Program-made: the position numbers and the translations under genes | Shown here: piece after piece, positions 1-64,000 of the stretch | Numbering within the stretch: the first letter of the stretch is position 1 | Layout of the letters: every line of letters starts with the position of its first letter | Origin: Candidatus Saccharimonadota bacterium | Lineage (GTDB): Bacteria; Patescibacteriota; Saccharimonadia; UBA4664 | DNA length: 64,000 bases | NCBI GenBank assembly: GCA_019352195.1 | Contig: JACAFG010000003.1 | Span: 64,956 to 128,955, forward strand | Reading direction: 5' to 3' | Notes under the pieces: model-generated | Database searches by the model: none | What the model was told of the DNA's origin: nothing | The model's input: the letters and a program-made list of their open reading frames with translations, nothing else

Positions 1-947
1 AAACGGCGGTAGGCGCCCTTAAAAGTTGCGGCTCCGGCGGCGATGTCACCGAAGCGCAAACCTTCACCAATGGCGACAGCCGCTGCGGCCAGACTATTGA
101 GAACGTTGTGGCGCCCGAACAGCGGCACCGCTAAGCGCCCAAGAACATGGCCGTCAATTTCGAGGTCAAATTCAATACCTGTCGCGGTATAACTGATATT
201 CCGGCCGACAACCGAACCCGATTGCAGGCCGTATAGCACTACTGGCGCCTTAGCATGCGCGGCAAGCTCTGTCACCGCCGCACTATCGGACCAGGCAATG
301 AGATGCCCGTTGGGTGGCATGGCAGCGATGACTTCAGCAAACCGGGCTTTGACGGCCGCCAGATCCGCAAAGACGTCCGGGTGATCCATTTCCACCGATG
401 TCAAAACCAGCACGTCGGGATGATAAAACTGCAGTTTGGAACGCTCATCAAGCGTTGAGGCGCGGTATTCGTCCCCTTCAATCACGACTATGTCGCTACC
501 AACCAGACGGGCGCTTGAGTCGAAATTAAACGGCTGAATACCAATGAGAAAGTCGGGCTGTCGGCCGGCTGACTCGAGTAGCCAGGTGATAAATGCGGTG
601 GTGGTAGTTTTGCCATGCGAGCCAGCCACACTAATGACTCGCTTATCTTTCGTGAGTTTACCCAAAAACTCGGCAAAAGATATGACCGGCAGGCCTCGTT
701 TGGCAGCTTCAACTAATATTGGGTCACTGGCGGCAGTCCCGCCCGAGATGATGACCTCGTCCACCCCATCTAGCAAAGCGGGAGAGCTAATATTGGTCCA
801 AACGAGGCCGTGCTCGTCGAGCCAATCGCTGCCAGGGGAAGTTGCCGGAACGTCGAGACCCGTAACTTGGTTGCCAGATTGCTGCGCGGCATACGCGAGC
901 CCGCGCATGGCGTGTCCGGCGATGCCAACAAAAAAGAGATGCTTCAT
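1..947 (-). CDS. Mur ligase family protein (MurC/Mpl-like); partial, 3' end lies outside the window
   Basis: The reverse strand translates from the ATG at 945-947 as MKHLFFVGIAGHAMRGL...VAGSHGKTTTTAF (Mur ligase N-terminal Rossmann fold plus GxxGKT P-loop). The ORF runs off the window start. Confidence 0.75.
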   Translation of the reverse strand, partial: MKHLFFVGIAGHAMRGLAYAAQQSGNQVTGLDVPATSPGSDWLDEHGLVWTNISSPALLDGVDEVIISGGTAASDPILVEAAKRGLPVISFAEFLGKLTKDKRVISVAGSHGKTTTTAFITWLLESAGRQPDFLIGIQPFNFDSSARLVGSDIVVIEGDEYRASTLDERSKLQFYHPDVLVLTSVEMDHPDVFADLAAVKARFAEVIAAMPPNGHLIAWSDSAAVTELAAHAKAPVVLYGLQSGSVVGRNISYTATGIEFDLEIDGHVLGRLAVPLFGRHNVLNSLAAAAVAIGEGLRFGDIAAGAATFKGAYRR

Positions 948-1004
948 AGGCAAAAGTTTAGCATGAGAACGACTAAAAGCTGCTGCCTTGAGTACGGTTA
1001 ACAT

Positions 1005-1032
1005 TGACTTATGTGTTGACGTCTTGTAAAAC
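1005..1032 (+). promoter_or_regulatory. Candidate sigma70 promoter: -35 TTGACT (1005-1010), 16-nt spacer, -10 TAAAAC (1027-1032)
   Basis: Hexamers read directly; located about 125 nt upstream of the 1158 ORF. Confidence 0.3.
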
Positions 1033-1157
1033 TGAGCTACCTGATTGCAGGCCCTGGCATTATGCCGCCACTCGCACCGCAAGGAGTTCATTGATAGTGC
1101 CCTCGCACTGACCTGATTCATGTACGTCTTTCGCCCTTCGAGACATGGAGGTCTCAC

Positions 1158-1454
1158 ATGCCCAAAAAGAATTTCAACGGCAAACCCAGACGAACATCAC
1201 TGGGCGAGCTGTTCGGCGGTCGCACAGCCCGAGGGGTTGATTGGGCATCGTTAGCCATCACTCCCTCCACACGTCGCAAGCCTCGCCCGCCGGTGATACT
1301 CGAGGACAACTGGCTCGCCTCACCACCGCCCCGAAGCACTTCGAGCTACACCGGCAAGAGGTGCAGATTCGGTCACGCCATCAAGTTCTCGCAGACTGAT
1401 GCTGACTGCACCGTGTGCCGTGAGCAGCGGTCCGGATTTAACTCGTTCAGGTAG
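1158..1454 (+). CDS. Hypothetical small basic protein (98 aa) with a C-terminal C-x15-C-x2-C pattern
   Basis: Strong SD GGAGG sits 6 nt before the ATG. The ORF ends just before a bidirectional terminator. No family recognised. Confidence 0.5.
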   Translation: MPKKNFNGKPRRTSLGELFGGRTARGVDWASLAITPSTRRKPRPPVILEDNWLASPPPRSTSSYTGKRCRFGHAIKFSQTDADCTVCREQRSGFNSFR

Positions 1455-1482
1455 ATTCTGACCCGACAACACACGCCCACAG

Positions 1483-1516
1483 AAAAAAGCCCACGGGAGT
1501 TTTCCGTGGGCTTTTT
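1483..1516. terminator. Bidirectional rho-independent terminator between convergent genes
   Basis: Stem gcccacgg (1489-1496) pairs with ccgtgggc (1504-1511). It is flanked by an A-run (1483-1488) and a T-run (1512-1516). Confidence 0.7.
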
Positions 1517-1538
1517 CTTAGGGGTTATTGCGGACTTC

Positions 1539-3215
1539 TTAGGCCGCTTCGACGGGGGCAGGGGCCGCAATTTCGACGACTTCGCCGCCCACTTTGCGAG
1601 TAAAGTAGCTATCGTGTGAAATATACAGCACGGCGCCGGTATAGCGTTCTAAGGCTTTTTCAAGCTCTTCGATGCTCGGCAAATCGAGGTGGTTGGTGGG
1701 CTCGTCCAAAATCAGCAAGTTCGGTTGGTGGCACAGCATCGCAATGAGCTGGAAGCGGGCTTTTTGGCCACCGCTCAGATGCGTGATGGGCAATTTGGCG
1801 TCTCCGGTGGGATCAAACAAATAGTCGCTTAGTAGCTGGCGCACGCGCTGATCGTTGACGGTAACATCGTGCTCCCGGTGGATGAGCGTAATGGCATCTC
1901 CGAGCGGCATTTGCATAAAGCGCTCGTCGATTTCTTGCTCGTAGACACCAATGCGCAGCTTTTGATCGACTTCAATCGTCCCAGCAAATACTTTCGAGCT
2001 GGCGGGGGTTCCGTCAGTGGCGGCGCGAATAGCCTTAACGAGCGTTGACTTACCCACACCGTTACGGCCATGGAATTCGATGCGCTCACTAACGGCAAGC
2101 GTGAAGTTAATGTCTTTAAACAGCGGCTCGCCATAGCCGAGCGATAAATCGCTCACGGTCAGCATGACGCGACGGCTGGCATCGTCGCCAGTTTTGGCGT
2201 TTATTTTGATGTTTTTGGCTTTGTAACGGTCGTATTTTTCAACGGCTTTGCCTTGCATCGTTTCCAACTGATCGGCGTCGATCCAAAATGTCGGCTTTTT
2301 GATCTTTTTGGCTAAATCGTCGTATTGGCGGGCAAACCGCTCTTCCATGATGCGGTAGCGTACGGCCCCATCGCCGCCGGACATGCCTTTCTTGCGGCGC
2401 GCTTCGAGCACTTGCTTACGCAGATTAGCTAACGTGCGCTGGTCGTATTCATACTGTTCAACCGCGTTCATGGTGGTTGAACCGTTTTGCTTCAGGTAAT
2501 CATCGTAGTTACCTTTAAAGCTCAAAGCTTCGTGATCTTTGATTTCAATGATGCGGTCGACGGTGCCAAGCACGTCGCGATCGTGGGTAATCACTACAAT
2601 GGCTTGCTGAGCGTCTTCGAACCACTCGATGAAGGCGTCTTTAGCGACGTAGTCCATGTGGTTTGTAGGTTCGTCGATGAGGGCTAAATCGGCATCGCTC
2701 AAGGTGACCTTCACCAGCTCGACGAAGCGTTTTTGACCACCCGACAAATTTTCGAATTTACCTTCCCAGTGTTTCGGCTCGAGCTGAAATGCCTCAAGCT
2801 CGCGTTTGGCGCGCTCTTCGATATCATAATAGCCGAGCTCGCCAAAGCGGGTTAGCGCATCGGTATAGGTCTCGATGAGTGCCATATCGTCGCCCATAGT
2901 ATCGGGATAGGTACTAATAATGTGGTGCAAATCGGCGTAATTGGGCAGGTTACCCAAAATGTAATCTAGCACCGTGATATCGCCCAAACCGTGATGTTCC
3001 TGCGAGGTGGATACGATGATGAGGCCGCGTCGCTTGTCGATTTGACCGGTAAACTCGGTATCGGTACCGTTCATAATGCCGAGCAACGTGGTTTTACCAA
3101 TGCCATTACGTCCTACCAAACCGACTTTTTCGCCGGGATTAATCGTGACGTCGAGGCCATCGTATAAATTTTTGGTGCCAATTGTTTTGGCGATGTTTTG
3201 CAGGCTGATGAGCAT
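1539..3215 (-). CDS. ABC-F family ATPase (translation-associated, EttA/Uup/YheS-like; two tandem ABC domains, no TMD)
   Basis: Two Walker A motifs (GRNGIGKTT, GRNGVGKST), two LSGGQ signatures and an inter-domain linker. SD AAGGA lies upstream of the ATG. Confidence 0.9.
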   Translation of the reverse strand: MLISLQNIAKTIGTKNLYDGLDVTINPGEKVGLVGRNGIGKTTLLGIMNGTDTEFTGQIDKRRGLIIVSTSQEHHGLGDITVLDYILGNLPNYADLHHIISTYPDTMGDDMALIETYTDALTRFGELGYYDIEERAKRELEAFQLEPKHWEGKFENLSGGQKRFVELVKVTLSDADLALIDEPTNHMDYVAKDAFIEWFEDAQQAIVVITHDRDVLGTVDRIIEIKDHEALSFKGNYDDYLKQNGSTTMNAVEQYEYDQRTLANLRKQVLEARRKKGMSGGDGAVRYRIMEERFARQYDDLAKKIKKPTFWIDADQLETMQGKAVEKYDRYKAKNIKINAKTGDDASRRVMLTVSDLSLGYGEPLFKDINFTLAVSERIEFHGRNGVGKSTLVKAIRAATDGTPASSKVFAGTIEVDQKLRIGVYEQEIDERFMQMPLGDAITLIHREHDVTVNDQRVRQLLSDYLFDPTGDAKLPITHLSGGQKARFQLIAMLCHQPNLLILDEPTNHLDLPSIEELEKALERYTGAVLYISHDSYFTRKVGGEVVEIAAPAPVEAA

Positions 3216-3368
3216 AATAGGTCCTTGTCGACGCCATGCGCCTAATAATTAGAGAATTAAAACTACGTTCGCGAGGCGAATCAGGCTGTGGGCGCGCGGT
3301 AGCGTAGCTTCATAGTGATATTATTATACCTGGTTTTGACCGGCTTGTCATCCGAGTAGTGAACGTGC

Positions 3369-3397
3369 TTGCTAAATATGACTTATTCGTTTATAAT
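3369..3397 (+). promoter_or_regulatory. Near-consensus sigma70 promoter: -35 TTGCTA (3369-3374), 17-nt spacer, -10 TATAAT (3392-3397)
   Basis: Perfect -10 and good -35 with ideal spacing. No SD-led ORF follows. Confidence 0.45.
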
Positions 3398-3403
3398 ATG
3401 CTG

Positions 3404-3611
3404 AACAAGTTTCCGTCGGCGAGCTTTACGCCCGTACGACTCGAACAGATCCTCGCGCGAACTGCCACAGTACCGACCGTCGCGATTACCATCAGCTATG
3501 GCCGACGCATCCGGCTGCATCCTGTCTATTCCACGGCGAGGCTGTAGCCCAAACTGTTCTACCCGCCACTCGGCCGCGACAATCGTCGCCTCCGAGTGGC
3601 GGTTTGTCGTT
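3404..3611 (+). ncRNA. Candidate ~200-nt small RNA (promoter-to-terminator unit without a convincing ORF)
   Basis: The predicted TSS is about 7 nt after the TATAAT. The unit ends at an 11-bp-stem hairpin (3563-3602) followed by TTTGTCGTT on the + strand. Confidence 0.3.
3563..3611 (+). terminator. Rho-independent terminator (ccgccactcgg / ccgagtggcgg stem + T-tract)
   Basis: Perfect 11-bp inverted repeat with the U-tract on the + strand. It also lies just 3' of the minus-strand Nudix gene. Confidence 0.55.
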
Positions 3612-3624
3612 ATGTCAGCAAATA

Positions 3625-4287
3625 CTAGAGATGATACGTCAGCTCGGTGAAGAAAAATTTCTCGTCAGCCGGCTCAATGAGGGCGATTAAATCGAGGACG
3701 CTTGGCATTACGTCAGGGTCATCGTAATGAGGGTTGGTCCAAAATACCTCCCCGTCGGCACTGCTGGGGACGAGTTGCCCGTGAATTTGAGAGGCGATAA
3801 ATAAGTGAAAGAAGATTTGCGAGACGGGCTCGTCGCCGATAAACGTTGTAATGTAGCCGTCGCCGCGATGAGTGAGGCCTGCCGACAAACCGGTCTTTTC
3901 TTTAAGCTCGCGAGCTGCGGCCTGGCCGATTGATTCGCCGAGATGAATTTTGCCATACGGAAAGTTGATTTTGCCAATCATGGGCTGGCGCTTACGTTTG
4001 AGAAGCAAATATTGGCCGGTCGCGTTACGGCAAACGAGCAGGGTCACCATGCGCGGCTGAGCGCGCGGAGTGAACGTTTTGAGGCTCAGGCTGTCGGCAT
4101 AGCGTAAGCCCTCGGGGGTCAGTTCGTAGCGCCCGTCCGCGCGTTTGGTAACCCAACCCGCCTTCATTAACGACCGCAAGTGATACATGAACAAGTTCCC
4201 TTCCACCTCGGTAGGCTTGAGCTCGGCGTAGCGGCGCGACGAGTGTCGAATAAGCTGGCTCAAAATGTGCTGCTGGAGTTGATGCAT
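3625..4287 (-). CDS. Winged-HTH + Nudix hydrolase domain protein (Nudix-family transcriptional regulator-like)
   Basis: N-terminal wHTH-like region (LSQLIRHSSRRYAEL...YHLRSLMKAGWV) and a Nudix box GKIHLGESIGQAAARELKEKTGL. Confidence 0.8.
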   Translation of the reverse strand: MHQLQQHILSQLIRHSSRRYAELKPTEVEGNLFMYHLRSLMKAGWVTKRADGRYELTPEGLRYADSLSLKTFTPRAQPRMVTLLVCRNATGQYLLLKRKRQPMIGKINFPYGKIHLGESIGQAAARELKEKTGLSAGLTHRGDGYITTFIGDEPVSQIFFHLFIASQIHGQLVPSSADGEVFWTNPHYDDPDVMPSVLDLIALIEPADEKFFFTELTYHL

Positions 4288-4372
4288 GGTGCTTACCCTG
4301 GCGGGATGATCCTCTGGGATTATTGGCTTGTTATGGTCATGAAGGTTCGGAGTTGTCTTAGCATGTGCTTAT

Positions 4373-4424
4373 AGTCAATTATATTTGACTCAAGGCTTTT
4401 CGACTAGCGTAATTATTGAGTCAA
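4373..4424. promoter_or_regulatory. Operator-like inverted repeats in the divergent intergenic region
   Basis: TTGACTCAA (4385-4393) and TTGAGTCAA (4416-4424) are inverted repeats separated by 22 nt. An extra AGTCAA half-site lies at 4373-4378, with the minus-strand TATAAT between them. Confidence 0.4.
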
Positions 4425-4471
4425 ACGCTACATTTAACGAGTCCAAGCGTGTTCGTTGACAGGAGGCAGCT

Positions 4472-4661
4472 CATGTACCAAATTACGACTGCAGATGCAC
4501 CCATCGACTTGTGGCCCGTTACAGCTGGGCTGTGGGGCCCAGAGGACCACGTGCCGTGCAACTGGTGGCCGTCCTATTACTCCCCTACCACCGACCCGAG
4601 TGTTCCCAACCTCGCTGCCGCCGAGTCCACGCGATTGGGCTGGCAGCAACTATTCGTCTAA
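4472..4661 (+). CDS. Hypothetical small Trp/Pro-rich protein (62 aa)
   Basis: Strong SD AGGAGG lies 6 nt upstream of the ATG at 4472. Shares a frame with track ORF 4416..4661. GC-rich patch. Confidence 0.45.
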
Positions 4662-4674
4662 AGTGTCAGCTTTT

Positions 4675-4703
4675 GTTGACATTACTAAGCGATAGTTTTA
4701 TGC
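4675..4703 (+). promoter_or_regulatory. Candidate promoter: -35 TTGACA, 17-nt spacer, -10 TATGCT
   Basis: Read directly upstream of the 4791 gene. Followed by a CTCGAC/GTCGAG inverted repeat. Confidence 0.35.
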
Positions 4704-4790
4704 TTGGTCTTATCTTGATCCAACCGGGATTGAGGTTTAGACCGCACGACTCGACCGAGCTTTAGTCGAGACCATCATGAGAGGGTCGCA

Positions 4791-5219
4791 ATGACCAGTA
4801 CCTTGGATGTATCCACAGCAATCGCGGATGTCGCAACCGAGCCGGTTGCTCCCACCCCCGAGCAGTATGCCAGGCCAAGCGACGAGACCGATGCTGATCG
4901 CCACGCGGTCCTGGCGTACCCCATGCAGTGGCTCCAGGAATTCCGCGACGGTGCCTGGCGGTTTGGCCGGCCGGCCGCGCATCCCACCTTCGTGGCTCGC
5001 ACGACCTGCACGGCAGCTACCCAGCAACAGAGCCACGACAAGCTCAAGGCCATCATCGTGGCGCGCATGAAGGCCATCGGCTTCGACCTGGAGGAGTTCA
5101 AGCTGTTCTGGGACTGGCCGGCCGGAATTCTCACGGCAACCCATCAGTCCGCCTCGACCGTCAGGTCATCAGAGCACTACAGTCTGGAGGACGAGCGCTC
5201 GATCATCTCCGGTCACTAG
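4791..5219 (+). CDS. Hypothetical protein (142 aa)
   Basis: SD GAGAGGG precedes the ATG. Ends 28 nt before a bidirectional terminator. No family recognised. Confidence 0.5.
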   Translation: MTSTLDVSTAIADVATEPVAPTPEQYARPSDETDADRHAVLAYPMQWLQEFRDGAWRFGRPAAHPTFVARTTCTAATQQQSHDKLKAIIVARMKAIGFDLEEFKLFWDWPAGILTATHQSASTVRSSEHYSLEDERSIISGH

Positions 5220-5246
5220 CGCCAACTGCACCTCATCGATCGCCAA

Positions 5247-5290
5247 CGACCGCCTCGCGCGTATGCGCAAGGCGGTCGTTTCGCGTTTTG
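5247..5290. terminator. Bidirectional terminator between the 4791 gene and rpsG
   Basis: Stem cgaccgcct (5247-5255) pairs with aggcggtcg (5270-5278), then TTTCGCGTTTTG follows. Confidence 0.6.
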
Positions 5291-5303
5291 TCGCGGCTAT
5301 TTA

Positions 5304-5780
5304 TTAGTAGCGAGCGAAGTGAGCAAAGGCTTTGTTAGCCTCAGCCATTCGGTGCGTGTCTTCACGCTTCTTAACGGCGTCGCCAGTATTGTTGTAGGCG
5401 TTGAGCAGTTCTTCGCCGAGGCGCTGGTCGAAGCCTTTGCCGCTCTTGGCATTGGCAGCAGCCAAAATCCAGGTCATGGCGAGGTGGACTTTGCGGTCGC
5501 CGCGAACTTCGGTTGGTACCTGATAGGTTGCGCCACCAATACGCTTAGCCTTTACCTGAACGGCCGGAGCAACGTTCTTGATAGCGGTTTCGAAGATTTC
5601 GACAGCAGGTTGCTTGCCTTTTTCTTCGATAAATTCGAGAGCGCCGTACATCAGGCCTTCAGCCAGGCGCTTCTTGCCGTCACGCATGATCTTATTGATC
5701 ATCTTGGTGACCATAACGTTGTTGTAGCGCAGATCGGGCTCGACAACGCGCTTGAGGGACTTGGTAGTTTTTCGTGGCAT
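5304..5780 (-). CDS. rpsG: 30S ribosomal protein S7
   Basis: Translation MPRKTTKSLKRVV...IKNVAPAVQVKAKRIGGATYQVP matches the uS7 family. Confidence 0.95.
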   Translation of the reverse strand: MPRKTTKSLKRVVEPDLRYNNVMVTKMINKIMRDGKKRLAEGLMYGALEFIEEKGKQPAVEIFETAIKNVAPAVQVKAKRIGGATYQVPTEVRGDRKVHLAMTWILAAANAKSGKGFDQRLGEELLNAYNNTGDAVKKREDTHRMAEANKAFAHFARY

Positions 5781-5887
5781 GCTTTTCTCTCCTTAAAGAT
5801 ACTCCCTGCCGCATGCTATACGCTTTACGGTACGGGTGATGCTTAAATTAATTCGAATCTGGAATCGGGATCCAGAGTCCCAAAGCT

Positions 5888-6073
5888 TTAGGCTTTAGAG
5901 CGATTGAAGAACATCCGATCAATCTGGTTATCAGCCAGAATCAACACCAAACCTACGCCTGATACGGTTAAAGCCCATGGGCGAGACGTAAGCACTAGCA
6001 AATTGCCCAGCAGCACGATTATCGCCCCGACAAGACGAATACGCCGAGTGTTATCCCAATATGGCTGACTCAC
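5888..6073 (-). CDS. Possible small hydrophobic protein (61 aa) between rpsL and rpsG; doubtful
   Basis: GTG start 3 nt after the rpsL stop, no SD. Two hydrophobic stretches. It fills an unusually long (296 bp) rpsL-rpsG spacer. Confidence 0.2.
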   Translation of the reverse strand: MSQPYWDNTRRIRLVGAIIVLLGNLLVLTSRPWALTVSGVGLVLILADNQIDRMFFNRSKA

Positions 6074-6076
6074 AGA

Positions 6077-6493
6077 CTAAGCCGCTTTTTCTTTCTTGGC
6101 ACCGTACTTAGAACGACCTTGCTTACGCTTGGCAGCACCGGCGGTGTCGAGCGCACCACGAACAATGTGGTAACGAACACCAGGAAGGTCTTTGACACGG
6201 CCGCCGCGGATAAGGACCACGGAGTGCTCTTGCAGGTTGTGGCCGATACCAGGAATGTAAGCGGTAACTTCCATACCATTGGTGAGGCGAACACGAGCAA
6301 TTTTACGAAGCGCCGAGTTAGGCTTCTTTGGCGTGGTGGTAGAAACCTTCACACAAACGCCGCGCATGAACGGCGAATTGAGGGCGTAGCTACGGTTCTT
6401 GAGCGAGTTGCGAATAGAACCCAAAGCCGGAGTCGACGACTTGTGCTTGGGATCTTGGCGCGGCTTGCGCAATAACTGGTTAATGGTTGGCAT
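6077..6493 (-). CDS. rpsL: 30S ribosomal protein S12
   Basis: [13 protein letters not shown]...[16 protein letters not shown] matches the uS12 hallmark region. Confidence 0.95.
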
Positions 6494-6593
6494 TGGTATC
6501 GGGATCCTAGTTTAAGTTGATCTGGGACCGTCTGGCCCCGTAGAGGGTTAATTCTCCACGGGGATGTGACGGTCTCACATACAAGCTGTTATG

Positions 6594-10460
<3,867 letters not shown>

Positions 10461-10462
10461 AT

Positions 10463-13400
10463 TTAGCCCTGTGCCTCCACGTTAGTTTCTACTTCTTCGG
10501 TCTCGGCCGCATCGGTTTCAGCTTCGTCTGTTTCAGCCGCGTCGAGGGCTTCAAACTGGTCTTCACCGCCTTCGGCAAGGTTAACGAGCGGCATGTCGGC
10601 GACGACAGCGTCACCTACGACGAGTTTTTCAGTCCCAAGATCGGTAATTTCTTCATTCAAACGAGCACTGATGACAGTTTCGGCATCGAGCTCTGCTTCT
10701 CCATCGACACCGTCGCGGGTGAGCTCTACGCCCAGACCCAGCGACTGCAATTCCTTAACGAGTACGTTGAAGCTCTCGGGAATGCGCGGTCCGCGGATTT
10801 CTTCGCTCTTAATGATGGCTTCGTAAGCCTTGGAGCGACCGACCACGTCGTCGGATTTAATGGTGAGGATTTCCTGGAGCGTGTTGGCAGCGCCGTAAGC
10901 TTCGAGCGCCCACACTTCCATCTCTCCGAAACGCTGCCCACCCATTTGCGCTTTTCCACCAAGCGGCTGCTGGGTGACCATAGCGTAGGGACCGGTTGAA
11001 CGAGCGTGGAGCTTGTCGTCGACCATGTGGTGGAGTTTCAAAAGGTACTTGTAACCAACGGTGGTACGTTCCTGGAATGGTTCGCCGGTTTGGCCGTCCA
11101 TCAACTGAGTCTTACCGTCTTCGGGCAGTCCAGCCTTCTTGAGCTCGGCCTTAATGTCTTCGAGTTTGACGCCGTCGAATACTGGCGAGGCTACGGTGTA
11201 ACCGAGGGCCTGAGCCGCCCATCCAAGGTGCGTCTCAAAGATCTGACCAATGTTCATACGCTTGCCCACACCGAGCGGGTTCAAGATTACATCAACAGGA
11301 GTACCGTCTTCGAGGTAAGGCATGTCTTCAACCGGGAGCACGCGGGCAATAACGCCCTTGTTGCCGTGACGGCCGGCCATCTTATCGCCCACCGAGATCT
11401 TGCGCATTTGAGCGACTGAGACGTGGTACTGCTCAATAACGCCAGCCTGGAGCTCATCGGCCTGCTCGCGGCTAAAGAGTTTAACCCCGACCACCTTGCC
11501 GCGCTCGCCGTTGTGGAGGCGGAGTGACGTATCTTTAACGTCGCGGGCCTTCTCGCCAAAGATGGCGCGAAGGAGCTTCTCTTCGGAGCTGAGCTCTTGC
11601 TCGCCCTTGGGAGTGATCTTCCCCACCAGAATGTCGCCAGCCGTCACCTCGGCGCCGATGCGGATGATACCGCGCTCGTCGAGGTCTTTGAGACTGTCTT
11701 CTGAGACGTTGGGGATGTCGCGCGTAACGACTTCCGGTCCCAGCTTGGTGTCGCGCACGTCAACCGTGTAGGTCTCAATGTGAATTGAGGTGTAGCGGTC
11801 GTCGCGGACGAGACGCTGCGAGAGCACGATGGCGTCTTCGAAGTTGTAGCCCTGCCAGTTCATGAAGGCAACCAGAACGTTCTGACCGAGAGCCAGCTCG
11901 CCGTGGTCGGTCGACATACCATCGATGAGCACGTCGCCCTTCTTGATTTCATCGCCAGCGGCTACGGTCGCCTTTTGGTGGATGGTGGTACCAACGTTTG
12001 ATCGGGCAAAGTTGGTGAGCTCATAACGAGCTTTGTCGCCATTCTTGTAGGTAACGTTGATTTCGCGGGCAGTTGCCGAATCAACCACGCCGTCCTGCTC
12101 GGCCAAAATGATCTGAGCAGAGTCGCGGGCCACGGTAGCTTCCATGCCGGTACCAACAATTGGAGCCTGAGGCTTAATGAGCGCCACAGCCTGTTTTTGC
12201 ATGTTAGCGCCCATGAGTGCGCGCTTAGCGTTGTCGTGCTCAACAAACGGGATGAGCGCGGCCGAAATAGATACAATCTGCTTAGAGCTGACGTCCATAA
12301 AGTCGACATCTGCAGTAGAGACTTCTTCGGCTTCGCCCTTCAAACGGGCGGCAACACGAGGAACGATGAAGTAGCCTTTGTCATCGAGCTCGGCGCCATA
12401 TCCGGCCACAACCGCTTTTTCTTCGTCGGAGGCATCGAGGTAGACGACGTCGTCGGTGACACGAGGCTTGATTTGTACAATTTCGACACCAGCCTTGGCC
12501 AACTTCTTCACATCGGCGTCGGTAATCACATCACCGCTTTTAACGATAACGTCGGCCCCAGCCTTGGCGGCACCGCGAGCGATTTCGCCAACGGCGTTAG
12601 CCGTGGTGGCTTCGCGGATAACTTTGCGGTAAGGCGTCTCAATGAAGCCATACTCGTTGACTGCTGCGTACGAAGCCAAGTTGGAAACGAGACCGATGTT
12701 CGGACCTTCCGGTGTTTCAATTGGGCACAACCGACCGTAGTGGGTCTTGTGCACATCGCGCACTTCAAAACCAGCACGTTCACGGCTGAGTCCGCCTGGG
12801 CCCATGGCGTTTAAGCGGCGCTTGTGGACGGTCTCAGCGAGCGGGTTGACCTGGTCCATGAACTGCGACAATTGACTGGAAGCAAAGAACTCGCGAACCG
12901 AGGCAACAATTGGACGCACGTTAATGAGCTGGCCCGGAGTAACAGTGGTGGGGTCATAAACCGACATGCGGTCTTTAACGATGCGTTCCATACGAGCCAA
13001 ACCAATGCGGAATTTGCTCTGCATGAGCTCACCGACCATCTTGAGGCGGCGGTTGGCCAGGTTATCAATGTCGTCGGGGCCACCGTTGCCGTTGTTGAGG
13101 CTGACGATCTCGGCGACAATTGCCACGAGGTCTTCACGGCTTAATACCCGGTGCTCGGCGGTATTAGGCGTATCGAGACCGAGGCGCTTGTTGAGCTTGT
13201 AACGACCGACTTTAGAGAAGTCGTAGCGCTTGAAGTCGAAGAACATACCTTCAATAAGACTCTTCGAGTTTTCAACTGTAGCTAAATCGCCAGGGCGAAT
13301 GCGGCGGTAGACTTCCATAAGAGCTTCAGCGGTTGAGGCGCTCGGGTCTTTTTCGAGGGTTTCCTCGATGTACTTGGTGTCACCAGTATCTACGTGAGCA

Positions 13401-14017
13401 AACATGGCCTTGATCTCGTCATCACTACCGTAACCAAAGGCACGGAGCAAGGTCGTGATAGGTAATTTACGCTTGCGGTCGATCTTAACCGAGATTACGC
13501 CGGCAGCTGAGGTGTCGAGCTCGAGCCAAGCACCACGGCTCGGGATAACTTTGGCACCAAATAATTCACCAGCCGAACCGCGGTCCGAGGTGAAGAACAC
13601 GCCAGGCGAGCGAACCAGCTGGGAAACGACGACGCGCTCGGCGCCATTGATGACAAACGTGCCGCGAGGAGTCATCCAAGGGTAGTCGCCCAAGAAAATT
13701 TCCTGCTCACGAACTTCGCCGGTCTCTTTGTTGACGAGCTCGGCCTTGGCACGCAAAGGCACCTCGAGCGAGGCGTTCTTGATTTTAGCGGTTTTTTCGT
13801 CGAACTTGGGCTCTTCGAAGTGGAAGTCACGCAGGTAAAGCGCTAGCGCCTTGCCAGTGAAGTCTTCGATTGGGTTAATTTCGGCAAACAACTCTTCGAG
13901 ACCTTCAGTGGTAAACCAGTCAAACGACTGTAACTGAATCTCGATCAGGTTTGGGAGAGCTAGAACATCTTTCGACTTGGAAAGATTTTTACGGGTACGC
14001 GCGCCAGGATTAGCCAA
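10463..14017 (-). CDS. rpoB: DNA-directed RNA polymerase subunit beta
   Basis: 1184 aa with conserved beta-subunit blocks. Stop lies 2 nt before the rpoC start. Confidence 0.97.
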
Positions 14018-14388
14018 GATAGACTCCTTATCCGGTATTAAGGGTGATGTGACTTGGTTTGAAACCGATGTTGCAATCGGTTTGGATGGGTGTGTTTGTT
14101 GCGGGTCTTGTATCTGAAACCATCGTTTTTCCAGATATAAAACTCGTGGTCGGAGGTTTTTCTAAACACGTAAAACAAGTGGCCGGATGTGGCCCTTGTT
14201 TGATTTAAGCATCCTCTTGAATTTATTTTGCTCGTTTCTAGAGTAACTGTCAACACTATTTATAAGGGATTGACAGGTTACGGCAAGAGGGTGTTATGAC
14301 TCGGTTTGGTGCCGGTTATAAGACAAGGGTCGGGCCATGTGAAGCCGCTACCCTGGTCAATTAGACTCGTCGTCGCTCTAAGTTCTAA

Positions 14389-15009
14389 CTACTTCGCTTT
14401 TTTGACATCGGTGGCAGTTTGAACAACGTGATCGATGAGACCGTACTTTTTGCTTTCATCGGCGCTCATCCAGTAATCGCGGTCGGTGTCGTGGTGGATG
14501 ATGTCGAGCGGCTTGCCGGTGGCGTCGGCCAGGAGCTGATCGAGCGTACCGCGGGCTTTGAGGACTTCACGAGCCGTAATTTCAATATCACTTGGAGTGC
14601 CTTCAAAACCAGCCGAACCCTGATGAATCATGATGCGCGAGTGAGGCAAGCTGTAGCGCTTGCCTTTAGCACCGGCGCCCAGTAGAACCGCGCCCATAGA
14701 GGCGGCCATACCGATACAAATCGTTGAAACGTCGGGCTTTACCAGGTTCATCGTATCCAAAATTGCCAAACCCGCGTAGACGGACCCGCCGGGTGAATTG
14801 ATGTAGAGCTTAATGTCGGCATCTTTGTCTTCGCTCTCGAGAAATAACAGCTGCGCCACAATGAGGTTGGCGACAGTGTCATCAACGCCGGTACCAAGAA
14901 AAATAATCCGCTCTTTAAGCAAGCGAGAATAGATGTCGTAGGCTCGTTCACCGCCGGCGGTCTTTTCGATGACGGTTGGGACCAAGATTGAGTTCATAGG
15001 GTTGGTCAT
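14389..15009 (-). CDS. clpP: ATP-dependent Clp protease proteolytic subunit
   Basis: Catalytic Ser in GMAASMGA, plus His (MIHQ) and Asp. 206 aa. SD AGGAG lies upstream. Confidence 0.95.
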
Positions 15010-15049
15010 AGGGGTTATCTCCTAGTAATCGAATTAATCTAAGACTATT

Positions 15050-15076
15050 TTAGCACTCAATGGCATTGAGTGCTAA
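15050..15076. promoter_or_regulatory. CIRCE element (HrcA operator), perfect consensus TTAGCACTC-N9-GAGTGCTAA, upstream of clpP
   Basis: TTAGCACTC at 15050-15058 and GAGTGCTAA at 15068-15076. It overlaps a candidate minus-strand promoter (-35 TTAGCA, -10 TAAAAT). Confidence 0.75.
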
Positions 15077-15133
15077 CTATTAATCGCGAGCCTGCTTGGA
15101 CAGCTGTTGCCTTAACCAATCGTTTTGTTTGGA

Positions 15134-15748
15134 TTACAGCTTGACTCCAAGCTTGGTGAGTTGCGCTTTAAGCTGGGCTAGGTTTTCGAACACAATCGGC
15201 CGAACTCCAATAAATTCTACCCCTGCCAGACTTGCCTGACGATCGTCCGTAAAAATCAGCTCGTGCGTGTCGACGCCAAGTTGGCCCGCAAACAGGCGGT
15301 ATAAATTGGGGTCCGGTTTGGCCAAGCCAACGTCGCCTGAGAGCATTACCACATCAAAATGGTTCGGCACACCTGCGGCGCGCATGCCTTCATCCCAAGG
15401 TGTTTCGGGCGCCAAGTTGCTGAGGAGCCCAGTTTTGTAACCTGCCGCACGGACTTTGTCGACAAAGGCAAGCATTTCGGGGTCGACTACGGGCAAATCA
15501 GCGGCAGCAGCGGCAAGGATCTTATCGATCTGGCCTGAGGCGTCTAATTCACTCGCAACGGCCGACCAGAGCTGATCTTTAGTGATGGATCCGACCTGAA
15601 AACCAGCGTTGTGCTGGCCATAAACGGCTTTGACTTCATCGAACGAGTGCCCCGTGATCTCACCCACTACATCAAAAATACTCGGGCCATTCAGGTGAGC
15701 CGTGACACCAATGTAATCGAACCCAACTGCCTTAATATCCATAACCAC
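15134..15748 (-). CDS. HAD-superfamily hydrolase-like protein (motif I deviant: D-Y-I instead of D-x-D)
   Basis: Motifs II (SNL), III (K...DPN) and IV (FTDD) are present. The first motif reads FDYIGV. Confidence 0.75.
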   Translation of the reverse strand: MVMDIKAVGFDYIGVTAHLNGPSIFDVVGEITGHSFDEVKAVYGQHNAGFQVGSITKDQLWSAVASELDASGQIDKILAAAAADLPVVDPEMLAFVDKVRAAGYKTGLLSNLAPETPWDEGMRAAGVPNHFDVVMLSGDVGLAKPDPNLYRLFAGQLGVDTHELIFTDDRQASLAGVEFIGVRPIVFENLAQLKAQLTKLGVKL

Positions 15749-15769
15749 CTTTCTGATAGCGTGCAGGTA

Positions 15770-17053
15770 TTACTCGGACTGTTCTGCAAAGCTAACGAGC
15801 TTGCCAATAACCCGGGAGGCCATGAGGTGGTTGTACACCTCTTCGCGCGTCTCCGGGCGATCGAGTTCGGCCCTGGTGGCCTCGTCCTTGTACTGGACCT
15901 TCATGCGCTCGATTTCGTCATCGAGCTCTTTGGCGCTAAGGGTGATGTTTTCCGCGCTGGCAACTTCAGTCAGAATCATGGCCAGACCAACGCGGCGCTC
16001 GGCTTCGGGCTTGAGCTCTTCAGTGAGCTCATCCTCGGTTTTCTTGCTCATCTCGAGATATTTGGGCAAATCGAGGCCACTGTAGGCCAAGTTTTGCTCG
16101 AGCTCGGCGCGCAATCGTCGCAGCTGCTGATCGAGCAGGCTTTCGGGAATGCTAAATTTGGTCTCTTCAAGGAGCTTGGCCAACACTTGCTGCTCGTAGT
16201 CACGTGTGGCGGCTTCGGCTTTTTCACTCGACAGTCGGTCGGCGATATCGGCTTTCATCGCATCAACCGACTTAAATCCGCCAACCTTATCGGCCAGAAC
16301 GCTATCAACGGCGGGCAAAATCAGCTCTTTGACGCTATTGATTTTGACTTTGAAAGTCACAACTTGACCGGCTAACGTGCTCTCGTGATACTCATCGGGG
16401 AAACGAATATCAAAGCTCTTTTCATCACCTTTTTTCATGCCAATGAGCTCGTCTTCAAAGCCGGGAATGAACAGGCCCGAACCAATAACCAGGGTTTGGT
16501 CTTTGGCGGAAGCACCGCGGACTGGCTGGCCGTCTTTCGTACCGTCGAAGTCAAAGACGACTTCATCGTCAGCTTCGATGGCGCGATCGGTGTCGAGGCG
16601 AACTGCCTCGCGGCGGCGTAGGTCGGTAATGGTCTGTTCAACCTCGGCTGGGTCTACGGCAATAACCGGGCGCTTAATACGTATATCCTGGTACTTGGGC
16701 AAGGTGAACTTCGGCATGAGCTCGACCGTGACTTTGTACTCTAGTTCCGTGTAGGGCACAAATTTATCGATCTGAACCTGCGGCGGAGCTACGATCGGCA
16801 GATTTTCAGCTTTTACGGCTTCACTGTAGCTTTCCTGAACCGCGTGCTCTAAGACCTCGTTTTGCACTAAGGCCGAACCTAAATCGCGCTCCACGATATG
16901 ATCCGGCGCTTTACCGGGGCGAAAACCGGCAGCTTTTACCCGCGGACGCAGGTCGTTAAGAACGTGCGCCACAATAGGCTTAAGTTTGGCTTCGTTAAGG
17001 CTAATTGTTAGCTGGGCCTGATTTTCGGTTCGTGAGGTAAGCTTGGTTTCCAT
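15770..17053 (-). CDS. tig: Trigger factor
   Basis: 427 aa with a ribosome-binding N-domain motif (GFRPGKAP), a PPIase middle domain and a C-terminal chaperone domain. Confidence 0.92.
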   Translation of the reverse strand: METKLTSRTENQAQLTISLNEAKLKPIVAHVLNDLRPRVKAAGFRPGKAPDHIVERDLGSALVQNEVLEHAVQESYSEAVKAENLPIVAPPQVQIDKFVPYTELEYKVTVELMPKFTLPKYQDIRIKRPVIAVDPAEVEQTITDLRRREAVRLDTDRAIEADDEVVFDFDGTKDGQPVRGASAKDQTLVIGSGLFIPGFEDELIGMKKGDEKSFDIRFPDEYHESTLAGQVVTFKVKINSVKELILPAVDSVLADKVGGFKSVDAMKADIADRLSSEKAEAATRDYEQQVLAKLLEETKFSIPESLLDQQLRRLRAELEQNLAYSGLDLPKYLEMSKKTEDELTEELKPEAERRVGLAMILTEVASAENITLSAKELDDEIERMKVQYKDEATRAELDRPETREEVYNHLMASRVIGKLVSFAEQSE

Positions 17054-17123
17054 AGGCTCCTAGGCTAGCATATCTAGCCGCGATTGTCATCGGTTGCTAC
17101 GTTCGGAACGCCAAAAATACCCT

Positions 17124-17166
17124 CAAACGAAGAACACCCTCGTCAAACCGTAGCCTGACGAGGGTG
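17124..17166 (-). terminator. Rho-independent terminator of the tRNA transcription unit
   Basis: Perfect 11-bp stem caccctcgtca/tgacgagggtg (17135-17166) followed on the minus strand by TTCTTCGTTT. Confidence 0.6.
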
Positions 17167-17292
17167 CGAACGAGCTGGACGTGGGGCATTTGAATAGTAA
17201 GAGGCGACACCAGCTTTACCAGGTGGACGCGGTTAAGCCATGGTCGCCGGCTACTGATGTGCTGAGGTGCAGTCTCAACACATCCTCGATCG

Positions 17293-17366
17293 AGCGGACG
17301 AAGGGACTCGAACCCCCCAACCGCCACTTCGACGAAGTGGTGCTCATCCAATTGAGCTTCATCCGC
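17293..17366 (-). tRNA. tRNA-Asp (anticodon GTC)
   Basis: Manual cloverleaf: 7-bp acceptor (GCGGATG/CGTCCGC), GCTC/GAGC D-stem, anticodon loop TCGTCGA, T-loop TTCGAGT. Position 33 is C, which is unusual. No CCA encoded. Confidence 0.6.
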
Positions 17367-17467
17367 AGCGAACCTGCGTAGCAAACTTCGAAACGAGAGC
17401 AAATTTGACCGCTAACGCCATTAAAACCGGAGGCAATTAGCAGTAATACGAACTTCGTTCCCTCGGC

Positions 17468-17538
17468 TGGACTTGAACCAGCAACCATCAGGAGCGCAGT
17501 CTGATGCTCTACCTTGAGCTACGAGGGATAAGCATCGC
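17468..17538 (-). tRNA. tRNA, probably Arg (anticodon GCG), with atypical features
   Basis: Arg-type D-arm TAGCTCAAGGTAGAGCA and T-arm GCTGG-TTCAAGT-CCAGC. Acceptor pair 1-72 is U-A and there is an A31-C39 mismatch. Anticodon assignment is tentative. Confidence 0.45.
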
Positions 17539-17691
17539 GAGGATGCTAGGGTAAAACGTTCACCAGACCAACTTCGGTCCTAACGTCTGACTGCGGCCGG
17601 CACCTAATGCGCCTGCTTGTCAGCTTGATCGGGATGTAGTTAGTGTGGATTGATCTTTGTTCGAAACGAGCGTGCGTCGAACAACTCGACT

Positions 17692-17720
17692 ACTTTAGCT
17701 GTTCGGTACTACTTGGTCAA
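17692..17720 (-). promoter_or_regulatory. Candidate promoter for the tRNA operon: -35 TTGACC, 17-nt spacer, -10 TAAAGT (minus strand)
   Basis: Hexamers read on the reverse complement, about 150 nt upstream of the first tRNA. Confidence 0.35.
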
Positions 17721-17724
17721 GCCT

Positions 17725-17765
17725 AAAAACGAGAAGACCCCGCCACGGCCCAAGCCGTGACGGGG
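17725..17765 (-). terminator. Terminator of the small-ORF array
   Basis: Hairpin ccccgccacggc...gccgtgacgggg (one mismatch) followed on the minus strand by TCTTCTCGTTTTT. Confidence 0.55.
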
Positions 17766-17801
17766 TCTGGTGAACTCGGGCGACGAACTCGATAAGGATC
17801 G

Positions 17802-17918
17802 TCAGATCAGCTTGCAGCGGTGGCCGCGCTTGACCGGCTGACTCGGGCGAGGCAGCGGTTCGCCAATGACACCGCGGCGCGGAGCGCCCGGCTTCTTGCC
17901 AAAATCCCAGAGGACCAT
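17802..17918 (-). CDS. Small ORF 3 (38 aa), third member of a paralogous small-protein array
   Basis: SD-like GAAAGG lies 8 nt before the ATG. N-terminus VLWDFGKKPG resembles GLFDFFGSTG of ORF 2. Below the ORF-track size cutoff. Confidence 0.3.
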   Translation of the reverse strand: MVLWDFGKKPGAPRRGVIGEPLPRPSQPVKRGHRCKLI

Positions 17919-17976
17919 TCGGGACGCCTTTCTGGAAGTCGGTGACGACGAGGGTTCTCGTCGCCAGCTGATGCGA

Positions 17977-18177
17977 TCAGTGACCGGTCACTGATCGGTG
18001 CCGTTTGAGCTTGGCGGCGGAGTCGAACTTCTTGCTGCACGACGATTTGGGACACGCGAACGCCACGGCCCGGCCGGTGATGGCACTGGTTCTGACCTTG
18101 GCCGCGGGAGAAATGAGACTTCCCGACGGGCGACCGGAACTGGTTCCCGTGCTTCCGAAGAAATCGAACAATCCCAT
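17977..18177 (-). CDS. Small ORF 2 (66 aa), CP-x3-CS-x2-F motif, C-x4-C-x12-H-x5-H pattern
   Basis: SD AGGGAG lies 6 nt upstream. The stop codon is embedded in a perfect 22-bp palindrome GATCAGTGACCGGTCACTGATC (17974-17995). Confidence 0.45.
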   Translation of the reverse strand: MGLFDFFGSTGTSSGRPSGSLISPAAKVRTSAITGRAVAFACPKSSCSKKFDSAAKLKRHRSVTGH

Positions 18178-18231
18178 GACTTACTCCCTAGAGAATCGGT
18201 GGAAATGCGGAGGGTACTGCGACCTGACGCG

Positions 18232-18435
18232 TCAGACGCGCCAGATACTTCGGGGCTTGGCGCCGTGCGCGGCCGCCAAGTGCTGTTCCAGCCTGATTTT
18301 GTCGATGCGTGCGCTCGTGCCGGGGCCGCCAAAATGCGCGGAACACGGTTGGCGAGGGCACATCTTCGACGGTGGATACGGCGTGTTTGACGCGGGCCGA
18401 AAAATTCCGCCCATCAAGCCGTCGAGCCAATTCAT
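18232..18435 (-). CDS. Small ORF 1 (67 aa), paralog of ORF 2 (motifs CPRQPCSAHF versus CPKSSCSKKF)
   Basis: SD GGGAGG lies 5 nt upstream of the ATG. The stop overlaps the 12-bp palindrome CTGACGCGTCAG. Confidence 0.45.
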   Translation of the reverse strand: MNWLDGLMGGIFRPASNTPYPPSKMCPRQPCSAHFGGPGTSARIDKIRLEQHLAAAHGAKPRSIWRV

Positions 18436-18458
18436 AAAAACCTCCCGAAAGTAGGAGT

Positions 18459-18482
18459 CCCCGGCGGCGCATGCCGCCGGGG
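18459..18482. terminator. GC-rich hairpin ccccggcggc-gcat-gccgccgggg, 15 nt 3' of the hydrolase gene
   Basis: Perfect 10-bp stem. The T-tract is not adjacent (GGTTTTTAT lies 20 nt downstream on the minus strand), so it may be a terminator or attenuator. Confidence 0.45.
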
Positions 18483-18496
18483 ACTTGACTGGGTAC

Positions 18497-21346
18497 TTAC
18501 TTACCGCCGCCCTGCGCCTTCCACGCGTAGGGGTTGGCGAAGCCGATAAGCCCGCCCCAGGTGCTGACGGTACTTATTTTGACTACGTCGCCGCTCTGGG
18601 GGGCGCTAATCATCTTGTCGCCGCCGAGATAGATTCCGACGTGACCGGGATTACCGGGACCACCGTCTGCGCCCGTAAAGAATACCAGGAAACCTGGCTG
18701 GGCGTGAGCTTCGTCGTAGACGCGGTAGTTCGCCATGTTGACCCACTGGTCGTTGGCGACCTGACCGATGTTGGGCATCCCGATCTGTCCGAAGACATAC
18801 CGAGTGAGGCCTGAACAGTCGAAACCGACGATATTGCAGTCGTTCTGGGCACCGTTAGGTCCACAAATGCCCGTGGACGGTCCGTTGACGCCGCCGCCGC
18901 CCCAAGAATAGTTCGTACCGAGCTCGGTTTTGGCAACAGCGATGACCTTAGCAGGATCACCGCCGGCGGCGGTGATCAGTTGACCCAGCACACCACCTTG
19001 ACCGGGGGAACCAGTGTCAGTGGTGCAGTTGGGGTCGGGTGTGGGACCGGAACCTCCACCGCCAAGCGCTTGGGCAAGATGCACTACTTGGTCGGCGTAG
19101 AGCTGGTAGACGTACTGGAACCTAGACGGGTCAGGGTTGCGAATACCCCCGCCGTAGCCGAAATCTTTTTGGCCATTGTACTGCTCGGCGGCTGCTCGCA
19201 GCGCCGCCATATTGGCGCCAACTCTCGCCCCGTCGTGGCCAATGTAGTTGGCCTCAGCGTAGGCTTCATCCGTGAAGTTGTTGATATCCGGATGACCCGG
19301 GACGGCGTAGGCCGCCCAGGCAGCTGGACCGAACTGAAACGGGCCCGTGAACCCGGGTTGTTGCGGCCACTCCCCCGTTGTCCCATAGGTGGCGAGGTGC
19401 CACTCGGGACTGGTGGTGGTCAGACTACTGAAGGCCGAGGGGTTGTGGTTGCTGTCGTAGTACTTGTACTCGAACGTGAAGCCATTTTGCTCAGTTAGAT
19501 ACATCGTCGCGACCGCTACCGGGGGAACATTTTCGGCTTTGGCAGCAGCAATCATGATCGAGCGCAGCGGCTCCGGTACCATCTTGGCATCAAGACCGCC
19601 AGGAATGGCACCCGTGGGACTGGTGAGACTACCCACCACGCCAGTGGTAGTTGTGCTTGGCGACGTGGTGGGAGCCGGCTTAGGCAGGGCTTGGATCAAG
19701 CCAAACTGCCACTTCTCGGCGAGCACGTGGCTATCGTCAACCTTGGTGGTAAGCGACTGAGCCAGTGCAAAATCAGCGGCAAACTCGTCGGACGAGCTGA
19801 CGTTGAACAGGGCTAGATCGGCCCCGGCGTTGAGCGAATCGGCGATGCGCTGACCCACCGGGCCAGTGCCAGCGCCCACCATTCCTCCGAGTTCATCGGT
19901 GATGGCGAGCCCTGAAAAACCGGTGACGTTACGCAGGTACGCGTAGGCGGCTGGACTCTCACTGGCGGGTTTACCGCTTGTGAGACCTGGAACGCTGAGA
20001 TGCCCCACCATAACCGACAAATTCTTGGTGCCGGCGAGGGTCTTAAAGGGCACTTCGTCAACGGTTGCCATTTGGGACTGGGGCGGGGTTACCGGCAAGC
20101 TGGTGTGCGAGTCGGCAGTGGTTCGCCCGTGTCCGGGAAAGTGCTTTACGACCGCCAGAACCTTCTGGCTAGCGAGCCCCGCAATGAAGGGAGCCGCCGC
20201 CCGGGAAATGACGGTCGGACTGCTGGAAATACCCCGGTCATACTGTCCGATGACCGGATTTGACGCCACCTGGAGGTCGACACTGGGCGCGAAGTCCATG
20301 TTGACGCCGGCGGCGGCCAGTCCGGCGCCCAAACGGGCACCTTCCTGACGAGCCAGATCGGCGCTCATGCTGGCGAGATCACTCGCCCGCTTGCCCGTGG
20401 CTAAGCCGAACGAGTTCACGCTCGACGTGTATTCCTGGTCGGTGGCGATAAGCAGCGGCGTCTGGGCGGCGGCCTGGAAGGACTTGATGCCGCTTTTCAG
20501 GTCGGAACTCACTCGTCCAGGGCTACCACTGCTTGGCAGAAAGAACCCGGCGACGTTGGGCTCGAGAGCCAAAATCGCCAGACCAGTAGCCGTATTGGGA
20601 ACGCCCACAAACAAATGCTGGGCGAACTGATCGGCCGTGGTTTCGGTGGAAGCGGTAACAAACGTAACTGCCAGTCCGTTGGCCCGCATGGTCGCCACCG
20701 ATTTGGCATACGCCTTTTGGATGGCGGCTGCCGTTGGGGACGCCGGAAAATCAGCAATCCCCGTGGCCGCGTTATAAGCCGTCTCTTCGGCCGCTTTGCC
20801 GGGGTTCGTTGCCCACAACGTTGGATCAACGTTGTGGGCCGCGTTCACGTAGCGAGGCAGCTCGTAGTTGGTGGCCTGAGCGGCGTTGAGAGCCTGGGCA
20901 ATGGAAATGCCCGCGTTGGCCCCCGAACCCGGGTCATAGAGCTGATCGACTCCGTACGCTCCGGCACGCACCAGCTTGGGACTACTCCCGCTGGTAAGCT
21001 CGGCGCCTACCAGCATAGCGAGGGTGATGTCGGAATTACCCGACGTATCTTCGATGATGGCCTGGACCAGCGTGTCGGTGGCCGGCGCGGTGCCAAGGGT
21101 ACCTGGCGGAATCGCGTTCGGATTGGGACACGCTAGGCCACCGATAGGATCTCCGGACGCCCATTGGAGCAGCGCCGTGGAGACCTGCATGAGGTCGGCG
21201 GGATTACCGCTGAGAGCTCCGGCCACCACTTCGGCGCCGTTGATGACTTTCTGGGCGATCGTAACTATCCCGACCGTAATGAACAGGATGAAAGCGACCA
21301 CGACGGCCGCAATCTTCATTAACAGACTACGGCGCATGCCGCTCAC
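18497..21346 (-). CDS. Multi-domain secreted peptidoglycan hydrolase: GH3 beta-N-acetylglucosaminidase (NagZ-like) + central lysozyme/transglycosylase-like region + C-terminal NlpC/P60 endopeptidase
   Basis: N-terminal TM/signal. KHFPGHG GH3 motif. C-terminal DCSGL...HVGIY...(NlpC/P60 Cys-His). The real start is probably the ATG at 21337 (SD AGGAGGTGA). Confidence 0.85.
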   Translation of the reverse strand: MSGMRRSLLMKIAAVVVAFILFITVGIVTIAQKVINGAEVVAGALSGNPADLMQVSTALLQWASGDPIGGLACPNPNAIPPGTLGTAPATDTLVQAIIEDTSGNSDITLAMLVGAELTSGSSPKLVRAGAYGVDQLYDPGSGANAGISIAQALNAAQATNYELPRYVNAAHNVDPTLWATNPGKAAEETAYNAATGIADFPASPTAAAIQKAYAKSVATMRANGLAVTFVTASTETTADQFAQHLFVGVPNTATGLAILALEPNVAGFFLPSSGSPGRVSSDLKSGIKSFQAAAQTPLLIATDQEYTSSVNSFGLATGKRASDLASMSADLARQEGARLGAGLAAAGVNMDFAPSVDLQVASNPVIGQYDRGISSSPTVISRAAAPFIAGLASQKVLAVVKHFPGHGRTTADSHTSLPVTPPQSQMATVDEVPFKTLAGTKNLSVMVGHLSVPGLTSGKPASESPAAYAYLRNVTGFSGLAITDELGGMVGAGTGPVGQRIADSLNAGADLALFNVSSSDEFAADFALAQSLTTKVDDSHVLAEKWQFGLIQALPKPAPTTSPSTTTTGVVGSLTSPTGAIPGGLDAKMVPEPLRSIMIAAAKAENVPPVAVATMYLTEQNGFTFEYKYYDSNHNPSAFSSLTTTSPEWHLATYGTTGEWPQQPGFTGPFQFGPAAWAAYAVPGHPDINNFTDEAYAEANYIGHDGARVGANMAALRAAAEQYNGQKDFGYGGGIRNPDPSRFQYVYQLYADQVVHLAQALGGGGSGPTPDPNCTTDTGSPGQGGVLGQLITAAGGDPAKVIAVAKTELGTNYSWGGGGVNGPSTGICGPNGAQNDCNIVGFDCSGLTRYVFGQIGMPNIGQVANDQWVNMANYRVYDEAHAQPGFLVFFTGADGGPGNPGHVGIYLGGDKMISAPQSGDVVKISTVSTWGGLIGFANPYAWKAQGGGK

Positions 21347-21349
21347 CTC

Positions 21350-22225
21350 CTAAGGGTGAAACGAAGTTAGAGTCCACGTACCATCGTGGAACTCCCAGTC
21401 GGACACCGGCCAACTGGCCGATGATGGGGTGTTGGTGGCGTAATTCGGCGTCATGAGCACGCGTCCTTTTGCCGACACTTCCTGAAACGACACCGGCATC
21501 TTGACGTTCATCTGATTACCGATGAGGGTGAACTGTGCCACCTTAAGATCGATGGCAGCGTTGGTCATGGACACACCTGCGGCCTTGAGCTTGTTCAGCT
21601 CGGTGCCCATATCGGTACCGAGCGGGAGTCCCTCCAAAACGCTCGGAGGAACCACCGCAGGACCTAGCTTGGCGATCCGCGCCTGACGCGATGCGACATT
21701 GTCGGAGGGCAAAACTTGGTAGTAGGCGGCCACAAAGTTCTCCAGGTTGACCTTCAGCAAACGAGTATCCGGCGTCCCGGCCGGAAAACCGGCCGGGATT
21801 GACGGAATAACGATCGCTGGCAGAGTCGGCACTGTTGTATAGGCCTCGATAGGCGGCACTGGGGCGTCGCTCGCAAGCTCCGCACCCGAACTGACTGCCG
21901 CCGAACTGGCCGGCACCGAACTCGTTTGGGACGTGGACGATGCCGGCACGGTCGAAGCTTGGCTGTGCGACTTACCGAGCAGCGTAATAACAATCACCAC
22001 GGTGAAAACCGCGAAGAGAGCTGCTACAGCGATTCTGCCATACTGCAGCTCTCGCCAGTCGAAACGGCCAGACTGGCGATTGCGCTTGGGCTGCTCGGTG
22101 CTCATACCGTCACTCCCGTAGCTTCGTACAGACCCGACCGAACATAGCGCGGGTCGGTTTGTTCGGCAAACGGAACGCGGTCGACCATCTGGTCGTTGGA
22201 CGAGTTGGCGCCGATGATATCCCAC
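21350..22225 (-). CDS. Bitopic membrane protein (VirB8-like topology: cytoplasmic N-terminus, one TM, Ser/Thr-rich linker, extracytoplasmic domain)
   Basis: The likely start is the internal ATG at 22105, overlapping the upstream stop as ATGA. The stop lies inside the SD of the hydrolase gene. Confidence 0.6.
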   Translation of the reverse strand: MGYHRRQLVQRPDGRPRSVCRTNRPALCSVGSVRSYGSDGMSTEQPKRNRQSGRFDWRELQYGRIAVAALFAVFTVVIVITLLGKSHSQASTVPASSTSQTSSVPASSAAVSSGAELASDAPVPPIEAYTTVPTLPAIVIPSIPAGFPAGTPDTRLLKVNLENFVAAYYQVLPSDNVASRQARIAKLGPAVVPPSVLEGLPLGTDMGTELNKLKAAGVSMTNAAIDLKVAQFTLIGNQMNVKMPVSFQEVSAKGRVLMTPNYATNTPSSASWPVSDWEFHDGTWTLTSFHP

Positions 22226-23586
22226 TCATCAGGCAACACTTTGTGAGTGAAAAAAATGGGATACGGTAGCGTCGACACCATCATGGCCCATTGACTTGGC
22301 CGAAGCTGATGGACAATGCGCATCTGGGCATCGTTGAAGCCCATCGCGCGGCAATCGGCAATCCCCTCGTCGTCGTTCTCTTCGAGGTGGCCGACGATTC
22401 GGGTGGAAATGGTCTGCCGCAAAATCTCGGCGTTGTTGTGATGATCAGTGCCATAGCCGCCGACACCGGTGATCTGTTGCGTATACTGCGCGATCTCGAT
22501 ATCCCAGGTGGGGAAACGGCGTGTAATAGCCGCTGATCGAGCTCGCATCGACGCGTAATCGGGGCTGGACATGGCCTGGTGGCCTTCGTCGTTGGCATTG
22601 ATATGCGGAATGAGGTGGTCAAGTTGGCGCAGGTGCGCCACCGACAACCACTGCCATTGCAGTGTTTCGAGCAGACCCTGGCCCTTGGCTGGCATACCCA
22701 GCCAATACCAGTTGGCAAAGCGGGCCCCGAGGAAATCGGCCATGCCGCCCATGTGACTGAACGTACGGCCAAAATCTTTGTCGAGGATGCGGTAAAAATC
22801 GGCCGCAAGTAAATGAGCCCGCGAAACAATTTGTCCAACCTCGTCATCGAGCCTGTCATCAGCACGAAACACGCGCTGTTTGATCTCGTAGTACAGGCCG
22901 GGATTGTGCTTGAACCGCTCGTGATAGATCTTGCGCTGCTCCTGGCGACCTTTGAGCTTGTTCGCTTCGACGTCGGCGCGAGAGACGGTGGACAGCGCGT
23001 CGGCAAAATATCTCAGCGACGATACTTTCGGTTTCGCCCACAGCTCATCGACCCCGACACTGATCGCGGCCAAGTCGTATGAGTCATACTCGCGACCCGA
23101 CGAACGTTGGCCCATGATCACAGCCGTCTCGATGTGATCGAAACGGTCGAGACCAATGTCCATAGCGAAGGGGTTAACCAACGGTTCGGTGGCCAGATTG
23201 AACGTTTTGCCACCGCACTTACGGGTTAGAGCGGCGTCTTCCGACTCCCCGTTTTCCGCCTTGCGGCTGTGATCGCGAATGCGCATCATCGCCACTGTAC
23301 CGTCGAGGTTCTTGCCGGCTTGGAGGCCGAGTGCCCGAGCGATAGTGGTCTTCTTCAGCGTCGATTTGCGCGCCTTGATCTGGGCGGTGATGAGCCACGT
23401 ATTGGCAAATGTCATGTCTTGGTCTTGCTGCAGCCACGGATGAACCGCAAACCGCCTGCGATTGTAAAACTCCGTCCCAAGGTATACACCCCGGGTCGAA
23501 AACGGCATGGGAGCCGTGTAGGGCCAGCTGAGAGCAAAACTCTCAAGCGTGCCCGGCAGCGTACGCATTTGGGACATGGAGTTCAC
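22102..23586 (-). CDS. Hypothetical ~490-aa soluble protein with a possible degenerate ParA-like P-loop (IKARKSTLKKTT)
   Basis: The likely start is the ATG at 23577 after SD AGAGGTG. No canonical Walker A. Confidence 0.6.
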   Translation of the reverse strand: MNSMSQMRTLPGTLESFALSWPYTAPMPFSTRGVYLGTEFYNRRRFAVHPWLQQDQDMTFANTWLITAQIKARKSTLKKTTIARALGLQAGKNLDGTVAMMRIRDHSRKAENGESEDAALTRKCGGKTFNLATEPLVNPFAMDIGLDRFDHIETAVIMGQRSSGREYDSYDLAAISVGVDELWAKPKVSSLRYFADALSTVSRADVEANKLKGRQEQRKIYHERFKHNPGLYYEIKQRVFRADDRLDDEVGQIVSRAHLLAADFYRILDKDFGRTFSHMGGMADFLGARFANWYWLGMPAKGQGLLETLQWQWLSVAHLRQLDHLIPHINANDEGHQAMSSPDYASMRARSAAITRRFPTWDIEIAQYTQQITGVGGYGTDHHNNAEILRQTISTRIVGHLEENDDEGIADCRAMGFNDAQMRIVHQLRPSQWAMMVSTLPYPIFFTHKVLPDEWDIIGANSSNDQMVDRVPFAEQTDPRYVRSGLYEATGVTV

Positions 23587-23755
23587 CTCTTTCGAAAATT
23601 GGACAAAAACGGATATATTGGACTTTCAATTTCAAGGTTCGAGACGCTGCTAGGCACCTCGGATATACGTTTTAAGCTAAAACATATATCTGAAGCGCTT
23701 AGCTGTCTCGGGTGGAAAAGCTCCACCCGAGACAGCGGCACGGACATGCAACTGC

Positions 23756-25597
23756 TTACATCATGGGAAGACCCAGATTGGCGCACTGGGCGGCGCGGAA
23801 CTGGCGTGCAGCGCCGGTGACACGCTTGGCCACGTGCTTCTTGGACTTGATGATATTCACGACCGTGCGGATGTCGGCCTCCAGTTGATCGTGCGAGGTC
23901 GCAAGAATCGAGAAGATCCGCGTGTAGTCGGCGCCGTAACCACTCTCGTGCAGCTCGACGCGGCGAGCTTCACCACGCTTGCGCCGATCCTTGGCCGCCA
24001 AGGTGTTGAGCCTCAACCCAGTTCCTTCGGAGAAAGCGTCCTTAAAGCCCGACGCCAGTGTGAGCCACAGAACCTGCAGCTGACTGTTGGTGCTCTCCGA
24101 GAGGGTGGCTTGCGAAAAGTGGATCTTCCGCGCGCCCAGATTGATTTGCCGGTAGTAGTCGGGCAGAACCAACTTGTCCTGCCGTTCGGTGGTATTGGCC
24201 GTGATGACCAAGGTAGCGATGAACGTGCCATCGACGATGCAAAAATCGCGTCCCTGGTAAATGTACTTTCTCGGCCAATGCGGTGACAGCGACTCTGCGA
24301 CAAGATCCTCGAAGTCGCTTGGGGTACCAACAAACTTGGCCCCCAGGCGTTTGCGCGTGTCTTCCTCGGTCTCGTTGACCGAGTCGAGGTGCTCCATACG
24401 CCACGCGTTGTACTCATCGGAATCCGTGATGTGGAGCCCGTTGTAGACGAAATCGCGAGTCTCGGCCAAATCGAGGACATGCGGATCCTCGATCGCGTTC
24501 TGCTCGAGGCCGCCGGTCACCGTATCGATGATCGTCTTGATGTCGGAGGCGCTGAAATCATCCAGCGCCAAACTCCTGCGCTTGGCAGCCCGACTCCATT
24601 CACCCGTACGGCGAATGGACCAAATAGTGACTTGGTCGATATCGAGCTCATTGAGCGCGGAGAACGCCACCGACTGCTGGTATAACCGCCCCGACAAGGC
24701 GAGTCCGTCACACTCCTGATCGGTAAATCCCTCCGCCAAGATCTCATAGGCCTCGTTGGAGAGATTGCCCACCGCGGGATTGATGAGCGCGATGGCCATC
24801 GGATGGTAGTCTTCCTGGAAATCACGTTGGAGCACGAACCGGTCGACCGGTCGAGACCGGTCAAGCGAGGTTACGCGCACCGAGAACTTGTGCTGACCTA
24901 GGGAGACTTCACGGACGACGTCGACGAAGCCGCGATTGCTGTCGGCGGCACTCAGCAGGTCCCAGTTCTTGGTACTGCCGGCGCCGGTCACCACGAAGTA
25001 GTCGGCTTTGGTTACGGGATCGTAAATGCAGGTGTAGACCACGCCACCAGACGCGACGTCATTGGGGTCACCAATGCGGTAAATCTTCAGCCGGATCGGC
25101 CGCCGATTGGGGAAGGGCCGGCGATGACGCTTGGGCTTTACTTCCTCGTTGTTACTGGGCGGTCGGCCCTTCTTTGCGTTAGACCGGGCCTTAGCTTTCG
25201 CCTTGGCTTCAGCCTTAGCTTGGGCTCTCGCTCTCGACTCGGAGTTGCGGTCAGTTTTGGCCGGAATTGGTATAACCCCATCGAAATCGGAAGACATCCA
25301 GAGGACGCCACCGTTCACGACCCCGTGCCACTGACTGACAAACCACTGGCCGAGAACTATGTACACCCGGCCAAAGGTCATCCGCAGAAAAAACATGATC
25401 CAGATTGCAATGCCGATCAACCAGCTATACTGTCCTGGAATGCGCAACTGGATGTAAAAGTCGAGTAGAACGAAGAAGACAAGCGCAATGTGATCACGCC
25501 GGTCGTCGAAACGGAGAAAATTCATCACCGTCCGAGCCGGTATTTTCACATACAATTCGCGAATGTCCCGGCCATCAATTTCTGTTGGACTTGTCAT
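23756..25597 (-). CDS. Large membrane protein (2 N-terminal TM helices, basic KAEAKAKAKA linker, ~450-aa domain)
   Basis: Strong SD AAGGAGG. No recognised catalytic motif. Confidence 0.65.
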   Translation of the reverse strand: MTSPTEIDGRDIRELYVKIPARTVMNFLRFDDRRDHIALVFFVLLDFYIQLRIPGQYSWLIGIAIWIMFFLRMTFGRVYIVLGQWFVSQWHGVVNGGVLWMSSDFDGVIPIPAKTDRNSESRARAQAKAEAKAKAKARSNAKKGRPPSNNEEVKPKRHRRPFPNRRPIRLKIYRIGDPNDVASGGVVYTCIYDPVTKADYFVVTGAGSTKNWDLLSAADSNRGFVDVVREVSLGQHKFSVRVTSLDRSRPVDRFVLQRDFQEDYHPMAIALINPAVGNLSNEAYEILAEGFTDQECDGLALSGRLYQQSVAFSALNELDIDQVTIWSIRRTGEWSRAAKRRSLALDDFSASDIKTIIDTVTGGLEQNAIEDPHVLDLAETRDFVYNGLHITDSDEYNAWRMEHLDSVNETEEDTRKRLGAKFVGTPSDFEDLVAESLSPHWPRKYIYQGRDFCIVDGTFIATLVITANTTERQDKLVLPDYYRQINLGARKIHFSQATLSESTNSQLQVLWLTLASGFKDAFSEGTGLRLNTLAAKDRRKRGEARRVELHESGYGADYTRIFSILATSHDQLEADIRTVVNIIKSKKHVAKRVTGAARQFRAAQCANLGLPMM

Positions 25598-25608
25598 GTC
25601 TCCCCTCC

Positions 25609-26682
25609 TTAGGGCTCGACGGTATCGGCTTCGGCCTTATTACGGTGGTGGTGGTGGACCACCATGAGAGCAGCAGCAGCGGTCCCCGAGAGGGGATTCG
25701 TTGATGATGCCAAGTAGACCGCCCCCTTGAGGGCGCCATAGGCCAATGCGCCGTGGACGACTTTCTTCGGAAGCGAGGTCGGCTTGTACTGGGGTTCAGC
25801 CGGCGGCATCATGTTTTGCGCGTAGTTGTTGTTCACCGTGTCCGCGCTCACTGCTGGCTGGCCGCGCCAATCGAACCTGGTTTGGCCGCTCATGCGCTGC
25901 CGGACCTGCTCAGTCTTGGTCGCCACATAGCTATGCGTCGACTTGAGCATGTAAAACAGGCCGTACCTCGCCACTGCCAGACCGGCGATGAGCGAGACGA
26001 TGGCACCGAACGAAGTGACCGTGGCGGTCTTGCCGCTCACGTACTCCGACAGCACCAGGCACCCCATAACAAAGGGGGCGCCAGCAAACAGCGACACAAA
26101 GCCGATGCTCACGAGCCAGTCGAACGCCGCCTTCATCTTCTGCGACACCACGCTCAGGACAAGCATGGGCAGAAACAGAATCTCGAAGAGGATGATGGCG
26201 ATGCCAAAGATGTAGAACATCACGATGAGGACAATGATGTACCACGACGCCGGCACGAGTCCGACCAGTCCGGCCAAAACACCCGGAATGCTGGGAATGG
26301 TGATGATGCCATTCAGGGGATTCGTCCCGCCCAGATTGAAGAAGTAGTCAGTAATTTTCTGACTGAGGCTTTGCAGCGAGTCACAGAAGCGGAAGAAGAC
26401 TCCCCCACCAATGACGGTCAGAAAAAAGAAGACAACCAACGACTTCACCGCGTACATGAGCCGGCGCTGCATAACAGCACCGATCATGAGCAATACCAAG
26501 GTGATACTCACGGAAAGCATATTGGCAAAGCTCCACGAAGCACCATAGAGCACGTACTGCCAGTCGCCTGGCGGAACACGCGGCGGCTTGATGAGAACCG
26601 CCTTGAGTGCGAGGTTGAGCGTTCGTACAAACGCGCCGACCATGGTCAGAATACCGGAGAGGATAGTACTGATTATGTCCAT
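25609..26682 (-). CDS. Polytopic membrane protein (at least 6 TM; VirB6/TrbL-like topology), His-rich C-terminus
   Basis: SD AGGAGGAGGTGA. Multiple long hydrophobic helices. Confidence 0.65.
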   Translation of the reverse strand: MDIISTILSGILTMVGAFVRTLNLALKAVLIKPPRVPPGDWQYVLYGASWSFANMLSVSITLVLLMIGAVMQRRLMYAVKSLVVFFFLTVIGGGVFFRFCDSLQSLSQKITDYFFNLGGTNPLNGIITIPSIPGVLAGLVGLVPASWYIIVLIVMFYIFGIAIILFEILFLPMLVLSVVSQKMKAAFDWLVSIGFVSLFAGAPFVMGCLVLSEYVSGKTATVTSFGAIVSLIAGLAVARYGLFYMLKSTHSYVATKTEQVRQRMSGQTRFDWRGQPAVSADTVNNNYAQNMMPPAEPQYKPTSLPKKVVHGALAYGALKGAVYLASSTNPLSGTAAAALMVVHHHHRNKAEADTVEP

Positions 26683-26758
26683 CGTTCACCTCCTCCTAGA
26701 GGACGAATGGCCTGGAGCGCGATCCGCACTCCAGGCCATATTCGACGGGACCGGAGTG

Positions 26759-27217
26759 CTAGTAGCAGCCGGGGACCTCTTTGTTGACGGCCGCCGTGAA
26801 GATCTTCAGGACGATCGCCAGAATCACGAGACCGATGGTCGCGAAACGAAGAGCGATCAACAGCGGTCGCAGCGTGACCAGGGCCAACAGTGCGCCACAG
26901 ACGAGTGCCATCAGGGCCACTGAGTAGAAGAGGATCGTCACAACGCCGTACGTCTCGCTGACCACTCCGATGAGTGGCAGCTTCATGATGTTGGCGGCGT
27001 CGCAGCTGCCGCTGTTGATGTAGGACCCCTGGTTGGGACCTCCGCCGCCCGTGGGTGCGGCCGGGACGGCCATGGCCATGGACGCGGAGGTCAACAGCAT
27101 GGTGAACATGCCGCCCAGAACGACGACGCCGCGGGCTGCGGCGGCGCGGAGCCGCACGTACGTTTCGATCATGGCACTACCTTCTTTCTGGTGGGGGTGG
27201 GTAAGACTGCAGCTCAC
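26759..27217 (-). CDS. Pilin-like small protein (signal peptide + two hydrophobic helices; VirB2/TrbC-like architecture)
   Basis: The likely start is MIETYV at 27172 (SD AGAAGGTAG). A signal ends ...SASMAMA. Cys residues sit near the mature N-terminus (SGSCD) and at the C-terminus (PGCY). Confidence 0.55.
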   Translation of the reverse strand: MSCSLTHPHQKEGSAMIETYVRLRAAAARGVVVLGGMFTMLLTSASMAMAVPAAPTGGGGPNQGSYINSGSCDAANIMKLPLIGVVSETYGVVTILFYSVALMALVCGALLALVTLRPLLIALRFATIGLVILAIVLKIFTAAVNKEVPGCY

Positions 27218-28859
27218 CGTAGAGGTTCACAGCTTGGAGCTGAGGGTGGTACCGCGTACCTGTTTCGGCCACCTGATCGATGTGAGAGATGTCGACTCCA
27301 CGCGTATCAGCGGAAATGCGCAGAGCCTGTTCGGCAACCTTCATGTAGGCCAAGAAGGTCTGCATGTCGATCGCGTTGGGGTCACACACGGTTCCCCGCT
27401 TGCTGGCGATGTACGGATCGTACGGGACGGTCATGCACTTGCCGGCGAACTTGTCGGTTGGTACCGCGTGGGCCGATTGGCGCGCAGTTCGGGTAAGTTG
27501 ATCAAAATCGATCTCCTCGCCCACACGAATGGCGTTCACGACCACGATTGATTTCTTGACCTTCTTAGGGGTCTGAACGAATCCTGGCTGGCCAGCAATC
27601 TCTGCCGGAGGCTCGGTGTCCGTTCGATACGCGTCCATCGTGCTCGTGAGCATGAGGCGCGTGATCTCGACGTCGGCCTTGCAGTTGAAGATGATCACCG
27701 TGGCTTTCCGGGCACCGGCCAGAACAATGCTGTCCTCGTTGACGTCGTCGTTGCCCGTATCGAGCCCCATCGTATGGCAGTTGGGGTAGAGGGCATCGAA
27801 CATCCGGTTGAATGTCTGCACCGTCAGCTCGCTGTGGTCGTTGATGACGCTGTTAGGGTTCCCCGAAATGACGCCGAGCCCGATCCGCGGAGTTGTGTTG
27901 ATGAAACTCCACAGCTTTTTGTTTGTCGGATTCGGATCGTCCTCGAGCAACTTCACCAACTTGCCGATGGTGAAGAGCACTTCGGAGTAGATATCGAAGC
28001 CGGCATCGTGTCCGGCCGTGCTCGTGGCGGAGTTCTTGGTGGTCGGAAGCAGGAGCGTGTCCTTGCCGCCAAACAACCTGATGATCGCCAGCACGTACAA
28101 CAACAGGGTGGTCTTGGCGGCCGTGCCCTTGATGTTGGCACTGAGAATGACCGGGTCGATCCCTGGAGTCTGGACGAGCGCGTAGATTCTGGCGCCCGTC
28201 ATGAAGACGTCGTTGTAGAAATCGGCGACTTTCTGGCGAGCTTCCCTCTGACGCGACTCTTCTGCTTGCTCGAGCAGCCGGCGCTGATGCTCCTCGGCGC
28301 TGCGGGCATGCCGAAGCGCCATGAGTTTGTCGATCTGTTCTTTGCTGAGCTTCAGGCTCTTGGGAAACTCTCTCGTTGCGCGGTCGGGGTGCAGCAAGAC
28401 GAACCTGCGTAGGGCGAACCAGTTGCCGAGCCCGCCGTCCTCCGCGATTCGGCGCTCGTCCGGATCCAGGGGATCTGGCTTGATGACCGGGGGTGGAGGC
28501 GAGGTGGGCACGGCCATGCCGTCCTTGATGGTGGGGATGGGCCCAGTCAGGGCATCACTCACCGTTCGGAGGTCGAGGGCCGGGTGCGGCTCAGAAGACT
28601 TGTCCAGAGACACGACCCTCTGGCCGACGGACGCCGCCTCTCCGGTAATGGCGGACACTGCCCGGAGTGTGGGCGATGCCGGTCGCACCACGGGTGCCGG
28701 GCCTCGACCCGTTAGCGCAATACTGGTATCTGGACGTGCGGCAGAGTCAGGACGGCGGCGAGGTAGCCGGTCGTCACGGGCTGGTTCGGACATGGCAAAA
28801 TCCCTTCGGAACGGTAAAAACCTTGGAAAATGGACGGAAGTTAAAATGCTGTAGAACAT
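27177..28859 (-). CDS. Protein with C-terminal ParA/MinD/CpaE-like domain bearing a degenerate deviant Walker A (KGTAAKTT) and an N-terminal Pro-rich/coiled region
   Basis: IKGTAAKTTLLLYVLAIIRLFGGKDTLLLPTTKNSATS parallels ParA [38 protein letters not shown]. The likely start is MSEPARDD at 28793 (SD GAAGGG). Confidence 0.6.
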   Translation of the reverse strand: MFYSILTSVHFPRFLPFRRDFAMSEPARDDRLPRRRPDSAARPDTSIALTGRGPAPVVRPASPTLRAVSAITGEAASVGQRVVSLDKSSEPHPALDLRTVSDALTGPIPTIKDGMAVPTSPPPPVIKPDPLDPDERRIAEDGGLGNWFALRRFVLLHPDRATREFPKSLKLSKEQIDKLMALRHARSAEEHQRRLLEQAEESRQREARQKVADFYNDVFMTGARIYALVQTPGIDPVILSANIKGTAAKTTLLLYVLAIIRLFGGKDTLLLPTTKNSATSTAGHDAGFDIYSEVLFTIGKLVKLLEDDPNPTNKKLWSFINTTPRIGLGVISGNPNSVINDHSELTVQTFNRMFDALYPNCHTMGLDTGNDDVNEDSIVLAGARKATVIIFNCKADVEITRLMLTSTMDAYRTDTEPPAEIAGQPGFVQTPKKVKKSIVVVNAIRVGEEIDFDQLTRTARQSAHAVPTDKFAGKCMTVPYDPYIASKRGTVCDPNAIDMQTFLAYMKVAEQALRISADTRGVDISHIDQVAETGTRYHPQLQAVNLYGELQSYPPPPERR

Positions 28860-28922
28860 GTTGTAAGCAGTTTTTCAAGGAGCTGGTCATTTAACCCATC
28901 TGGTGCTCAACTTCCGGATGGA

Positions 28923-28943
28923 GGTTGACCAATGGGGTTGACC
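28923..28943. promoter_or_regulatory. Tandem GGTTGACC direct repeats (13-bp period) in the divergent promoter region
   Basis: GGTTGACC at 28923-28930 and 28936-28943, within the 350-bp AT-richer gap between the operon and the divergent 29208 gene. Confidence 0.3.
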
Positions 28944-29207
28944 CGGATATTGCTACCCGGTTCCGGAAGCTGATTTTAGGCTTATATTGAGCTTAAAATC
29001 GTACTTGCAGAATCGATCAACAATAATCATTACGCTTGGCTCAAAATCCTAGCGAGACCGTACCACTTTTTATATTTGATGACAAGCACAACCGTCTAGC
29101 ATCTATTAATAGTTGCCATTTGAACATTAATATCGTATAAACCACCCATAGATGACCCAGTGAAATTGGTTCACCCACCTTCATAATCCAAGTCCTAGGG
29201 AGACCTC

Positions 29208-30596
29208 ATGACCGGTCCTACGCCGCCGGCACCATCGACACCACCCGAACCACCGAAACCACCGCGCCACCGACCGCAGTCGACTTTTCAAAGAATGTTG
29301 GAGCCCGAAACCGCCGAGCTGACCTTCGAAGATTACGTCGAAGGGAGCGAACGCAGAGGCCTGAACGCACTGTTGTGCAGCGGCGCCGTCGTGATGCTCG
29401 GCTTTCTTGTCTTCGTGCTCACCCAGCTCGCGTGGCTAAAAGCCACCATCCTGTCGGTTTGGTGGGTGAATGTGCTCATTTGGGCCGTTCTCAGCCTGAT
29501 TGCCGTGTGGATCATTCTGCGGGCGCGTGCTGAGATGGAGTGGATCAACCAAGATGTTGATGCTTTTGGCCGCTACGACGAGGCACAGCCCCCCGCCGAG
29601 CGGCTGCAGGTGAAGTACGAGTGGGTTCCACGCAAGTACACCATCCGCATCTTACTGGCCAAAGTCGCCGATCAAAAAGACCGCTTCGAGGCGATCACCA
29701 AACTGCCCGTAGACAACCTCATACTCGCTACCCGGCGCAAGAAGATTGTGATGTACGCACCCATCGGGGGCATGATTGTGTTTGGGGGCCTCGTCTTGTG
29801 GACTACCAGTTGGGCGTCGGTGTATCTCCAAAACGCGGTTTACAACGTTATGGTGACGCCTCCCGGCGACAATACGTCCGCCAACAGCTTCATCGATAGT
29901 TTGGTAGCCAAGGCCCAAAGCGCGGCCGTCAGTTTCAGCTTCGACTGGCACTGGCTCGTTGGGATGGCAATATTGCTAACCGCCGGTGTCTTCTTGTTGC
30001 GTTTGGCCGTGAGGCACGTTCGGCGTCGGGGCGATGCCAGACGAGCAGCTCGGAGCGAGAACGCGGTGAGGGAACCACATCTGGGCTACTGGACAATCAG
30101 CCTCCTCATTGCTTTGGCAGCGAGCGCAATTGTCGTGAATTTGTGGCACGCCATCGACGTGACTCAGGTTTACCGCAATACCTTCGAAGGCCAATCGGCG
30201 CCCCTCCACCATGTCTTTTCCGGCTTGCCCAGCTGGTTTGGTATCGGTGTCTGGGTATTGGTGGCGCTTTACGGTGTGGGCGCGGTGCTAAGGTGGATGA
30301 GCTTCGTCGTAGCGCTCATGACCACGAGCATTCAGCTGGTGCCCTTGTGGCCTGGCTGGTTGTTCTGGGTGGGGCGTAACCCGGCCATTTTGTACGTCGA
30401 CCGGATCGACCTCAACAACTACAAACAGTCGGTTTGGGGGCGCATCTTCAGATATTGCACTCTCATCATCGACTCACCGGCCCAAAAAGACCGGCAGTTC
30501 AACCACATTTTGGGCATGCCCAAACCCGACGTCATATTGGCCACTATCAACTCCATCGTGAAGGCCAGGCTCCTGATTCAACCGCCCTCAATCTGA
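29208..30596 (+). CDS. Polytopic membrane protein (462 aa) with a Pro-rich N-terminus
   Basis: SD AGGGAG. Many hydrophobic helices. Divergent from the envelope operon. Confidence 0.6.
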   Translation: MTGPTPPAPSTPPEPPKPPRHRPQSTFQRMLEPETAELTFEDYVEGSERRGLNALLCSGAVVMLGFLVFVLTQLAWLKATILSVWWVNVLIWAVLSLIAVWIILRARAEMEWINQDVDAFGRYDEAQPPAERLQVKYEWVPRKYTIRILLAKVADQKDRFEAITKLPVDNLILATRRKKIVMYAPIGGMIVFGGLVLWTTSWASVYLQNAVYNVMVTPPGDNTSANSFIDSLVAKAQSAAVSFSFDWHWLVGMAILLTAGVFLLRLAVRHVRRRGDARRAARSENAVREPHLGYWTISLLIALAASAIVVNLWHAIDVTQVYRNTFEGQSAPLHHVFSGLPSWFGIGVWVLVALYGVGAVLRWMSFVVALMTTSIQLVPLWPGWLFWVGRNPAILYVDRIDLNNYKQSVWGRIFRYCTLIIDSPAQKDRQFNHILGMPKPDVILATINSIVKARLLIQPPSI

Positions 30597-30600
30597 CCCA

Positions 30601-30640
30601 AAGGCCCGGCAGCGCGAAAGCGTTGCCGGGCCTTGTCATT
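30601..30640. terminator. Hairpin aaggcccggc...gccgggcctt between convergent genes
   Basis: 10-bp perfect stem (30601-30610 / 30625-30634) with a structured loop. Weak T-tract. Confidence 0.45.
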
Positions 30641-30655
30641 GGTGATCGCTATTAT

Positions 30656-31444
30656 TTAGGCGGCTTTACGCACGAGCAAAAACATACTGGGGCCAAAATT
30701 GGCGCTGGCGAGCGTGGTTTGCATGACGTTTTCGAGTCCCAGCATGAGCTGACGTGGCAAGACTTTTTTAAGTCCTGGGCTACGTAAGTTTGAGACCGAT
30801 AATTTGCGCTCCACGGTTAAACCGGCGGCAGCCAGCTGGCGTTCCACCGTCGCAGGATGGTGGTTAACAAAGGCAATGCCCCCGTCGGCTGTGCTGGCGG
30901 CGGAAGCCACGTTGATGGGCGTCGCGGGGATTTTTTCGCCTTTGAGCGTGGCCTTGATGCGGTTACGCGCATGGGTGGAGTTAGCGACTTCGAGAATGAG
31001 ATAGCCGCCCGGCGCTAGCACCCGGCTGAGCTCCGCAAACTCTGGCTCTGGCTTCGGTAGGTGGTGCATGACGCGGATCATGGTAATAAGATCAAGCTCG
31101 CCGTCGTTAAACTTGAGTTCGTCAGCCTGCATTTGGACGCGGTCGATCTCGGGGTGATCTTTGAGGAATTCAGCCCCAATATCAAGCTGCTGCTGGCTTG
31201 GTTCGGCGAGGGTAACGCGGTCGGCATATTGTTCCAAAAAGACGCATAAGCGCCCGTAACCACCGCCAATATCAGCGGCACGCTTAAAGTGTTTGCCGTC
31301 AAGCAGACGCGTAATGGCCATTCGTTCGGCCTCGTTTTCGTAGTCGCGGCCGTCCCAATAATGAAGATAATTATGGCTGGGATCATCGTACTGATTGGCT
31401 GGTTTGTGGGAAGTTGGTTCTGACATATTTGAGTATTTTAACAT
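30656..31444 (-). CDS. Class I SAM-dependent methyltransferase
   Basis: Motif I DIGGGYGRL, acidic motif II, 262 aa. Confidence 0.8.
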   Translation of the reverse strand: MLKYSNMSEPTSHKPANQYDDPSHNYLHYWDGRDYENEAERMAITRLLDGKHFKRAADIGGGYGRLCVFLEQYADRVTLAEPSQQQLDIGAEFLKDHPEIDRVQMQADELKFNDGELDLITMIRVMHHLPKPEPEFAELSRVLAPGGYLILEVANSTHARNRIKATLKGEKIPATPINVASAASTADGGIAFVNHHPATVERQLAAAGLTVERKLSVSNLRSPGLKKVLPRQLMLGLENVMQTTLASANFGPSMFLLVRKAA

Positions 31445-31550
31445 CCTGCTTGAGTTTTTCTAAATCTAAATTCGATCAAATTGACTTACTTTAGTAGTTA
31501 TGCTATAGCCGTAAAGTTAATTGGTAAAGCTCAGCCTAGCGAGGCAAGCT

Positions 31551-31820
31551 ATGACATACCCAATATGGCCCGAACGGACTATCCCGTTGACCATTAGCAA
31601 AGCCCGAACGTATTCGGATTTGCTGTCAGATCAACTCATCGATAGCCTCCGGTCTGAAGCGGAGAAGTGGGGCGCTCTGCTCGGTCGGCCCACTTTCATC
31701 GATGCAGACGGCGCGACGTTCAGCAGATCGCCCTCCTCCGGCTTGGCCTTGATGGCGTTGGTGACGGGCAGCTCCTGCTGCAAATCACGCACGAACAAAC
31801 GGACAGCGGCAGCCTGCTGA
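31551..31820 (+). CDS. Hypothetical small protein (89 aa) in a GC-rich patch; uncertain
   Basis: SD GAGG lies 6 nt upstream of the ATG. Overlapping ORFs are open on both strands (high GC). Confidence 0.3.
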   Translation: MTYPIWPERTIPLTISKARTYSDLLSDQLIDSLRSEAEKWGALLGRPTFIDADGATFSRSPSSGLALMALVTGSSCCKSRTNKRTAAAC

Positions 31821-32051
31821 GGTTCGCCATCATCAGCTACCCCCTGGACAGCGGAACCAAGCCCATCAGTTTTTCCGTGCTCTACCACCCGAGCGGTATC
31901 GTTGACCTGCTCGCGGTGATCGCCCCGAAGCTCCGGAGCATTCCCGGGCTGGTCCAGATCGCTACCTAGCGCCATACTCAGCTTCCGTCCTCCATCTTGC
32001 CCCGAAAGGAGCGCCAATTTTCGGCGAGCCCTTCGGGGCTTCGTCTTGTTA

Positions 32052-32086
32052 AAACACAAAAACAGCGCTATTGGCGCTGTTTTTGA
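32052..32086. terminator. Bidirectional rho-independent terminator
   Basis: AAAAACAGCGC-tattg-GCGCTGTTTTT. Perfect 8-bp stem with flanking A-tract and T-tract. Confidence 0.65.
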
Positions 32087-32157
32087 AGACTTAATTGCTG
32101 GTGCCCTTAAACGACATCCCTTCGAACAGCTAGTTGATTGGATCGATGTGATCGGAC

Positions 32158-32541
32158 TTAGCTTTGAATCGAATGGGAGTTTAGCCAGTTCGAAATTTCT
32201 TTAACATCGATATGTTTGGTAGCGATTTCGACTGCATAATTTTCAATCTCACCTGCTGTTGCCCGAAATTCAAGCTCGTTAAGTCGAAGTAAGGTTAAAC
32301 CTGCAAGTATGGCCGTACGCTTATTACCATCGACAAATGGATGATCGGCGATAATCCCCCGAATAATGGCAGCAGATTTATCAGTAATATTAGCGTATAG
32401 CTCCTCACCGAAGACGTTTTGGGTTTGCGTAGCAACCGCCGACTCCAGCCTACCAAGGTCGCGCAAACCCGAAGCGCCGCCAGTTTCGGCTAGCACAAGT
32501 GCGTGGATCTCAAGCAAATGCTCGAGCGAAAGCACAATCAT
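32158..32541 (-). CDS. doc: Doc (Fic-family) toxin
   Basis: Fic motif HPFVDGNKRTA. 127 aa. Confidence 0.9.
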   Translation of the reverse strand: MIVLSLEHLLEIHALVLAETGGASGLRDLGRLESAVATQTQNVFGEELYANITDKSAAIIRGIIADHPFVDGNKRTAILAGLTLLRLNELEFRATAGEIENYAVEIATKHIDVKEISNWLNSHSIQS

Positions 32542-32759
32542 CGCTGAGAGAGATTATCAAAATCCTGCTTGTAGTCGTTCAAGATGCCACGAGCAGTAGC
32601 AATGACTTTCTGGTCATCACTGTTAGGAGAGTGGACAGGGCGGACGATTACTTCAACTTCGTCACCAATCGCAATATTCTGACGCTTTAGGTCTTTGGCA
32701 GGAATAGTGACGCCCCCGCTTGAACCGATTTTGATAATTTTTTGGATGCTTTGAATCAT
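32538..32759 (-). CDS. phd: Phd/AbrB-type antitoxin (SpoVT/AbrB swapped-hairpin N-terminus)
   Basis: 73 aa. MIQSIQKIIKIGSSGGVTIPAKDLKRQNI is an AbrB/MazE-like fold signature. Overlaps doc by 4 nt. Confidence 0.8.
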   Translation of the reverse strand: MIQSIQKIIKIGSSGGVTIPAKDLKRQNIAIGDEVEVIVRPVHSPNSDDQKVIATARGILNDYKQDFDNLSQR

Positions 32760-32764
32760 AGAAA

Positions 32765-32794
32765 TATTATAACGTTGTTATAATACTATGTCTA
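32765..32794 (-). promoter_or_regulatory. phd-doc promoter/operator: inverted repeat TATTATAAC-GTT-GTTATAATA overlapping -10 TATAAT; -35 TAGACA
   Basis: Inverted repeat at 32765-32785. The -10 sits 7 nt from the ATG, which implies a leaderless or very short-leader mRNA. Confidence 0.45.
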
Positions 32795-32968
32795 GACCTA
32801 TTTAGTGTGATCTGGATGAGACACATTCAATCAAAGACTATATAAGCCCTCCGTGGAGGTCTTATATTAGAATAATTGTTATTCAATTGTCTTAAATGAT
32901 GCTCTTGAACGACACCTGTTCAAACCCTTAGTTGCGTGGCTCGACCGAATAAGGATCTACTGGGTGAA

Positions 32969-33307
32969 TTAGCCGCTTACTAAACTTTCAATTAGTCCTT
33001 GCGTTTTAGATATGACATTATCGCTGGCCCTCTCCTCATACGCTGGTTTTCGAGCTCGCCAATCAACATTTTTGATCTGATCGGCAAGAACAGCTCCCTC
33101 CATTTTTTTGGACTTGACGCGGACTTCGAATGGATAGCCTTTGATCTTAGACGTTATCGGGCAGGCCAACATCATACCTGAGCGTTCGTTGTAATTTCGC
33201 GACGAAATCACCAGTGCAGGACGCGTGCCAGCCTGTTCGTGGCCAATCTGGGGGCTAAAATCAAACCACACAATGTCCCCGCGGGCGGGGACGTAGTCCG
33301 CTACCAT
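32969..33307 (-). CDS. mazF: MazF/PemK-family endoribonuclease toxin
   Basis: 112 aa. Start MVADYVPARGDIVWFDF...PALVIS matches the PemK/MazF N-terminal signature. Confidence 0.85.
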   Translation of the reverse strand: MVADYVPARGDIVWFDFSPQIGHEQAGTRPALVISSRNYNERSGMMLACPITSKIKGYPFEVRVKSKKMEGAVLADQIKNVDWRARKPAYEERASDNVISKTQGLIESLVSG

Positions 33308-33549
33308 ATTTCATTCCCGACAGGAGCGCCCCAGTCCATTTCGCCGTGAATGTTTTCAGGGGTGATGCCCTTCACTAAGTCGTCCAATGATAACCTGGGC
33401 TGCTCGTCGCGTTTGATGGTAGCCGTCGTGCCGTCGCTGGTAATTTCGACCTGACAATCACTGGATAGGCCGAGATCCCGCGCTACACGTGAGGGAATAC
33501 GGATAGCCAGACTATTGCCCCACATTTTGACTTGGGTGGTAGTTTTCAT
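33301..33549 (-). CDS. mazE: MazE/PemI-type antitoxin
   Basis: 82 aa. WGNSLAIRIPSRVARDLGL is a SpoVT/AbrB MazE hallmark. Overlaps mazF by 7 nt. Confidence 0.8.
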   Translation of the reverse strand: MKTTTQVKMWGNSLAIRIPSRVARDLGLSSDCQVEITSDGTTATIKRDEQPRLSLDDLVKGITPENIHGEMDWGAPVGNEIW

Positions 33550-33573
33550 TGTTCGGCCCCATTAATGCTTAAA

Positions 33574-33595
33574 TTGTATATCTATGTATATACAA
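33574..33595. promoter_or_regulatory. Operator-like palindrome TTGTATAT-ctatgt-ATATACAA upstream of mazE
   Basis: 8-bp perfect arms, about 25 nt upstream of the mazE start. Confidence 0.4.
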
Positions 33596-33644
33596 TGTCA
33601 ATGCAAAAATGTGGAAAACGTAGTTGATTGGCAGAATATCGAAT

Positions 33645-33680
33645 ATCAAAATAAGCGCTTGGTTAAGCGCTTATTTTGAT
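33645..33680. terminator. Perfect 16-bp-stem hairpin ATCAAAATAAGCGCTT-ggtt-AAGCGCTTATTTTGAT
   Basis: Read directly. A/T-rich ends make it a plausible bidirectional terminator/insulator. Confidence 0.5.
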
Positions 33681-33840
33681 AATTTAATTTTCTAAATTGG
33701 TGCAGCTGAAGATAAAAGTTTTGAACCACATCTTACAGATATGGCTGACTGGTTTATAGATAATCCGGCGACTGATTGGCGGCAACGTTTAAGGGAGGCT
33801 GCCAAAGCGTCGCGTGATATTACATATTCCTACTAAACCA

Positions 33841-33868
33841 CTGGGGCTGTGGTCGGATTTTCGAACCT
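33841..33868. repeat. Direct repeat copy 1 (CTGGGGCTGTGGTCGGATTT + TCGAACCT)
   Basis: 20/20 identical to 34501-34520, with 6 of the next 7-8 positions conserved. Flanks the PD-(D/E)xK gene. Confidence 0.6.
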
Positions 33869-33920
33869 TTGCAGCTCCTCTAGAACGTACAAGTCTAATG
33901 AGGGGAAGAGCCTTGTTAAC

Positions 33921-34466
33921 CTAAGGTGCGTCAGGAAATATATCTTCACTATTGGGCGTAGTGGACGTACTTCGAACTTTTGACGTTGCAGTTTGGTTAA
34001 CTCTTGGTTCAAAATCTTTCAAAATCTGTAGGTATTCTAATTGAAGGGCATCCGGTATTTCTGCGAGCGGCGAAATGTTACCATTTTCAAGTATTATCTT
34101 GGTTATCTCGTCAAAATAAAATCCATCGAGAGTCGCAATAAATAAATATGATGGGTTCCACGAGGCATTCATCTTATTTGCCCGAGCTAGAACGTCGTTT
34201 GTATCTAGCCTCCAACGGTATTTAACCTCGATGAGTCGCACTTCTTTTGTATCTAGATTAATTACTGCAAAGTCGGGCGCAACACGGAGACTTTCAATAA
34301 TGGGGTTGTCATGGTTATAGTATTGACCTACCAATTGGGGGACTACCTTTTCGTACCCAAACTCAATTACAGTGTACCTACCGTTATGGCGAAACATTTG
34401 TGCGAATATTGTTTCAGCTATTCTGCCCTTAACGAGGTTCCTGGTGAAATCTATGTTTTCGCTCAT
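33921..34466 (-). CDS. PD-(D/E)xK nuclease-fold protein (restriction endonuclease-like)
   Basis: Motif ...APDFAVINLDTKEVRLIEVKYR (PD...E-V-K). 181 aa. Confidence 0.6.
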   Translation of the reverse strand: MSENIDFTRNLVKGRIAETIFAQMFRHNGRYTVIEFGYEKVVPQLVGQYYNHDNPIIESLRVAPDFAVINLDTKEVRLIEVKYRWRLDTNDVLARANKMNASWNPSYLFIATLDGFYFDEITKIILENGNISPLAEIPDALQLEYLQILKDFEPRVNQTATSKVRSTSTTPNSEDIFPDAP

Positions 34467-34500
34467 AGCTAAAATTCTAACACGTAGCGTTCATGTTTGG

Positions 34501-34527
34501 CTGGGGCTGTGGTCGGATTTCCGACCT
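34501..34527. repeat. Direct repeat copy 2 (CTGGGGCTGTGGTCGGATTT + CCGACCT); contains hairpin GGTCGG-attt-CCGACC
   Basis: Exactly 660 bp from copy 1. Confidence 0.6.
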
Positions 34528-34572
34528 ATTGAAGCTGTACCAGATTCTCCGTCGGCCAAGAGGGTGGCAACC

Positions 34573-34977
34573 TTATTGTCTCGCTAATTGTTGCTTATCG
34601 AGTTCGGTTTCAATAAATCCCCTATACGGCGGAATGTTGCAGGTTGTAATAATATTCTTTATTTGAAGCGTCGTGAACGGTCGTCCGCCTTGATATTTAT
34701 AGTTAATTAGCTCGATGGTCGGGAATGAAAATCGCGCATCAAGCTCCCGCCCCTCGTGCTGAATATGAAAGTGGCTTCCGTGGTCGTTCGAGTGAACAAC
34801 TATCTTGATTCCATTTCCGAATCTTTTTGAGGCTTCTTTGTTGATTACATTGCCAGTTGGCAGCTCGCGTGTCGTCTCAATCGCATTATTCAAGTGGTCT
34901 AGAAATAATGCCTCAATGTCGAGCTTTGATTGTTCGGGCATATTGCCTCCAATTGTTACAAATCTAGCTCTGGCCAC
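34573..34977 (-). CDS. Hypothetical protein, DUF4160-like (HxxHFH motif)
   Basis: HSNDHGSHFHIQ motif. The likely start is the ATG at 34941 (SD GGAGG), giving 122 aa. Last gene of the XRE-led operon. Confidence 0.5.
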   Translation of the reverse strand: MARARFVTIGGNMPEQSKLDIEALFLDHLNNAIETTRELPTGNVINKEASKRFGNGIKIVVHSNDHGSHFHIQHEGRELDARFSFPTIELINYKYQGGRPFTTLQIKNIITTCNIPPYRGFIETELDKQQLARQ

Positions 34978-35753
34978 AGATGCTTAACGTCGCGCTTATA
35001 TTGGTCGATAGCTATTCTTGTTTTTTGCATTTGTGCAGATGCAGAGAGCTTAACAGATAGTAGCTCGCTTGTTGTGCTTACTTGCGCATAAGCCTTATGA
35101 AATAGAAGTTGTGCTTCTATCAAAATACCTAAAGTGCCAGCAGTCATCTGATGGTTGGGTTGATTAAAGATGTTTAGCGTAACGCCCGTGTCCGTGCTAC
35201 TGAAATTACCTCGTAAAAACCCTGCGCTCTGATGCGAACCATATTCATTCAGCCCATCTTTTAGCCGCTTAATTTCGTCGCTCAAGTCAGCATCATATTC
35301 ATTAAGAATCTTCACGGCCATTTCTTTTAGCTTTTCATCGTTTTTATTAGTTTTCCGGCTCTTGTCGTTAAATAACGCATACATGGGCGCTGGTGAGCAG
35401 AGGATGCTTAAGGATATAGTAAAATTCTCCACCGCAAATCGAAGCTGAGATAGTGCCTGTGCGTAGTGCTTCCTCATTACGGATGTAATAACCAAGTATC
35501 CAGCCTCATCAGCTTGAGCCTTGTAGGCTATGCTTAGTTGAGCCATAGCCTTTAGATTCTCGAAATAATTGGGAGTGAAGATGGATTGCCACGCTTCGAT
35601 AGACAAATCAAGTATTGGCTTTTCGTGCTTGTAACTTTCGGAAAGCAATCCATGCTCATTATCAATAAGTTGGCGAAAATCTTTATCCATGTGACTGCTC
35701 TCCACTCCCAAGAAGCATTGGGGGGTGCAACTCAGGGTATATTGCGTAAACAT
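34956..35753 (-). CDS. Hypothetical protein (~244-265 aa)
   Basis: Tightly packed between neighbours. The likely start is the internal Met (MDKDF...) at 35690. No motif recognised. Confidence 0.5.
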   Translation of the reverse strand: MFTQYTLSCTPQCFLGVESSHMDKDFRQLIDNEHGLLSESYKHEKPILDLSIEAWQSIFTPNYFENLKAMAQLSIAYKAQADEAGYLVITSVMRKHYAQALSQLRFAVENFTISLSILCSPAPMYALFNDKSRKTNKNDEKLKEMAVKILNEYDADLSDEIKRLKDGLNEYGSHQSAGFLRGNFSSTDTGVTLNIFNQPNHQMTAGTLGILIEAQLLFHKAYAQVSTTSELLSVKLSASAQMQKTRIAIDQYKRDVKHLWPELDL

Positions 35754-37140
35754 CGTGCAGAATCCATTTCGTCAGCCTTGTCGCATCGAGTAATACATCA
35801 GCGTATGACCGCTCCCCCTCGACATTGGGTAGCAGGTGGAACCGATGCAAAGGGTTTGTGCAGACCATGAACACCTCTCTTCGAATCGCGCCCCATTGGC
35901 CGTGGGTGTAGTGTGACGGCCAGTCATAAAATGTATCGTAAATATCTTTCTCGTCGGCCTTTATCGCTCTATCGCGTAAGTTTGCGTCTTCCCAGTCCCC
36001 TAAGTTGATGCTATTAAATTCCATCCATCTGTCCTCATTGGCTTGCAGAAAAATATCGTCAATATCGACGAAAGTGAATTGTACGCCCGTATTCATCAGT
36101 TTTAGTAAAACTTTCTTTGCCTCGCCGGTTCCGTGGTTTCTGAATGATGCCCAGACTTCCTCTGGTGCGGAACGTAAATATGAGATATTGATGCTCACCT
36201 CAGTTAAGGTACGCAGCGCAAGACGGCCGAGAATGCCGGTGCGCGAGGCTTCATTATCGAGCAATTCATCCAGAATTTTAACCGCAAATAAGCCGGTTCC
36301 TACCGCAATATCAAGTTTTATGTCTTTCTTGTAGCTGCCAATGATATTACGTAGGAGAAACAGCTTTCGTCGTTCATGGCGGATGAAATCAGCCGTATCC
36401 TGAGTAGTGAAGCGTTCTTCATGAGGCGCTCCATAGTCATTTACAAAGCATTCTGTTGATTCAAAGCATCCCTCCCAAAAACTATCAGCCCAGTCGGAAT
36501 GTTGTACCCCCATATCGAACGCTATTTCCATAGAACGAATTGAGGGGCGGGTTTTACGCATATCCGCCACATCTGGATAGTCCAGAATGTCGTAGGGTGT
36601 TGAGCTGCGATGAATGAACGTTATTTTGTTGCTAATCATACCTATGTAGCACTTCGCCCATCGGCAGTCCGTTGCCTCTTGGGATTGATGGTCTAGTGTC
36701 TTGTGAATAGTTAGGCCAAGAGCCTCTCCGTCTGCCTGGTAATCGGGTTCTTCGTTAATGGCGGCTTTCCAGAGGTTATATTGAGGTAAATCTTCGAATA
36801 ATAATAACGGGCGTAGTGCGATGCGATGCTCGCGCGTAGAGCAAATGAAGTTGATTATACGTTCTGCCTTATCGTGCTCAATAGAGCCGAGATTTGTTAG
36901 CTCGATTGAGTTAATTCCCTGATACTCAAATTCATTGAGAATCGGTTTCAATACGTCCGTAAACGTTTGAAGCGCGTAAATGTTTCGTAGTAACGCCACC
37001 CATAAGACTTCGGGCAACGCCCTATCAAACCATGAGCGGTTGGTGAACGGGATTTCCGCGAATGAGCCAACAAGTTTATTTCGCTTCTTTTTTTGCTTGT
37101 TGAGCGGCGTAAAATTCAGATGCTTATAGCGGTCATTCAT
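35683..37140 (-). CDS. Hypothetical 485-aa protein with a Rossmann/MTase motif-I-like segment (KLDIAVGTGLFAV) but no motif IV
   Basis: Begins 10 nt after the XRE stop. No other family signal. Confidence 0.55.
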   Translation of the reverse strand: MNDRYKHLNFTPLNKQKKKRNKLVGSFAEIPFTNRSWFDRALPEVLWVALLRNIYALQTFTDVLKPILNEFEYQGINSIELTNLGSIEHDKAERIINFICSTREHRIALRPLLLFEDLPQYNLWKAAINEEPDYQADGEALGLTIHKTLDHQSQEATDCRWAKCYIGMISNKITFIHRSSTPYDILDYPDVADMRKTRPSIRSMEIAFDMGVQHSDWADSFWEGCFESTECFVNDYGAPHEERFTTQDTADFIRHERRKLFLLRNIIGSYKKDIKLDIAVGTGLFAVKILDELLDNEASRTGILGRLALRTLTEVSINISYLRSAPEEVWASFRNHGTGEAKKVLLKLMNTGVQFTFVDIDDIFLQANEDRWMEFNSINLGDWEDANLRDRAIKADEKDIYDTFYDWPSHYTHGQWGAIRREVFMVCTNPLHRFHLLPNVEGERSYADVLLDATRLTKWILHDVYAIYPELHPPMLLGSGEQSHG

Positions 37141-37149
37141 TTGTACATT

Positions 37150-37449
37150 TTACCCCTTAATGCGATACGGTGAGGCATGGGATGATTTTAGTGATACCAG
37201 CTCTGCAATCGGCACTCGCAGCTTTTGGCAAAGTGCCAAAACCTCGCGCAGCGTAATCTCTGGGTTCTCTCCCCTTTCAATTGCGTATAGCTTCTCAACT
37301 GATATGAATAAGCGCCTGGCAAGCTCCGCAGGTTCCCATTTTTGCTCAATTCTGGCGCGTTTGACCCTGCGCCCCAAATCAACTATCTCTGGATAATATG
37401 CCATTTCGGTTCCCCCTAATCCGCAGAGTATACCGAACATAGACCGCAC
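37150..37449 (-). CDS. XRE-family HTH transcriptional regulator
   Basis: HTH ...AELARRLFISVEKLYAIERGENPEITLREVLALCQKL. The likely start is MAYYPE at 37404 (SD AGGGGGAA). Confidence 0.75.
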   Translation of the reverse strand: MRSMFGILCGLGGTEMAYYPEIVDLGRRVKRARIEQKWEPAELARRLFISVEKLYAIERGENPEITLREVLALCQKLRVPIAELVSLKSSHASPYRIKG

Positions 37450-37532
37450 GAGTAAATAGAGATTTCGAGCGGCGGATGTCCGCCCGTAGGTTTAAACGGG
37501 TATAATGTCTTGATAACGAATGACGAATGTAA

Positions 37533-38417
37533 ATGGCGACCAAGTTTAAGACATTGAAGCTGTACGGCGACGTACTGCTAGACCCTGAGGATAGCGCCTC
37601 TCTCGAAAAGCTGCTTGCCTGGGGTTTTGTGGCCGACGGTGATTCGCTGATTCTCCCTGACGACCTGGCGGGAGCTTATTTAAACGGCGCTGGAACCAAA
37701 TTGCCACTCAATCTCAAGCACTGGCCACAGCGGCAAAAGCGTGGCTTCGAGGATGAATCAGGGCAGCCACAGGACTTTATCTTGCTTACCTACCCAGAAT
37801 CAATTGGCATACTTGAGAACGGGCATGACCTCGAATACTCACCGCGATATTATTCACACTACCCGCTTGAGGCTAGCGATAGAGTCTATCAAGCCGTGGC
37901 CGATGCCAAAATCGACACCCTAAGCGAATGGATTAACTTCCCTTTCAAACTAGACTATGTGCTTGAAAGGCCGTCCGAAGAGCATTTTGTATATGAGGCT
38001 GGAATTGTTCAGCACTTCAAGAACCAGCAGCGCCAGCTTATTAAGGATTTAGCATTCTTAGCCTCTGATGATGGTGACTACGAAATGAAACGGGCGCTCG
38101 TTAATCAACGAAAAAATGCTATCCGTCATACAGACCCTGATAGTCACGTTACGGGGAGAGATGAGCGCGGTAGGCCAGACGAGGAAGAATTATACGTTGC
38201 TGATTGGCGAGGAGTGCTTTTCTACGAGCTTGATTTACTTATCGCGAAAGTGAGCCGTATATCTGTCTGTCAGACCTGTAGGGGGCGCATCGACTTAAAG
38301 CCAAATGAGTGGAGAACTCAGCACACAAAAGATGAAAGCCCATCGTGCTTTAAAGCTTATGATGCGCAAAAGGCGCGAACCTATCGCAAAAATAAATCCC
38401 GAAAAACCATCACCTAA
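37533..38417 (+). CDS. Hypothetical protein (294 aa), C-terminal CxxC (CQTCRGR)
   Basis: Divergent from the XRE gene. TATAAT at 37502-37507 lies upstream. Confidence 0.5.
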   Translation: MATKFKTLKLYGDVLLDPEDSASLEKLLAWGFVADGDSLILPDDLAGAYLNGAGTKLPLNLKHWPQRQKRGFEDESGQPQDFILLTYPESIGILENGHDLEYSPRYYSHYPLEASDRVYQAVADAKIDTLSEWINFPFKLDYVLERPSEEHFVYEAGIVQHFKNQQRQLIKDLAFLASDDGDYEMKRALVNQRKNAIRHTDPDSHVTGRDERGRPDEEELYVADWRGVLFYELDLLIAKVSRISVCQTCRGRIDLKPNEWRTQHTKDESPSCFKAYDAQKARTYRKNKSRKTIT

Positions 38418-38597
38418 ACCGTCACGAAAACCATAGCGTACCTCTAGAAAGCTACGATTATGGTATGGGTATTCAGTCAACCAAATTCGCTACTGGATTA
38501 ACGCCGCTTCGCAAACGGTGTACTTTTGTTTGCCCTCCTTAAGGCTAAAACAACCCACACATTTACCCCACTTCAACATAAACCATAGGAGAATGCC

Positions 38598-39791
38598 ATG
38601 CTAGATATGGTAAGAGTAACACTATTTAGATTTACTTTAAACGACCCAAGCTTATTCACGGATAAGCACGGGAACCACCCAGAGTATATTGATACGCTTA
38701 AATCTGACAGTACAAACTCCAAAGCACGTTTTGGTGTTTATCGGTTCTATAAACTGAATCCCAGCATGGTAAATACTGCCAACGGGTACACCCCACATAT
38801 AACAATACGAATCTGCTCGAACCGTAGGAACCCATATTGGCTAACCGTCCATTGGTCGCCGAATAAGGCTGTATATGGACACAACTACTATGAAGCCAGC
38901 TCAGGCCAATTTGAAGAAATGATTGCAGCAACTATCGAAATGCTCAAGGACTGCGGCATTACGGTTCATCCCATCGACTTGAAGACCTGTCAAAAGATTG
39001 GTCGCCTCGATTACGGCCGTAACGTTTTGCTCACTAATATGTCCGCCAACACATTCATTAGAAATCTAATCTATTTCGAAAAGAATACGCGCTATAAGAA
39101 AGATGGGGAAATTTACGAGAAAGAGTTGACCGGCTCGTATATAGCTTTCTTTAATAAATCTCAGTACCTCATCTTTTACAATAAACCGGCTGAAATACTT
39201 CGCGTTCTTGAGAAGCCCGAAAAGTCGGATACGTCGCACTATCGTTTCGCATTGCAGCTCCGCGAGCATATTCGTAGTCAGCCGCTAGAGGTCATTCGGG
39301 TTGAGCATCGCTTACTCAATCAGACAGCAATAAAACGCGAACTAGAGCCATTAGTAGGCCATGTGTATCCGTTTACGCTTAAAGAGGTCTTTAGTCGGGG
39401 TTTTAGTGAGGCGATATTGCGCAAGCATATTACTCAGGTGACGGGCAAAGGAAGCATCCAGACGTTCGCCTTAGGAGAACTCGATACTACTATTGCTCAA
39501 CAGATGCTAGAAGATGCCTGTAAAGAGATTGGCATGAGAAAGCTCAAGCAGGTATGGCGGGATTATGCCGCAACTTTCCGTATCTCAGGAGAAAAGGCTG
39601 CGTTAAGCTTGATTCTAGAAGCATTGCCCAAGACAACCGCCGAACGTGGCCTCAAACGGTGGGAGGCTTTAATGAATGTACTTACGCTTAATCATGCGCT
39701 GATTCGTGCGAACTCGGAGATTCTATTAGATATAAGCCTACCCTATTCGAGCCTAAAGCTACTGAAACCTATAGAGACTCCCGTGCATTAG
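38598..39791 (+). CDS. Hypothetical protein (397 aa); possibly a replication-initiator-like protein of the integrative element
   Basis: Position (upstream of xis-int) and size only. No firm motif. Confidence 0.45.
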   Translation: MLDMVRVTLFRFTLNDPSLFTDKHGNHPEYIDTLKSDSTNSKARFGVYRFYKLNPSMVNTANGYTPHITIRICSNRRNPYWLTVHWSPNKAVYGHNYYEASSGQFEEMIAATIEMLKDCGITVHPIDLKTCQKIGRLDYGRNVLLTNMSANTFIRNLIYFEKNTRYKKDGEIYEKELTGSYIAFFNKSQYLIFYNKPAEILRVLEKPEKSDTSHYRFALQLREHIRSQPLEVIRVEHRLLNQTAIKRELEPLVGHVYPFTLKEVFSRGFSEAILRKHITQVTGKGSIQTFALGELDTTIAQQMLEDACKEIGMRKLKQVWRDYAATFRISGEKAALSLILEALPKTTAERGLKRWEALMNVLTLNHALIRANSEILLDISLPYSSLKLLKPIETPVH

Positions 39792-39909
39792 AGCCTGAAA
39801 AAAACTACGGTTCGTCTAATGATTCAGGATTACGGCAAGGAGTCACAATATTATAAGCGTAAGCCCTTATCAACCCATTTAAATAACTATTTAACTGCAA
39901 ATAACACCA

Positions 39910-39980
39910 CTATAAACTGACCTATTTACATATAGACCACAATAAACTATCATAAACACACATAAACTCACTAAAACTAT
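39910..39980. repeat. Helically phased ATAAAC repeats upstream of xis-int (39912, 39942, 39952, 39962; variant TAAAAC at 39972)
   Basis: Exact 10-bp periodicity for four consecutive copies. Typical of integrase arm-type/Xis binding sites or iterons. Confidence 0.45.
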
Positions 39981-39989
39981 AAAGGTTTT

Positions 39990-40199
39990 GTGACGGGAGA
40001 AATGATAGTGAACCAGCAGTATTTAACAATCGAAGAAGTGGCAGAAATGCTGCGTGTTAAAAGCACTACGGTGACTGCCTGGTGTAGGGCAGGAAAGCTG
40101 ACGGCATTCAAGCAGCCTGGGGGGAAACGCTGGCTAGTCAACGCTAAAGAACTCAGTGCCATGCAAAAGCAGCAGACAAAGAGCCACGGCAATGCTTAA
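39990..40199 (+). CDS. xis: Excisionase/MerR-like HTH DNA-binding protein
   Basis: LTIEEVAEMLRVKSTTVTAWCRAGKL is an excisionase-family HTH. GTG start after AAAGG. Confidence 0.7.
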   Translation: MTGEMIVNQQYLTIEEVAEMLRVKSTTVTAWCRAGKLTAFKQPGGKRWLVNAKELSAMQKQQTKSHGNA

Positions 40200-41058
40200 T
40201 GCGCACCTTGAAGCATTTCTATCTCACCTCGTGCAGGGTCGCGGTTTATCCGTTGCCACCCAAGCGGCCTATCGTTTCGAGTTAAGCAGATTCATTACGT
40301 TCGTAATGGATTCGGGAGTTGACGACCCCACGCTCGTAACATCAAACAGTATTGCGGATTACCTAGAGGGCATGACTGTAGCCCCTCCGACAAAGGCTCG
40401 TGCGAGAAGTGCAATAAAGTCGTTCTTTAGTTACCTTATCAAGCGCAAAGTGGTGGTGCTCGACCCCACGGTAAATCTCGACACTATCAAACTACCCATC
40501 AAGAGAAGCCCTTACCTTGTGAGGCGTGATTGGGAGCGCCTGTTAGCCGTGATTGAACAATCTGCCACCCCATACTTTCGCCAGCGCGACCTAACCTTGG
40601 TTCAGCTATTATTGATGACGGGGTTACGCCGTGGGGAAGTAGTGCGGCTCAAAGTGCAGGATATAGACCTCGACGAACTTATTATTCTCGTTACCCGCAA
40701 AGGTGGCTCAGAGGGCGTTGTGCCAATCCACCCTGAGCTTGCCAAGACACTCAGAGTGTATCTAGCGGGTACGATGGGCAAGCCGCATGAAGCACTGTTT
40801 ATGAGTAAACTTGGCAGCGCGTTATCGGCTGCTTCGGTCTGGCATATCGTTAAGCACTATGCAGGGCTAGCCGAATTGGATAGCAAATTAACTGTTCATA
40901 GCCTACGCCACAGCTTCGCGAGCCACCTGCTAGACCAAAACGTCGCACTCCCCCATATCCAAGGATTGCTCGGACACCGCAGCCCAGCCACGACAAGCAG
41001 GTACGTACACTTCAATAATCGTCAATTAGCGGCAGCTTTAACGAGCGTTAACTTCTAG
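40156..41058 (+). CDS. Tyrosine recombinase/integrase (XerC/D-like)
   Basis: C-terminal catalytic R...HxxR...Y (HSLRHSFASHLL...TTSRYVH). The likely start is the ATG at 40192, overlapping the xis stop. Confidence 0.9.
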   Translation: MPCKSSRQRATAMLNAHLEAFLSHLVQGRGLSVATQAAYRFELSRFITFVMDSGVDDPTLVTSNSIADYLEGMTVAPPTKARARSAIKSFFSYLIKRKVVVLDPTVNLDTIKLPIKRSPYLVRRDWERLLAVIEQSATPYFRQRDLTLVQLLLMTGLRRGEVVRLKVQDIDLDELIILVTRKGGSEGVVPIHPELAKTLRVYLAGTMGKPHEALFMSKLGSALSAASVWHIVKHYAGLAELDSKLTVHSLRHSFASHLLDQNVALPHIQGLLGHRSPATTSRYVHFNNRQLAAALTSVNF

Positions 41059-41328
41059 CTATAAATTGTTGAATAGCTCTTCGACCTTGATGCCCAGCGC
41101 CTTAGCTAGTCGGTACATCGTCGTAACAGTTGGCCTACGTAAGCCAGTTTCAATGTTTGCAATTGCTACGCGGTCAACACCTGCAGTATCGGCAAGCCGC
41201 TCTTGAGTTAAGCCTTTTTCGCGCCGCAAATCAGCTAGCCGCTTGGCTACGCTATTCAGAAAGGCTTTTTCATCTTGGTGTTCCATTGCCCAAGCATAGG
41301 AATAACCCAGATAGGTGGACATAATCAT
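41059..41328 (-). CDS. XRE-family HTH regulator
   Basis: KGLTQERLADTAGVDRVAIANIETG is a canonical XRE HTH. Confidence 0.8.
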   Translation of the reverse strand: MIMSTYLGYSYAWAMEHQDEKAFLNSVAKRLADLRREKGLTQERLADTAGVDRVAIANIETGLRRPTVTTMYRLAKALGIKVEELFNNL

Positions 41329-41393
41329 TTGATTACAGAGCCATTATCGTGTTCTAATGTGTGTAATCAAATGATTAAGGAGTTTTAACACCC

Positions 41394-41906
41394 GTGAAGA
41401 AGTGTTCCTCATGCCAAACCGAAATAGATGACAAGGCTAAGAAATGCCCAAACTGTAAATCTGACCAGCGCAATTGGTTCATGAAGCACAAAATCATGTC
41501 GACAATTCTCGTTCTCATCGTAATTGGCGTTATTGCCAGCGCGGCTGGTGGTTCCAAGAAAGCCGCAACAAGTGGCACGGGCGGTACAGCACAGCCGCAG
41601 ACGGCAACAGTTGTTGACGTAAAAGCATTCGGTGACGAATTTGATGCTAACCAGGTCGCCGCTGAGAACAAGTACAAGAACAAGCTCGTACAGTTCACCG
41701 CTCCTATTTCGAACATCACAGATACGGGCCTTTCGTTTCAGAACGTAACCTCAAAAGAGTTTTCGACCACTCAAATTAGCTGCAACATCAGCGACAAGAA
41801 CTCGGTTCTTTCACTAAAGAACGGCGAGAGTGCAACCGTAAAAGGCACGGTGACAGGCCAAACCATTGGCGTTATCGAACTCAACGATTGCTCTATCGTT
41901 AAATAG
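41394..41906 (+). CDS. Zinc-ribbon (CxxC...CxxC) membrane-anchored protein with an extracytoplasmic domain
   Basis: N-terminal CSSCQTEIDDKAKKCPNC, a TM helix, then a ~100-aa domain. Confidence 0.55.
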   Translation: MKKCSSCQTEIDDKAKKCPNCKSDQRNWFMKHKIMSTILVLIVIGVIASAAGGSKKAATSGTGGTAQPQTATVVDVKAFGDEFDANQVAAENKYKNKLVQFTAPISNITDTGLSFQNVTSKEFSTTQISCNISDKNSVLSLKNGESATVKGTVTGQTIGVIELNDCSIVK

Positions 41907-41951
41907 CATAATCAACCAGCAGCATCGGACGTTTAGAAAGGGGATGAAATT

Positions 41952-42446
41952 GTGGCATTAACGAAGCGACAATACATTTTTACTGCTTGTGCAGTCGCCA
42001 TACTTGCGTTTGCTGGCTTAGCCTTTAGCGGTCATATACCGTCCTCGCCTTTGCGTACTAGCTATAGCCTCGACAATCCCGCTGCGTCTGGTCCAGATTC
42101 ACGTGCATTCACGGCTAGCGTAACTAGCCCTACACCAAGTCCGTCTGCTAGCATTGACCAAACCGCACCAGCTCCCGCAGGAGGCATTCTAGGTGCTAAA
42201 ACGACTCCGAGTAACCCTAACGCTTCGGGCTTACAAGCTGGAAGCGTAATTGTGCCTAACCCAACCCCAACTCCAGCGCCGACACCAGCACCCACCAGCT
42301 ACACTCGTGAAGAGTTTAAGAACACGAACCCACCTCAGGGGGTTTATTATCTCTGTGGCGACACCTATCAAACGACGACCTGCGACCCTGGCTTGCAGCT
42401 CGTCCCCAGTAACCCTGACCCTAATGACACCACAGTTCAGAAGTAG
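41952..42446 (+). CDS. Secreted/anchored Pro/Thr/Ser-rich low-complexity protein
   Basis: GTG start. Signal-anchor followed by PTPTPAPTPAPT repeats. Confidence 0.45.
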   Translation: MALTKRQYIFTACAVAILAFAGLAFSGHIPSSPLRTSYSLDNPAASGPDSRAFTASVTSPTPSPSASIDQTAPAPAGGILGAKTTPSNPNASGLQAGSVIVPNPTPTPAPTPAPTSYTREEFKNTNPPQGVYYLCGDTYQTTTCDPGLQLVPSNPDPNDTTVQK

Positions 42447-42643
42447 GCACGTCCAAGCGGGACAATAAAGTAATATAGGCCCACCGGCCTTGCTTTCCAT
42501 CACAGCCCACTCCCGCCAACTAACCTATAGCTTATAGGGTCACAAACAAAAACGCCTACCCCGAAAAAACTAGGTAGCATTTTTCGAAAAGAGCAAAAAA
42601 TTTTCCCGCATTTTTTTTGAAATTCTACGCAGGTCGAACCTGT

Positions 42644-43567
42644 TTAAATAGCGAGGTCGAGCGGTAGGTCGCTAATATCTTTTAGGCGCTTACCCTCAAC
42701 CATGATATTCATTAGCTCAATTGAATCTTCGTTTCCAAGCGACTTGACCGCTTCCATCAACTCATAGAGAGCAAAGTGATAAACGCAATCAATATCGCCA
42801 GTACCCAGAGCTAGGGATGAAAGCCGACTAGGCAGCGGTTCGCCGGTAACGACCATGATATGCGGCAAATTGCCTTTGCGGTTGCGGATTAGATTTAACG
42901 CCTCAGACCGGCTATTCTGCGCTCTATCCGAACGCATTGTCCATTTGGCAGAAATCGAAGCGTGAAGCAGAGCCTCACCGCCGTTGCTCTTTCGTAAATC
43001 TGCCCTCAATGAAACAGAATCATCAACTAATTTTTCGTCGCTATTTATTTCTTCATCGGTTACCAGCTCGCGGGATATAACAATGTCGGGTGTAATTGTG
43101 TAGTCGCGTCCAAGGGCAACTGCTAAATCGGGATTGGTCATAGCCGCCTCTTTGAGGGCGATTAAATGCTTGTACTGCTCAAAACCCGCAATACCCTTAA
43201 CGCTCTTGTTGCCTATTTTTGAGATGGTAAATTCGCCTGGCCGTAGGCTGCCAAGGTGATGGAACGTAGCCTTTACAAAACTCGCGACAATTTCTTCAAA
43301 TTGACTACCACTTGTTTGCCCTGCAAGCTTCTCGTGTGTTTCAGACACAAGAAATTTAGCAATGTGTCCCGCGATTGCGATACTAGCCCCGTTTCCTTTG
43401 TCAGCATTTGAGGCAACCCCGTTCTCATCTATCGACAGGATTGTTTCAAGCAGCCGAGCGTGAAAGTTTTTCCGCTCACGAGCAATTAACACTTGCTCGT
43501 CTATGTTAGTCATTGGGACTTTGGGTATTTTCGGCATATTCTCGTCAGGTACTAAAGCGTCAGACAT
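42644..43567 (-). CDS. Type II restriction endonuclease (partner of the upstream m5C methyltransferase)
   Basis: Overlaps the methyltransferase stop by 8 nt. 307 aa with a PD...E-x-K-like segment. Family not assignable. Confidence 0.6.
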   Translation of the reverse strand: MSDALVPDENMPKIPKVPMTNIDEQVLIARERKNFHARLLETILSIDENGVASNADKGNGASIAIAGHIAKFLVSETHEKLAGQTSGSQFEEIVASFVKATFHHLGSLRPGEFTISKIGNKSVKGIAGFEQYKHLIALKEAAMTNPDLAVALGRDYTITPDIVISRELVTDEEINSDEKLVDDSVSLRADLRKSNGGEALLHASISAKWTMRSDRAQNSRSEALNLIRNRKGNLPHIMVVTGEPLPSRLSSLALGTGDIDCVYHFALYELMEAVKSLGNEDSIELMNIMVEGKRLKDISDLPLDLAI

Positions 43568-44555
43568 TACTTACTTCCTTTACTGTATTTAGTTTAACTG
43601 CACTAGCATCTTCCGACGCGTAGATAGCATCGGCAATCGCTTCTCCAACCGCTCGCGCAACTGGCGGCGGGAAAGCATTACCAATCTGGCGATAGGCGGC
43701 AGTTTTGCGACCTGCGAACAGCCATTCGTCAGGAAAGCCCTGAACACGAGCAGCCATCCGAACTGTAAGCTTCGGCAGCCCCTCATGGCCGATTCCTGGA
43801 ATGTCATCACTAATTCCCTTGCCGTTAACGCCCAACAACTCCCAAGCTGCTTTAGCTCGTGTAGGGCCGAGGTCAGGGCCGCCATGCTTTTTACTTCCGC
43901 CAACCAATGTAGGCGCAACTTTGTTAGCGAGCAAACGCCATTCGTCGGCTTTCTCCCAACCTTGGCTTGCCATCAAATCATGCAATGCCTCGCCTACCGT
44001 AACTTGCTTCGAATTGCCTATCGGCCATACAAAATACGGGAATATTTCTTTTTTTAGTGCCACCAATATAGCGCGGGGGCGAAGCTGCGGAACCCCAAAA
44101 TCTGAGGCGTTTAAAAGCTTCCACTCGCCCTGGTAGCCCATCTCATCAAGCTTATCGAGAATCTCTTTTCGATAGTCTATGAATCCTTTCGACATAAGCC
44201 CTTTGACGTTTTCGAGTAATACGGCACGAGGGTTTAATTCAGATACGAGGCGTAGGGCTGAGGGGAATAAATCTCTTTCGTCATCTGCGCCGAGCTGTTT
44301 TCCTGCAACAGAAAAGGGAGGGCATGGAACGCCGCCAGCAAACAAATCTACTCCCTCATATCCTTTGCCAGACATCTTTTTAACATCTGCAACAACAACA
44401 TTCCATTCCGGTCTGTTGAGAAGCAATGTTTCGCAGAATTGTGGCTCAATCTCGGCAACTAAAGTATGCTCGAAACCCGCAAGCTCCAAGCCTAGTGCTT
44501 GGCCGCCAGCCCCTGCACAAATCTCGATAGATGTTAATTTCTTCCTCTTTGCCAT
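43560..44555 (-). CDS. DNA (cytosine-5)-methyltransferase
   Basis: Motif I (CAGAGG), PC motif GGVPCPPFS, ENV motif LLENVKG. Confidence 0.9.
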   Translation of the reverse strand: MAKRKKLTSIEICAGAGGQALGLELAGFEHTLVAEIEPQFCETLLLNRPEWNVVVADVKKMSGKGYEGVDLFAGGVPCPPFSVAGKQLGADDERDLFPSALRLVSELNPRAVLLENVKGLMSKGFIDYRKEILDKLDEMGYQGEWKLLNASDFGVPQLRPRAILVALKKEIFPYFVWPIGNSKQVTVGEALHDLMASQGWEKADEWRLLANKVAPTLVGGSKKHGGPDLGPTRAKAAWELLGVNGKGISDDIPGIGHEGLPKLTVRMAARVQGFPDEWLFAGRKTAAYRQIGNAFPPPVARAVGEAIADAIYASEDASAVKLNTVKEVSNV

Positions 44556-44870
44556 ACTCCCCTTGCCTTTCGTTCGATTATACAGAGCATCTATCAGATA
44601 TGAAATGCCTATGCTTATGTTCGGTATGTGTACGGTATACTATACCACTCGCGCAACAATTGCGAGTCAGTTCAATGACTGATGCCGAGGTTGCCCTCAA
44701 TCTCTATTCTGAGCCATTTAGGGCCTACTAGAGGGCTTCTAAGCGGGTGGGCGATACTTTACCGGTTGACGGCACAACGAGGCTGTGTGACAGCTCTACA
44801 CACATTGCACGTTTCAGGCCGTCACTGATAGCGTCACCAAACTCAAAAGTGGGCCTACGGCCGGTAGGCT

Positions 44871-45080
44871 GTGATTATGTCGAGCCAAGTAACATTACCT
44901 AAAGAGAACGCCCCCAAGCTCAATCCAGTTATTGAGCTTGCTCGTCAAGCCGACATGGACGAGGCGGCTATTTGGGATGATTTTATTGAACTTCTGAAAT
45001 CTATTGATGCGGAGACTCCGCTGGCAAAACTGAACGAATCCACAATTATTGACAGAGACGGTGAGCGTATCGAGCTGTAG
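44871..45080 (+). CDS. Small hypothetical protein (69 aa), possibly a recombination directionality factor/regulator
   Basis: Position immediately upstream of the serine recombinase only. Confidence 0.3.
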   Translation: MIMSSQVTLPKENAPKLNPVIELARQADMDEAAIWDDFIELLKSIDAETPLAKLNESTIIDRDGERIEL

Positions 45081-45106
45081 GTTGGTTTAAGTGTTAAAAT
45101 TTTACC

Positions 45107-46696
45107 ATGTTAAGCCAAGAACCAGTAGACCTTACAAAACTTCGTTATGTACTTTATGCCCGTAAATCGACGGATGATAATAACCGCCAGGTTCGGTCTG
45201 TTCCCGACCAAATTAGAGATTGCCAGAAACTGGCAGATAGCATGGGGCTACGGGTTGTTAATATTATCCGAGAGAAAAAATCGGCTAAAAAGCCCAAAGA
45301 ACGAACCGAATTTACGCAGATGCTGCGTGACCTAGAAGCAAAGAAGTACGATGGGATTTTGTGCTGGCATCCAGACCGACTATGCCGCAATATGCTCGAA
45401 GGCGGCGAAATCATCAATATGCTTGATGAGGGGGTAATCAAGGATATTAGGTTTCATAGTCATCAATTTAGCAACGATGCCAATGGCAAGATGCTACTCG
45501 GTATGTTATTCGTCTTCTCGAAACAATATTCCGACGACCTTTCAGCAAAGGTAAGCCGAGGGGTTCAGGGCAACTTTGTTGAGGGTAAATCATCAGGAAC
45601 ACCAAAATGGGGCTACGACCGCGAAGATACCACAGGGCTTTACGAGCCGAACGATTCATTTGATTTGATTACTGAGGCTTGGAAAAGACGTGCGAGCGGC
45701 CAGACGCTTCAGCAAATTTTAGATTTTCTCCTTGAGAGCGGCTATCAACGAGTAACTAAAGATAAGCGCCACCGCATTATCAAGCCAAATATTAACGCGC
45801 TGAGCATACTGTTTCGTGACCCGTTCTATTATGGGAAGTTAATCCAGGCAAATCAGGAAGTTGACCTGCGTGAAATATATAACTTTGAAGCGATGATAGA
45901 TGAGGCGACTTTTAACGCTGTGCAGGTGATTGGTTATGGCAGGACGCAAGATGTCCACCCCAAGAAACGAGCGACTTTCTATCCGCTACATCGCTTTGTT
46001 TATTGTGCCATCTGCAATGACCCTAAGCCTATGTCTGTTGGGAAGAATAGAAATGGCAGCGGTCAGCACGTTCTGTCGTATCGTTGCGATAACCCTACCT
46101 GCACTCGCAAGCCCAAATCTATGAGGGCGAAAAATATCTTCAGCTCAATATATGTGATGTTAGAACGGTTTGAGCTGTCAGACGATGCCTACGACCGCTA
46201 CAGCCGCAGTATAGATAGTATGACCGACTCAAAGCTCGTGCGGCTCAAGCAGGACATACTGAGCCGTAGAGGAGCCTTAACGCACATCAAGAGCGAGCTT
46301 AGTGAACGAGCTTTGAAAATCGGACTAATTGATACCGACTCACCCACCTATAAAATTAACGAGAAACGTGTGAACGAGCTTGCCTTGCAACAGGGGGAGC
46401 TTGAAGATGCGATTAGCAGGATTCAAGAAAAGATTGTCGACCCCCAACGAATCAAGCTAGGCAAAGTTGAGTTTTTGAACTTGGTAAAAAACGCCTCTGC
46501 CAAGCTTAAAGCTGGGTCTGCCGTCGAGAAAGACGCACTATGCCGAATTTTGTTCTTGAACGTACGAGTTGATAGCGAAAAAGTGGTCGATTATATCTGG
46601 AGGGAGCCTTTTGCTAGTCTCGTAAAAGTAGTTGAATTATCAATTGGTGCGGATGATAGGAATCGAACCTACACGTCTTGCGACACCAGTACCTAA
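45107..46696 (+). CDS. Large serine recombinase (integrase)
   Basis: N-terminal resolvase catalytic motif YARKSTDD...R. 529 aa. The 3' end overlaps the tRNA-Leu 3' half by about 50 nt. Confidence 0.88.
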   Translation: MLSQEPVDLTKLRYVLYARKSTDDNNRQVRSVPDQIRDCQKLADSMGLRVVNIIREKKSAKKPKERTEFTQMLRDLEAKKYDGILCWHPDRLCRNMLEGGEIINMLDEGVIKDIRFHSHQFSNDANGKMLLGMLFVFSKQYSDDLSAKVSRGVQGNFVEGKSSGTPKWGYDREDTTGLYEPNDSFDLITEAWKRRASGQTLQQILDFLLESGYQRVTKDKRHRIIKPNINALSILFRDPFYYGKLIQANQEVDLREIYNFEAMIDEATFNAVQVIGYGRTQDVHPKKRATFYPLHRFVYCAICNDPKPMSVGKNRNGSGQHVLSYRCDNPTCTRKPKSMRAKNIFSSIYVMLERFELSDDAYDRYSRSIDSMTDSKLVRLKQDILSRRGALTHIKSELSERALKIGLIDTDSPTYKINEKRVNELALQQGELEDAISRIQEKIVDPQRIKLGKVEFLNLVKNASAKLKAGSAVEKDALCRILFLNVRVDSEKVVDYIWREPFASLVKVVELSIGADDRNRTYTSCDTST

Positions 46697-46728
46697 AACT
46701 GGCGTGTCTACCATTTCACCACATCCGC
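46645..46728 (-). tRNA. tRNA-Leu (anticodon TAG), type II with long variable arm, CCA encoded
   Basis: Manual fold: GCGGATG acceptor, GTGGTGAAATGGTAGACAC D-arm, anticodon loop TTTAGGT, variable hairpin GTC-GCAA-GAC, T-loop TTCGATT. Confidence 0.8.
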
Positions 46729-46797
46729 AGGCGTTGTGACTTAGCTATTATACCGATGCTGGGGCAAAACATAAGCCTAAGTTTGAGTCTCGGTATG

Positions 46798-47343
46798 CTA
46801 GGCGGCGGGGCGACAGTAAAAACTTAGCGCAGTGTCACCGTAGACTTTGGCTTTCACGAGCTCGGCGGCGGCCAAATGGGGGCTGGTTTGTTTTGAGGTA
46901 TGCGATACTACCAAGACACCGTCGGCGACCAAAAAACCAATGAGCCGCTCCAGCAGGTCGGGCTCCAGGCTGGCATATGGTGGGTCGGCGATGATGAGAT
47001 CGTAACGCGGCGTCGGTTCGTTGCCGGGACGCGCCAGCCATGAGGCTAGAGTTACAATGCGCAGGCTATAACCCCAATCGTAGCCGAGCGTTACGGCATT
47101 TTGTTCGATAACCCGTCCCACGCGCGCGTTCGCCTCAATGGCCTCGACTTGGGACGCCCCGCGTGAGAGCGCCTCAAACCCCGCCGCGCCACTGCCGGCG
47201 TAGACATCGAGTACACTTCTTGCCTCTACTGAGCCATACACATCGAAAATGGCGGCTCGTACTTTGTCGCTTAATGGCCGCGTTCCTGAGGTTGGTGGCT
47301 GCAAAAAGCTGTGCCCACGCTGGGCACCAGCAAGGATTTTCAT
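46798..47343 (-). CDS. rsmD: 16S rRNA (guanine966-N2)-methyltransferase
   Basis: DPPY motif (IIADPPYAS) and an N-terminal SAM-binding region. 181 aa. Confidence 0.85.
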   Translation of the reverse strand: MKILAGAQRGHSFLQPPTSGTRPLSDKVRAAIFDVYGSVEARSVLDVYAGSGAAGFEALSRGASQVEAIEANARVGRVIEQNAVTLGYDWGYSLRIVTLASWLARPGNEPTPRYDLIIADPPYASLEPDLLERLIGFLVADGVLVVSHTSKQTSPHLAAAELVKAKVYGDTALSFYCRPAA

Positions 47344-48155
47344 GACTTTTCGGCGGCGGCCGACGCGTCGAGCGCCAGTTCTTCACCCGCTTCTAACACG
47401 GCCAAGAGCCAAATCATACCTATAGTACGCGCGGTGAGCGGAGCGATCTGATTTTTGAGGGCGTTAAGGATTTCGGGGCTCCACCCCTGGACATAAAAGC
47501 GTTCGTACAAATCCAGCGCGGCAATGTTGCGGGCTTCAGCTTTAAAATATTCCAGCGCACCGAGCTGACGGGCTTTGGCGAGTTCATCGTCGGAGTAGGT
47601 GGCGCGAATAGGGTAACTCATAAGCGCCAAGGCAATGCCGCTTTCAAAGTAGAAATGCGTCGACATATGGCCTTTTACACCCCAAACGGCCCAGTATTTT
47701 TTGAGCGTAGCGGTAAATCGACTGGTGTCGGCGGCAATGTCATCGAGGGCGTCGCTGGCGGCCTCCGCCACTTTGGCCTCCAAGGGCCAGTGATGGGCCG
47801 GAGTGAGGCCATCGCAGATGTAGTGGGCTAACCACGAGGCCTCAAAGGCGCCACGAATACGGTCACCGGCTTGAATTGAACGCACCAAACCCGCGTAGTG
47901 GTTGGTAATGTGGAGCGGTACCTCGCCCTTATCATTAATCGGATCATAGAGGTGGCTGGGCTCGTTAACCCCGGGTGACTTAACTTTGAGCCCGTCGGGG
48001 CCATTGTAGCCTTCGAAATACACGATGTCTTTGAGCGTCGGAAAACCATGGGTCGGCAAATATCGCGCGATCATGTGAAAAGCGGCGGTGTCAAAACGCT
48101 GGTGGATGCCGACGCGGTTGATAACACGATGAGGAGTAACAAAACCTGAGTTCAT
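47340..48155 (-). CDS. Zinc-dependent phospholipase C / S1-P1 nuclease superfamily-like protein
   Basis: HYICDGLTPAHH matches the HYxxDxxxPxH zinc-ligand block. THFYFE. Family-level assignment only. Confidence 0.45.
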   Translation of the reverse strand: MNSGFVTPHRVINRVGIHQRFDTAAFHMIARYLPTHGFPTLKDIVYFEGYNGPDGLKVKSPGVNEPSHLYDPINDKGEVPLHITNHYAGLVRSIQAGDRIRGAFEASWLAHYICDGLTPAHHWPLEAKVAEAASDALDDIAADTSRFTATLKKYWAVWGVKGHMSTHFYFESGIALALMSYPIRATYSDDELAKARQLGALEYFKAEARNIAALDLYERFYVQGWSPEILNALKNQIAPLTARTIGMIWLLAVLEAGEELALDASAAAEKS

Positions 48156-48223
48156 ATCTGAGTACTAGCTTACCATGGACGCGCGTCGCGAACTTATATT
48201 TAGCTATTGAATTTTTCAGTTGC

Positions 48224-50278
48224 TTAGTCGAGCGATGTGACGGCTTTGAGGCCGTTAACACGGGCGGCAATGGCTGGATATTTCGTTAAACTGGCAGGGT
48301 CTGCCAAAAATGCTGCCGCCGAATTACGCACTGCCGCCAGCAGCTTGGCATCGCCGATGTCGGCCAGCTGTAAGTCGAGCGTCCCGTGCTGGCGCAGACC
48401 ATAAATTTGTCCCGGTCCGCGCAGTTCGAGATCGATTTGGGCCAAGCGAAAACCATCGTTGGTTTTTTCCAGGGCCTTAATACGTTCAAGGGTGCCGGGC
48501 GATTTGCTTTCGGCGACCAAGAAACAATAGCTGGCGTACTGACCTCGCCCAACGCGGCCACGGAGCTGGTGGAGGGCGGCCAAACCAAAGCGTTCGGCGC
48601 CTTCAATGAGCATCACGGCAGCGTTCGGGACATCGATGCCAACTTCGATAACGGTGGTGGCAACCAGAATATCCAGCTCGCCCGACGCAAACGCACCCAT
48701 AACCTCAGCTTTGTCATCGGCCGACATTTTTCCGTGGACCAGCCCAATTTTGCGGCCTTTAAACGGCCCCTTGCTTAAGCGTTCGTATTCGGCGACGGCC
48801 GAACGCGCCATTATTTGTTCGTTGGGCTCAATGAGCGAATAGACAATAAATGCCTGGCGGCCCTCGTCGAGCTGGGCGTTGACGAGCTTGTAGACCTCCG
48901 GGCGATTTTTGGGCTCGTAGGCCTTGGTCGTAATGGGCTGCCGACCCGGCGGAACATGTTCGATAATCGACAAATCAAGATCCCCGTACACGGTGAGTTG
49001 CAAACTGCGCGGAATCGGCGTGGCCGTCATGCTCAAAAGATGCGGCAAGCGCCCGCTTTTTTGCTTCAGGGCCTGACGCTGGGCGACGCCAAAGCGGTGT
49101 TGTTCGTCAATTACCACCAGGCCAAGGTTGGGAAAATCAACTTTACCGGACAATAAGGCCTGCGTTCCTATAACCAGTACCGGAGTTCCTTCGCCGATAC
49201 GCGCGGTAGCAATTTTTTTGTCGGCAGCCGACTGTTTGCCGAGTAGCGCCACAGCTTCGTATCCCAGGCGCGCCAAGAGCGGCGTCATGCTGGCTAGATG
49301 CTGCCGTGCCAAAATTTCGGTCGGCACCATGAGCGCCGTTTGATAACCGGCCGCAATCGCCATCACAATCGCCATGGTAGCTACCACGGTTTTACCTGAG
49401 CCAACGTCGCCTTCGAGCAGACGGTTCATCGGCTGCTCGTGTGCTAGATCCTGAAAAATCTCCCAGGCGGCGCGCTTTTGATCGGGGGTAGCCTCAAACG
49501 ATAGTTCGTCGAGCAAGGCTTTCACCGCCTCAACTTTGAACTCAATGAGCGGCGCTGCCTCGGTCTTGATCTCGTGTTTGATCACGAGGCTTGCCAGTAT
49601 GAGATACCACAGTTCTTCGAAGGCCAGCCGGTTGCGGGCTTTGGCGAGCATCATCGGGCTGGTTGGGAAATGAATTTCTGCTATGGCTTGGGCATAGGGA
49701 ATGAGGCCGGCGGAGGCCACGACTTCGGGAGGCAATGGGTCGTCCAGCGTCGCTGCCAGGGGCAGCAAGGGCTCGATGAGTGCACGTAGTTGGCGGCTCG
49801 ACAAGCCTTCGGTTTGCGGGTAAACCGGCACAATTCGGCCCGTATTACGGCCGGTAAGACCATCGTCGACCACGTCGATAGACGGCGATTGGAGAGCGAG
49901 GTCGTTGACTTTGAACTTTAGTTCACCACTCACTAATACGGGTGTGCCCGTCGGAATGGTTTTGGCCAAAAACGCCTGGTTAAACCAAACAGCTTTTACT
50001 GTGCCGGTGCCGTCGGTAATAATCGCCTCAGTTATATGGAGTTTGCGCGCGCGGGCATAGCGTCCCGCTACGCGCTCAATGGTGCCGCGAAACGTAACGT
50101 TCCCGGGACGCATATTGCGGATAGTGATGATCTGAGAATAATCGTCATAGCGGCGCGGAAAGTGCCGGATAAGATCGCCAGCCGTGCGCAAGCCGAGCCG
50201 CTCCAGCTTTTCGGCCATGACCTTACCAACTCCTTTGAGCGACCCAATGGGCCGCTGCTGCCAGTCGTATTCGCTCAC
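48224..50278 (-). CDS. recG: ATP-dependent DNA helicase RecG
   Basis: N-terminal wedge/OB domain, helicase motifs GSGKT and DEQHRFG. 684 aa. Confidence 0.9.
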   Translation of the reverse strand: MSEYDWQQRPIGSLKGVGKVMAEKLERLGLRTAGDLIRHFPRRYDDYSQIITIRNMRPGNVTFRGTIERVAGRYARARKLHITEAIITDGTGTVKAVWFNQAFLAKTIPTGTPVLVSGELKFKVNDLALQSPSIDVVDDGLTGRNTGRIVPVYPQTEGLSSRQLRALIEPLLPLAATLDDPLPPEVVASAGLIPYAQAIAEIHFPTSPMMLAKARNRLAFEELWYLILASLVIKHEIKTEAAPLIEFKVEAVKALLDELSFEATPDQKRAAWEIFQDLAHEQPMNRLLEGDVGSGKTVVATMAIVMAIAAGYQTALMVPTEILARQHLASMTPLLARLGYEAVALLGKQSAADKKIATARIGEGTPVLVIGTQALLSGKVDFPNLGLVVIDEQHRFGVAQRQALKQKSGRLPHLLSMTATPIPRSLQLTVYGDLDLSIIEHVPPGRQPITTKAYEPKNRPEVYKLVNAQLDEGRQAFIVYSLIEPNEQIMARSAVAEYERLSKGPFKGRKIGLVHGKMSADDKAEVMGAFASGELDILVATTVIEVGIDVPNAAVMLIEGAERFGLAALHQLRGRVGRGQYASYCFLVAESKSPGTLERIKALEKTNDGFRLAQIDLELRGPGQIYGLRQHGTLDLQLADIGDAKLLAAVRNSAAAFLADPASLTKYPAIAARVNGLKAVTSLD

Positions 50279-50286
50279 CGGTCCCC

Positions 50287-51462
50287 CTAGGTTACGTGCA
50301 ATTTGAGGTAGCGGCGCTTCCCTACCTGTAAAATCTGGCCGTCTGTTATGACCGCTTCATTACTAAACTCAACGACGTGATCATCGAGTTTGACGCCGCC
50401 TTGATCGATCAACCGACGCGCGTCGGATTTGCTGGAGGCCATACCTGTGGTAACCAGGATGTCTAAGAAATCGGCGGTTGGGTCAACAGTAATGGTCTCG
50501 ATTGTCTCCGGCCGGCCGCCATCACGAAACTGGTTGTTCCAATCAGCTTCGGCTTTTTCGCTGCTAGCGGGACCATGGTAGATACGCACAATTTCGCGGG
50601 CCAGCGAGGCTTTGGCGTCGCGTGGATTCGCGCCGGCCGCCAAGGTTTTGACCAGCTCATCAATAACGACAAGCTCTATTTCAGTGCAAAGTTTATAGTA
50701 AGGCGCAATGAGGTTATCAGGGATGCTCATAACTTTGCCGTACATATCGAGCGGCTCGTCGGTGATGGCAATGTAGTTATCGAGGCTTTTCGACATTTTC
50801 TTGACGCCGTCGGTACCAACGAGAAGTTCGGTGCAAAAAACGATTTGCGGGCGCTGGCCGAGTTTCTTCTGCAAGTTGCGGCCCGTTACCAGGTTGAACA
50901 GCTGATCGGTCCCGCCAAACTCAACGTCAGCCTCGAGTACGACCGAATCGTAAGCCTGCATTAACGGATACAAGAATTCGTGCAGTGACAGTTCCTGCCC
51001 GGTCGCCAAACGGTTTTTGAAGTCTTCGCGCTCAATAATCTGAGCCACGCTGAGGTTTGAGGCCAGACTCAAGAGGTCGGCAAAACTTAGTTTTGACAGC
51101 CACTCCGAGTTGCGACGGATCTCAACGTTTTTAACATCAAGGATTTGACCCACTTGATCGAGGTAGGTTTTAGCATTGGCGGCAATTTCATCGTCAGTGA
51201 GCATGGGGCGGGTTTTGCTGCGGCCCGACGGATCGCCAATTTTGGTCGTGTAGTCGCCAATCAGAAAAATGACGGTGTGGCCGCGGCGTTGTAGTTCACG
51301 TAGTTGACGCAGCAAGACTGCGTGACCGATGTGAATATCGGGGCGGGTTGGATCGACACCAAACTTGATGCGCAGCTTGCGGCCGCTCTTAAAGGCATCT
51401 TCGAGCTCGGTTCGGCCGATAATTTGATCGACCCCGCGGGATAGTAGTTCGTCATCACTCAT
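50287..51462 (-). CDS. tyrS: Tyrosine--tRNA ligase
   Basis: HIGH (PDIHIGHAV) and KMSKS motifs, plus a C-terminal S4-like domain. Confidence 0.93.
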   Translation of the reverse strand: MSDDELLSRGVDQIIGRTELEDAFKSGRKLRIKFGVDPTRPDIHIGHAVLLRQLRELQRRGHTVIFLIGDYTTKIGDPSGRSKTRPMLTDDEIAANAKTYLDQVGQILDVKNVEIRRNSEWLSKLSFADLLSLASNLSVAQIIEREDFKNRLATGQELSLHEFLYPLMQAYDSVVLEADVEFGGTDQLFNLVTGRNLQKKLGQRPQIVFCTELLVGTDGVKKMSKSLDNYIAITDEPLDMYGKVMSIPDNLIAPYYKLCTEIELVVIDELVKTLAAGANPRDAKASLAREIVRIYHGPASSEKAEADWNNQFRDGGRPETIETITVDPTADFLDILVTTGMASSKSDARRLIDQGGVKLDDHVVEFSNEAVITDGQILQVGKRRYLKLHVT

Positions 51463-51505
51463 ATTGGCTTAGTGTAGCAGATCGGGCTGGGTTTACTCCA
51501 GGCAG

Positions 51506-51964
51506 TTAGAGCGGCTTTTTCTCGTACCACACCAGATCTTCGCCCTTGGTAAAGCCATGAGCTTGAAGCAACTGCTGAATGCGCTCGTTCGTTGGCTGCG
51601 TGAGCCCATAGGCCCAATCGAGACCCAGCAGATGAGCGCGACTGAGGGTTTCTTCAAGCAAAGCTTTGGCAATACCTTGCCCGCGCCATTTTGGGTCAAC
51701 GACGATATCGGACAAATACAGCATGCGCGTGGGCGCGTGGACCCAGGTTAACTGGACTCCCACCACTTGGCCGTCGGCGTCTGCCACCAGGAGGATATCC
51801 TGCCCTGCGTCTACCCAACTTTGCAGCCTCGACTCGCCCCACCACAGCGATTGATCACTGACGGCTAATTCGCCGACGTTTTGACCAAGCGCTACTACAG
51901 CGGCAACGTCTGTGCTGGTCATACCACGAATAGTCATGGGGTTATTATATGACCTGCACGCCAT
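51506..51964 (-). CDS. GNAT family N-acetyltransferase
   Basis: Motif A RGQGIAKALL, about 150 aa. Confidence 0.7.
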   Translation of the reverse strand: MACRSYNNPMTIRGMTSTDVAAVVALGQNVGELAVSDQSLWWGESRLQSWVDAGQDILLVADADGQVVGVQLTWVHAPTRMLYLSDIVVDPKWRGQGIAKALLEETLSRAHLLGLDWAYGLTQPTNERIQQLLQAHGFTKGEDLVWYEKKPL

Positions 51965-52430
51965 ACGTCATATAGAGCATGAACAGGCCCCACAAAACTT
52001 CGGTGGCAATGCCGTAAGGTGATTCGCTCCACTGAATATTGTGATGCAAGGCCTTAAAACGCGGGAAAAAGCGTCGTTTGAAGAAAATTTCAGGTAAATA
52101 CAACAGGTCGGGGGCCACTGCACCCAGCCAGCCACAGGCAATTTGGACGCGGCGCGCGGGAAAGGCGTATAAGCCGAGTCCGAGCATGGTAAGAGCCCCA
52201 GCAAAATCTAAGCTTCCCATGAGAAAATTTACCGGCGTCTTAAAAAACGACCAGCCTGGAATGTCAGGGCCTTTTACTTTATAGGTGAGAAACGGCCTGG
52301 GGACCCAGGCAGCGTGGGGTGTCGAATCAAGCAAGAGGTGAGACGCTACACCAGCAGGCAACACGATCAGCGGCGATTCGATGACCGTGCCAAGCCAAAC
52401 GCCGGTAAGGGCGTGATTTGTTAGTAACAT
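51945..52430 (-). CDS. Membrane protein, DUF457/YdjM-like metal-dependent hydrolase family (tentative)
   Basis: 4-5 TM helices. N-terminal HALTG and SHLLLD motifs. Confidence 0.4.
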   Translation of the reverse strand: MLLTNHALTGVWLGTVIESPLIVLPAGVASHLLLDSTPHAAWVPRPFLTYKVKGPDIPGWSFFKTPVNFLMGSLDFAGALTMLGLGLYAFPARRVQIACGWLGAVAPDLLYLPEIFFKRRFFPRFKALHHNIQWSESPYGIATEVLWGLFMLYMTYGVQVI

Positions 52431-52503
52431 GAAATAAGCATAACAGCTGTCTTGAGAAGGCGTCGACTGTTATAATAAAGTCCGTAATTATCTTTGAGGG
52501 ATC

Positions 52504-55428
52504 ATGCCAACTAGCTCGCGACGAGTCGCAAAACGCAAGCCCGCCAAACCAATCTCAACGCCCACTGATCGTACCCCTGGCCTCAAAGGCCACCTCAAAC
52601 GTTTTTTTATGTCCTTTACCCCAAGCCGCTTTAAGGCCTACTGGCTGTCACGTGCTGGTATGGCTCGGGTGGGAAAGATTATTGGTGTCGGTGCACTGTT
52701 CGTGGTGCTCGTATTTTTGTGGTACGCCAAAGATTTGCCGAGCCCGTCAAAAATTAACGCACAAATTGGACTTACTACCACTTTTTATGCTCGAGATGAG
52801 CTCACAAACCCTGGCCACGGCACCAAACTTTACGAGGTTCATGGGAATGAGCAGCGTGTTGTTATCAACTTTGATCAAATGCCCGATAGCCTCAAGCATG
52901 CCACTGTCGCAGTTGAGGACCGTAATTTTTACAAAGAGGGTGCCTTTAGCTTTATCAGCATTTTCCGTGCCACGCTTACTGACCTTATTCATCATGGAGC
53001 TTACCAGGGTGGTTCAACTATCACGCAGCAGTATGTAAAAAACTCGCTGCTCACCAACGACCGCTCGATTTCGCGCAAAATTAAAGAGCTCATTTTGTCG
53101 GTGGAAATTAGCCAGTTCTACTCGAAAGACGACATACTGAAGCTCTATCTCAACGAAATTCCTTATGGCAACGGCGCTTACGGTGTCGAGGCAGCTTGTC
53201 GCACCTACTTTAGTAAGGCTCCAGCCAACTACGGTACGCAAAATTGTGCTCAGCACCTCAACCTTGGCCAGTCGGCACTGCTGGCCGCCATCCCCAATGC
53301 ACCGTCATACTACAGCCCTTATGGCGAACACAAAGCCGACCTCATTGCTCGTCAGAACGACATTCTGGACAAGATGGCCGCCCAAGGCTACATCACCCAA
53401 GCGCAGGCTGATGGTTCCAAGTGGACGCTGGCTCAGCTCGACACCTCAACCGCTGGTAACGCGACACGGCAAATCAACCAGTCGGCGGCCTTCTTCACTG
53501 CCGTCACGGCACCTAACTTTGTCTTTACCGTTCAAGATCAGCTTGAAGCCCAATACGGTGCCAGCACGGTGGAATCGGGAGGCTGGAAAGTTATTACCAC
53601 GCTCGACCCCAACCTACAAAAATGTGCCGAGTTATCAGTCTATAATCCCGGTAATGATACGTGTACGCCAGATGGCAAAACCGCCTTTAATCCGAACAAA
53701 AATGATGTCAACTATAAAAACTTAACGGCTCTTGGCGGTTCAAACGCAGCTCTCGTAGCGGCAGACCCCAAAACAGGCCAGGTCCTGAGTATGGTGGGAT
53801 CGTATTCATTCACTCAAGATCAAAACAACGTCGCGACGCTGAAGCGACCACCAGGATCGAGCTTTAAGCCCTATGTTTACGCGACTTTATTTGAAAAAAA
53901 TATGACAGCTGGTTGCACGAGTAACACGGCCGCCTGCGATACTTACGGCGCTGGCAGTATCCTTAACGACACCATTGCTGAAGGTGACTCATTTAGCTCT
54001 ACCTACCACCCGCGTGACTTTGGCGGTGGCGTCGAAGTTGGTGGGCCCGTAACTATTCGCACGGCCCTCAATGGCTCGCTCAACATCCCCGCGGTCCAAG
54101 CCCTCAAACTGGCTGGAACAACTGCCTCTATCGCCACGGCGCATAGCCTAGGAATTACCACTACCATCCCCGATAATGACCTGAGTATTGTGCTGGGTGA
54201 CGGCGATGTGAAGCTGGCCGATCACGTCAACGCCTATGAGAGTTTTGCTAACGGCGGGGTGCATTATGCCCCAACGATGGTACTTAAGATTACCGACGCT
54301 AAGGGCAATACCATTGAAGATGACACTAAACCCAAGACTCCCAAGAAAGTGCTCGACCCTCAAGCGGCCTATCTCATTGCCAACATTCTGAGCGACTCAA
54401 CCGCGCGTCAGTATGTCTTCGGTAGTTTGCTGCAAATCCCAGGCCACGTTGGTGGCAGTCAGGCCGGTCAGGGTGTAGCCGTAAAAACTGGTACCACCAC
54501 TGATGTTCGCGACGCCTGGACGATTGGCTTTTCGCCTTCAATTGTGGCAGGCGTTTGGGCGGGCAATGACAATAACGGGCCGATGTCAGACCAAGCCGTT
54601 AACATTTCTGGGCCAATCTGGACTGGGTTTATGACGGCTGCGCTGATGGGCAAGCCGATGGAGACCTTTGCCAAACCCGACGGACTGCAATATTTGCCCT
54701 TACCTGGACCAGCCTTAAAATCGACCTCACCCAACGACTACTTCCCCAAGTGGTACAAGGCGATCGTGCGTAAGATGGTTAATATTGATAAAGTCTCGGG
54801 CAAGCTGGCCACCAGCTGTACGCCGCCGCTGGCCATTCAGAACGTACTGGATACCGGTATTACTGATAGTGACGATGTCCACAGTTGTAATGACACCCAG
54901 CCGACCGTTCAGCTGTCGGGCCTCACGGGCGGTGGCCCCTACAACTTTACGGCCACCGTGGCGCTCGGCACGTTTGGAACCAGCAAGCCTGGGATTGGAA
55001 CTGCCCAACTGGTAGTAACGTTTAATGACCAGATTGTATCAACTCAAGACATATCGGCTTCGGGTAGCTACAACATTAGCTATACGCCGCCCAGCGACGG
55101 AACCTATATTGTGAAGGCAACGATCACCGATACGGGCTTGTATCAGGGCAGTGACCAGAAAACGGTGGTAGCGGGTGCAACTAGCTCGAGCTTTAAAGGA
55201 CTGACACCAAACTCGAGCAGTAGTCCGCCTGCTGGTAGCGTCGTCTTTAGCTGGACCGATGACAGTAAGGGGGCATACCAACTATTTGTCGACGGCAGTC
55301 CTAAAGGCGCACCTACCAACGGCACCGTCGAGTCGGCGCAGGTGCTTACCAAAAACGTCACGCATCATTGGTATGTTACCGATAGCGCCGGTAATTCGAC
55401 CGCTCCTATCGCGTTTACGGTTCAGTAG
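52504..55428 (+). CDS. Bifunctional class A penicillin-binding protein (GT51 transglycosylase + transpeptidase) with C-terminal Ig/FN3-like extensions
   Basis: GT51 motifs (EDRNFY, GSTITQQ). Transpeptidase motifs SSFKP, SLN, KTGT. Signal-anchor. 974 aa. Confidence 0.9.
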   Translation: MPTSSRRVAKRKPAKPISTPTDRTPGLKGHLKRFFMSFTPSRFKAYWLSRAGMARVGKIIGVGALFVVLVFLWYAKDLPSPSKINAQIGLTTTFYARDELTNPGHGTKLYEVHGNEQRVVINFDQMPDSLKHATVAVEDRNFYKEGAFSFISIFRATLTDLIHHGAYQGGSTITQQYVKNSLLTNDRSISRKIKELILSVEISQFYSKDDILKLYLNEIPYGNGAYGVEAACRTYFSKAPANYGTQNCAQHLNLGQSALLAAIPNAPSYYSPYGEHKADLIARQNDILDKMAAQGYITQAQADGSKWTLAQLDTSTAGNATRQINQSAAFFTAVTAPNFVFTVQDQLEAQYGASTVESGGWKVITTLDPNLQKCAELSVYNPGNDTCTPDGKTAFNPNKNDVNYKNLTALGGSNAALVAADPKTGQVLSMVGSYSFTQDQNNVATLKRPPGSSFKPYVYATLFEKNMTAGCTSNTAACDTYGAGSILNDTIAEGDSFSSTYHPRDFGGGVEVGGPVTIRTALNGSLNIPAVQALKLAGTTASIATAHSLGITTTIPDNDLSIVLGDGDVKLADHVNAYESFANGGVHYAPTMVLKITDAKGNTIEDDTKPKTPKKVLDPQAAYLIANILSDSTARQYVFGSLLQIPGHVGGSQAGQGVAVKTGTTTDVRDAWTIGFSPSIVAGVWAGNDNNGPMSDQAVNISGPIWTGFMTAALMGKPMETFAKPDGLQYLPLPGPALKSTSPNDYFPKWYKAIVRKMVNIDKVSGKLATSCTPPLAIQNVLDTGITDSDDVHSCNDTQPTVQLSGLTGGGPYNFTATVALGTFGTSKPGIGTAQLVVTFNDQIVSTQDISASGSYNISYTPPSDGTYIVKATITDTGLYQGSDQKTVVAGATSSSFKGLTPNSSSSPPAGSVVFSWTDDSKGAYQLFVDGSPKGAPTNGTVESAQVLTKNVTHHWYVTDSAGNSTAPIAFTVQ

Positions 55429-55445
55429 TCTGCCGAGTAGTAATC

Positions 55446-55475
55446 AAAAACCCCCAGCTCAGGCTGGGGGTTTTT
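55446..55475. terminator. Bidirectional rho-independent terminator AAAAACCCCCAGC-tcag-GCTGGGGGTTTTT
   Basis: Perfect 8-bp GC stem with an A-tract and a T-tract, between convergent PBP and yacL. Confidence 0.8.
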
Positions 55476-55489
55476 GATTAGCGCGAGTA

Positions 55490-56539
55490 CTAGTCGCGGT
55501 CGGTGGTGTCGTCGCTCGTAGCGGCAATAATACTGTCCTCAAGCCGGCCGGTCGGTGACACAGGTCCGCGTCCACGGCCGCCGCGGCGTCCACGTGAACG
55601 GCCCGGCTTCGTAGGAGCGTCGGCGCCCTCGGCCGCAACCGTGGCCATGGGCGCCATGGCAGCGTCCAACATAGCTTCAGGCGCTGCTTCATGTGCATCA
55701 TGCTTATCTTGTTTGCCGGCCTTAGACGACGCTCCTGAACCAACCGGAACGCGGGGCACGGCAAAGATCATTTTGCCCGCCACGGTTTGGAATACGCGCG
55801 TAACTTCAGTGGAAACTTCTTGTCCCATCAGCTTATCGCCATCTTCAACCACTATCATGGTGCCGTCAGCTAAATAGCCGACGCCTTGGCTGCGTTCTTT
55901 ACCTGGCTGCACGATCCGGACCGTGAGCTCTTCGCCGGGTAACACGACCGGGCGAATGGCATTGGATAATTCGTTAACATTAAGTACTCGTACCCCCTGA
56001 ATGGCAGCGACACGGTTGAGATTGTAGTCGGTCGTCAGAACATTGATTTCGTGACGCTGAGCGAGGGCTACAAGCTTGGCATCCACCTCTTTGATGGTTG
56101 AAACATCTTCATCGGTCACTTCCACTGTAATTCCGGGCGTTTCGCGCAAGCGGTTCAAGACTTCGAGTCCGCGACGGCCACGGCCTCGGCGCATGGCGTC
56201 GTCGGAGTCGGCAATGTTTTGGAGCTCGGCTAGGACAAAGCGAGGTACCACGAGGCGGCCGGGAATAAAGCCAGCGTGGGCGATATCGGCGATACGGCCA
56301 TCGATAATCGCGGAAGTGTCGACCAAAATGCCTGGCATGGAAGCGTCATCAATAATCGGCTCCGTGGTAACGTCGGCCATGGTCATAGCGGTAGCAGTCG
56401 TACTTGCTGAGTTGTCTGGTGACGAGGGGCGGGGAGCACCATCTCGCTGAATCACGCGATGGGCGAGGATGGTTCCGATAAACACGGCGGCAGTGATAAC
56501 TATGAATTGGAGGATTAATAAAATGGGGTATGCGAACAA
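55490..56539 (-). CDS. yacL: PIN and TRAM domain protein (YacL-like), N-terminal TM
   Basis: PIN acidic residues plus a C-terminal TRAM-like beta-barrel. Position directly after radA, as in Firmicutes. Confidence 0.8.
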   Translation of the reverse strand: MFAYPILLILQFIVITAAVFIGTILAHRVIQRDGAPRPSSPDNSASTTATAMTMADVTTEPIIDDASMPGILVDTSAIIDGRIADIAHAGFIPGRLVVPRFVLAELQNIADSDDAMRRGRGRRGLEVLNRLRETPGITVEVTDEDVSTIKEVDAKLVALAQRHEINVLTTDYNLNRVAAIQGVRVLNVNELSNAIRPVVLPGEELTVRIVQPGKERSQGVGYLADGTMIVVEDGDKLMGQEVSTEVTRVFQTVAGKMIFAVPRVPVGSGASSKAGKQDKHDAHEAAPEAMLDAAMAPMATVAAEGADAPTKPGRSRGRRGGRGRGPVSPTGRLEDSIIAATSDDTTDRD

Positions 56540-57997
56540 TTAAGTATCCCTTCGGTTAATAACTGGATCTTTTGATGGGTTGAGTAAGCGAACGGCATCG
56601 GCAACCGTGGCAACACCTTGGATGCCGGCCGCAGTACCGAATTTGGGACCAATAGCACGACTTAGACCGAGACGCTTGGCTTCGGTAAGGCGTTTGGCAA
56701 CTTGATTGACTGAGCGAATTTCGCCATTAAGGCCAACTTCGCCAAAGGCGACCAGATCACCGGGGACCGCAACGTCGCTGTGAGCGGAGGCGATTGATAG
56801 AATAATTGCTAAATCGGCGGCCGGCTCAGTAATGCGAAGTCCGCCTACTACGTTAACATAAATGTCAGCAGAGCTCAAGTTGAGGCCAGCCCGTTTTGTA
56901 AGAACGGCTACCAATAAATTGAGCCGGTTGAGGTCAAAACCAACGGCGGTGCGTTTGGGATAACCAAAACTTGTAGGAACCACCAGCGCTTGCACTTCGA
57001 CCAATAAGGGCCGGGTGCCTTCTAACGTTGCTAGTACTACCGACCCGGGGCCAGGTTGGCGCTCGGCTAGCAATGACGCCGAAGGGTTGGGCACGGGGAT
57101 AAGGCCAGAATCAACCATTTCAAAGATACCGACCTCACTGGTCGAACCAAAGCGGTTTTTAATCCCCCGTAACGCCTTAAAGGCCCCATACCGGTCGCCT
57201 TCCAGATACAACACCACATCGACGAGGTGCTCGAGAATTTTGGGGCCGGCAATGGTCCCGTCCTTGGTGACATGCCCAATAATGAGCAGCGAAATATGGC
57301 GCCCTTTGGCCACGCTTTGCAGCGCCTGCGAGCTGGCGGTAATCTGACCAACGGTACCGGGGGCGCCCGTGAGTATGTCAACGGCCATGGTTTGAATGGA
57401 GTCGATAATAACGAGATCGTACTGGCCGCCCGTAATAGTGGCGATAATGCTGTCGACGCTGGTTTCGGACAATAAGTCCAAACCATCAGCCGCCAATTTG
57501 AGGCGGTCGGCGCGGAGTTTAATTTGAGACGTGCTCTCTTCACCCGAAACATACAAGACATGCTTTGACTGAGCCAGGGCCGCCGCAATTTGAAGTACGA
57601 GGGTCGATTTACCGATACCGGGATCGCCCGAGAGCAAAATAACGGATCCTGGTACAATGCCGCCGCCCAGTACCTGGTCGACTTCATCGAGGCCCGAAGG
57701 GAATCTCGGCCTATCCCCCGCTTTTATGCTATCGAGGCGTTCAGTACGCACGGCCGAGGCAGCGACGGTTTTGCCGGCTTTGATGCTTGGTGCGGCGGCT
57801 TCTTCGAGCAGGCTGTTCCAAGCACCACAGCTTTCGCACTTGCCTACCCAACGGGAATAGCTAGCGCCGCAATTTTGGCAACTAAAATGAGTGGTAGATT
57901 TCGCCATTAGATCTATTGTAGCAGACACCGAACATAAGGCGTACAATTGAGTTGTCCTGCGCGGCATTCTTGCAGGCATTATATCACAGTAACACAA
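56540..57997 (-). CDS. radA: DNA repair protein RadA/Sms
   Basis: N-terminal C4 zinc finger, Walker A GDPGIGKST, KNRFG motif, Lon-like C-terminal domain. Confidence 0.93.
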   Translation of the reverse strand: MCYCDIMPARMPRRTTQLYALCSVSATIDLMAKSTTHFSCQNCGASYSRWVGKCESCGAWNSLLEEAAAPSIKAGKTVAASAVRTERLDSIKAGDRPRFPSGLDEVDQVLGGGIVPGSVILLSGDPGIGKSTLVLQIAAALAQSKHVLYVSGEESTSQIKLRADRLKLAADGLDLLSETSVDSIIATITGGQYDLVIIDSIQTMAVDILTGAPGTVGQITASSQALQSVAKGRHISLLIIGHVTKDGTIAGPKILEHLVDVVLYLEGDRYGAFKALRGIKNRFGSTSEVGIFEMVDSGLIPVPNPSASLLAERQPGPGSVVLATLEGTRPLLVEVQALVVPTSFGYPKRTAVGFDLNRLNLLVAVLTKRAGLNLSSADIYVNVVGGLRITEPAADLAIILSIASAHSDVAVPGDLVAFGEVGLNGEIRSVNQVAKRLTEAKRLGLSRAIGPKFGTAAGIQGVATVADAVRLLNPSKDPVINRRDT

Positions 57998-58047
57998 TAA
58001 AAATAAGTATTGTCAAATACAGGTAGCCTCGATATGATTACCTACAT

Positions 58048-59865
58048 ATGAAAACTATGTCGACATTTATCCATTCTTTTCGTCTCATTACGAGCAATTT
58101 TGGCCGAGTACTCAAGATGGCGTGGCAGGTATCGCCATGGATGTACATTGTCCAGTTTCTCATTCAAGCCATTACCGGACTCATTCCGCTGTTAACCGCG
58201 TTCTTAGCGGGTGCGGTTGTAAACAGCTTGGCGAAAGCTTTAGCTGAGCACAATTCTAACCTTACGCCGCTTTACTGGCTGGTTGGTGGTTTGGCGCTAG
58301 CGCAGCTCGTATTGAACCAGCTGGCTTATCTCGACTCATACCTTGATAGTATTTATGCGCTCAAATTTGACGGTTTCATTTGGGAAAATTTGTTGCACCA
58401 ATATACCCGACTCGACCAGACATATTATGATGACGCGGCCTTCAATGACAAATTTAATAAGATTGTTCAGAACGCCTTTGCAATGAGGAATCTATCGAGC
58501 CAATCTCAAAATCTATTTGGAAGCACGGTCCAACTGATTGCTGCCGCGGCAGCTTTGTGGACGCTGTCGCCGTGGCTTGTGCCGGTTATTTTGATTACCC
58601 TTGCGCCGGTGATGATTATTGAAGCGACAGCCAATGTTCGGCAATGGCACTATTACGATCGAAACGGCGAAGATTTCCGCATGCAGGTCTATCTACGTAA
58701 TTCGCTAACAGATAATACTAAAATTCGAGAGATTAAGCTTTACGGCATTAGCGGGTGGCTTACCGATCGATGGCGCAAACATTTCGAAATTGCGCGACGA
58801 GGCCAGGCCGAGATCCGCCAAAAAGCGCAGCGCCAGCTGGGAGTTGCCGGTATTCTGGACGCCGGCGTACAACTAGGTATCCAAATTTGGCTCATCAACC
58901 TCGTGGTTAGCCGAGGACTCGCAGGCATTGGGCAGTTTGTGTTTTATCGCCAGGTAGTCCAAAACTTCGCGTCGGCTGGCGCTGCGGCCACACGAATGCT
59001 GCAGCTGATGCAGGCAAATTCACTGTATGTGGACGATTATTTTGACTTCATGTCCCTGGAGCCTCGTCTGGTGCAGCCGATTTCTCCCCGATCGATCCAG
59101 GCGCAAGGGGCGCCGACGGTTGTGTTCGAGAATGTGTCGTTTAAGTACCCCAATGCCAAGCAGTGGGCACTGCGTCATCTAAGCTTGGAGGTCACGCCTG
59201 GTGAGGACGTAGCGCTGATCGGTGAGAACGGCGCTGGTAAAACCACATTCGTCAAACTGCTCATGCGACTCTACGACCCAACTGAGGGACGAATCCTAAT
59301 TGATGGGGTCGATATTCGAGAGATCGATTTGGAAGATTGGAATAGCCGTATCGGCGTTCTTTTTCAAGATTTTAATAAGTATGGACCGTTAACTCTCGGT
59401 GAGAATATCCAAACGGGTAAGGTTTCGCGTCCAGCAGTGCCGGCCGAACTCGATAAGGCGGTTGAGCAGGCTGGGGGTGACAACTTCCGTTCTGGCCTTG
59501 CTAATGGCCTCGACCAAATCTTAACTAATGCCTTCAAAGGAGGCGTCGACCTCAGCGGCGGCCAATGGCAGCGGGTAGCGTTGGCGCGGGCGTTTTACCG
59601 TGACGCGCCCATTTTGGTGCTCGACGAACCGACTTCGGCCATTGATGCTAAAGGCGAATATGAGATTTTTCAGCAGATTAAGCGGGTGCAAGCCAGTAAA
59701 ACCACGATTATCATTTCGCACCGGTTTAGTACCGTCCGTAACGCTCATCGCATCATTGTGCTTGAAAAAGGTCGGGTAACTGAATCGGGCAGCCACGACG
59801 AGTTGATGAAGCTAGCTGGCCGCTACCGCGAATTGTTCGAGCTGCAGGCCGCAGGTTACCGATAA
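58048..59865 (+). CDS. ABC exporter, fused permease-ATPase (MsbA/multidrug-type)
   Basis: 6-TM N-terminal domain. Walker A GENGAGKTT, LSGGQWQRVALARA, Walker B LVLDEPTSA. Confidence 0.85.
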   Translation: MKTMSTFIHSFRLITSNFGRVLKMAWQVSPWMYIVQFLIQAITGLIPLLTAFLAGAVVNSLAKALAEHNSNLTPLYWLVGGLALAQLVLNQLAYLDSYLDSIYALKFDGFIWENLLHQYTRLDQTYYDDAAFNDKFNKIVQNAFAMRNLSSQSQNLFGSTVQLIAAAAALWTLSPWLVPVILITLAPVMIIEATANVRQWHYYDRNGEDFRMQVYLRNSLTDNTKIREIKLYGISGWLTDRWRKHFEIARRGQAEIRQKAQRQLGVAGILDAGVQLGIQIWLINLVVSRGLAGIGQFVFYRQVVQNFASAGAAATRMLQLMQANSLYVDDYFDFMSLEPRLVQPISPRSIQAQGAPTVVFENVSFKYPNAKQWALRHLSLEVTPGEDVALIGENGAGKTTFVKLLMRLYDPTEGRILIDGVDIREIDLEDWNSRIGVLFQDFNKYGPLTLGENIQTGKVSRPAVPAELDKAVEQAGGDNFRSGLANGLDQILTNAFKGGVDLSGGQWQRVALARAFYRDAPILVLDEPTSAIDAKGEYEIFQQIKRVQASKTTIIISHRFSTVRNAHRIIVLEKGRVTESGSHDELMKLAGRYRELFELQAAGYR

Positions 59866-60479
59866 TGACGGCGGCTGATGTGAAGCAGGCTGAAGAAGCT
59901 TTAATAGAGCTTGACCCCAAGCTGGGGGAGGTCATAATTCGTCAGCGGCCGTTAGCACCCCGCGATCGCGGCGGTTATTTTGAATCGCTATGTCGATCCA
60001 TTATTGGTCAGCAAGTGTCAGTGGCGTCGGCCAGCGCCATTTACGGCCGCTTGGCGGTGGTGACAAGTCTCGACCCCATCAACGTTGCAGCGTTGGATGA
60101 GGCGGCAATGAAAACCATCGGCTTGTCGCGGCAAAAACTCAGCTACTTAGTTGATTTAGCCGTCCATTTTGTAGACCAACCCGATATCTATGATCATCTT
60201 GAAACAAGCGGCGATGACGAGGCGATAGACGAGCTCACGGCCATCAAAGGCATTGGCGTGTGGACGGCGCAAATGTTTCTCATGTTTACGCTGGGACGAG
60301 CGGACGTGTTTGCACCCGACGATGTTGGGCTGCAAAACGCCATGAAGCGCCTGTACGGCTGGGAAGTGCTGCCCAAAAAGGCGGAACTCACTGAGTTTGC
60401 GTTACGTTGGGCGCCGCATCGCACCACCGCGAGCTTGCATTTATGGGCCTCGCTCAACAACGCGCCAAATATTACTTGA
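59865..60479 (+). CDS. DNA-3-methyladenine glycosylase II-like (HhH-GPD family)
   Basis: HhH IKGIGVWTAQMF plus a catalytic Asp (APDDVGL). Confidence 0.8.
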   Translation: MTAADVKQAEEALIELDPKLGEVIIRQRPLAPRDRGGYFESLCRSIIGQQVSVASASAIYGRLAVVTSLDPINVAALDEAAMKTIGLSRQKLSYLVDLAVHFVDQPDIYDHLETSGDDEAIDELTAIKGIGVWTAQMFLMFTLGRADVFAPDDVGLQNAMKRLYGWEVLPKKAELTEFALRWAPHRTTASLHLWASLNNAPNIT

Positions 60480-61026
60480 CTTTATAGCATAACTAGTATA
60501 CAATGTAGTAATCACCTTGGAAAGCCAAGATCAGCCAGAAAAAGAAAGTCTGGAAGCTGACCCTAAGGGGCATCGTTCCTCCTGGTCATCCGGACCCGAT
60601 TTCGGCTTCCGAGGAGGCCGGCGATCCGCCCAACGATGTCGACGGCGAAGACTTCTGTTGGGACGCCCCGCCTATGGCCATGTTGTCCGGTCATCCCGGT
60701 GAGACCGGCGATGCCCGGTCACACGTAGAGCCCGACGCCAAGTTCTCCGAAGGCCCGTGGGGACGTCCGGGCGAATACGCTGATCCTGTGACGTACGCAC
60801 GCCTCAACCGTCTCCCGACGCCGGCTTCAGAGACGTCTGCCACTACCCACCAAGGTCCCGCTGACCGCGACCCCAACCCCTACGTCCCGGGCCCAGGCCC
60901 GAGATCGCACCGTGCGGGTTCAACCCCGCAGAACTGCTAGTCCTTGCTCGACCCGACCGTCACTGCCAGTGGCGGTCGGGGCACTACCCTAGTTTCCAAC
61001 TTCGTTGGAGATTGAGATGGTGATTA

Positions 61027-61059
61027 CAAAAAACTCTCCTGTTGGAGAGTTTTTTGTTT
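61027..61059. terminator. Bidirectional terminator CAAAAAACTCTCC-tgtt-GGAGAGTTTTTTG
   Basis: Perfect 12-bp stem with an A-tract and a T-tract, 14 nt 3' of clpC. Confidence 0.8.
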
Positions 61060-61072
61060 GGGCCTGGGGTGT

Positions 61073-63586
61073 TTATTCCGTGATCGTCTCGACTTCGTCA
61101 GCTAAGGCTTTGGTACGTTTGCCGGCTGTAAGCACGAGCTCGTCCCCTCGGCGCGTTAGGTTGATATTATCGCCTTCGGTAAAGCGGCCATCGAGCAGAC
61201 CCATTGCCAAAGGATCTTCAATGAGATCTTGGACCGCGCGACGCATCGGCCTGGCACCTTGTTCGACGTCATAACCACGCTCCATCAGCAAAGCTTTGGC
61301 AGTAGCACTGACCTTGAGCTTGAGCGACTGCTCGGCAATACGCTTGGCCAGTTCGGCCAGCTGCAAATTGAGTACTTTCTTGATGTCGTTTTGGCTGAGA
61401 GATTTGAACACCACAATGTTGTCGATACGATTGAGGAACTCGGGACGGAAGCTCTTTTTAAGCTCGCCGAGGACTTTCTCTTTCACGCGAATATGCGTGG
61501 CATCAAGCTGCTTCTCTTCGGCCGGGGTTTCGGTTTTGAAGCCAATGGTTGCCTCACGGTGCATTTCGGAGGCGCCAACGTTGCTGGTCATAATGACGAC
61601 CGTGTTGGTGAAGTCGACTTTGCGGCCTTTGGCATCGGTAACCTGACCATCCTCGAGAATTTGCAGGAGCATATTGAAGACGTCCGGGTGAGCTTTTTCT
61701 ATTTCATCGAACAATATGAGACTAAAAGGCTTGCGGCGTACTTGTTCGGTGAGCTGACCGCCATCGTCATAACCAACGTAGCCGGCGGGTGCGCCCACGA
61801 GCCTAGCCACATTGTGCTTTTCCATAAACTCCGACATGTCGATTTTGATGATCGCGTCGCGATTGTGGAACAACTCTTCGGCGAGTTGTCGCGCGAGCTC
61901 GGTCTTACCAACACCAGTTGGGCCCAAGAAGATAAATGAACCTATGGGGCGTCTAGAGTCAGAGATACCGGTGCGAGAGCGGCGAATCGAGCGAGCAATG
62001 ACTTCCACAGCCTCATCTTGACCAACCACATGGTATTTCAGTGAATCGGCTAATTTGAGCAGGCTTTCGACGTCGGTTTTGACCAGACGGTTAAGCGGAA
62101 TACCCGTCATAAGCGCGACGACGCTAGCAATATCTTCGGCACCAATTTTGACTGAACTATCTTCGCCGGCCTTGAGCTTGAGCTGACTGAGGCGGTTGGC
62201 AATAACGCTTTCGCGGGTTTTGAGGCGCGCGGCCAGCTCAAAGTCTTGATCGAATACGGCGTTTTCGATGTCGTCGCGAATTTCGGTGAGCTGCTTTTGC
62301 AAACCACGAGCCGGCTTGGGGCTGCCGCCGCGCTTAATGCGAGCCAGCGAAGCTGCTTCGTCAACCAGGTCGATGGCTTTATCAGGCAAGAAGCGGTCGG
62401 CCACATAGCGTTTAGCAAGTTTAGCCGCGGCCTCAATGGCCTCATCGGTGATTTCGACGTGGTGGTGCTCTTCGTACTTGGGCCGTAAACCTTGCAGTAC
62501 TTCGATCGTTTCTTCAACGGTAGCTTCGGGAACCTGAATGGGTTGGAATCGACGCTCCAAGGCGGCATCTTTTTCGATGTGCTTGCGATACTCTTCGAGC
62601 GTAGTGGCGCCGACTACTTGGATTTCACCGCGGCCGAGAGCCGGCTTTAAGATGTTGGCAGCGTCGATGGCGCCTTCGGCAGCACCCGCGCCAACTACGG
62701 TGTGGAGCTCATCGATAAAGAGAATAACGTCGGGCGAAGCTTTGGCCTCATCGAGAATCTTTTTGAGGCGCTCTTCGAACTCTCCGCGATACTTGGTGCC
62801 CGCGATAACCGAGGCTAAATCAAGCATCACCAGACGCTTGTTGTGCAAGGTTTCCGGAACATCATCGCCAGCAATTTTTTGTGCGAGGCCTTCGGCGACG
62901 GCGGTTTTACCAACGCCCGGCTCACCAATGAGAACGGGGTTATTCTTGGTACGGCGACCCAAAATTGAGATGACGCGGCCAATTTGAATCTCGCGGCCAA
63001 CTACCGGGTCCAACTGGTCGGCGCGAGCCTTGGCAGTGAGATCGATACCAAAATGATCGAGTGCGGGAGTTTTACTTTTGCCGCCATTCTTGGTGCGGGT
63101 GGCCGTAGCGGTGCGCTCATCATCGGCATAAAAGTACTGCTGGTTCGATAAATAGTTTTCAAGCTCGGTGCGAATAGCGACCGGGTCGACCTGTAAATCG
63201 TTTTTAAGCAGGCTGATGGCGCGGGCACTCTTTTCGCTTAAAATTGCATACAAAATGTGCTCGGTGCCACAATAGGGCTGACCAAACTCTTTCGCTACCC
63301 GCATCGAGTAAGTGAGCGTACGCTTGGCGGTTTCGGAGGCACCCTTGTATGAACCGGAGCCAAGTTGCTGACTAAAGCTTAAGACGAGTTGCGCTTTTTC
63401 AAACGTCACACCGGCGCTGGCGAGCATTTTGGCGCCAATGGAACCGTCCTGCTGCAACACGCCTAGCAGTATATGCTCGGTGCCAACATAGCTCGAGCCC
63501 ATTTGGCTAGCGATAGTTTCCGCATTCTCAAGGCTTTTGCGAGCGTTATCAGTGAACCGATCAAATTGTGAATTTAAATCTGCCAA
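61073..63586 (-). CDS. clpC: ATP-dependent Clp protease ATPase subunit ClpC (Clp-N repeats + two AAA+ modules)
   Basis: Walker A motifs GEPGVGKT and GPTGVGKT. 837 aa. TTG start after AGGGGA. Confidence 0.92.
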
Positions 63587-63677
63587 AGTGTCCCCTGCCT
63601 TCCTACTTCAATAATCCCATATCGGCGGCTCAGGTTCTAGGTGAAATCTGTAATAAGCCGCGCCGAGAACTAAACTA

Positions 63678-63717
63678 AGTATAGCACTTCTGGCACTCGG
63701 ATCAAGTGAGTGCTAAT
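63678..63717 (-). promoter_or_regulatory. clpC promoter (-35 TTGATC, 17-nt spacer, -10 TATACT) overlapping a CIRCE-like element cTgGCACTC-N9-GAGTGCTAA
   Basis: Right arm 9/9 and left arm 7/9 to the CIRCE consensus (63690-63717). Hexamers lie on the minus strand at 63701-63706 and 63678-63683. Confidence 0.55.
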
Positions 63718-63889
63718 TATTGTCTTCGCCAGAGAATCTTACCGATTGCGGTGTCATCGAACCGATAGGTAAACCCGGGCTCAAGCATATTGTTGCACTT
63801 ATGGTTGATGATAAAGGACAAGTGCTAACTCGAGGGGATCGACCAAACAAAAACCCCGCCGGAGCGGAGATTTTTGCAACCTGATGAAA

Positions 63890-64000
63890 TTATTTGGCGG
63901 GCTCTTCAGCGTCGCCTTCGGGCTCTTTACCGCTAAGCGCATCGGTCTGGCCGTCAGTGGCCTGCTCGTCCATTGAAGGATCAATACCTTCGGCGGGATC
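63890..64000 (-). CDS. Partial CDS (C-terminal about 36 codons, acidic tail ...GKEPEGDAEEPAK); 5' part outside the window
   Basis: Open to the window edge on the minus strand. Followed by a small hairpin plus T-run (63843-63875). Confidence 0.35.
   Translation of the reverse strand, partial: DPAEGIDPSMDEQATDGQTDALSGKEPEGDAEEPAK

Follow-up and report, generated by a model that had tools for sequence, protein, structure and literature searches.

How an island that encodes two kinds of site-specific recombinase, one serine and one tyrosine, came to lie against tRNA-Leu(TAG) in this Saccharimonadota genome, and which of the two enzymes placed it there, is the question raised by this locus. We analyzed it within the window, the whole stretch of 64,000 nucleotides. 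An earlier note, made from the letters alone, had described an integrative element at the tRNA gene with the serine recombinase as its integrase, beginning at 32090 and low in GC. These observations were confirmed, the start lying within 9 nt of the outer junction at 32099 and the GC content being 0.43-0.52 (around 45%) for 32-47 kb against 0.54-0.60 in both flanks; the interpretation was supported in part.

The explanation that we consider very probable as a whole is that 32099-46650 (14.5 kb) represents two insertions in tandem at the very 3' end of tRNA-Leu(TAG), made through site-specific recombination by a large serine recombinase (LSR). The inner element, E2 (33698-46650, 12,947 bp), is a plasmid-like integrative element that carries the LSR, and the outer one, E1 (32099-33697, 1,599 bp), contains Doc/Phd and MazEF and no integrase. 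The composite structure suggested previously was thus retained with another partner, E1 taking the place of the tyrosine-integrase module.

Junctions of the island and the empty locus

The sole repeat that bounds the island is the 6-mer TGGTGC, present at 32099, 33698 and 46645 (see table). No longer repeat of the tRNA was found in the window, the best blastn match being 14 nt at 7957, which is at chance level and agrees with the earlier failure to find a second tRNA 3' end by eye. For serine integrases a short crossover core is enough and an extended att repeat is not needed. No second tRNA copy was found because the serine-integrase repeat is 6 bp only, and the lack of an att-like repeat, which the earlier note would have held against the island, is not applicable here. 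In most of 24 site pairs, the block of identity between attL and attR likewise ran from +1 to +6. Of 51 related loci, 21 have the arrangement core6-N16-YTYGAAC upstream of the LSR and none has it on the opposite strand; within the window it occurs twice (32099 and 33698), with no copy on the other strand. No left end was found in 30 of the 51 loci within the 10 kb fetched per locus.

Comparison with related genomes, a check that the earlier note had proposed, showed the locus without an island. In L083, RecG, a 271-aa protein, RsmD, tRNA-Leu(TAG) and a methyltransferase follow one another in the same order as in the window, and the flank proteins are 70-82% identical. Host sequence (GCAATTA) picks up exactly at 32098, and the flank ...TTAATTGC that adjoins TGGTGC matches the native sequence 3' of the tRNA in the empty L083 (GCACCA directly followed by GCAATTA) and in L009. 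An attB rebuilt from the window aligned with L083 at 79 of 92 nt over the junction, through CACCAGCAATTA. Two more empty RsmD/tRNA-Leu(TAG) sites (L094 and L095) share with the window the last 28 nt of the tRNA, from the T arm to the CCA end (GTAGGTTCGATTCCTATCATCCGCACCA). By these alignments, the three empty loci support the view that the island is real and mobile. The 24-mer across the attB junction had no exact match in the JGI metagenomes, and neither an excised form nor an empty site of the exact window strain was found.

Features of the island and its junctions, in order of position in the window
Feature	Position	Strand	Remarks
Outer left core TGGTGC, putative attL of E1	32099-32104		core+N16+YTYGAAC fits; host DNA to left
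Putative decayed LSR-tail/P' arm relic, E1 type	32100-32204	+	GALKRHPFEQLVDWIDVIG...
Doc (Fic/DOC) toxin	32158-32541	-	Pfam Fic, E 7e-17
MazE/AbrB-type antitoxin	32538-32759	-	Pfam MazE_antitoxin, E 8e-7
MazF/PemK toxin	32969-33307	-	Pfam PemK_toxin, E 8e-26
MazE antitoxin	33301-33549	-	Pfam MazE, E 6e-7
Inner left core TGGTGC, putative attL of E2	33698-33703		core+N16+YTYGAAC fits
Detached C-terminal tail of LSR	33699-33836	+	45 codons (GAAEDKSFEPHLTDMADWFIDNPATDWRQRLREAAKASRDITYSY, stop); also predicted P' arm of attP
Relic copy 1, 3' end of a different serine recombinase	33841-33876	+	WLGLWSDFR...
Cargo block	33921-37404	-	181-aa, 134-aa and 265-aa proteins, function unassigned, with the DUF5677 and HTH regulator genes
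Relic copy 2, 3' end of L088-type recombinase	34501-34587	+	...WLGLWSDFRPIEAVPDSPSAKRVATLLSR, stop
DUF5677/'DitA'-like protein	35683-37140	-	Pfam DUF5677, E 1e-17; PADLOC DitA, E 2e-66
HTH regulator	37150-37404	-	HTH_31, E 4e-10
u294, conserved first gene of module	37533-38417	+	294 aa, no known family
Rep, rolling-circle-type initiator	38598-39791	+	Phage_CRI/gpII N-terminal domain (PF05144)
Phased A-rich iterons between rep and xis	39911-39977	+	ATAAAC x4 plus TAAAAC, 10-bp register
Xis-like HTH_17 excisionase-type protein	40008-40199	+	Pfam HTH_17, E 2e-14; gene call in L001
Tyrosine recombinase, Xer/integrase-like	40156/40192-41058	+	288-300 aa; Phage_integrase, E 4e-36
HTH_3 regulator	41059-41328	-	
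Zinc-ribbon/tRNA_anti-like membrane protein	41394-41906	+	
Pro/Thr-rich protein	41952-42446	+	164 aa
NgoMIV-family endonuclease	42644-43567	-	Pfam, E 1e-121; PADLOC REase_II
C5 cytosine methyltransferase	43560-44555	-	Pfam, E 2e-67; PADLOC MTase_II
Small conserved ORF directly upstream of LSR	44877-45080	+	C-terminal motif ...AKLNExSIxDxxGxRIxL
LSR, integrated tail-less form	45107-46696	+	529 aa; Pfam; last 16 codons are antisense tRNA
Right core TGGTGC, putative attR	46645-46650		antisense of CCA end, discriminator and 2 nt of acceptor stem
tRNA-Leu(TAG), intact	46645-46728	-	ARAGORN and Rfam; body is host DNA

A recombinase gene divided at its own putative attachment site

As read previously and now seen with ARAGORN, Rfam and Pfam, the LSR open reading frame ends within the 3' half of the tRNA gene, overlapping it by 52 nt, and its TAA stop overlaps the complement of the anticodon. 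The protein matches Resolvase (E 2e-22) and, just above the cut-off, Recombinase (E 2.7e-4), and four of its cysteines are invariant. A structural model of a 56%-identical long-form homologue (pLDDT 80) contains a catalytic domain, a recombinase domain, a zinc ribbon and a coiled coil, and matches the SPbeta, Bxb1, PhiC31 and LI integrases (E 5e-16 to 2e-7); its tail portion is of low confidence. Nearly all of the 120 LSR homologues listed end in antisense-tRNA peptides (terminating in ...SGADERT or ...GGGGWT), and of the 69 genome loci for which the sequence is long enough, 59 have a minus-strand tRNA abutting the end of the LSR. The tRNAs used by these relatives are those for Leu, Pro, Met, Val, Ser, Ala and Gln, and the related elements measure 3-10 kb. 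Tandem arrays are also seen at other loci. In L003, a fusion at TGGTCG joins LSR1 to the tail of another element, which has its own LSR ending in tRNA-Pro.

The missing end of the protein was found at the other side of E2. Directly after the inner left core lies an intact reading frame whose homologues include the tails at 21 attL sites, the 45-aa frames after attL cores being homologous to one another, and the C-termini of long-form LSRs. It is 42% identical to the tail of P0084 (E 4e-11 in a blastp against six C-terminal fragments only, a value that is indicative and not of database-wide significance). Joining 46650 to 33704 yields an ORF of 558 aa, and long-form LSRs of 559-563 aa, with attP intact and no tRNA, are encoded by L091 (9.35 kb) and L093 (5.2 kb), metagenomic contigs for which 30-nt (k-1) terminal overlaps, the sole basis for this reading, indicate circles. 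Differences among tails fall on the three codon positions as 133/82/293, and the L019 and L029 tails differ at 12 synonymous and 0 non-synonymous codons; by these counts the tails are under purifying selection. In 31 of 45 loci, the LSR is preceded at a distance of 17-80 nt by a homologue of the small ORF that lies before it in the window. This ORF has no Pfam family match and is a likely candidate for a directionality factor or accessory protein.

E1 has a conserved site at its left end only. The relic there shares DNA and peptide homology with one site in L009 (1480) and with three in L084, each of which bounds a single toxin-antitoxin cassette, and homologues of the MazF/MazE pair are found at the same position in L009 (65% and 82% amino-acid identity). 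The left end of E1 appears to be an older, decayed copy of a left-end site of the E2 kind.

Cargo, the tyrosine recombinase module and rival explanations

The cargo of the island is defensive or addictive: the NgoMIV endonuclease and the C5 methyltransferase form a type II restriction-modification pair, accompanied by the DitA-like protein and the toxin-antitoxin pairs. Near the left end of E2, relic copy 1 recurs in direct orientation at 34501-34536 (86% identity), and both relics match the 3' end of the serine recombinase (LSR') on the circular L088.

The tyrosine recombinase belongs to a u294-Rep-Xis-Int module that is conserved in L086, L087, L088 and L090. In L086 and L088, Rep is likewise preceded by a u294 homologue (28-29% identity, E 1e-31). 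Rep itself matches Phage_CRI weakly (E 7.6e-5) and has only 5 relatives among 5.8 billion proteins; the three of these with an inspected contig that continues beyond the 3' end of rep (L086/L087, L088, L090) all have a Xis-like ORF and the tyrosine recombinase after it. As the earlier note had observed, phased repeats precede the xis and integrase genes: ATAAAC is exact at 39911, 39941, 39951 and 39961, three of the four copies being at exact 10-bp spacing, with TAAAAC at 39971, and L086, L088 and L090 have comparable A-rich repeats with a 10-bp period at this position. The HTH_17 frame overlaps the start of the tyrosine recombinase, which has an N-terminal SAM-like domain (SAM_1, E 2e-9) and, as read from the translation, the R...HxxR...H...Y motifs, and is 77% identical to its L086/L087 homologue. 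We interpret its presence inside an LSR element as module-level mosaicism or cointegrate ancestry.

The note's alternative, two independent elements, nested or in tandem, that each used their own enzyme for integration, seems improbable to us. None of the other 80 LSR loci has the module, and it occurs without a tRNA-type LSR on L086, L087 and L090; its recombinase gene has a higher GC content than its neighbours and intact catalytic motifs, and the relics of a different recombinase lie close by. However, it has no recognisable ends as a separately integrated island: the longest word shared by its flanks is 10 nt, at chance level (shuffle mean 9.6, maximum 13), no tRNA-like fragment is found within the island, and the 12.95-kb E2 has LSR-type sites at both ends. 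Moreover, the circular L088 (12.9 kb) combines the module with a different serine recombinase on one replicon, a pairing that is thus a one-element design seen repeatedly or else an ancient fusion. A classical tRNA island made by the tyrosine integrase, with the serine recombinase as a resolvase, invertase or cargo, is scarcely credible and already contradicted. Most tRNA-linked islands do use tyrosine integrases (PMC10484663), and Xis-like and Int genes are present, but 5.6 kb separate the tyrosine recombinase from the tRNA, the duplicated part of the tRNA 3' end does not exceed 6 nt, the left ends bear the LSR's own tail, and it is the LSR gene that spans the junction, as in the 59 of 69 relatives, which have no tyrosine recombinase.

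It is also rather unlikely that the island is a fixed remnant of a past LSR integration, with the tRNA overlap and the tail being only historical. E1 is clearly decayed, the recombinase relics record past rearrangements, and the window strain yielded no excised or empty form; yet the LSR and its tail, the small ORF before the LSR and the two E2 cores have all stayed intact, and the purifying selection on tails across the family requires the elements to pass regularly through an excised phase. Temperate phages are the typical bearers of serine integrases, and Rep has a filamentous-phage gpII domain. Nevertheless, a prophage or phage satellite is very improbable here, as Pfam scans revealed no genes for capsid, tail or terminase proteins and none resembling Zot, IMG/VR contains no relatives of the LSR, of Rep or of the tyrosine recombinase, and the related elements are only 3-10 kb long.

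A model of integration and excision

Under the LSR-made tandem insertion, we infer that attP lies inside the 3' end of the element's own LSR gene. It would comprise a P arm formed by approximately the last 15 codons of the conserved LSR body, the 6-nt core and a P' arm formed by the first codons of the 45-aa tail; the predicted sequence is ...GTTGAATTATCAAT TGGTGC AGCTGAAGATAAAAGTTTTGAAC..., and no clean inverted symmetry of the P arm with P' was found. The tRNA 3' end, with the same core, would serve as attB, its acceptor and T arm providing the B' arm and the terminator region downstream of the tRNA the B arm. The B arm is non-conserved, which is unusual for serine integrases because both half-sites are normally read. 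The distance between YTYGAAC and the core is 16 nt in P' and 11 nt in the tRNA, whose T loop corresponds to this motif in antisense. The difference equals the 5-bp offset between attP and attB that Rutherford et al. (2013; PMC3783163) described for the motif bound by the zinc-ribbon domain of serine integrases. The near-universal T loop is probably that motif, which would explain the range of tRNAs used by the LSR's relatives.

Strand exchange inside the core would leave the tRNA intact, cut the LSR frame so that it runs antisense into the tRNA, and place the tail-coding segment at the far end of the element, while excision would rejoin body and tail into the 558-aa enzyme. The excised circle would probably be maintained through rolling-circle replication by the Rep-Xis-tyrosine recombinase module, in which the tyrosine recombinase may resolve multimers or offer an alternative route of integration. 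The design, in which an integrase gene appears to be cut by its own insertion, is unusual, and it recurs at many tRNA genes in ultra-small 'CPR' bacteria.

Boundaries of the island at tRNA-Leu(TAG)

The large serine recombinase (LSR) of the island has a Resolvase and a Recombinase domain. As the earlier note had described, its ORF ends within the 3' half of the minus-strand tRNA-Leu(TAG) gene; the overlap comprises the last 52 nt of the ORF. The fall in GC content over the island was also borne out, with values of 0.43-0.52 across 32-47 kb against 0.54-0.60 outside it. A second copy of the tRNA 3' end had been sought by eye without success, and neither blastn (word size 7) nor a repeat search retrieved an extended copy in the window. 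A 14-mer tRNA match at 7957 was considered as an att repeat and rejected, being at chance level and also implausible, as an element bounded by it would enclose core genes and two tRNAs. The earlier note would have counted the absence of any att-like direct repeat against an integrative element; the lack of a long one does not have that force, being the expected signature of a serine integrase, whose core is short (here 6 nt, TGGTGC).

To define the far end of such elements, we used a pattern derived from three examples, in which a tRNA-specific 6-mer core is followed by 16 nt and then by YTYGAAC. Within the window the pattern has two plus-strand matches, at 32099 and 33698, and no minus-strand match. 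The inner site (33698) is canonical, reading TGGTGC AGCTGAAGATAAAAGT TTTGAAC and running on into the intact ORF GAAEDKSFEPHLTDMADWFIDNPATDWRQRLREAAKASRDITYSY, closed by a stop codon. The outer site (32099) is a decayed variant with the tail GALKRHPFEQLVDWIDVIG..., and directly to its left lies host DNA (...TTAATTGC). The outer site as the sole left end of one 14.5-kb element was a reading that we dropped when the pattern scan gave the second, canonical site; the island (14,546 bp) is instead a tandem of an integrase-less toxin-antitoxin cassette (E1) and an LSR element (E2). The composite integrative element with a serine integrase at a tRNA, as first suggested, was thus upheld, but the tyrosine integrase module, which had suggested a second integrated element at the time, is internal backbone, and the tandem partner is E1. 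Excision of E2 would yield a circle with the predicted attP junction GTTGAATTATCAATTGGTGCAGCTGAAGATAAAAG and leave the predicted site TTAATTTTCTAAATTGGTGCGGATGATAGGAATCG behind; the fully empty attB is predicted to read GACTTAATTGCTGGTGCGGATGATAGGAATCG, and a circle of E1 plus E2 would carry the junction GAATTATCAATTGGTGCCCTTAAACGACATCC.

The empty-site comparison that had been called for was obtained through a protein search and contig look-ups, which retrieved three island-free RsmD/tRNA-Leu(TAG) loci. In the first of these (L083, on a contig of 1.09 Mb), RecG, a 271-aa protein, RsmD and a methyltransferase are syntenic with the window and 70-82% identical; GCAATTA... comes immediately after the tRNA-Leu(TAG) gene, and the methyltransferase gene is reached 40 nt further on. 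When the attB rebuilt from the window was aligned to this locus, the match ran straight through the junction. In L094 and L095, the other two, the last 28 nt of the tRNA (T-arm through CCA end) do not differ from those of the window, so the tRNA body in the window is host rather than element sequence. A scan of metagenomes with the RsmD protein gave a single locus (28% identical), and a 24-mer across the predicted attB junction had 0 matches in the JGI metagenomes. We place high confidence in the boundaries of the island and in the LSR mechanism.

Two smaller features were observed near the left junctions. The methyltransferase gene is separated from the outer junction by some 650 bp of host-like GC content, ending in a hairpin terminator; L083 lacks this stretch, which gave no match in Pfam or Rfam. 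A perfect 17-nt inverted repeat (TATCAAAATAAGCGCTT / AAGCGCTTATTTTGATA) separates the mazE start from the inner att core and is probably a mazEF operator or terminator.

Features of the island and of other regions, with their positions in the window
Feature	Position	Strand	Size	Remarks
E1, toxin-antitoxin cassette	32099-33697		1,599 bp	Doc/Phd and MazEF
E2, LSR element	33698-46650		12,947 bp	
E2 cargo				NgoMIV-family endonuclease and C5 methyltransferase
E2 cargo				DUF5677 protein matching PADLOC 'DitA'
E2 cargo				HTH regulators; two small membrane or secreted proteins; three proteins of unknown function
tRNA-Leu(TAG)	46645-46728	-		
LSR	45107-46696	+	529 aa	
Small ORF upstream of LSR	44877-45080		67 aa	
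Excisionase-type ORF	40008-40199			HTH_17
Tyrosine recombinase	40192-41058			
Motifs upstream of xis	39911, 39941, 39951, 39961			ATAAAC
Motif upstream of xis	39971			TAAAAC
Copies of a serine recombinase gene 3' end	33841-33876; 34501-34587			direct copies
Inverted repeat	33644-33681			
Host-like stretch	31445-32085			
Hairpin terminator	32058-32086			
Gene run	23756-28859	-		
tRNA-Asp(GTC) and tRNA-Arg(GCG)	17292-17528	-		
Most GC-rich stretch	18000-22000			GC 0.60-0.62

A serine recombinase family at tRNA 3' ends

The best 120 homologues of the LSR share 53-88% identity with it, have a length of about 520 aa and in most cases bear the label Saccharimonadales. Their C-termini are nearly all peptides such as ...SGADERT, ...SGRGDRT or ...GGGGWT. 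Such a peptide arises when TGG, the discriminator, the acceptor stem and the T stem are translated in antisense; the stop codon is provided by the T loop (ACTTGAACC). We fetched 80 genomic loci across CPR bacteria (Saccharimonadia, Woesebacteria, Gracilibacteria, Nomurabacteria, Absconditabacterales and others), and a minus-strand tRNA was found to abut the LSR end in 59 of the 69 with enough downstream sequence. These tRNAs were Met(CAT) in 23 cases, Pro and Leu in 15 each, Val and Ser in two each, and Ala and Gln in one each. The overlap between LSR and tRNA is usually 22 nt; it reaches 52 nt in the window only because the T loop of that tRNA (AATCGAA) has no stop codon.

The catalytic domain of the LSR (residues 15-160) matches Pfam Resolvase with an E-value of 2e-22 and includes the serine nucleophile. 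This residue, S21 in YARKST, is kept in at least 90% of 26 aligned homologues, R19 is also nearly invariant, and four cysteines are invariant in the alignment. The match to Pfam Recombinase has an E-value of 2.7e-4 and a score of 21.6 bits (cut-off 21.1), and the PDB sequence match is confined to the catalytic domain (TP901-1 integrase, E about 1e-5 to 2e-5). An AlphaFold model was built for P0084, a long-form homologue 56% identical to the window LSR (60-sequence alignment, pLDDT 80). It comprises a catalytic domain, a recombinase domain, a zinc ribbon with a long coiled coil (helices 365-450) and a small C-terminal subdomain, and includes beta-hairpins; residues 520-528, which the att core encodes, are disordered, and the C-terminal tail forms two short helices at low confidence. 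Foldseek searches with this model retrieved full-length SPbeta complexes and the Bxb1, PhiC31 and LI integrases (E 5e-16 to 2e-7). By its domains, its short att sites and the placement of its outer att motif, the window element passes as one that would work as a serine-integrase element.

A small ORF lies upstream of the LSR in the window and shares the family motif LVELxExLxxIDxxxPxAKLNExSISDNNGGRIxL, which ends at the stop codon. In 31 of 45 loci a homologue of it was found 17-80 nt ahead of the LSR gene, and Pfam searches assigned it to no known family. It is a candidate accessory or directionality factor.

The att sites of the family have a common layout. Among 24 pairs of attL and attR, the block of identity is often exactly 6 nt (TGGNNN), as it is in the window, which places the crossover within the CCA, the discriminator and 2 nt beyond. 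The distance from the core to YTYGAAC is 16 nt in the P' arms (21 loci and the window) and 11 nt in the B' arms provided by the tRNA, where the motif is the antisense of the T loop and the first T-stem base. From the structure of LI integrase on attP, it has been derived that the zinc-ribbon-domain motif lies 5 bp further inward in attB than in attP (positions 11-19 versus 16-24; Rutherford et al., PMC3783163). The two placements of YTYGAAC would represent this same shift, and we infer the matching of LSR protein domains to the DNA motifs. Conservation is lacking in the B arms, the terminator regions beyond the tRNAs; the P arm has a conserved TGAAWT 13-8 nt before the core, and a comparison of the P and P' arms gave no clean inverted symmetry. 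Of 51 integrated loci, 21 have the far-end pattern itself upstream of the LSR on its own strand and none has it on the opposite strand; the element sizes that it implies are 3.1-10.4 kb.

The ORFs that continue from the attL cores encode clearly homologous peptides of 45 aa (for example, GAPEDRCLEPLESISDWLLSSPDVDWNLQLRNASLSRFVPQYQL). Differences among these tails are distributed over the three codon positions as 133/82/293, and the tails of L019 and L029, two of the comparison loci, differ by 12 synonymous and 0 non-synonymous codons, while the DNA flanking the tails on either side is unalignable. As judged from these substitutions, the tails evolve like coding sequence. In the integrated element the tail is thus coded at the end away from the LSR; only after excision would it be translatable as part of the enzyme.

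Some homologues, a minority, reach about 560 aa and are found without a tRNA; they part from the short forms just after the codons that match the first 6-9 nt of the tRNA end. Two of these long forms are on contigs of 9.35 kb (L091) and 5.2 kb (L093) with terminal overlaps of 30 nt, which in k=31 assemblies indicate circles. In the window, joining 46650 to 33704 produces an LSR ORF of 558 aa, and the tail at the inner site is 42% identical to that of P0084 in its circular form. Long forms on chromosomes were considered to be simply excised forms, an explanation that we dropped because tandem insertion also yields them. This is seen in L003, a chromosomal tandem in which LSR1 is fused at TGGTCG to a tail and, 1.7 kb further on, a second small ORF is followed by LSR2 ending in tRNA-Pro; the fusion places an attP-like site in the chromosome. 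The upstream LSR of this tandem (L003 10001-15061) is 567 aa long and is fused to the tail of the downstream element of 3.3 kb.

Plasmid-like backbone and toxin-antitoxin cassettes

The xis and tyrosine integrase genes with phased repeats that the earlier note had read to the left of the LSR are indeed present. The start of the tyrosine recombinase (Pfam Phage_integrase, E 4e-36) is overlapped by the excisionase-type ORF, and its translation includes GLRRGE, HSLRHSF and GHRSPATTSRYVH, which supply the R, HxxR, H/W and Y residues. Of the four exact ATAAAC motifs upstream of xis, three follow one another at a spacing of 10 bp. All copies of the module keep phased iterons at this position, between rep and xis, and these could be binding sites for Rep or for Xis/Int. 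Rep has a Phage_CRI domain (E 7.6e-5) and only five relatives among 5.8 billion proteins. The order u294-like protein, (DUF5659), Rep, HTH_17, tyrosine recombinase holds in all three relatives whose contigs were looked up and run on beyond Rep, and the order rep-xis-int is kept in four contigs besides that of the window (L086, L087, L088 and L090). HTH_17 and the tyrosine recombinase are in the source annotation of L086/L087 and L088; in L090, Rep and the tyrosine recombinase are annotated, and an unannotated HTH_17 homologue was found between them by tblastn. The tyrosine recombinases of L086 and L087 are 77% identical to that of the window, and an opposite-strand HTH regulator follows the recombinase in these two only.

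L088 is a circle of 12.9 kb, as indicated by its terminal overlap of 127 nt, and it also carries a 545-aa serine recombinase of another family. The 3' end of that recombinase gene (...WLGLWSDFRTIDYVPNEGQHARIRTLLSV and the stop codon; L088 2440-2532) is recognisable twice in the window, in copies that are 86% identical and flank a 181-aa ORF. On the circular contig the gene is intact, and its sequence TGGTCGGATTTCCGAAC resembles a tRNA-Pro 3' end; there are hints here that the L088-type family also keeps an att site in the 3' end of its gene.

In the window, no repeat around the module rose above chance, as judged by the longest shared word, and no attP or tRNA-like segment was found adjoining int, the only candidate sites being the iterons upstream of xis. 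The module is absent from the other 80 LSR loci. We conclude that E2 is a mosaic, in which a plasmid-like backbone of the L088 kind received a tRNA-targeting LSR that replaced the original serine recombinase, or was added to it and then replaced it. The tyrosine recombinase may serve either in multimer resolution of a replicating circle or as a second route of integration. Pfam scans of the island ORFs gave no virion structural or packaging genes, so that the island is not classed as a prophage, and the LSR family, Rep and the tyrosine recombinase have no relatives in IMG/VR. The island is a small defence and addiction island on an integrative plasmid-like element.

The outer site belongs to a family of sites conserved at the DNA level, five of which were found in three genomes, bounding toxin-antitoxin cassettes: that of the window, one in L009 (1480) and three in L084 (11954, 12995 and 13750, minus-strand sense). 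The cassettes start with a nearly identical site of about 55 nt (TGGTGCCCTTGAACGACATTCATTTGAAC...), and the P'-like end is the only conserved end of each. In L009, the counterpart of the window locus on the chromosome of a more distant genome, the E1-type site is followed by MazFE, a canonical attL and an LSR element. In L084 the three sites separate single cassettes (an AAA_33 gene, HicB-PIN and RelB-YafQ) directly downstream of tRNA-Leu(TAG), with no LSR or integrase within 10 kb. E1-type units would be either relics of successive elements, with surviving addictive toxin-antitoxin genes, or integrase-less cassettes moved in trans. The L084-type array looks integron- or CIME-like and is built from serine-integrase P'-arm relics.

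Two other regions of the window were also inspected. The minus-strand gene run to the left of the island encodes large membrane or Pro-rich proteins (613, 357, 152 and 560 aa), and has a marked AT-skew spike at 26-27 kb. Given that the equivalent region of L083, downstream of the methyltransferase, encodes AAA_10 (VirB4-like) and CbiA-type ATPases, this run may be a secretion or DNA-uptake cluster. The tRNA-Asp and tRNA-Arg genes lie beside the most GC-rich stretch of the window, and no att-type pattern was found around either.

Relation to known systems and significance

The LSR shares its domain order with the PhiC31, Bxb1, A118/LI and SPbeta integrases (catalytic domain, recombinase domain, zinc ribbon with an inserted coiled coil). 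Minimal att identity, a motif 5 bp nearer the centre in attB and an integrase gene beside attP are likewise common to the family and the phage-type serine integrases, although the window LSR is highly divergent from these in sequence. The family differs from them in targeting tRNA 3' ends rather than protein-coding genes, in having only one conserved attB half-site, in belonging to small, non-viral elements of CPR bacteria, and in holding attP within the integrase ORF, as a result of which the enzyme exists in two lengths. In the literature searched, the natural targets of serine integrases were protein-coding or intergenic sites, and tRNA genes are usually assigned to tyrosine integrases.

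Integrases of the archaeal SSV1 type are tyrosine recombinases that have attP in the ORF and target a tRNA; the gene is split mid-way on integration, and so inactivated, and it overlaps the tRNA by tens of nt. The LSR family shares with them the attP inside the integrase ORF, the tRNA target and the splitting of the gene, but as an analogy rather than by membership, for the LSR is a serine recombinase, loses only a 45-aa tail and has a core of 6 nt. Actinomycete elements of the pSAM2 type have a repSA-xis-int operon, and the module in E2 has the same order and orientation, from a rolling-circle-type Rep through an Xis-like HTH protein to a tyrosine recombinase. In contrast to pSAM2, however, no tRNA-derived attP was found beside int, transfer genes are lacking, and the chromosomal junctions of the island were not made by the module. 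The E1-type units are, like CIME/ICE and integron arrays, small, integrase-less, site-bearing and stacked at one attachment locus, with mostly toxin-antitoxin cargo, whereas their sites are P'-arm relics of a serine integrase, not attC or tyrosine-recombinase att sites, and each unit is conserved at one end only.

Classical tRNA islands of the P4 or lambda-like kind are defined by a tyrosine integrase at the tRNA junction and a duplicated tRNA 3' segment, typically of at least 15 nt; here the tyrosine recombinase is 5.6 kb from the tRNA and the repeat is only 6 nt. A survey of genomic islands states that insertion at tRNAs is dominated by tyrosine integrases (PMC10484663). A parallel among serine integrases comes from the rumA-targeting Streptococcus ICEs, in which one copy of the repeat lies inside the 3' end of the integrase gene, so that integration swaps 3' parts and alters the integrase C-terminus (Ambroset et al., 2016; PMC4701971). 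The LSR family likewise has a repeat in the integrase 3' end and exchanges C-termini. In the ICEs, however, the target rumA is protein-coding and is altered, whereas the LSR target is a tRNA read in antisense and left intact; no conserved detached tail under selection is known to have been described for them, and the type of element and the host clade differ. Full-text searches of the literature, including genomic-island surveys and incomplete in coverage, retrieved no serine-integrase family that systematically targets tRNA 3' ends, no conserved detached tail, no link between the T loop and a 5-bp offset, and no such elements in CPR bacteria. Within this incomplete coverage, we rate the family as a variant of the known serine-integrase kind rather than as categorically new.

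Tentatively, and as a possibility that falls somewhat short of probable, we propose that a CPR-wide LSR family would use the universal tRNA 3' end as attB, the crossover core being the CCA/acceptor end and the zinc-ribbon motif the T loop, and would keep attP in its own reading frame. The 45-aa tail, attached only in the excised circle, would be a physical switch biasing integration versus excision, such that the 558-aa form is predicted to integrate and the 529-aa form, together with the small upstream protein, to excise; the same sites would seed integron-like toxin-antitoxin arrays downstream of tRNA-Leu. The roles of the tail, the small upstream ORF, the tyrosine recombinase and the E1-type cassettes are in each case ones that we infer.

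For the window, a picture of two integrases with unclear boundaries is replaced by boundaries at base-pair resolution, an empty-site control and a mechanism. Insertion of large DNA into genomes relies mainly on serine integrases as tools, and a family that targets tRNAs of at least seven amino-acid identities through a 6-nt core and the T loop would supply related enzymes with differing, predictable specificities. It would also account for such islands being overlooked by finders that depend on duplicated tRNA fragments. The detachable tail, conserved while apart from its gene, offers a testable idea of directionality coupled to integration state, and for CPR bacteria, Saccharibacteria among them, in which manipulation is difficult, the family would provide tools for integration.

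Follow-up and report, generated by a model that had tools for sequence, protein, structure and literature searches.

When DNA integrates site-specifically at a tRNA 3′ end, att repeats are left behind, and the attC site of integrons is an imperfect inverted repeat (R″-L″...L′-R′) that folds as a hairpin. In Dehalococcoides, a 20-bp direct repeat of the ssrA 3′ end is found 11 times in strain VS, interspersed among the accessory genes downstream of ssrA (PMC2764846), while CIMEs, which are integrase-less remnants, and tandem accretion at the att sites of ICEs/IMEs have been defined for integrative elements (PMC5704250). The mobile elements of Saccharibacteria and the CPR are little characterised, and a full-text literature search yielded no description of integrons, cassettes, repeats or such arrays in these bacteria. 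In the present study, a 64-kb window, by which we mean the whole stretch of saccharibacterial DNA that was analysed, was found to carry direct repeats around a gene for a small predicted nuclease. These repeats are probably att-type repeats derived from tRNA-Gln, and they would bound an integrase-less, CIME-like module standing in a tandem row.

The minus strand carries all genes between 32158 and 37449 of the window, and the repeats are therefore best read on that strand, on which the locus is organised as listed here together with a recombinase gene in the same low-GC island.

34498..34536, minus strand: element copy U (the second copy of the preliminary description), AGCTTCAATAGGTCGGAAATCCGACCACAGCCCCAG plus CCA, then CCAAACATG...; left boundary of the nuclease module
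34467..34497, minus strand: right arm CCAAACATGAACGCTACG, then the putative promoter TGTTAGAAT (extended −10 box, 34482-34474), 7 nt to the ATG
33921..34466, minus strand: nuclease ORF, 181 aa, PD-(D/E)xK type by signature and predicted fold; equals HJC99_03300 (GCA_017884045.1)
33952..33979, minus strand: element copy D1 (third, diverged), AAGTTCGAAGTACGTCCACTA plus the decayed core CGCCCAA; right boundary of the 553-bp module
33877..33951, minus strand: spacer between D1 and D2, 75 nt, gene-less
33841..33876, minus strand: element copy D2 (the first copy of the preliminary description), AGCTGCAAAGGTTCGAAAATCCGACCACAGCCCCAG, then TGGTTTAG in place of CCAA
40156..41058, plus strand: Xer-like tyrosine recombinase, divergent, 5.7 kb from the module

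The preliminary description spoke of 27-bp direct repeats 660 bp apart that flank only the nuclease gene. The window contains exactly two copies of the 20-mer CTGGGGCTGTGGTCGGATTT, at 33841-33860 and 34501-34520 of the plus strand, with a start-to-start spacing of 660, and no further match was found in the 64 kb when up to 3 mismatches were allowed; 100 dinucleotide-preserving shuffles gave 0 matches, so that none is expected by chance. Ungapped extension of the pair reaches 36 nt at 86% identity, but the similarity past the 20-mer is patchy, and the 27 bp do not form an exact repeat. The 181-aa frame is indeed the sole sizeable ORF between the two copies, but the third copy, D1, had been overlooked, and the module ends there rather than at D2. 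D1 sits inside the extended 3′ end of the nuclease ORF and matches the consensus arm of the element family with 0 edits; its nhmmer E-value is 3.6e-4, or 1.6e-5 with a trimmed model, and its 26-mer match has 0 expected occurrences by chance. The 75-nt spacer beyond it shows no homology to any fetched locus and may be a remnant of another module. D2, which shares its subtype with U, follows 75 nt past D1 as the next att-like site in the row; the 660-bp bracket is a pair of successive same-subtype sites around the nuclease module and a short gene-less remnant. The hairpin GGTCGG-ATTT-CCGACC described for U is predicted as a 6-bp stem, which D2 does not have; the folding energy of the hairpin region is about that of shuffles (z −0.5 to −0.9), and the hairpin is not kept in related copies elsewhere.

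A common intergenic repeat of the REP type had been named as the finding that would speak against a mobile unit. In the 64-kb window and a further 20 kb, taken from a second contig of the source genome, there are only 3 copies, all at the nuclease gene, and to that extent the repeat is no REP spread over the genome. An exact scan for the 20-mer in a large contig collection (596 Gb), from which the source genome is evidently absent, gave a single hit against about 1 expected by chance; it comes from a Verrucomicrobiales MAG and falls in what appears to be coding sequence, with no tRNA.

The nuclease gene had been placed between two toxin-antitoxin modules. Both pairs, MazEF and Phd/Doc, in fact lie downstream of it, and its upstream neighbours are an orphan 122-aa gene and a DitA/DUF5677 gene. 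The low-GC stretch that holds the nuclease gene contains, besides both pairs and the orphan, the DitA/DUF5677 protein with an HTH regulator, an NgoMIV-type restriction-modification pair, and the Xer-like recombinase with an HTH_17 partner. The best model matches of the recombinase are of the XerD/XerC type (184 bits against XerD), and it scores 90 bits against the integron-integrase model TIGR02249, whose cut-off is 265; as a trans-acting recombinase for the repeats it is only a candidate. No tRNA-Gln gene is present in the 64-kb window, in which the tRNA genes are those of tRNA-Asp, tRNA-Arg and tRNA-Leu only, and no repeated tRNA-Leu 3′ end that might mark the island border was found. A search for the empty site of the window locus by way of the upstream neighbour likewise found none, the 122-aa protein being an orphan.

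Comparison with related metagenomic loci, numbered here with the prefix L, delimits the module. The segment 34504-33952, 553 bp in length, is 93% identical to L003 and 87% identical to L005, with no relation between the flanks. The similarity sets in within the final 3-4 nt of U, between CCAG and CCAA (at 34504 in the comparison with L003), and ends in D1 directly after GTCCACTA, at 33952-33953, for both loci. Upstream of the gene, the stretch 34467..34497 is kept in L003, L005, L020, L084, L089 and L092. To judge from its sequence, TGTTAGAAT may serve as an extended −10 promoter belonging to the module itself, and the nuclease mRNA is probably leaderless or nearly so. The module has a GC content of 39-41%, compared with 47-50% on either side, and lies within an island of about 46% GC whose flanking regions have 54-56%; the low values of both module and island are counted in support of a foreign character.

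The product of the module's only gene is a predicted PD-(D/E)xK nuclease, as had been proposed, by its invariant signature residues and its predicted fold. All 30 sequences compared keep E18, D65 (in APDF), E80 and K82 (in IEVKYR), which form the arrangement E...PD...ExK, and the AlphaFold (AF2) model, with a pLDDT of 81, has secondary-structure elements in the order alpha-beta-beta-beta-alpha-beta. Foldseek matched this model to the influenza PA-N endonuclease, RecU and Hjc with E-values of about 1e-3, while Pfam, NCBIfam, PADLOC and PDB sequences gave no match above cut-off. The TnsA-like endonuclease N-terminal domain (PF08722) is reached by the window protein with 13 bits against a gathering threshold of 26.5; among 30 family members, sub-threshold Pfam contacts are with this domain in 25 and with VRR_NUC in 10, and the best E-value for PF08722 is 4e-4. 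The protein thus appears to have its catalytic arrangement and core in common with the PD-(D/E)xK nucleases TnsA-N, RecU, Hjc and PA-N, and differs from them by sequence scores under the cut-offs and TM-scores of only about 0.4. On this predicted structure the PD-(D/E)xK assignment stands, whereas a finer family membership does not.

The family comprises at least 662 homologues, mostly of 155-160 aa, and its few members with a named source are from Saccharibacteria/Patescibacteria; searches of viral, phage and plasmid collections gave no relatives. The window protein is longer because the ancestral stop position, 33986-33984, reads ACG in the window and TAG in L003, so that the last 21 codons are a stop-loss extension. 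Since 21 of the 25 differences between the coding sequence and that of L003 fall on third codon positions, the gene is under purifying selection. Some family loci adjoin defence-type genes, and a second paralogue in the source genome, a Candidatus Saccharibacteria MAG (GCA_017884045.1), with 63% identity, adjoins a helicase-PLD protein and an OLD-like ATPase; a contig of run SRR11551193, from the source sample, carries this second locus too. A PLD-like gene is also found beside L005, L013 and L015. The apparent tandem gene copies in L027 are in truth one gene split into two ORFs.

Eighty metagenomic loci with nuclease homologues were compared, the neighbours of which are very variable, and an element of about 35-50 nt was found beside the nuclease homologue in about 13 metagenomic loci. 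Because every locus was found via the nuclease gene, this association of gene and element is ascertainment-biased. Iterated nhmmer searches were no more sensitive, and a hand-curated alignment with fuzzy regular expressions was used instead. The consensus reads aAAGTT(n)CGAAGnnCGTCCACTA, a variable G/C-rich 5-mer, and aGCCAa, often followed by GCATAAGCATTAT; the central 5-mer varies between G-rich and C-rich forms. In the closest clade (L005, L012/13, L084, L092, L089/L094), the element stands on both sides of the gene at similar distances to the start and stop codons. Most members of the family (about 60% identity, about 157 aa) have no adjoining element and occupy ordinary operon-like contexts.

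The element is not confined to the nuclease gene. L094 contains at least 8 element sites in 9 kb, after many unrelated genes; SIR2, which lies on the opposite strand, is among those flanked, as are a BrnTA region, OmdA and APH. The 6 measured sites there start 17-35 nt past the stop codon. Further copies are found in L013, with four in 1.7 kb, and in L005, L015, L066 and L092, and a copy in L005 at 3778-3812, which is 91% identical to U (32/35 nt) and thus of its subtype, comes after an unrelated hydrolase gene and has no adjoining nuclease gene. With a trimmed nhmmer model applied to 460 kb, all 30 hits at E ≤ 5 were on the strand of the nuclease gene and 0 on the other. Hybrid copies, which have only the left or only the right arm in common, were also found. 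A scan of viral contigs for the element gave no match. The element is best read as specific to Saccharibacteria and always on the gene strand, with a 5′ part that is either T-arm-like or an element-borne arm (AAGTTCGAAGTACGTCCACTA).

What decides the origin of the element is a pair of loci with and without the insertion. The crcB genes of L096 and L005 are 99% identical, and upstream of the fluoride riboswitch L096 has an intact tRNA-Gln(TTG) gene, ending with CTGCCGCCCCAGCCA / ...GCAGGTTCGAATCCTGCCGCCCCAGCCA, and this gene occupies the exact place that the element and nuclease occupy in L005. The sequence after the L096 tRNA-Gln, aaggatacacaagaagtaaagac... (aaggatacac...), is the same as that after both element cores in L005. 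From this empty site and the matching downstream sequence it follows that the core of the element, CCCCAGCCA, is the tRNA-Gln acceptor strand with G73 and CCA. A crcB relative at 84% identity lies in a genome that is arranged differently. In U and D2 the core reads AGCCCCAG(CCA), corresponding to CGCCCCAGCCA with which the L096 tRNA-Gln ends, and the last 11 nt of U, AGCCCCAGCCA, agree with that 3′ end in 10 of 11 positions. U as a whole consists of a T-arm-like hairpin followed by the core matching the acceptor strand, G73 and CCA; U and D2 resemble a T arm plus acceptor strand, yet exceed a genuine tRNA 3′ end by 3-5 nt. The left arms upstream of the nuclease gene in L003 and L021 (L003U and L021U) show the exact spacing of a tRNA (GTTCGAATCC + 3 + 7 + G + CCA). 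As tRNA fragments, U and D2 were matched by neither ARAGORN nor Rfam, and ARAGORN with relaxed settings gave nothing at -ps and noise at -ps70; Rfam contained nothing relevant at E ≤ 10 for the region or at E ≤ 1 for eight related loci, where only the fluoride riboswitch of L005 was recognised. In L074 and L086 the nuclease gene is preceded by a tRNA-Gln gene, at a distance of 262 nt and 694 nt, respectively. The right arm (AGCATAAGCATTATAAATAGAT..., with its hairpin) is homologous to, and according to L086 is, the native sequence that comes after tRNA-Gln genes, as a comparison of L086 with L013U showed. The proposal of a single-gene mobile cassette, with target duplications or att sites at its ends, is borne out in that the repeats behave like att-type borders of a small module that is mobile or can be exchanged, but they are no duplication of an arbitrary target, since they derive from the tRNA-Gln 3′ end and elsewhere bound unrelated genes.

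Site-specific integration into the tRNA 3′ end followed by accretion is favored because hybrid sites, breakpoints in a short core, a tRNA target, strict orientation and rows of modules are all observed. Speaking against it are the lack of a tRNA-Gln gene in the window and of an empty site for the window locus, the surplus length of U and D2, the missing dyad symmetry, the lack of an integrase next to the arrays fetched, the variation of the central 5-mer and the ascertainment bias. According to this scheme, integration into the tRNA-Gln 3′ end would leave the att repeats, and repeated integration beside earlier insertions would produce, by tandem accretion, rows of small modules with one repeat each. 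In the window, the nuclease gene with its promoter would constitute the 553-bp module bounded by the U core and D1, and D2 would be the next site in the row. The module codes for the nuclease only, with no integrase inside the unit of 553-660 bp, and hence would have to be moved in trans by a recombinase supplied from elsewhere, in a CIME-like manner. That a tyrosine integrase carries out the recombination, perhaps the Xer-like enzyme at a distance of 5.7 kb, is inferred, as is the sequence of events described here. The scheme predicts the products of excision: the junction of the emptied chromosome would read AGGTCGGAAATCCGACCACAGCCCCAG joined to TGGTTTAG or AGGTCGGAAATCCGACCACAGCCCCAG joined to TGGTTTAGTAGG, and the junction of the circle AGGTTCGAAAATCCGACCACAGCCCCAG joined to CCAAACATG or AGGTTCGAAAATCCGACCACAGCCCCAG joined to CCAAACATGAACG. 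A bolder version, which we consider doubtful, is that Saccharibacteria possess an integron-like cassette system of their own, with co-oriented, mostly single-gene arrays anchored at tRNA-Gln and a linear, non-hairpin, tRNA-Gln-derived site 17-37 nt past the stop codon, in which the PD-(D/E)xK (TnsA/RecU-like) protein would be part of the machinery or the founding cassette.

The same layout might instead have arisen by RecA-dependent homologous recombination, through natural transformation or Campbell-type insertion of circles, with the tRNA-Gln-derived repeats and their downstream flank acting as portable homology for the swapping of modules. The duplicated segment in L005 reaches far past the short core, comprising 47 nt and a further matching block of the native downstream flank of tRNA-Gln on both sides of the module, and the comparison of L005 with L096 fits homologous Campbell-type recombination equally well. 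No integrase adjoins any of the arrays fetched, and the element has no dyad symmetry of the kind seen in core sites of tyrosine recombinases, nor a conserved structure. Against such exchange stands the left arm AAGTTCGAAGTACGTCCACTA (19-21 nt), which is nearly identical across many genomes with unrelated flanking DNA and suggests a constraint from recognition by a protein; moreover, the breakpoints fall on the same few bases (CCCCAG) in several loci. We regard swapping by homologous recombination as rather unlikely, and continue to favor site-specific integration.

Another possibility is that the nuclease itself is the mobility enzyme, either a free-standing homing endonuclease or a TnsA-like one, that cuts tRNA-Gln-like sites and copies or inserts its own gene. 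Its fold and invariant catalytic residues, the TnsA-like N-terminal domain as the best sub-threshold Pfam relation in 25 of 30 members, the position of the gene directly at the element or at a tRNA-Gln site in many loci, and the existence of occupied and empty alleles all agree with such a role. However, the Pfam scores are far under the cut-off, most family members stand in operon-like contexts with no element beside them, the element also bounds many other genes, and homing creates no direct repeats. The preliminary description had called the gene a stand-alone mobile nuclease; nothing at this locus shows self-mobilisation, and we judge it very improbable.

An almost equally poor prospect is that the element acts as RNA, being a 3′-UTR motif, a tRNA-like processing signal or a terminator module of accessory genes and not a recombination site. 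Its position 17-37 nt past stop codons, often followed within 5-30 nt by a hairpin and a T-run terminator, and its invariable placement on the sense strand of the arrays speak for such a role. Nonetheless, RNAalifold found 0 conserved pairs in 27 copies, none of which is palindromic, and for either strand the folding of single-stranded DNA had z-scores between −0.9 and +0.4; the lack of conserved structure and folding no better than that of shuffles led to the rejection of both attC-like sites and structured RNAs. In L094 the minus-strand SIR2 gene is flanked by copies on the plus strand, hybrid copies have one arm in common, homology between loci breaks at the core, and the empty site is a tRNA-Gln gene. 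The terminator-like element suggested at first for the window fails as well, there being no U-run and no conserved hairpin, and a terminator scan found none at the repeats. That the repeats are chance similarity or a purely local duplication of no wider meaning is hardly credible: only two copies in the window are exact, but none are expected by chance and homologous copies stand at equivalent positions in about 13 independent loci.

If the repeats are tRNA-Gln-derived att-type sites, as we favor, the window locus and its relatives point to the tRNA-Gln 3′ end as a hotspot of integration or exchange in these bacteria. Small modules of accessory and defence genes have the 35-50-nt signature at their borders, so that gene flux in reduced genomes could be followed with it; the search for the responsible recombinase could profit as well, and so could a test of whether the compact single-gene arrays form a cassette system separate from integrons. 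A conserved, uncharacterised family of PD-(D/E)xK proteins is also brought to attention.

Among known systems, the ssrA islands of Dehalococcoides are the closest described case. In both, a repeat of a t(m)RNA 3′ end occurs many times among accessory genes, with low-GC insertions in a small, streamlined genome. In the present case, however, the repeat stems from tRNA-Gln and lies 17-37 nt past the stop codon, many modules consist of one gene and measure 0.5-1 kb, no integrase block was seen beside the arrays, and the copies in the window do not adjoin the tRNA gene itself. With CIMEs the locus shares attL- and attR-like flanks that are kept while integration and transfer genes are absent, a composite island and a tRNA 3′ end as target; CIMEs are regarded as decayed ICEs/IMEs of several kb, whereas here a 553-bp single-gene module is conserved as such in several genomes. 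The likeness to integron cassettes consists in co-oriented, mostly single-gene arrays with a site near each stop codon, cargo of the toxin-antitoxin and defence type, and, in the window, a divergent tyrosine recombinase gene in the same island. The differences from them are the absence of the imperfect palindrome or hairpin of attC, an integrase that is not IntI, a nuclease module with a promoter apparently of its own and a site made from a tRNA 3′ end. REP, BIME and MITE repeats are dispersed, occur in both orientations and are usually palindromic, while the hits here were 30/30 in one orientation, none palindromic, with 3 copies in 64 + 20 kb. The kind of feature is known, namely att repeats of t(m)RNA 3′ ends, accretion and CIMEs, and what is unusual is the variant, with its very compact and often single-gene modules, a site tens of bases past the stop codon, no adjacent integrase and a Saccharibacterium as host.

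The open reading frame of the window nuclease is extended at its 3′ end, where the ancestral stop codon has been lost at 33984-33986 (minus strand), which reads ACG here, whereas TAG is found in the homologous locus L003. The resultant extension of 21 codons (33921-33983) runs through D1, one of the window copies of the tRNA-Gln-derived element, and residues 157-181 of the nuclease have pLDDT values below 50 in the AF2 model. At L027 (2923-3471), the nuclease homolog is broken into two ORFs of 79 and 91 aa; the candidate reading of this locus as a tandem gene pair was rejected, and the two ORFs represent one disrupted gene.

When variants of the element, e.g. L094b, L092D, and L013D versus L005D, L092c, and L013U (U and D denote copies upstream and downstream of the nuclease gene), were compared in the element alignment, the 5-6 nt separating CCACTA from AGCCA took one of two roughly complementary forms, G-rich (GGGGG, AGGGC, CGGGGC) or C-rich (TCCCC, GCCCC). 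The AAGCATAAGCAT module was inverted in L094 (6150-6215). At L011, an inserted two-gene module on the minus strand separates the element copy at 78-112 from the nuclease gene. Because this module is bounded by a different direct repeat of its own (43-80 nt, AGTCTTACGAAAAGGTTAAACCCTTACATCTGTAAATAATTGT..., at 140-215 and 1281-1355), insertions in these genomes seem generally to carry long flanking direct repeats.

A second nuclease paralog of the same genome, with 63% identity, exists at L087 (10001-10474, contig JABBYD010000010.1), directly 3′ of genes for a helicase-PLD protein and an AAA_15/AAA_21/DUF4435 (OLD-like) ATPase, and is followed by two Mtd_N-domain genes. Short GCCAAGCAT(G/A)AGC motifs are also present downstream of this paralog, on the opposite strand. 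At L092, an AAA_15/21 ATPase gene likewise precedes the nuclease gene, and this proximity at both loci may point to a functional connection with ATPase-based defense systems. A small PLD-family gene with an HxK motif lies near the nuclease module in four loci, i.e. L005 (2-271), L013 (76-222), L015, and L010, being directly upstream of and divergent to the module in L005 and L013, and could represent a conserved anchor, or a partner gene, for the element arrays. The module of L005 is placed between tRNA-Gln-derived sequence and a fluoride riboswitch (1269-1332; 41.6 bits, above the gathering score) that lies upstream of crcB.

The following features surround the nuclease gene in the window:

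32158-33549 (−), two neighboring type II toxin-antitoxin pairs, MazE/MazF and Phd(AbrB-type)/Doc(Fic)
33644-33681, bidirectional terminator-like hairpin with a 17-bp stem, between the MazE promoter and the 31-codon ORF
33741-33836 (+), 31-codon ORF ending 4 nt short of D2, the first repeat copy
34956-35753 and 37150-37449 (−), genes grouped with the DUF5677 gene
35683-37140 (−), DUF5677 protein gene
39990-41058 (+), Xer-like tyrosine recombinase with an HTH_17 (excisionase-like) partner
42644-44555 (−), NgoMIV-type restriction-modification pair
46645-46728 (−), tRNA-Leu(TAG)

The MazEF and Phd/Doc pairs each have a strong sigma-70-like promoter (11/12 matches; 33601-33573 and 32794-32766, respectively). 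Both the recombinase and restriction-modification genes are inside the low-GC stretch, which ends near tRNA-Leu; the window yielded no second copy of the tRNA-Leu 3′ end that could mark its borders.

The DUF5677 protein matches DitA in PADLOC (E = 2.4e-66). Its gene is preceded by that of an HTH regulator and followed by those of a 244/265-aa protein and an orphan 122-aa protein. No match to DitB was found. DitA belongs to the Aditi anti-phage system, and the DUF5677/DitA-like gene and its neighbors may compose an Aditi-like defense operon.

Follow-up and report, generated by a model that had tools for sequence, protein, structure and literature searches.

The four-gene operon in the stretch of Candidatus Saccharibacteria DNA analysed here (64 kb, hereafter the window) is, judging from its sequence, an unusual variant of the already described anti-phage system Aditi and not a new system, because its large protein of 485 aa is a homolog of the Aditi protein DitA (PADLOC model PDLC03826, E = 2.4e-66). 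The initial annotation had presented the locus as a candidate novel defence system. The assignment to defence appears reasonable, as the large protein belongs to the family of a verified system and the operon lies on a mobile island rich in toxin–antitoxin (TA) and restriction–modification (R-M) genes, but the claim of novelty is, given the DitA homology, not supported in its stated form. We tentatively regard the locus, with slightly less than even confidence, as an Aditi-like anti-phage module that lacks DitB and forms part of the cargo of a mobile island of low GC content.

Aditi comprises two anti-phage proteins of unknown function, DitA and DitB, and the system of Saccharibacillus kuerlensis DSM 22868 is the verified one, marked 'v' for observed defence in Table S2 of the original report (Millman et al. 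2022 preprint). It is among the few systems of the 2022 screen in which both proteins lack a recognisable domain, and the literature searched offers no mechanism.

Operon organisation and the XRE regulator

The ORF coordinates in the window define four tightly packed genes forming one co-directional unit, all on the minus strand. The first gene (37150..37404) encodes an XRE-family HTH regulator of 84 aa, counted from the ATG at 37404, which is preceded by a GGGGGA ribosome-binding site (RBS); the mechanical ORF starts at a GTG at 37449 and would give 99 aa. The gene for the DitA-family protein with a DUF5677 domain (35683..37140, 485 aa) follows after 9 nt, where 10 nt had been reported. Its stop overlaps the start of the third gene (34956..35690) by 8 nt (ATGGATAA), and this third gene, in the position of ditB, encodes a helical protein of 244 aa. 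The stop of the latter is separated by 14 nt from the last gene (34573..34941), which encodes a near-orphan, weakly DUF4160-like protein of 122 aa (HSNDHGSHFH) and has a GGAGG Shine-Dalgarno sequence 5 nt before its ATG at 34941. The single-strand operon of the initial annotation was thus recovered with all four ORFs in place, and the 8-nt overlap and the 14-nt gap that it had described are both seen in the sequence.

On the 5′ side of the XRE gene lies a promoter-like site (TTTACT-18-TATACT, 37427..37456, minus strand) found by a consensus scan; it is a consensus match only, and the region holds four such sites compared with 5.9 expected from shuffled sequence. No inverted-repeat operator for the XRE protein was found in 37380–37560. 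The XRE protein itself matched Pfam HTH_31 (E = 3.6e-10, 40.4 bits, cutoff 27), HTH_3 (27.8 bits, cutoff 23), and HTH_26, also above its cutoff, as well as PADLOC HTH_VI (E = 5e-7), and its PHROG class was that of transcriptional regulators.

A mobile low-GC island

The operon genes have GC contents of 0.42–0.49 and the flanks of 0.54–0.58, delineating a low-GC island. Pfam searches identified around the operon a Fic/Doc protein with a MazE-type antitoxin, a PemK/MazF–MazE pair, a tyrosine integrase, an NgoMIV restriction endonuclease with a C5 methyltransferase, and a large serine recombinase, which bears out the MazEF, Phd/Doc, integrase, and R-M neighbours named in the initial annotation. 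The neighbouring protein of 181 aa, which had been taken for a PD-(D/E)xK nuclease, has no family match. An Rfam scan of 31–48 kb gave tRNA-Leu as the only match, and a search for att sites found no convincing direct repeat shared by the left edge of the low-GC region and the end marked by tRNA-Leu.

The two classical TA pairs lie directly downstream of the operon on the same strand, and such surroundings raise the alternative that the operon is itself a TA or addiction cassette stabilising the island, in which the XRE protein would be antitoxin and repressor, one downstream protein the toxin, and anti-phage activity would not be a primary role. TA toxins commonly have HEPN-like folds, and the XRE protein weakly resembles the NCBIfam Y4mF/HipB-type antitoxin model (E = 2e-5). 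However, its score of 24.4 bits is far below the cutoff of 71.65, no XRE relative stands beside the DitA-like genes at the other loci examined (HTH_3 was not recurrent among 45 upstream neighbours), and DitA derives from a system with observed phage defence. We consider an addiction cassette very improbable.

The DitA-like protein

The PADLOC match to DitA spans practically the full length of the large protein (residues 11–463 against model positions 4–467 of 486). Pfam detected DUF5677 (PF18928) in residues 309–421 (E = 9.7e-18, 65.2 bits against a gathering threshold of 27.1), and BLASTP aligned the protein with the verified S. kuerlensis DitA over 384 aa at 23% identity (E = 3e-21). The identity to the DitA proteins encoded on plasmids of C. 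difficile and S. salivarius is 26–27% (27% for S. salivarius). The DitA-like protein keeps all the residues that its own clade has in common with the canonical DitA proteins of the comparison: T157, D158, R160, R198, R202, E205, C231, R306, R310, K342, Y401, Y405, S409, H413, R420, C427, H432, and H435; this comparison took in 399 residues of the verified S. kuerlensis DitA. By these sequence criteria the 485-aa protein is a clear member of the DitA/DUF5677 family and a DitA homolog is present at the locus, and the earlier statement of no similarity to known enzymes was not borne out.

The AF2 model of the protein (pLDDT 84.4) is all-alpha, with short strands only at residues 17–19, 22–24, 424–426, and 436–438. 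The initial annotation had singled out the segment DIAVGTGLF as resembling motif I of Rossmann-type methyltransferases. This interpretation was rejected: residues 274–295 are helical in the model, only G281 is invariant, and Pfam returned no methyltransferase family for the protein. Solved structures were also searched by sequence, using the DitA profile, the 244-aa profile, and the 122-aa protein, with no meaningful match.

The proteins encoded downstream

In the plasmids of C. difficile and S. salivarius, ditA is followed by a ditB homolog that overlaps it on the same strand. In the window, no protein matched DitB at E ≤ 10, the S. kuerlensis DitB used as positive control scoring 3e-109, and BLASTP, phmmer, and hhalign against 2–4 DitB sequences were negative. 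There is no detectable sequence relationship between the 244-aa protein and DitB. The idea that the 244-aa protein is a diverged DitB or DUF5677 domain found no support either, as hhalign comparisons with the DitA alignment, taken whole or as N and C halves, and with an alignment of four DitB sequences gave only E > 0.1; one member of the 244-aa family matched DUF5677, at E = 0.0033 only.

The 244-aa family is rare and is characterised by an invariant His153 (GSHQS) and an LR(Y/F)AxEN motif. A metagenome scan for it returned one short contig. In an alignment of 21 members, H153 is invariant and R84 near-invariant, 69 residues apart; no conserved arginine stands 4–6 residues before H153, so that the catalytic HEPN motif Rx4-6H is absent. 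Foldseek gave nothing significant for this protein, and its structural matches to HEPN proteins had Z scores equal to those of generic helical bundles. Relatives are encoded 5 nt after a Gabija GajA–GajB pair and beside a reverse transcriptase–protease gene, neighbourhoods that favour a defence module; relatives were also found alone or adjoining other systems.

The 122-aa protein had been described as DUF4160-like, a resemblance that stays below threshold in Pfam (PF13711, E = 0.025, 15.2 bits, cutoff 23). Among 5.8 billion proteins it has a single relative (47% identity), the neighbours of which are unrelated.

DitA-like genes in other genomes

The DitA-like clade was matched in at least 256 species-representative genomes from many bacterial and archaeal phyla. 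Of 83 DitA-like loci in other genomes (L001–L083), none carried a gene for DitB or for the 244-aa or 122-aa protein, and no partner was conserved among them; a relative of the XRE gene was likewise found at none, and the trio is therefore unique to the window. By the standard set in the initial annotation, a trio that does not recur in other genomes speaks against the candidate novel system, and the trio was seen in no other. For the partner search, all ORFs lying up to 4 kb away at the 83 loci were clustered by BLAST, 24 downstream and 45 upstream neighbours and nine larger downstream ORFs were analysed with PADLOC and Pfam, and local HMM searches were made with the DitB and 244-aa family profiles; nothing was found. 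All-versus-all blastn of the 400-nt flanks revealed no conserved non-coding element beside DitA-like genes, with few pairwise matches only. The closest relatives (46–49% identity) are solitary or stand beside an HNH gene. The missing DitB, the clade lacking a conserved partner, and these solitary closest relatives weigh against an Aditi-like module.

Alternatively, the DitA-like protein may need no partner, as in most of its clade, and form a single-gene defence or abortive-infection (Abi) module. The 244-aa and 122-aa genes would then be independent cargo sharing its transcript, such as small separate genes of Abi or TA type that the compact mobile island has brought together. The absence of a conserved neighbour, the solitary closest relatives, the occurrence of 244-aa relatives alone or beside other systems, and the unrelated surroundings of the sole 122-aa relative are consistent with this alternative. 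On the other hand, the 8-nt overlap, the 14-nt spacing, and the good RBSs suggest translational coupling, the verified Aditi has been described with two proteins, and the existence of fusions between DitA-like proteins and other domains (L029, 987 aa; P0038, 777 aa) suggests that the family works with added modules. We regard solitary action as rather doubtful. As for the fusions themselves, a 244-aa-like domain in the N-terminal extension of P0038 was rejected (hhalign E = 0.41), and the C-terminal extension of L029 could be linked neither to DitB nor to a known structure, as its sole match was the related locus L024 and a PDB search gave none.

Another alternative is that the DitB-less clade is not defensive and serves mobile-element biology or some other cellular process, the operon being a chance assembly of hypothetical genes. 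Some DitA-like loci have ordinary neighbourhoods (glycosyltransferases; gyrase, RNR, and RtcB upstream), and a search of 50,697 phage records found no DitA-like gene. Aditi of B. simplex, the other system put to the test, is marked 'x' for no defence (Millman et al. 2022 preprint, Table S2), and a DUF5677 ORF assayed in E. faecalis is absent from the reported positives; these two results likewise weigh against an Aditi-like module. However, the residues shared with the verified DitA are strongly conserved, DitA-like genes recurrently adjoin R-M, BREX, ATPase, and recombinase genes (PglX, NsnB/AriA-like ATPases, type IIG and type I R-M, and HNH among them), and the locus in the window lies on a TA- and R-M-rich island. 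A non-defensive clade seems unlikely to us.

Possible mode of action

Because the biochemical mechanism of Aditi itself is unsolved, the steps of the DitB-less Aditi-like module are put forward here as hypotheses. The XRE protein would set the expression level through the promoter at approximately 37456–37427. The DitA-like protein may be the essential core, combining sensor and effector in one molecule. From their conservation, an Arg/Lys/His/Tyr-rich surface of this protein may bind a ligand rich in phosphate, such as nucleic acid or a nucleotide, and C231, C427, H432, and H435 may hold a zinc ion in a structural role. The 244-aa helical bundle, coupled to it in translation, would functionally replace DitB as partner or effector, its most plausible role being that of a non-canonical HEPN-like RNase or a regulator. 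The partnership is suggested by the gene overlap in this one genome; the pairing of a DitA-like gene with a 244-aa gene was seen nowhere else, which weighs against the module, and relatives of the 244-aa and 122-aa proteins have other neighbours. The 122-aa DUF4160-like protein may be a lineage-specific add-on. The outcome would be an abortive-infection-type block on phage growth.

A broader proposal is that DitA-like proteins are a defence core that is widespread, sufficient in itself, and able to exchange its partners. DitB in Firmicutes, the roughly 480 aa fused at the C-terminus in Acidobacteriota (L029), and other neighbours elsewhere would be interchangeable in this role. The window would then hold a new Aditi subtype in a CPR (Saccharibacteria) genome, under XRE control, in which the rare HEPN-like 244-aa protein replaces DitB as effector or modulator. 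As a joint claim we find this conceivable and rather unlikely.

With no DitB and no fixed partner at the 83 loci examined, the conserved functional core is probably DitA, with DitB as a partner confined to certain lineages, and rule-based finders that require both genes probably miss most of the DitA family. The residues invariant across both clades offer concrete targets for mutagenesis. The 244-aa family, small, uncharacterised, and with a confidently predicted fold, is a candidate for an accessory module and is found behind Gabija as well. Phage defence is sparsely documented for the reduced genomes of Saccharibacteria, and the operon, if active, would extend that record.

Comparison with known systems

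The 122-aa protein shares with DUF4160 an N-terminal strand and a His-rich signature (VVHSNDHGSHFHIQ) covering profile positions 1–39 of 65, and it differs in carrying about 45 additional residues at its N-terminus; no partner gene typical of DUF4160 was seen in the window. For the 244-aa protein, the HEPN-domain proteins PDB 4nqf, 2hsb, 1wol, and 1ufb and the sacsin HEPN domain 3o10 serve as the comparison. DUF5677 covers only about one quarter of the 485-aa protein, in its C-terminal region, and database relatives of the protein carry the name "DUF5677 domain-containing protein".

An Aditi call by rule-based finders needs both genes. As DitB is absent, system-level tools (DefenseFinder/PADLOC) would probably give no system call for the locus, in line with the expectation of the initial annotation. 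The window differs from Aditi in the size of the downstream protein (244 aa against 354–372 aa for DitB), in the additional upstream XRE regulator and third small gene, and in that its DitA-like protein belongs to a DitB-less clade. It resembles Aditi in the gene that directly follows ditA on the same strand and overlaps it, by 8 nt in the window, and in the length of the DitA-like protein, 485 aa compared with 483–490 aa for DitA.

Organization of the operon

Four co-directional minus-strand ORFs lie where the initial annotation had placed an XRE-led operon. The mechanical ORF of the XRE regulator spans 37150–37449 (99 aa); its true start is most likely the ATG at 37404, with GGGGGA before it, which gives an 84-aa protein. 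Then follow the genes for a 485-aa DitA-like protein (35683–37140), a 244-aa protein (mechanical ORF 34956–35753, 265 aa; 244 aa from the ATG at 35690), and a 122-aa protein (mechanical ORF 34573–34977, 134 aa; 122 aa from the ATG at 34941). The NCBI annotation has identical 244-aa and 122-aa products (HJC99_03310 and HJC99_03305, respectively), and the 485-aa protein is HJC99_03315 on a 160,954-bp Candidatus Saccharibacteria bacterium contig. The predicted spacing proved correct for the 8 nt (ATGGATAA) shared by the stop of the 485-aa gene and ATG 35690, and for the 14-nt gap between the 244-aa stop and the 122-aa gene, which contains a GGAGG Shine-Dalgarno sequence, whereas the XRE stop and the start of the 485-aa gene are 9 nt apart, not 10. 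A promoter-like element on the minus strand (TTTACT-18-TATACT, 37456–37427) was assigned by consensus match only.

Assignment of the 485-aa protein to the DitA family

DitA is encoded by one of the two genes of the Aditi system (Millman et al. 2022 preprint). The 485-aa protein, for which no similarity to known enzymes beyond a methyltransferase-like motif had been claimed, matched the PADLOC DitA model PDLC03826 with E=2.4e-66 (residues 11–463 on model positions 4–467 of 486) and Pfam DUF5677 with E=9.7e-18. BLASTP against Saccharibacillus kuerlensis DitA aligned 384 aa with 23% identity (E=3e-21). DUF5677 proteins on two Firmicutes plasmids, from Clostridioides difficile and Streptococcus salivarius, showed 26–27% identity to the 485-aa protein, and the overlapping gene downstream of each (354–356 aa) encodes a DitB homolog with 33% and 26% identity, respectively, to S. 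kuerlensis DitB. The assignment of the 485-aa protein to the DitA family is thus solid.

An alignment of the window clade with four canonical DitA proteins now defines the invariant residues of the family: W37, P43, W47, T157, D158, R160, Y188, R198, R202, E205, F221, W222, C231, R306, R310, G337, G339, K342, Y401, Y405, S409, H413, W416, R420, C427, H432, and H435. Judged from sequence, this Arg/Lys/His/Tyr-rich set may bind a phosphate-rich ligand, and C231, C427, H432, and H435 may form a zinc site. The AF2 model, built from a 20-sequence alignment, is essentially all-alpha (pLDDT 84.4, pTM 0.70). The segment DIAVGTGLF, formerly read as a Rossmann/methyltransferase motif I, lies in a helical region (residues 274–295) of this model with G281 alone invariant, which rules out that reading.

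The 244-aa protein shows no similarity to DitB

The 244-aa gene occupies the exact position of DitB in Aditi, and its product is a third shorter than DitB. No match to the PADLOC DitB model was found even at E<=10 (S. kuerlensis DitB, as a positive control, matched PDLC03827 at 3e-109). BLASTP showed no similarity to DitB, DitB profiles of two and four sequences detected nothing with phmmer or hmmsearch, and hhalign gave E-values of 0.46–0.86. These results, together with the shorter length, argue against the 244-aa protein being a DitB relative.

A word-seeded search of 5.8 billion proteins returned only the 244-aa protein itself, whereas 22 relatives emerged when 1.84 billion cluster representatives were scanned exhaustively with HMMER. 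All except one, a 4312-aa protein that matches through a short repeated segment and was omitted from the family alignment, showed 25–41% identity across the matched stretch (21/22, mostly 236–273 aa). In this alignment, H153 is invariant within GSHQS, and E12, W34, Q59, S70, Q78, R84 (in LR(Y/F)AxEN), and G151 are nearly so. The AF2 model is a very confident helical bundle (pLDDT 92.7, pTM 0.89). Because Foldseek gave no significant match for the model and the Rx4-6H motif is absent from the family alignment, the predicted fold can be called HEPN-like at most. A few family members carry a C-terminal zinc-binding SEC-C motif (CxCGSxxKFKxCHG; P0137, P0142, P0143, and P0144 among them), which is N-terminal in the DitA-like protein P0085 (PF02810 + DUF5677); SEC-C is an accessory motif common to these two otherwise unrelated families.

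None of the 244-aa relatives was found beside a DitA-like gene. The relative P0131 (31% identity by HMMER search, 29% by tblastn; present on 21 contigs) starts 5 nt after a Gabija GajA-GajB pair, a GajA-like OLD/TOPRIM ATPase followed by a UvrD-like helicase (L090/L091, 147–4759), in the manner of a third gene associated with Gabija. Another, P0130, lies tail-to-tail, 1 nt from a gene for a 535-aa reverse transcriptase–trypsin-like protease fusion (L098, 2959–5311; L099, 842–3194), an architecture that recalls defence genes of the retron or DRT type. Others follow a gene for a GSGKT (P-loop-type) motif protein or are solitary. This rare, well-folded family thus lies repeatedly beside defence genes. 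The 122-aa protein has one relative only, with unrelated neighbours.

Conservation of the gene set

When one genome per species was scanned with two DitA motifs, HQSQE[AS]TD and CxNPLH[RK][LYF]H[RL], DitA-like relatives turned up in at least 256 genomes. These come from archaea and from many bacterial phyla, several CPR lineages among them. Among 83 DitA-like loci (80 fetched from the scan and three from the closest homologs), none contained relatives of the XRE, 244-aa, 122-aa, or 181-aa proteins of the window, and the gene trio is therefore not kept together at these loci. BLAST clustering of all neighbouring ORFs revealed no recurrent family, and no DitB was found among the scanned neighbours, 45 upstream ones being judged on the top 25 PADLOC families. 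The neighbours are mixed: type IIG and type I R-M, DrmMI-like, PglX, HNH, recombinases, an NsnB/AriA/GajA-like ATPase, a PD-Lambda-5_A-like protein, and housekeeping genes as well. The closest relatives (46–49% identity) are solitary or adjoin an HNH gene. There is a broad DitB-less DitA clade, whose loci are probably missed by rule-based finders.

The lack of conserved pairing with any neighbour favours a reading in which the DitA-like protein acts alone and the downstream genes are unrelated cargo. We regard this as possible and the strongest of the alternatives, though doubtful given the gene overlap in the window and the description of verified Aditi as a two-protein system.

In an Acidobacteriota MAG (L029, 5920–8883), a 987-aa ORF joins a DitA-like protein to a C-terminal region of ~480 aa. 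This region has no PDB match and no relationship to DitB or the 244-aa family; it is a possible Rosetta-stone partner. In the related locus L024 (5773–8910), the corresponding region is divided among several ORFs, reflecting either frameshifts or a separate gene. Between an Alteromonas MAG (L048) and a Patescibacteria MAG (L062), the 400 nt on either side of the DitA-like gene are 82–92% identical; such sequence identity between MAGs assigned to very different phyla suggests recent horizontal transfer or a binning error.

Genomic surroundings

The operon (genes 0.42–0.49 GC, flanks 0.54–0.58) lies within a low-GC stretch from ~32 to 47 kb; the island as a whole (~32000–46730) has 0.43–0.50 GC against 0.54–0.60. 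Downstream on the operon strand are the 181-aa gene (33921–34466), a PemK/MazF gene with a MazE-type antitoxin, and Fic/Doc with another MazE-type antitoxin. Upstream and divergent from the XRE promoter region, a 294-aa ORF (37533–38417) is the first gene of a Rep-excisionase-integrase block: a weakly matched Phage_CRI/G2P-like replication protein (38598–39791), an HTH_17 excisionase-like gene (39990–40199), and a tyrosine integrase (40156–41058). Neither the 181-aa nor the 294-aa product matched Pfam, NCBIfam, PADLOC, or PHROGs. Overlapping minus-strand genes at 42644–44555 form a complete type II R-M pair that combines an NgoMIV-family REase (E=1e-121) with a C5 cytosine methyltransferase (E=2e-67). 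A large serine recombinase ORF (45107–46696) reaches into the 3′ end of a minus-strand tRNA-Leu (46645–46728), where the island ends. These neighbours confirm a mobile setting for the defence island proposed in the initial annotation. As the island holds two recombinase modules, serine and tyrosine, it may consist of tandem or nested elements; a search for an att direct repeat found none. A toxin-antitoxin or addiction role for the operon itself seems very unlikely, more so than solo action of DitA.

Direct repeats of 36 nt (33841–33876 and 34501–34536; 86% identical) flank the 181-aa gene. Their leading 20 nt (CTGGGGCTGTGGTCGGATTT) are exact (chance expectation 0 matches). Together the repeats look like the termini of a small cassette that was inserted here; in reverse complement, the sequence resembles a tRNA 3′ end.

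Comparison with Aditi

S. kuerlensis Aditi consists of DitA (483 aa) followed by DitB (372 aa) and is marked 'v', with defence observed, while the Bacillus simplex system (DitA 490 aa, DitB 361 aa) is marked 'x', no defence (Millman et al. 2022, Table S2). A DUF5677 ORF assayed in Enterococcus faecalis is not listed among the positives. These negative experiments favour a non-defence role for the DitA-like clade, which we consider unlikely and less probable than solo action of DitA. We instead favour an Aditi-type anti-phage module with DitA as the conserved core, in which the HEPN-like 244-aa protein would serve as partner or effector specific to this lineage and the XRE protein would set operon expression. 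By analogy with HEPN-containing Abi systems, the most plausible outcome would be abortive infection.

The literature searched contains no description of the mechanism of Aditi. Since its core is a DitA homolog, the operon is not a categorically novel system; it is a variant of one already known, if mechanistically opaque, and is located in a Saccharibacteria genome. Both systems have a DitA-family gene, here the core of a compact XRE-led operon borne by a mobile island that also carries TA and R-M genes, but DitB is absent from the window, and a non-homologous, translationally coupled 244-aa gene stands in its place.
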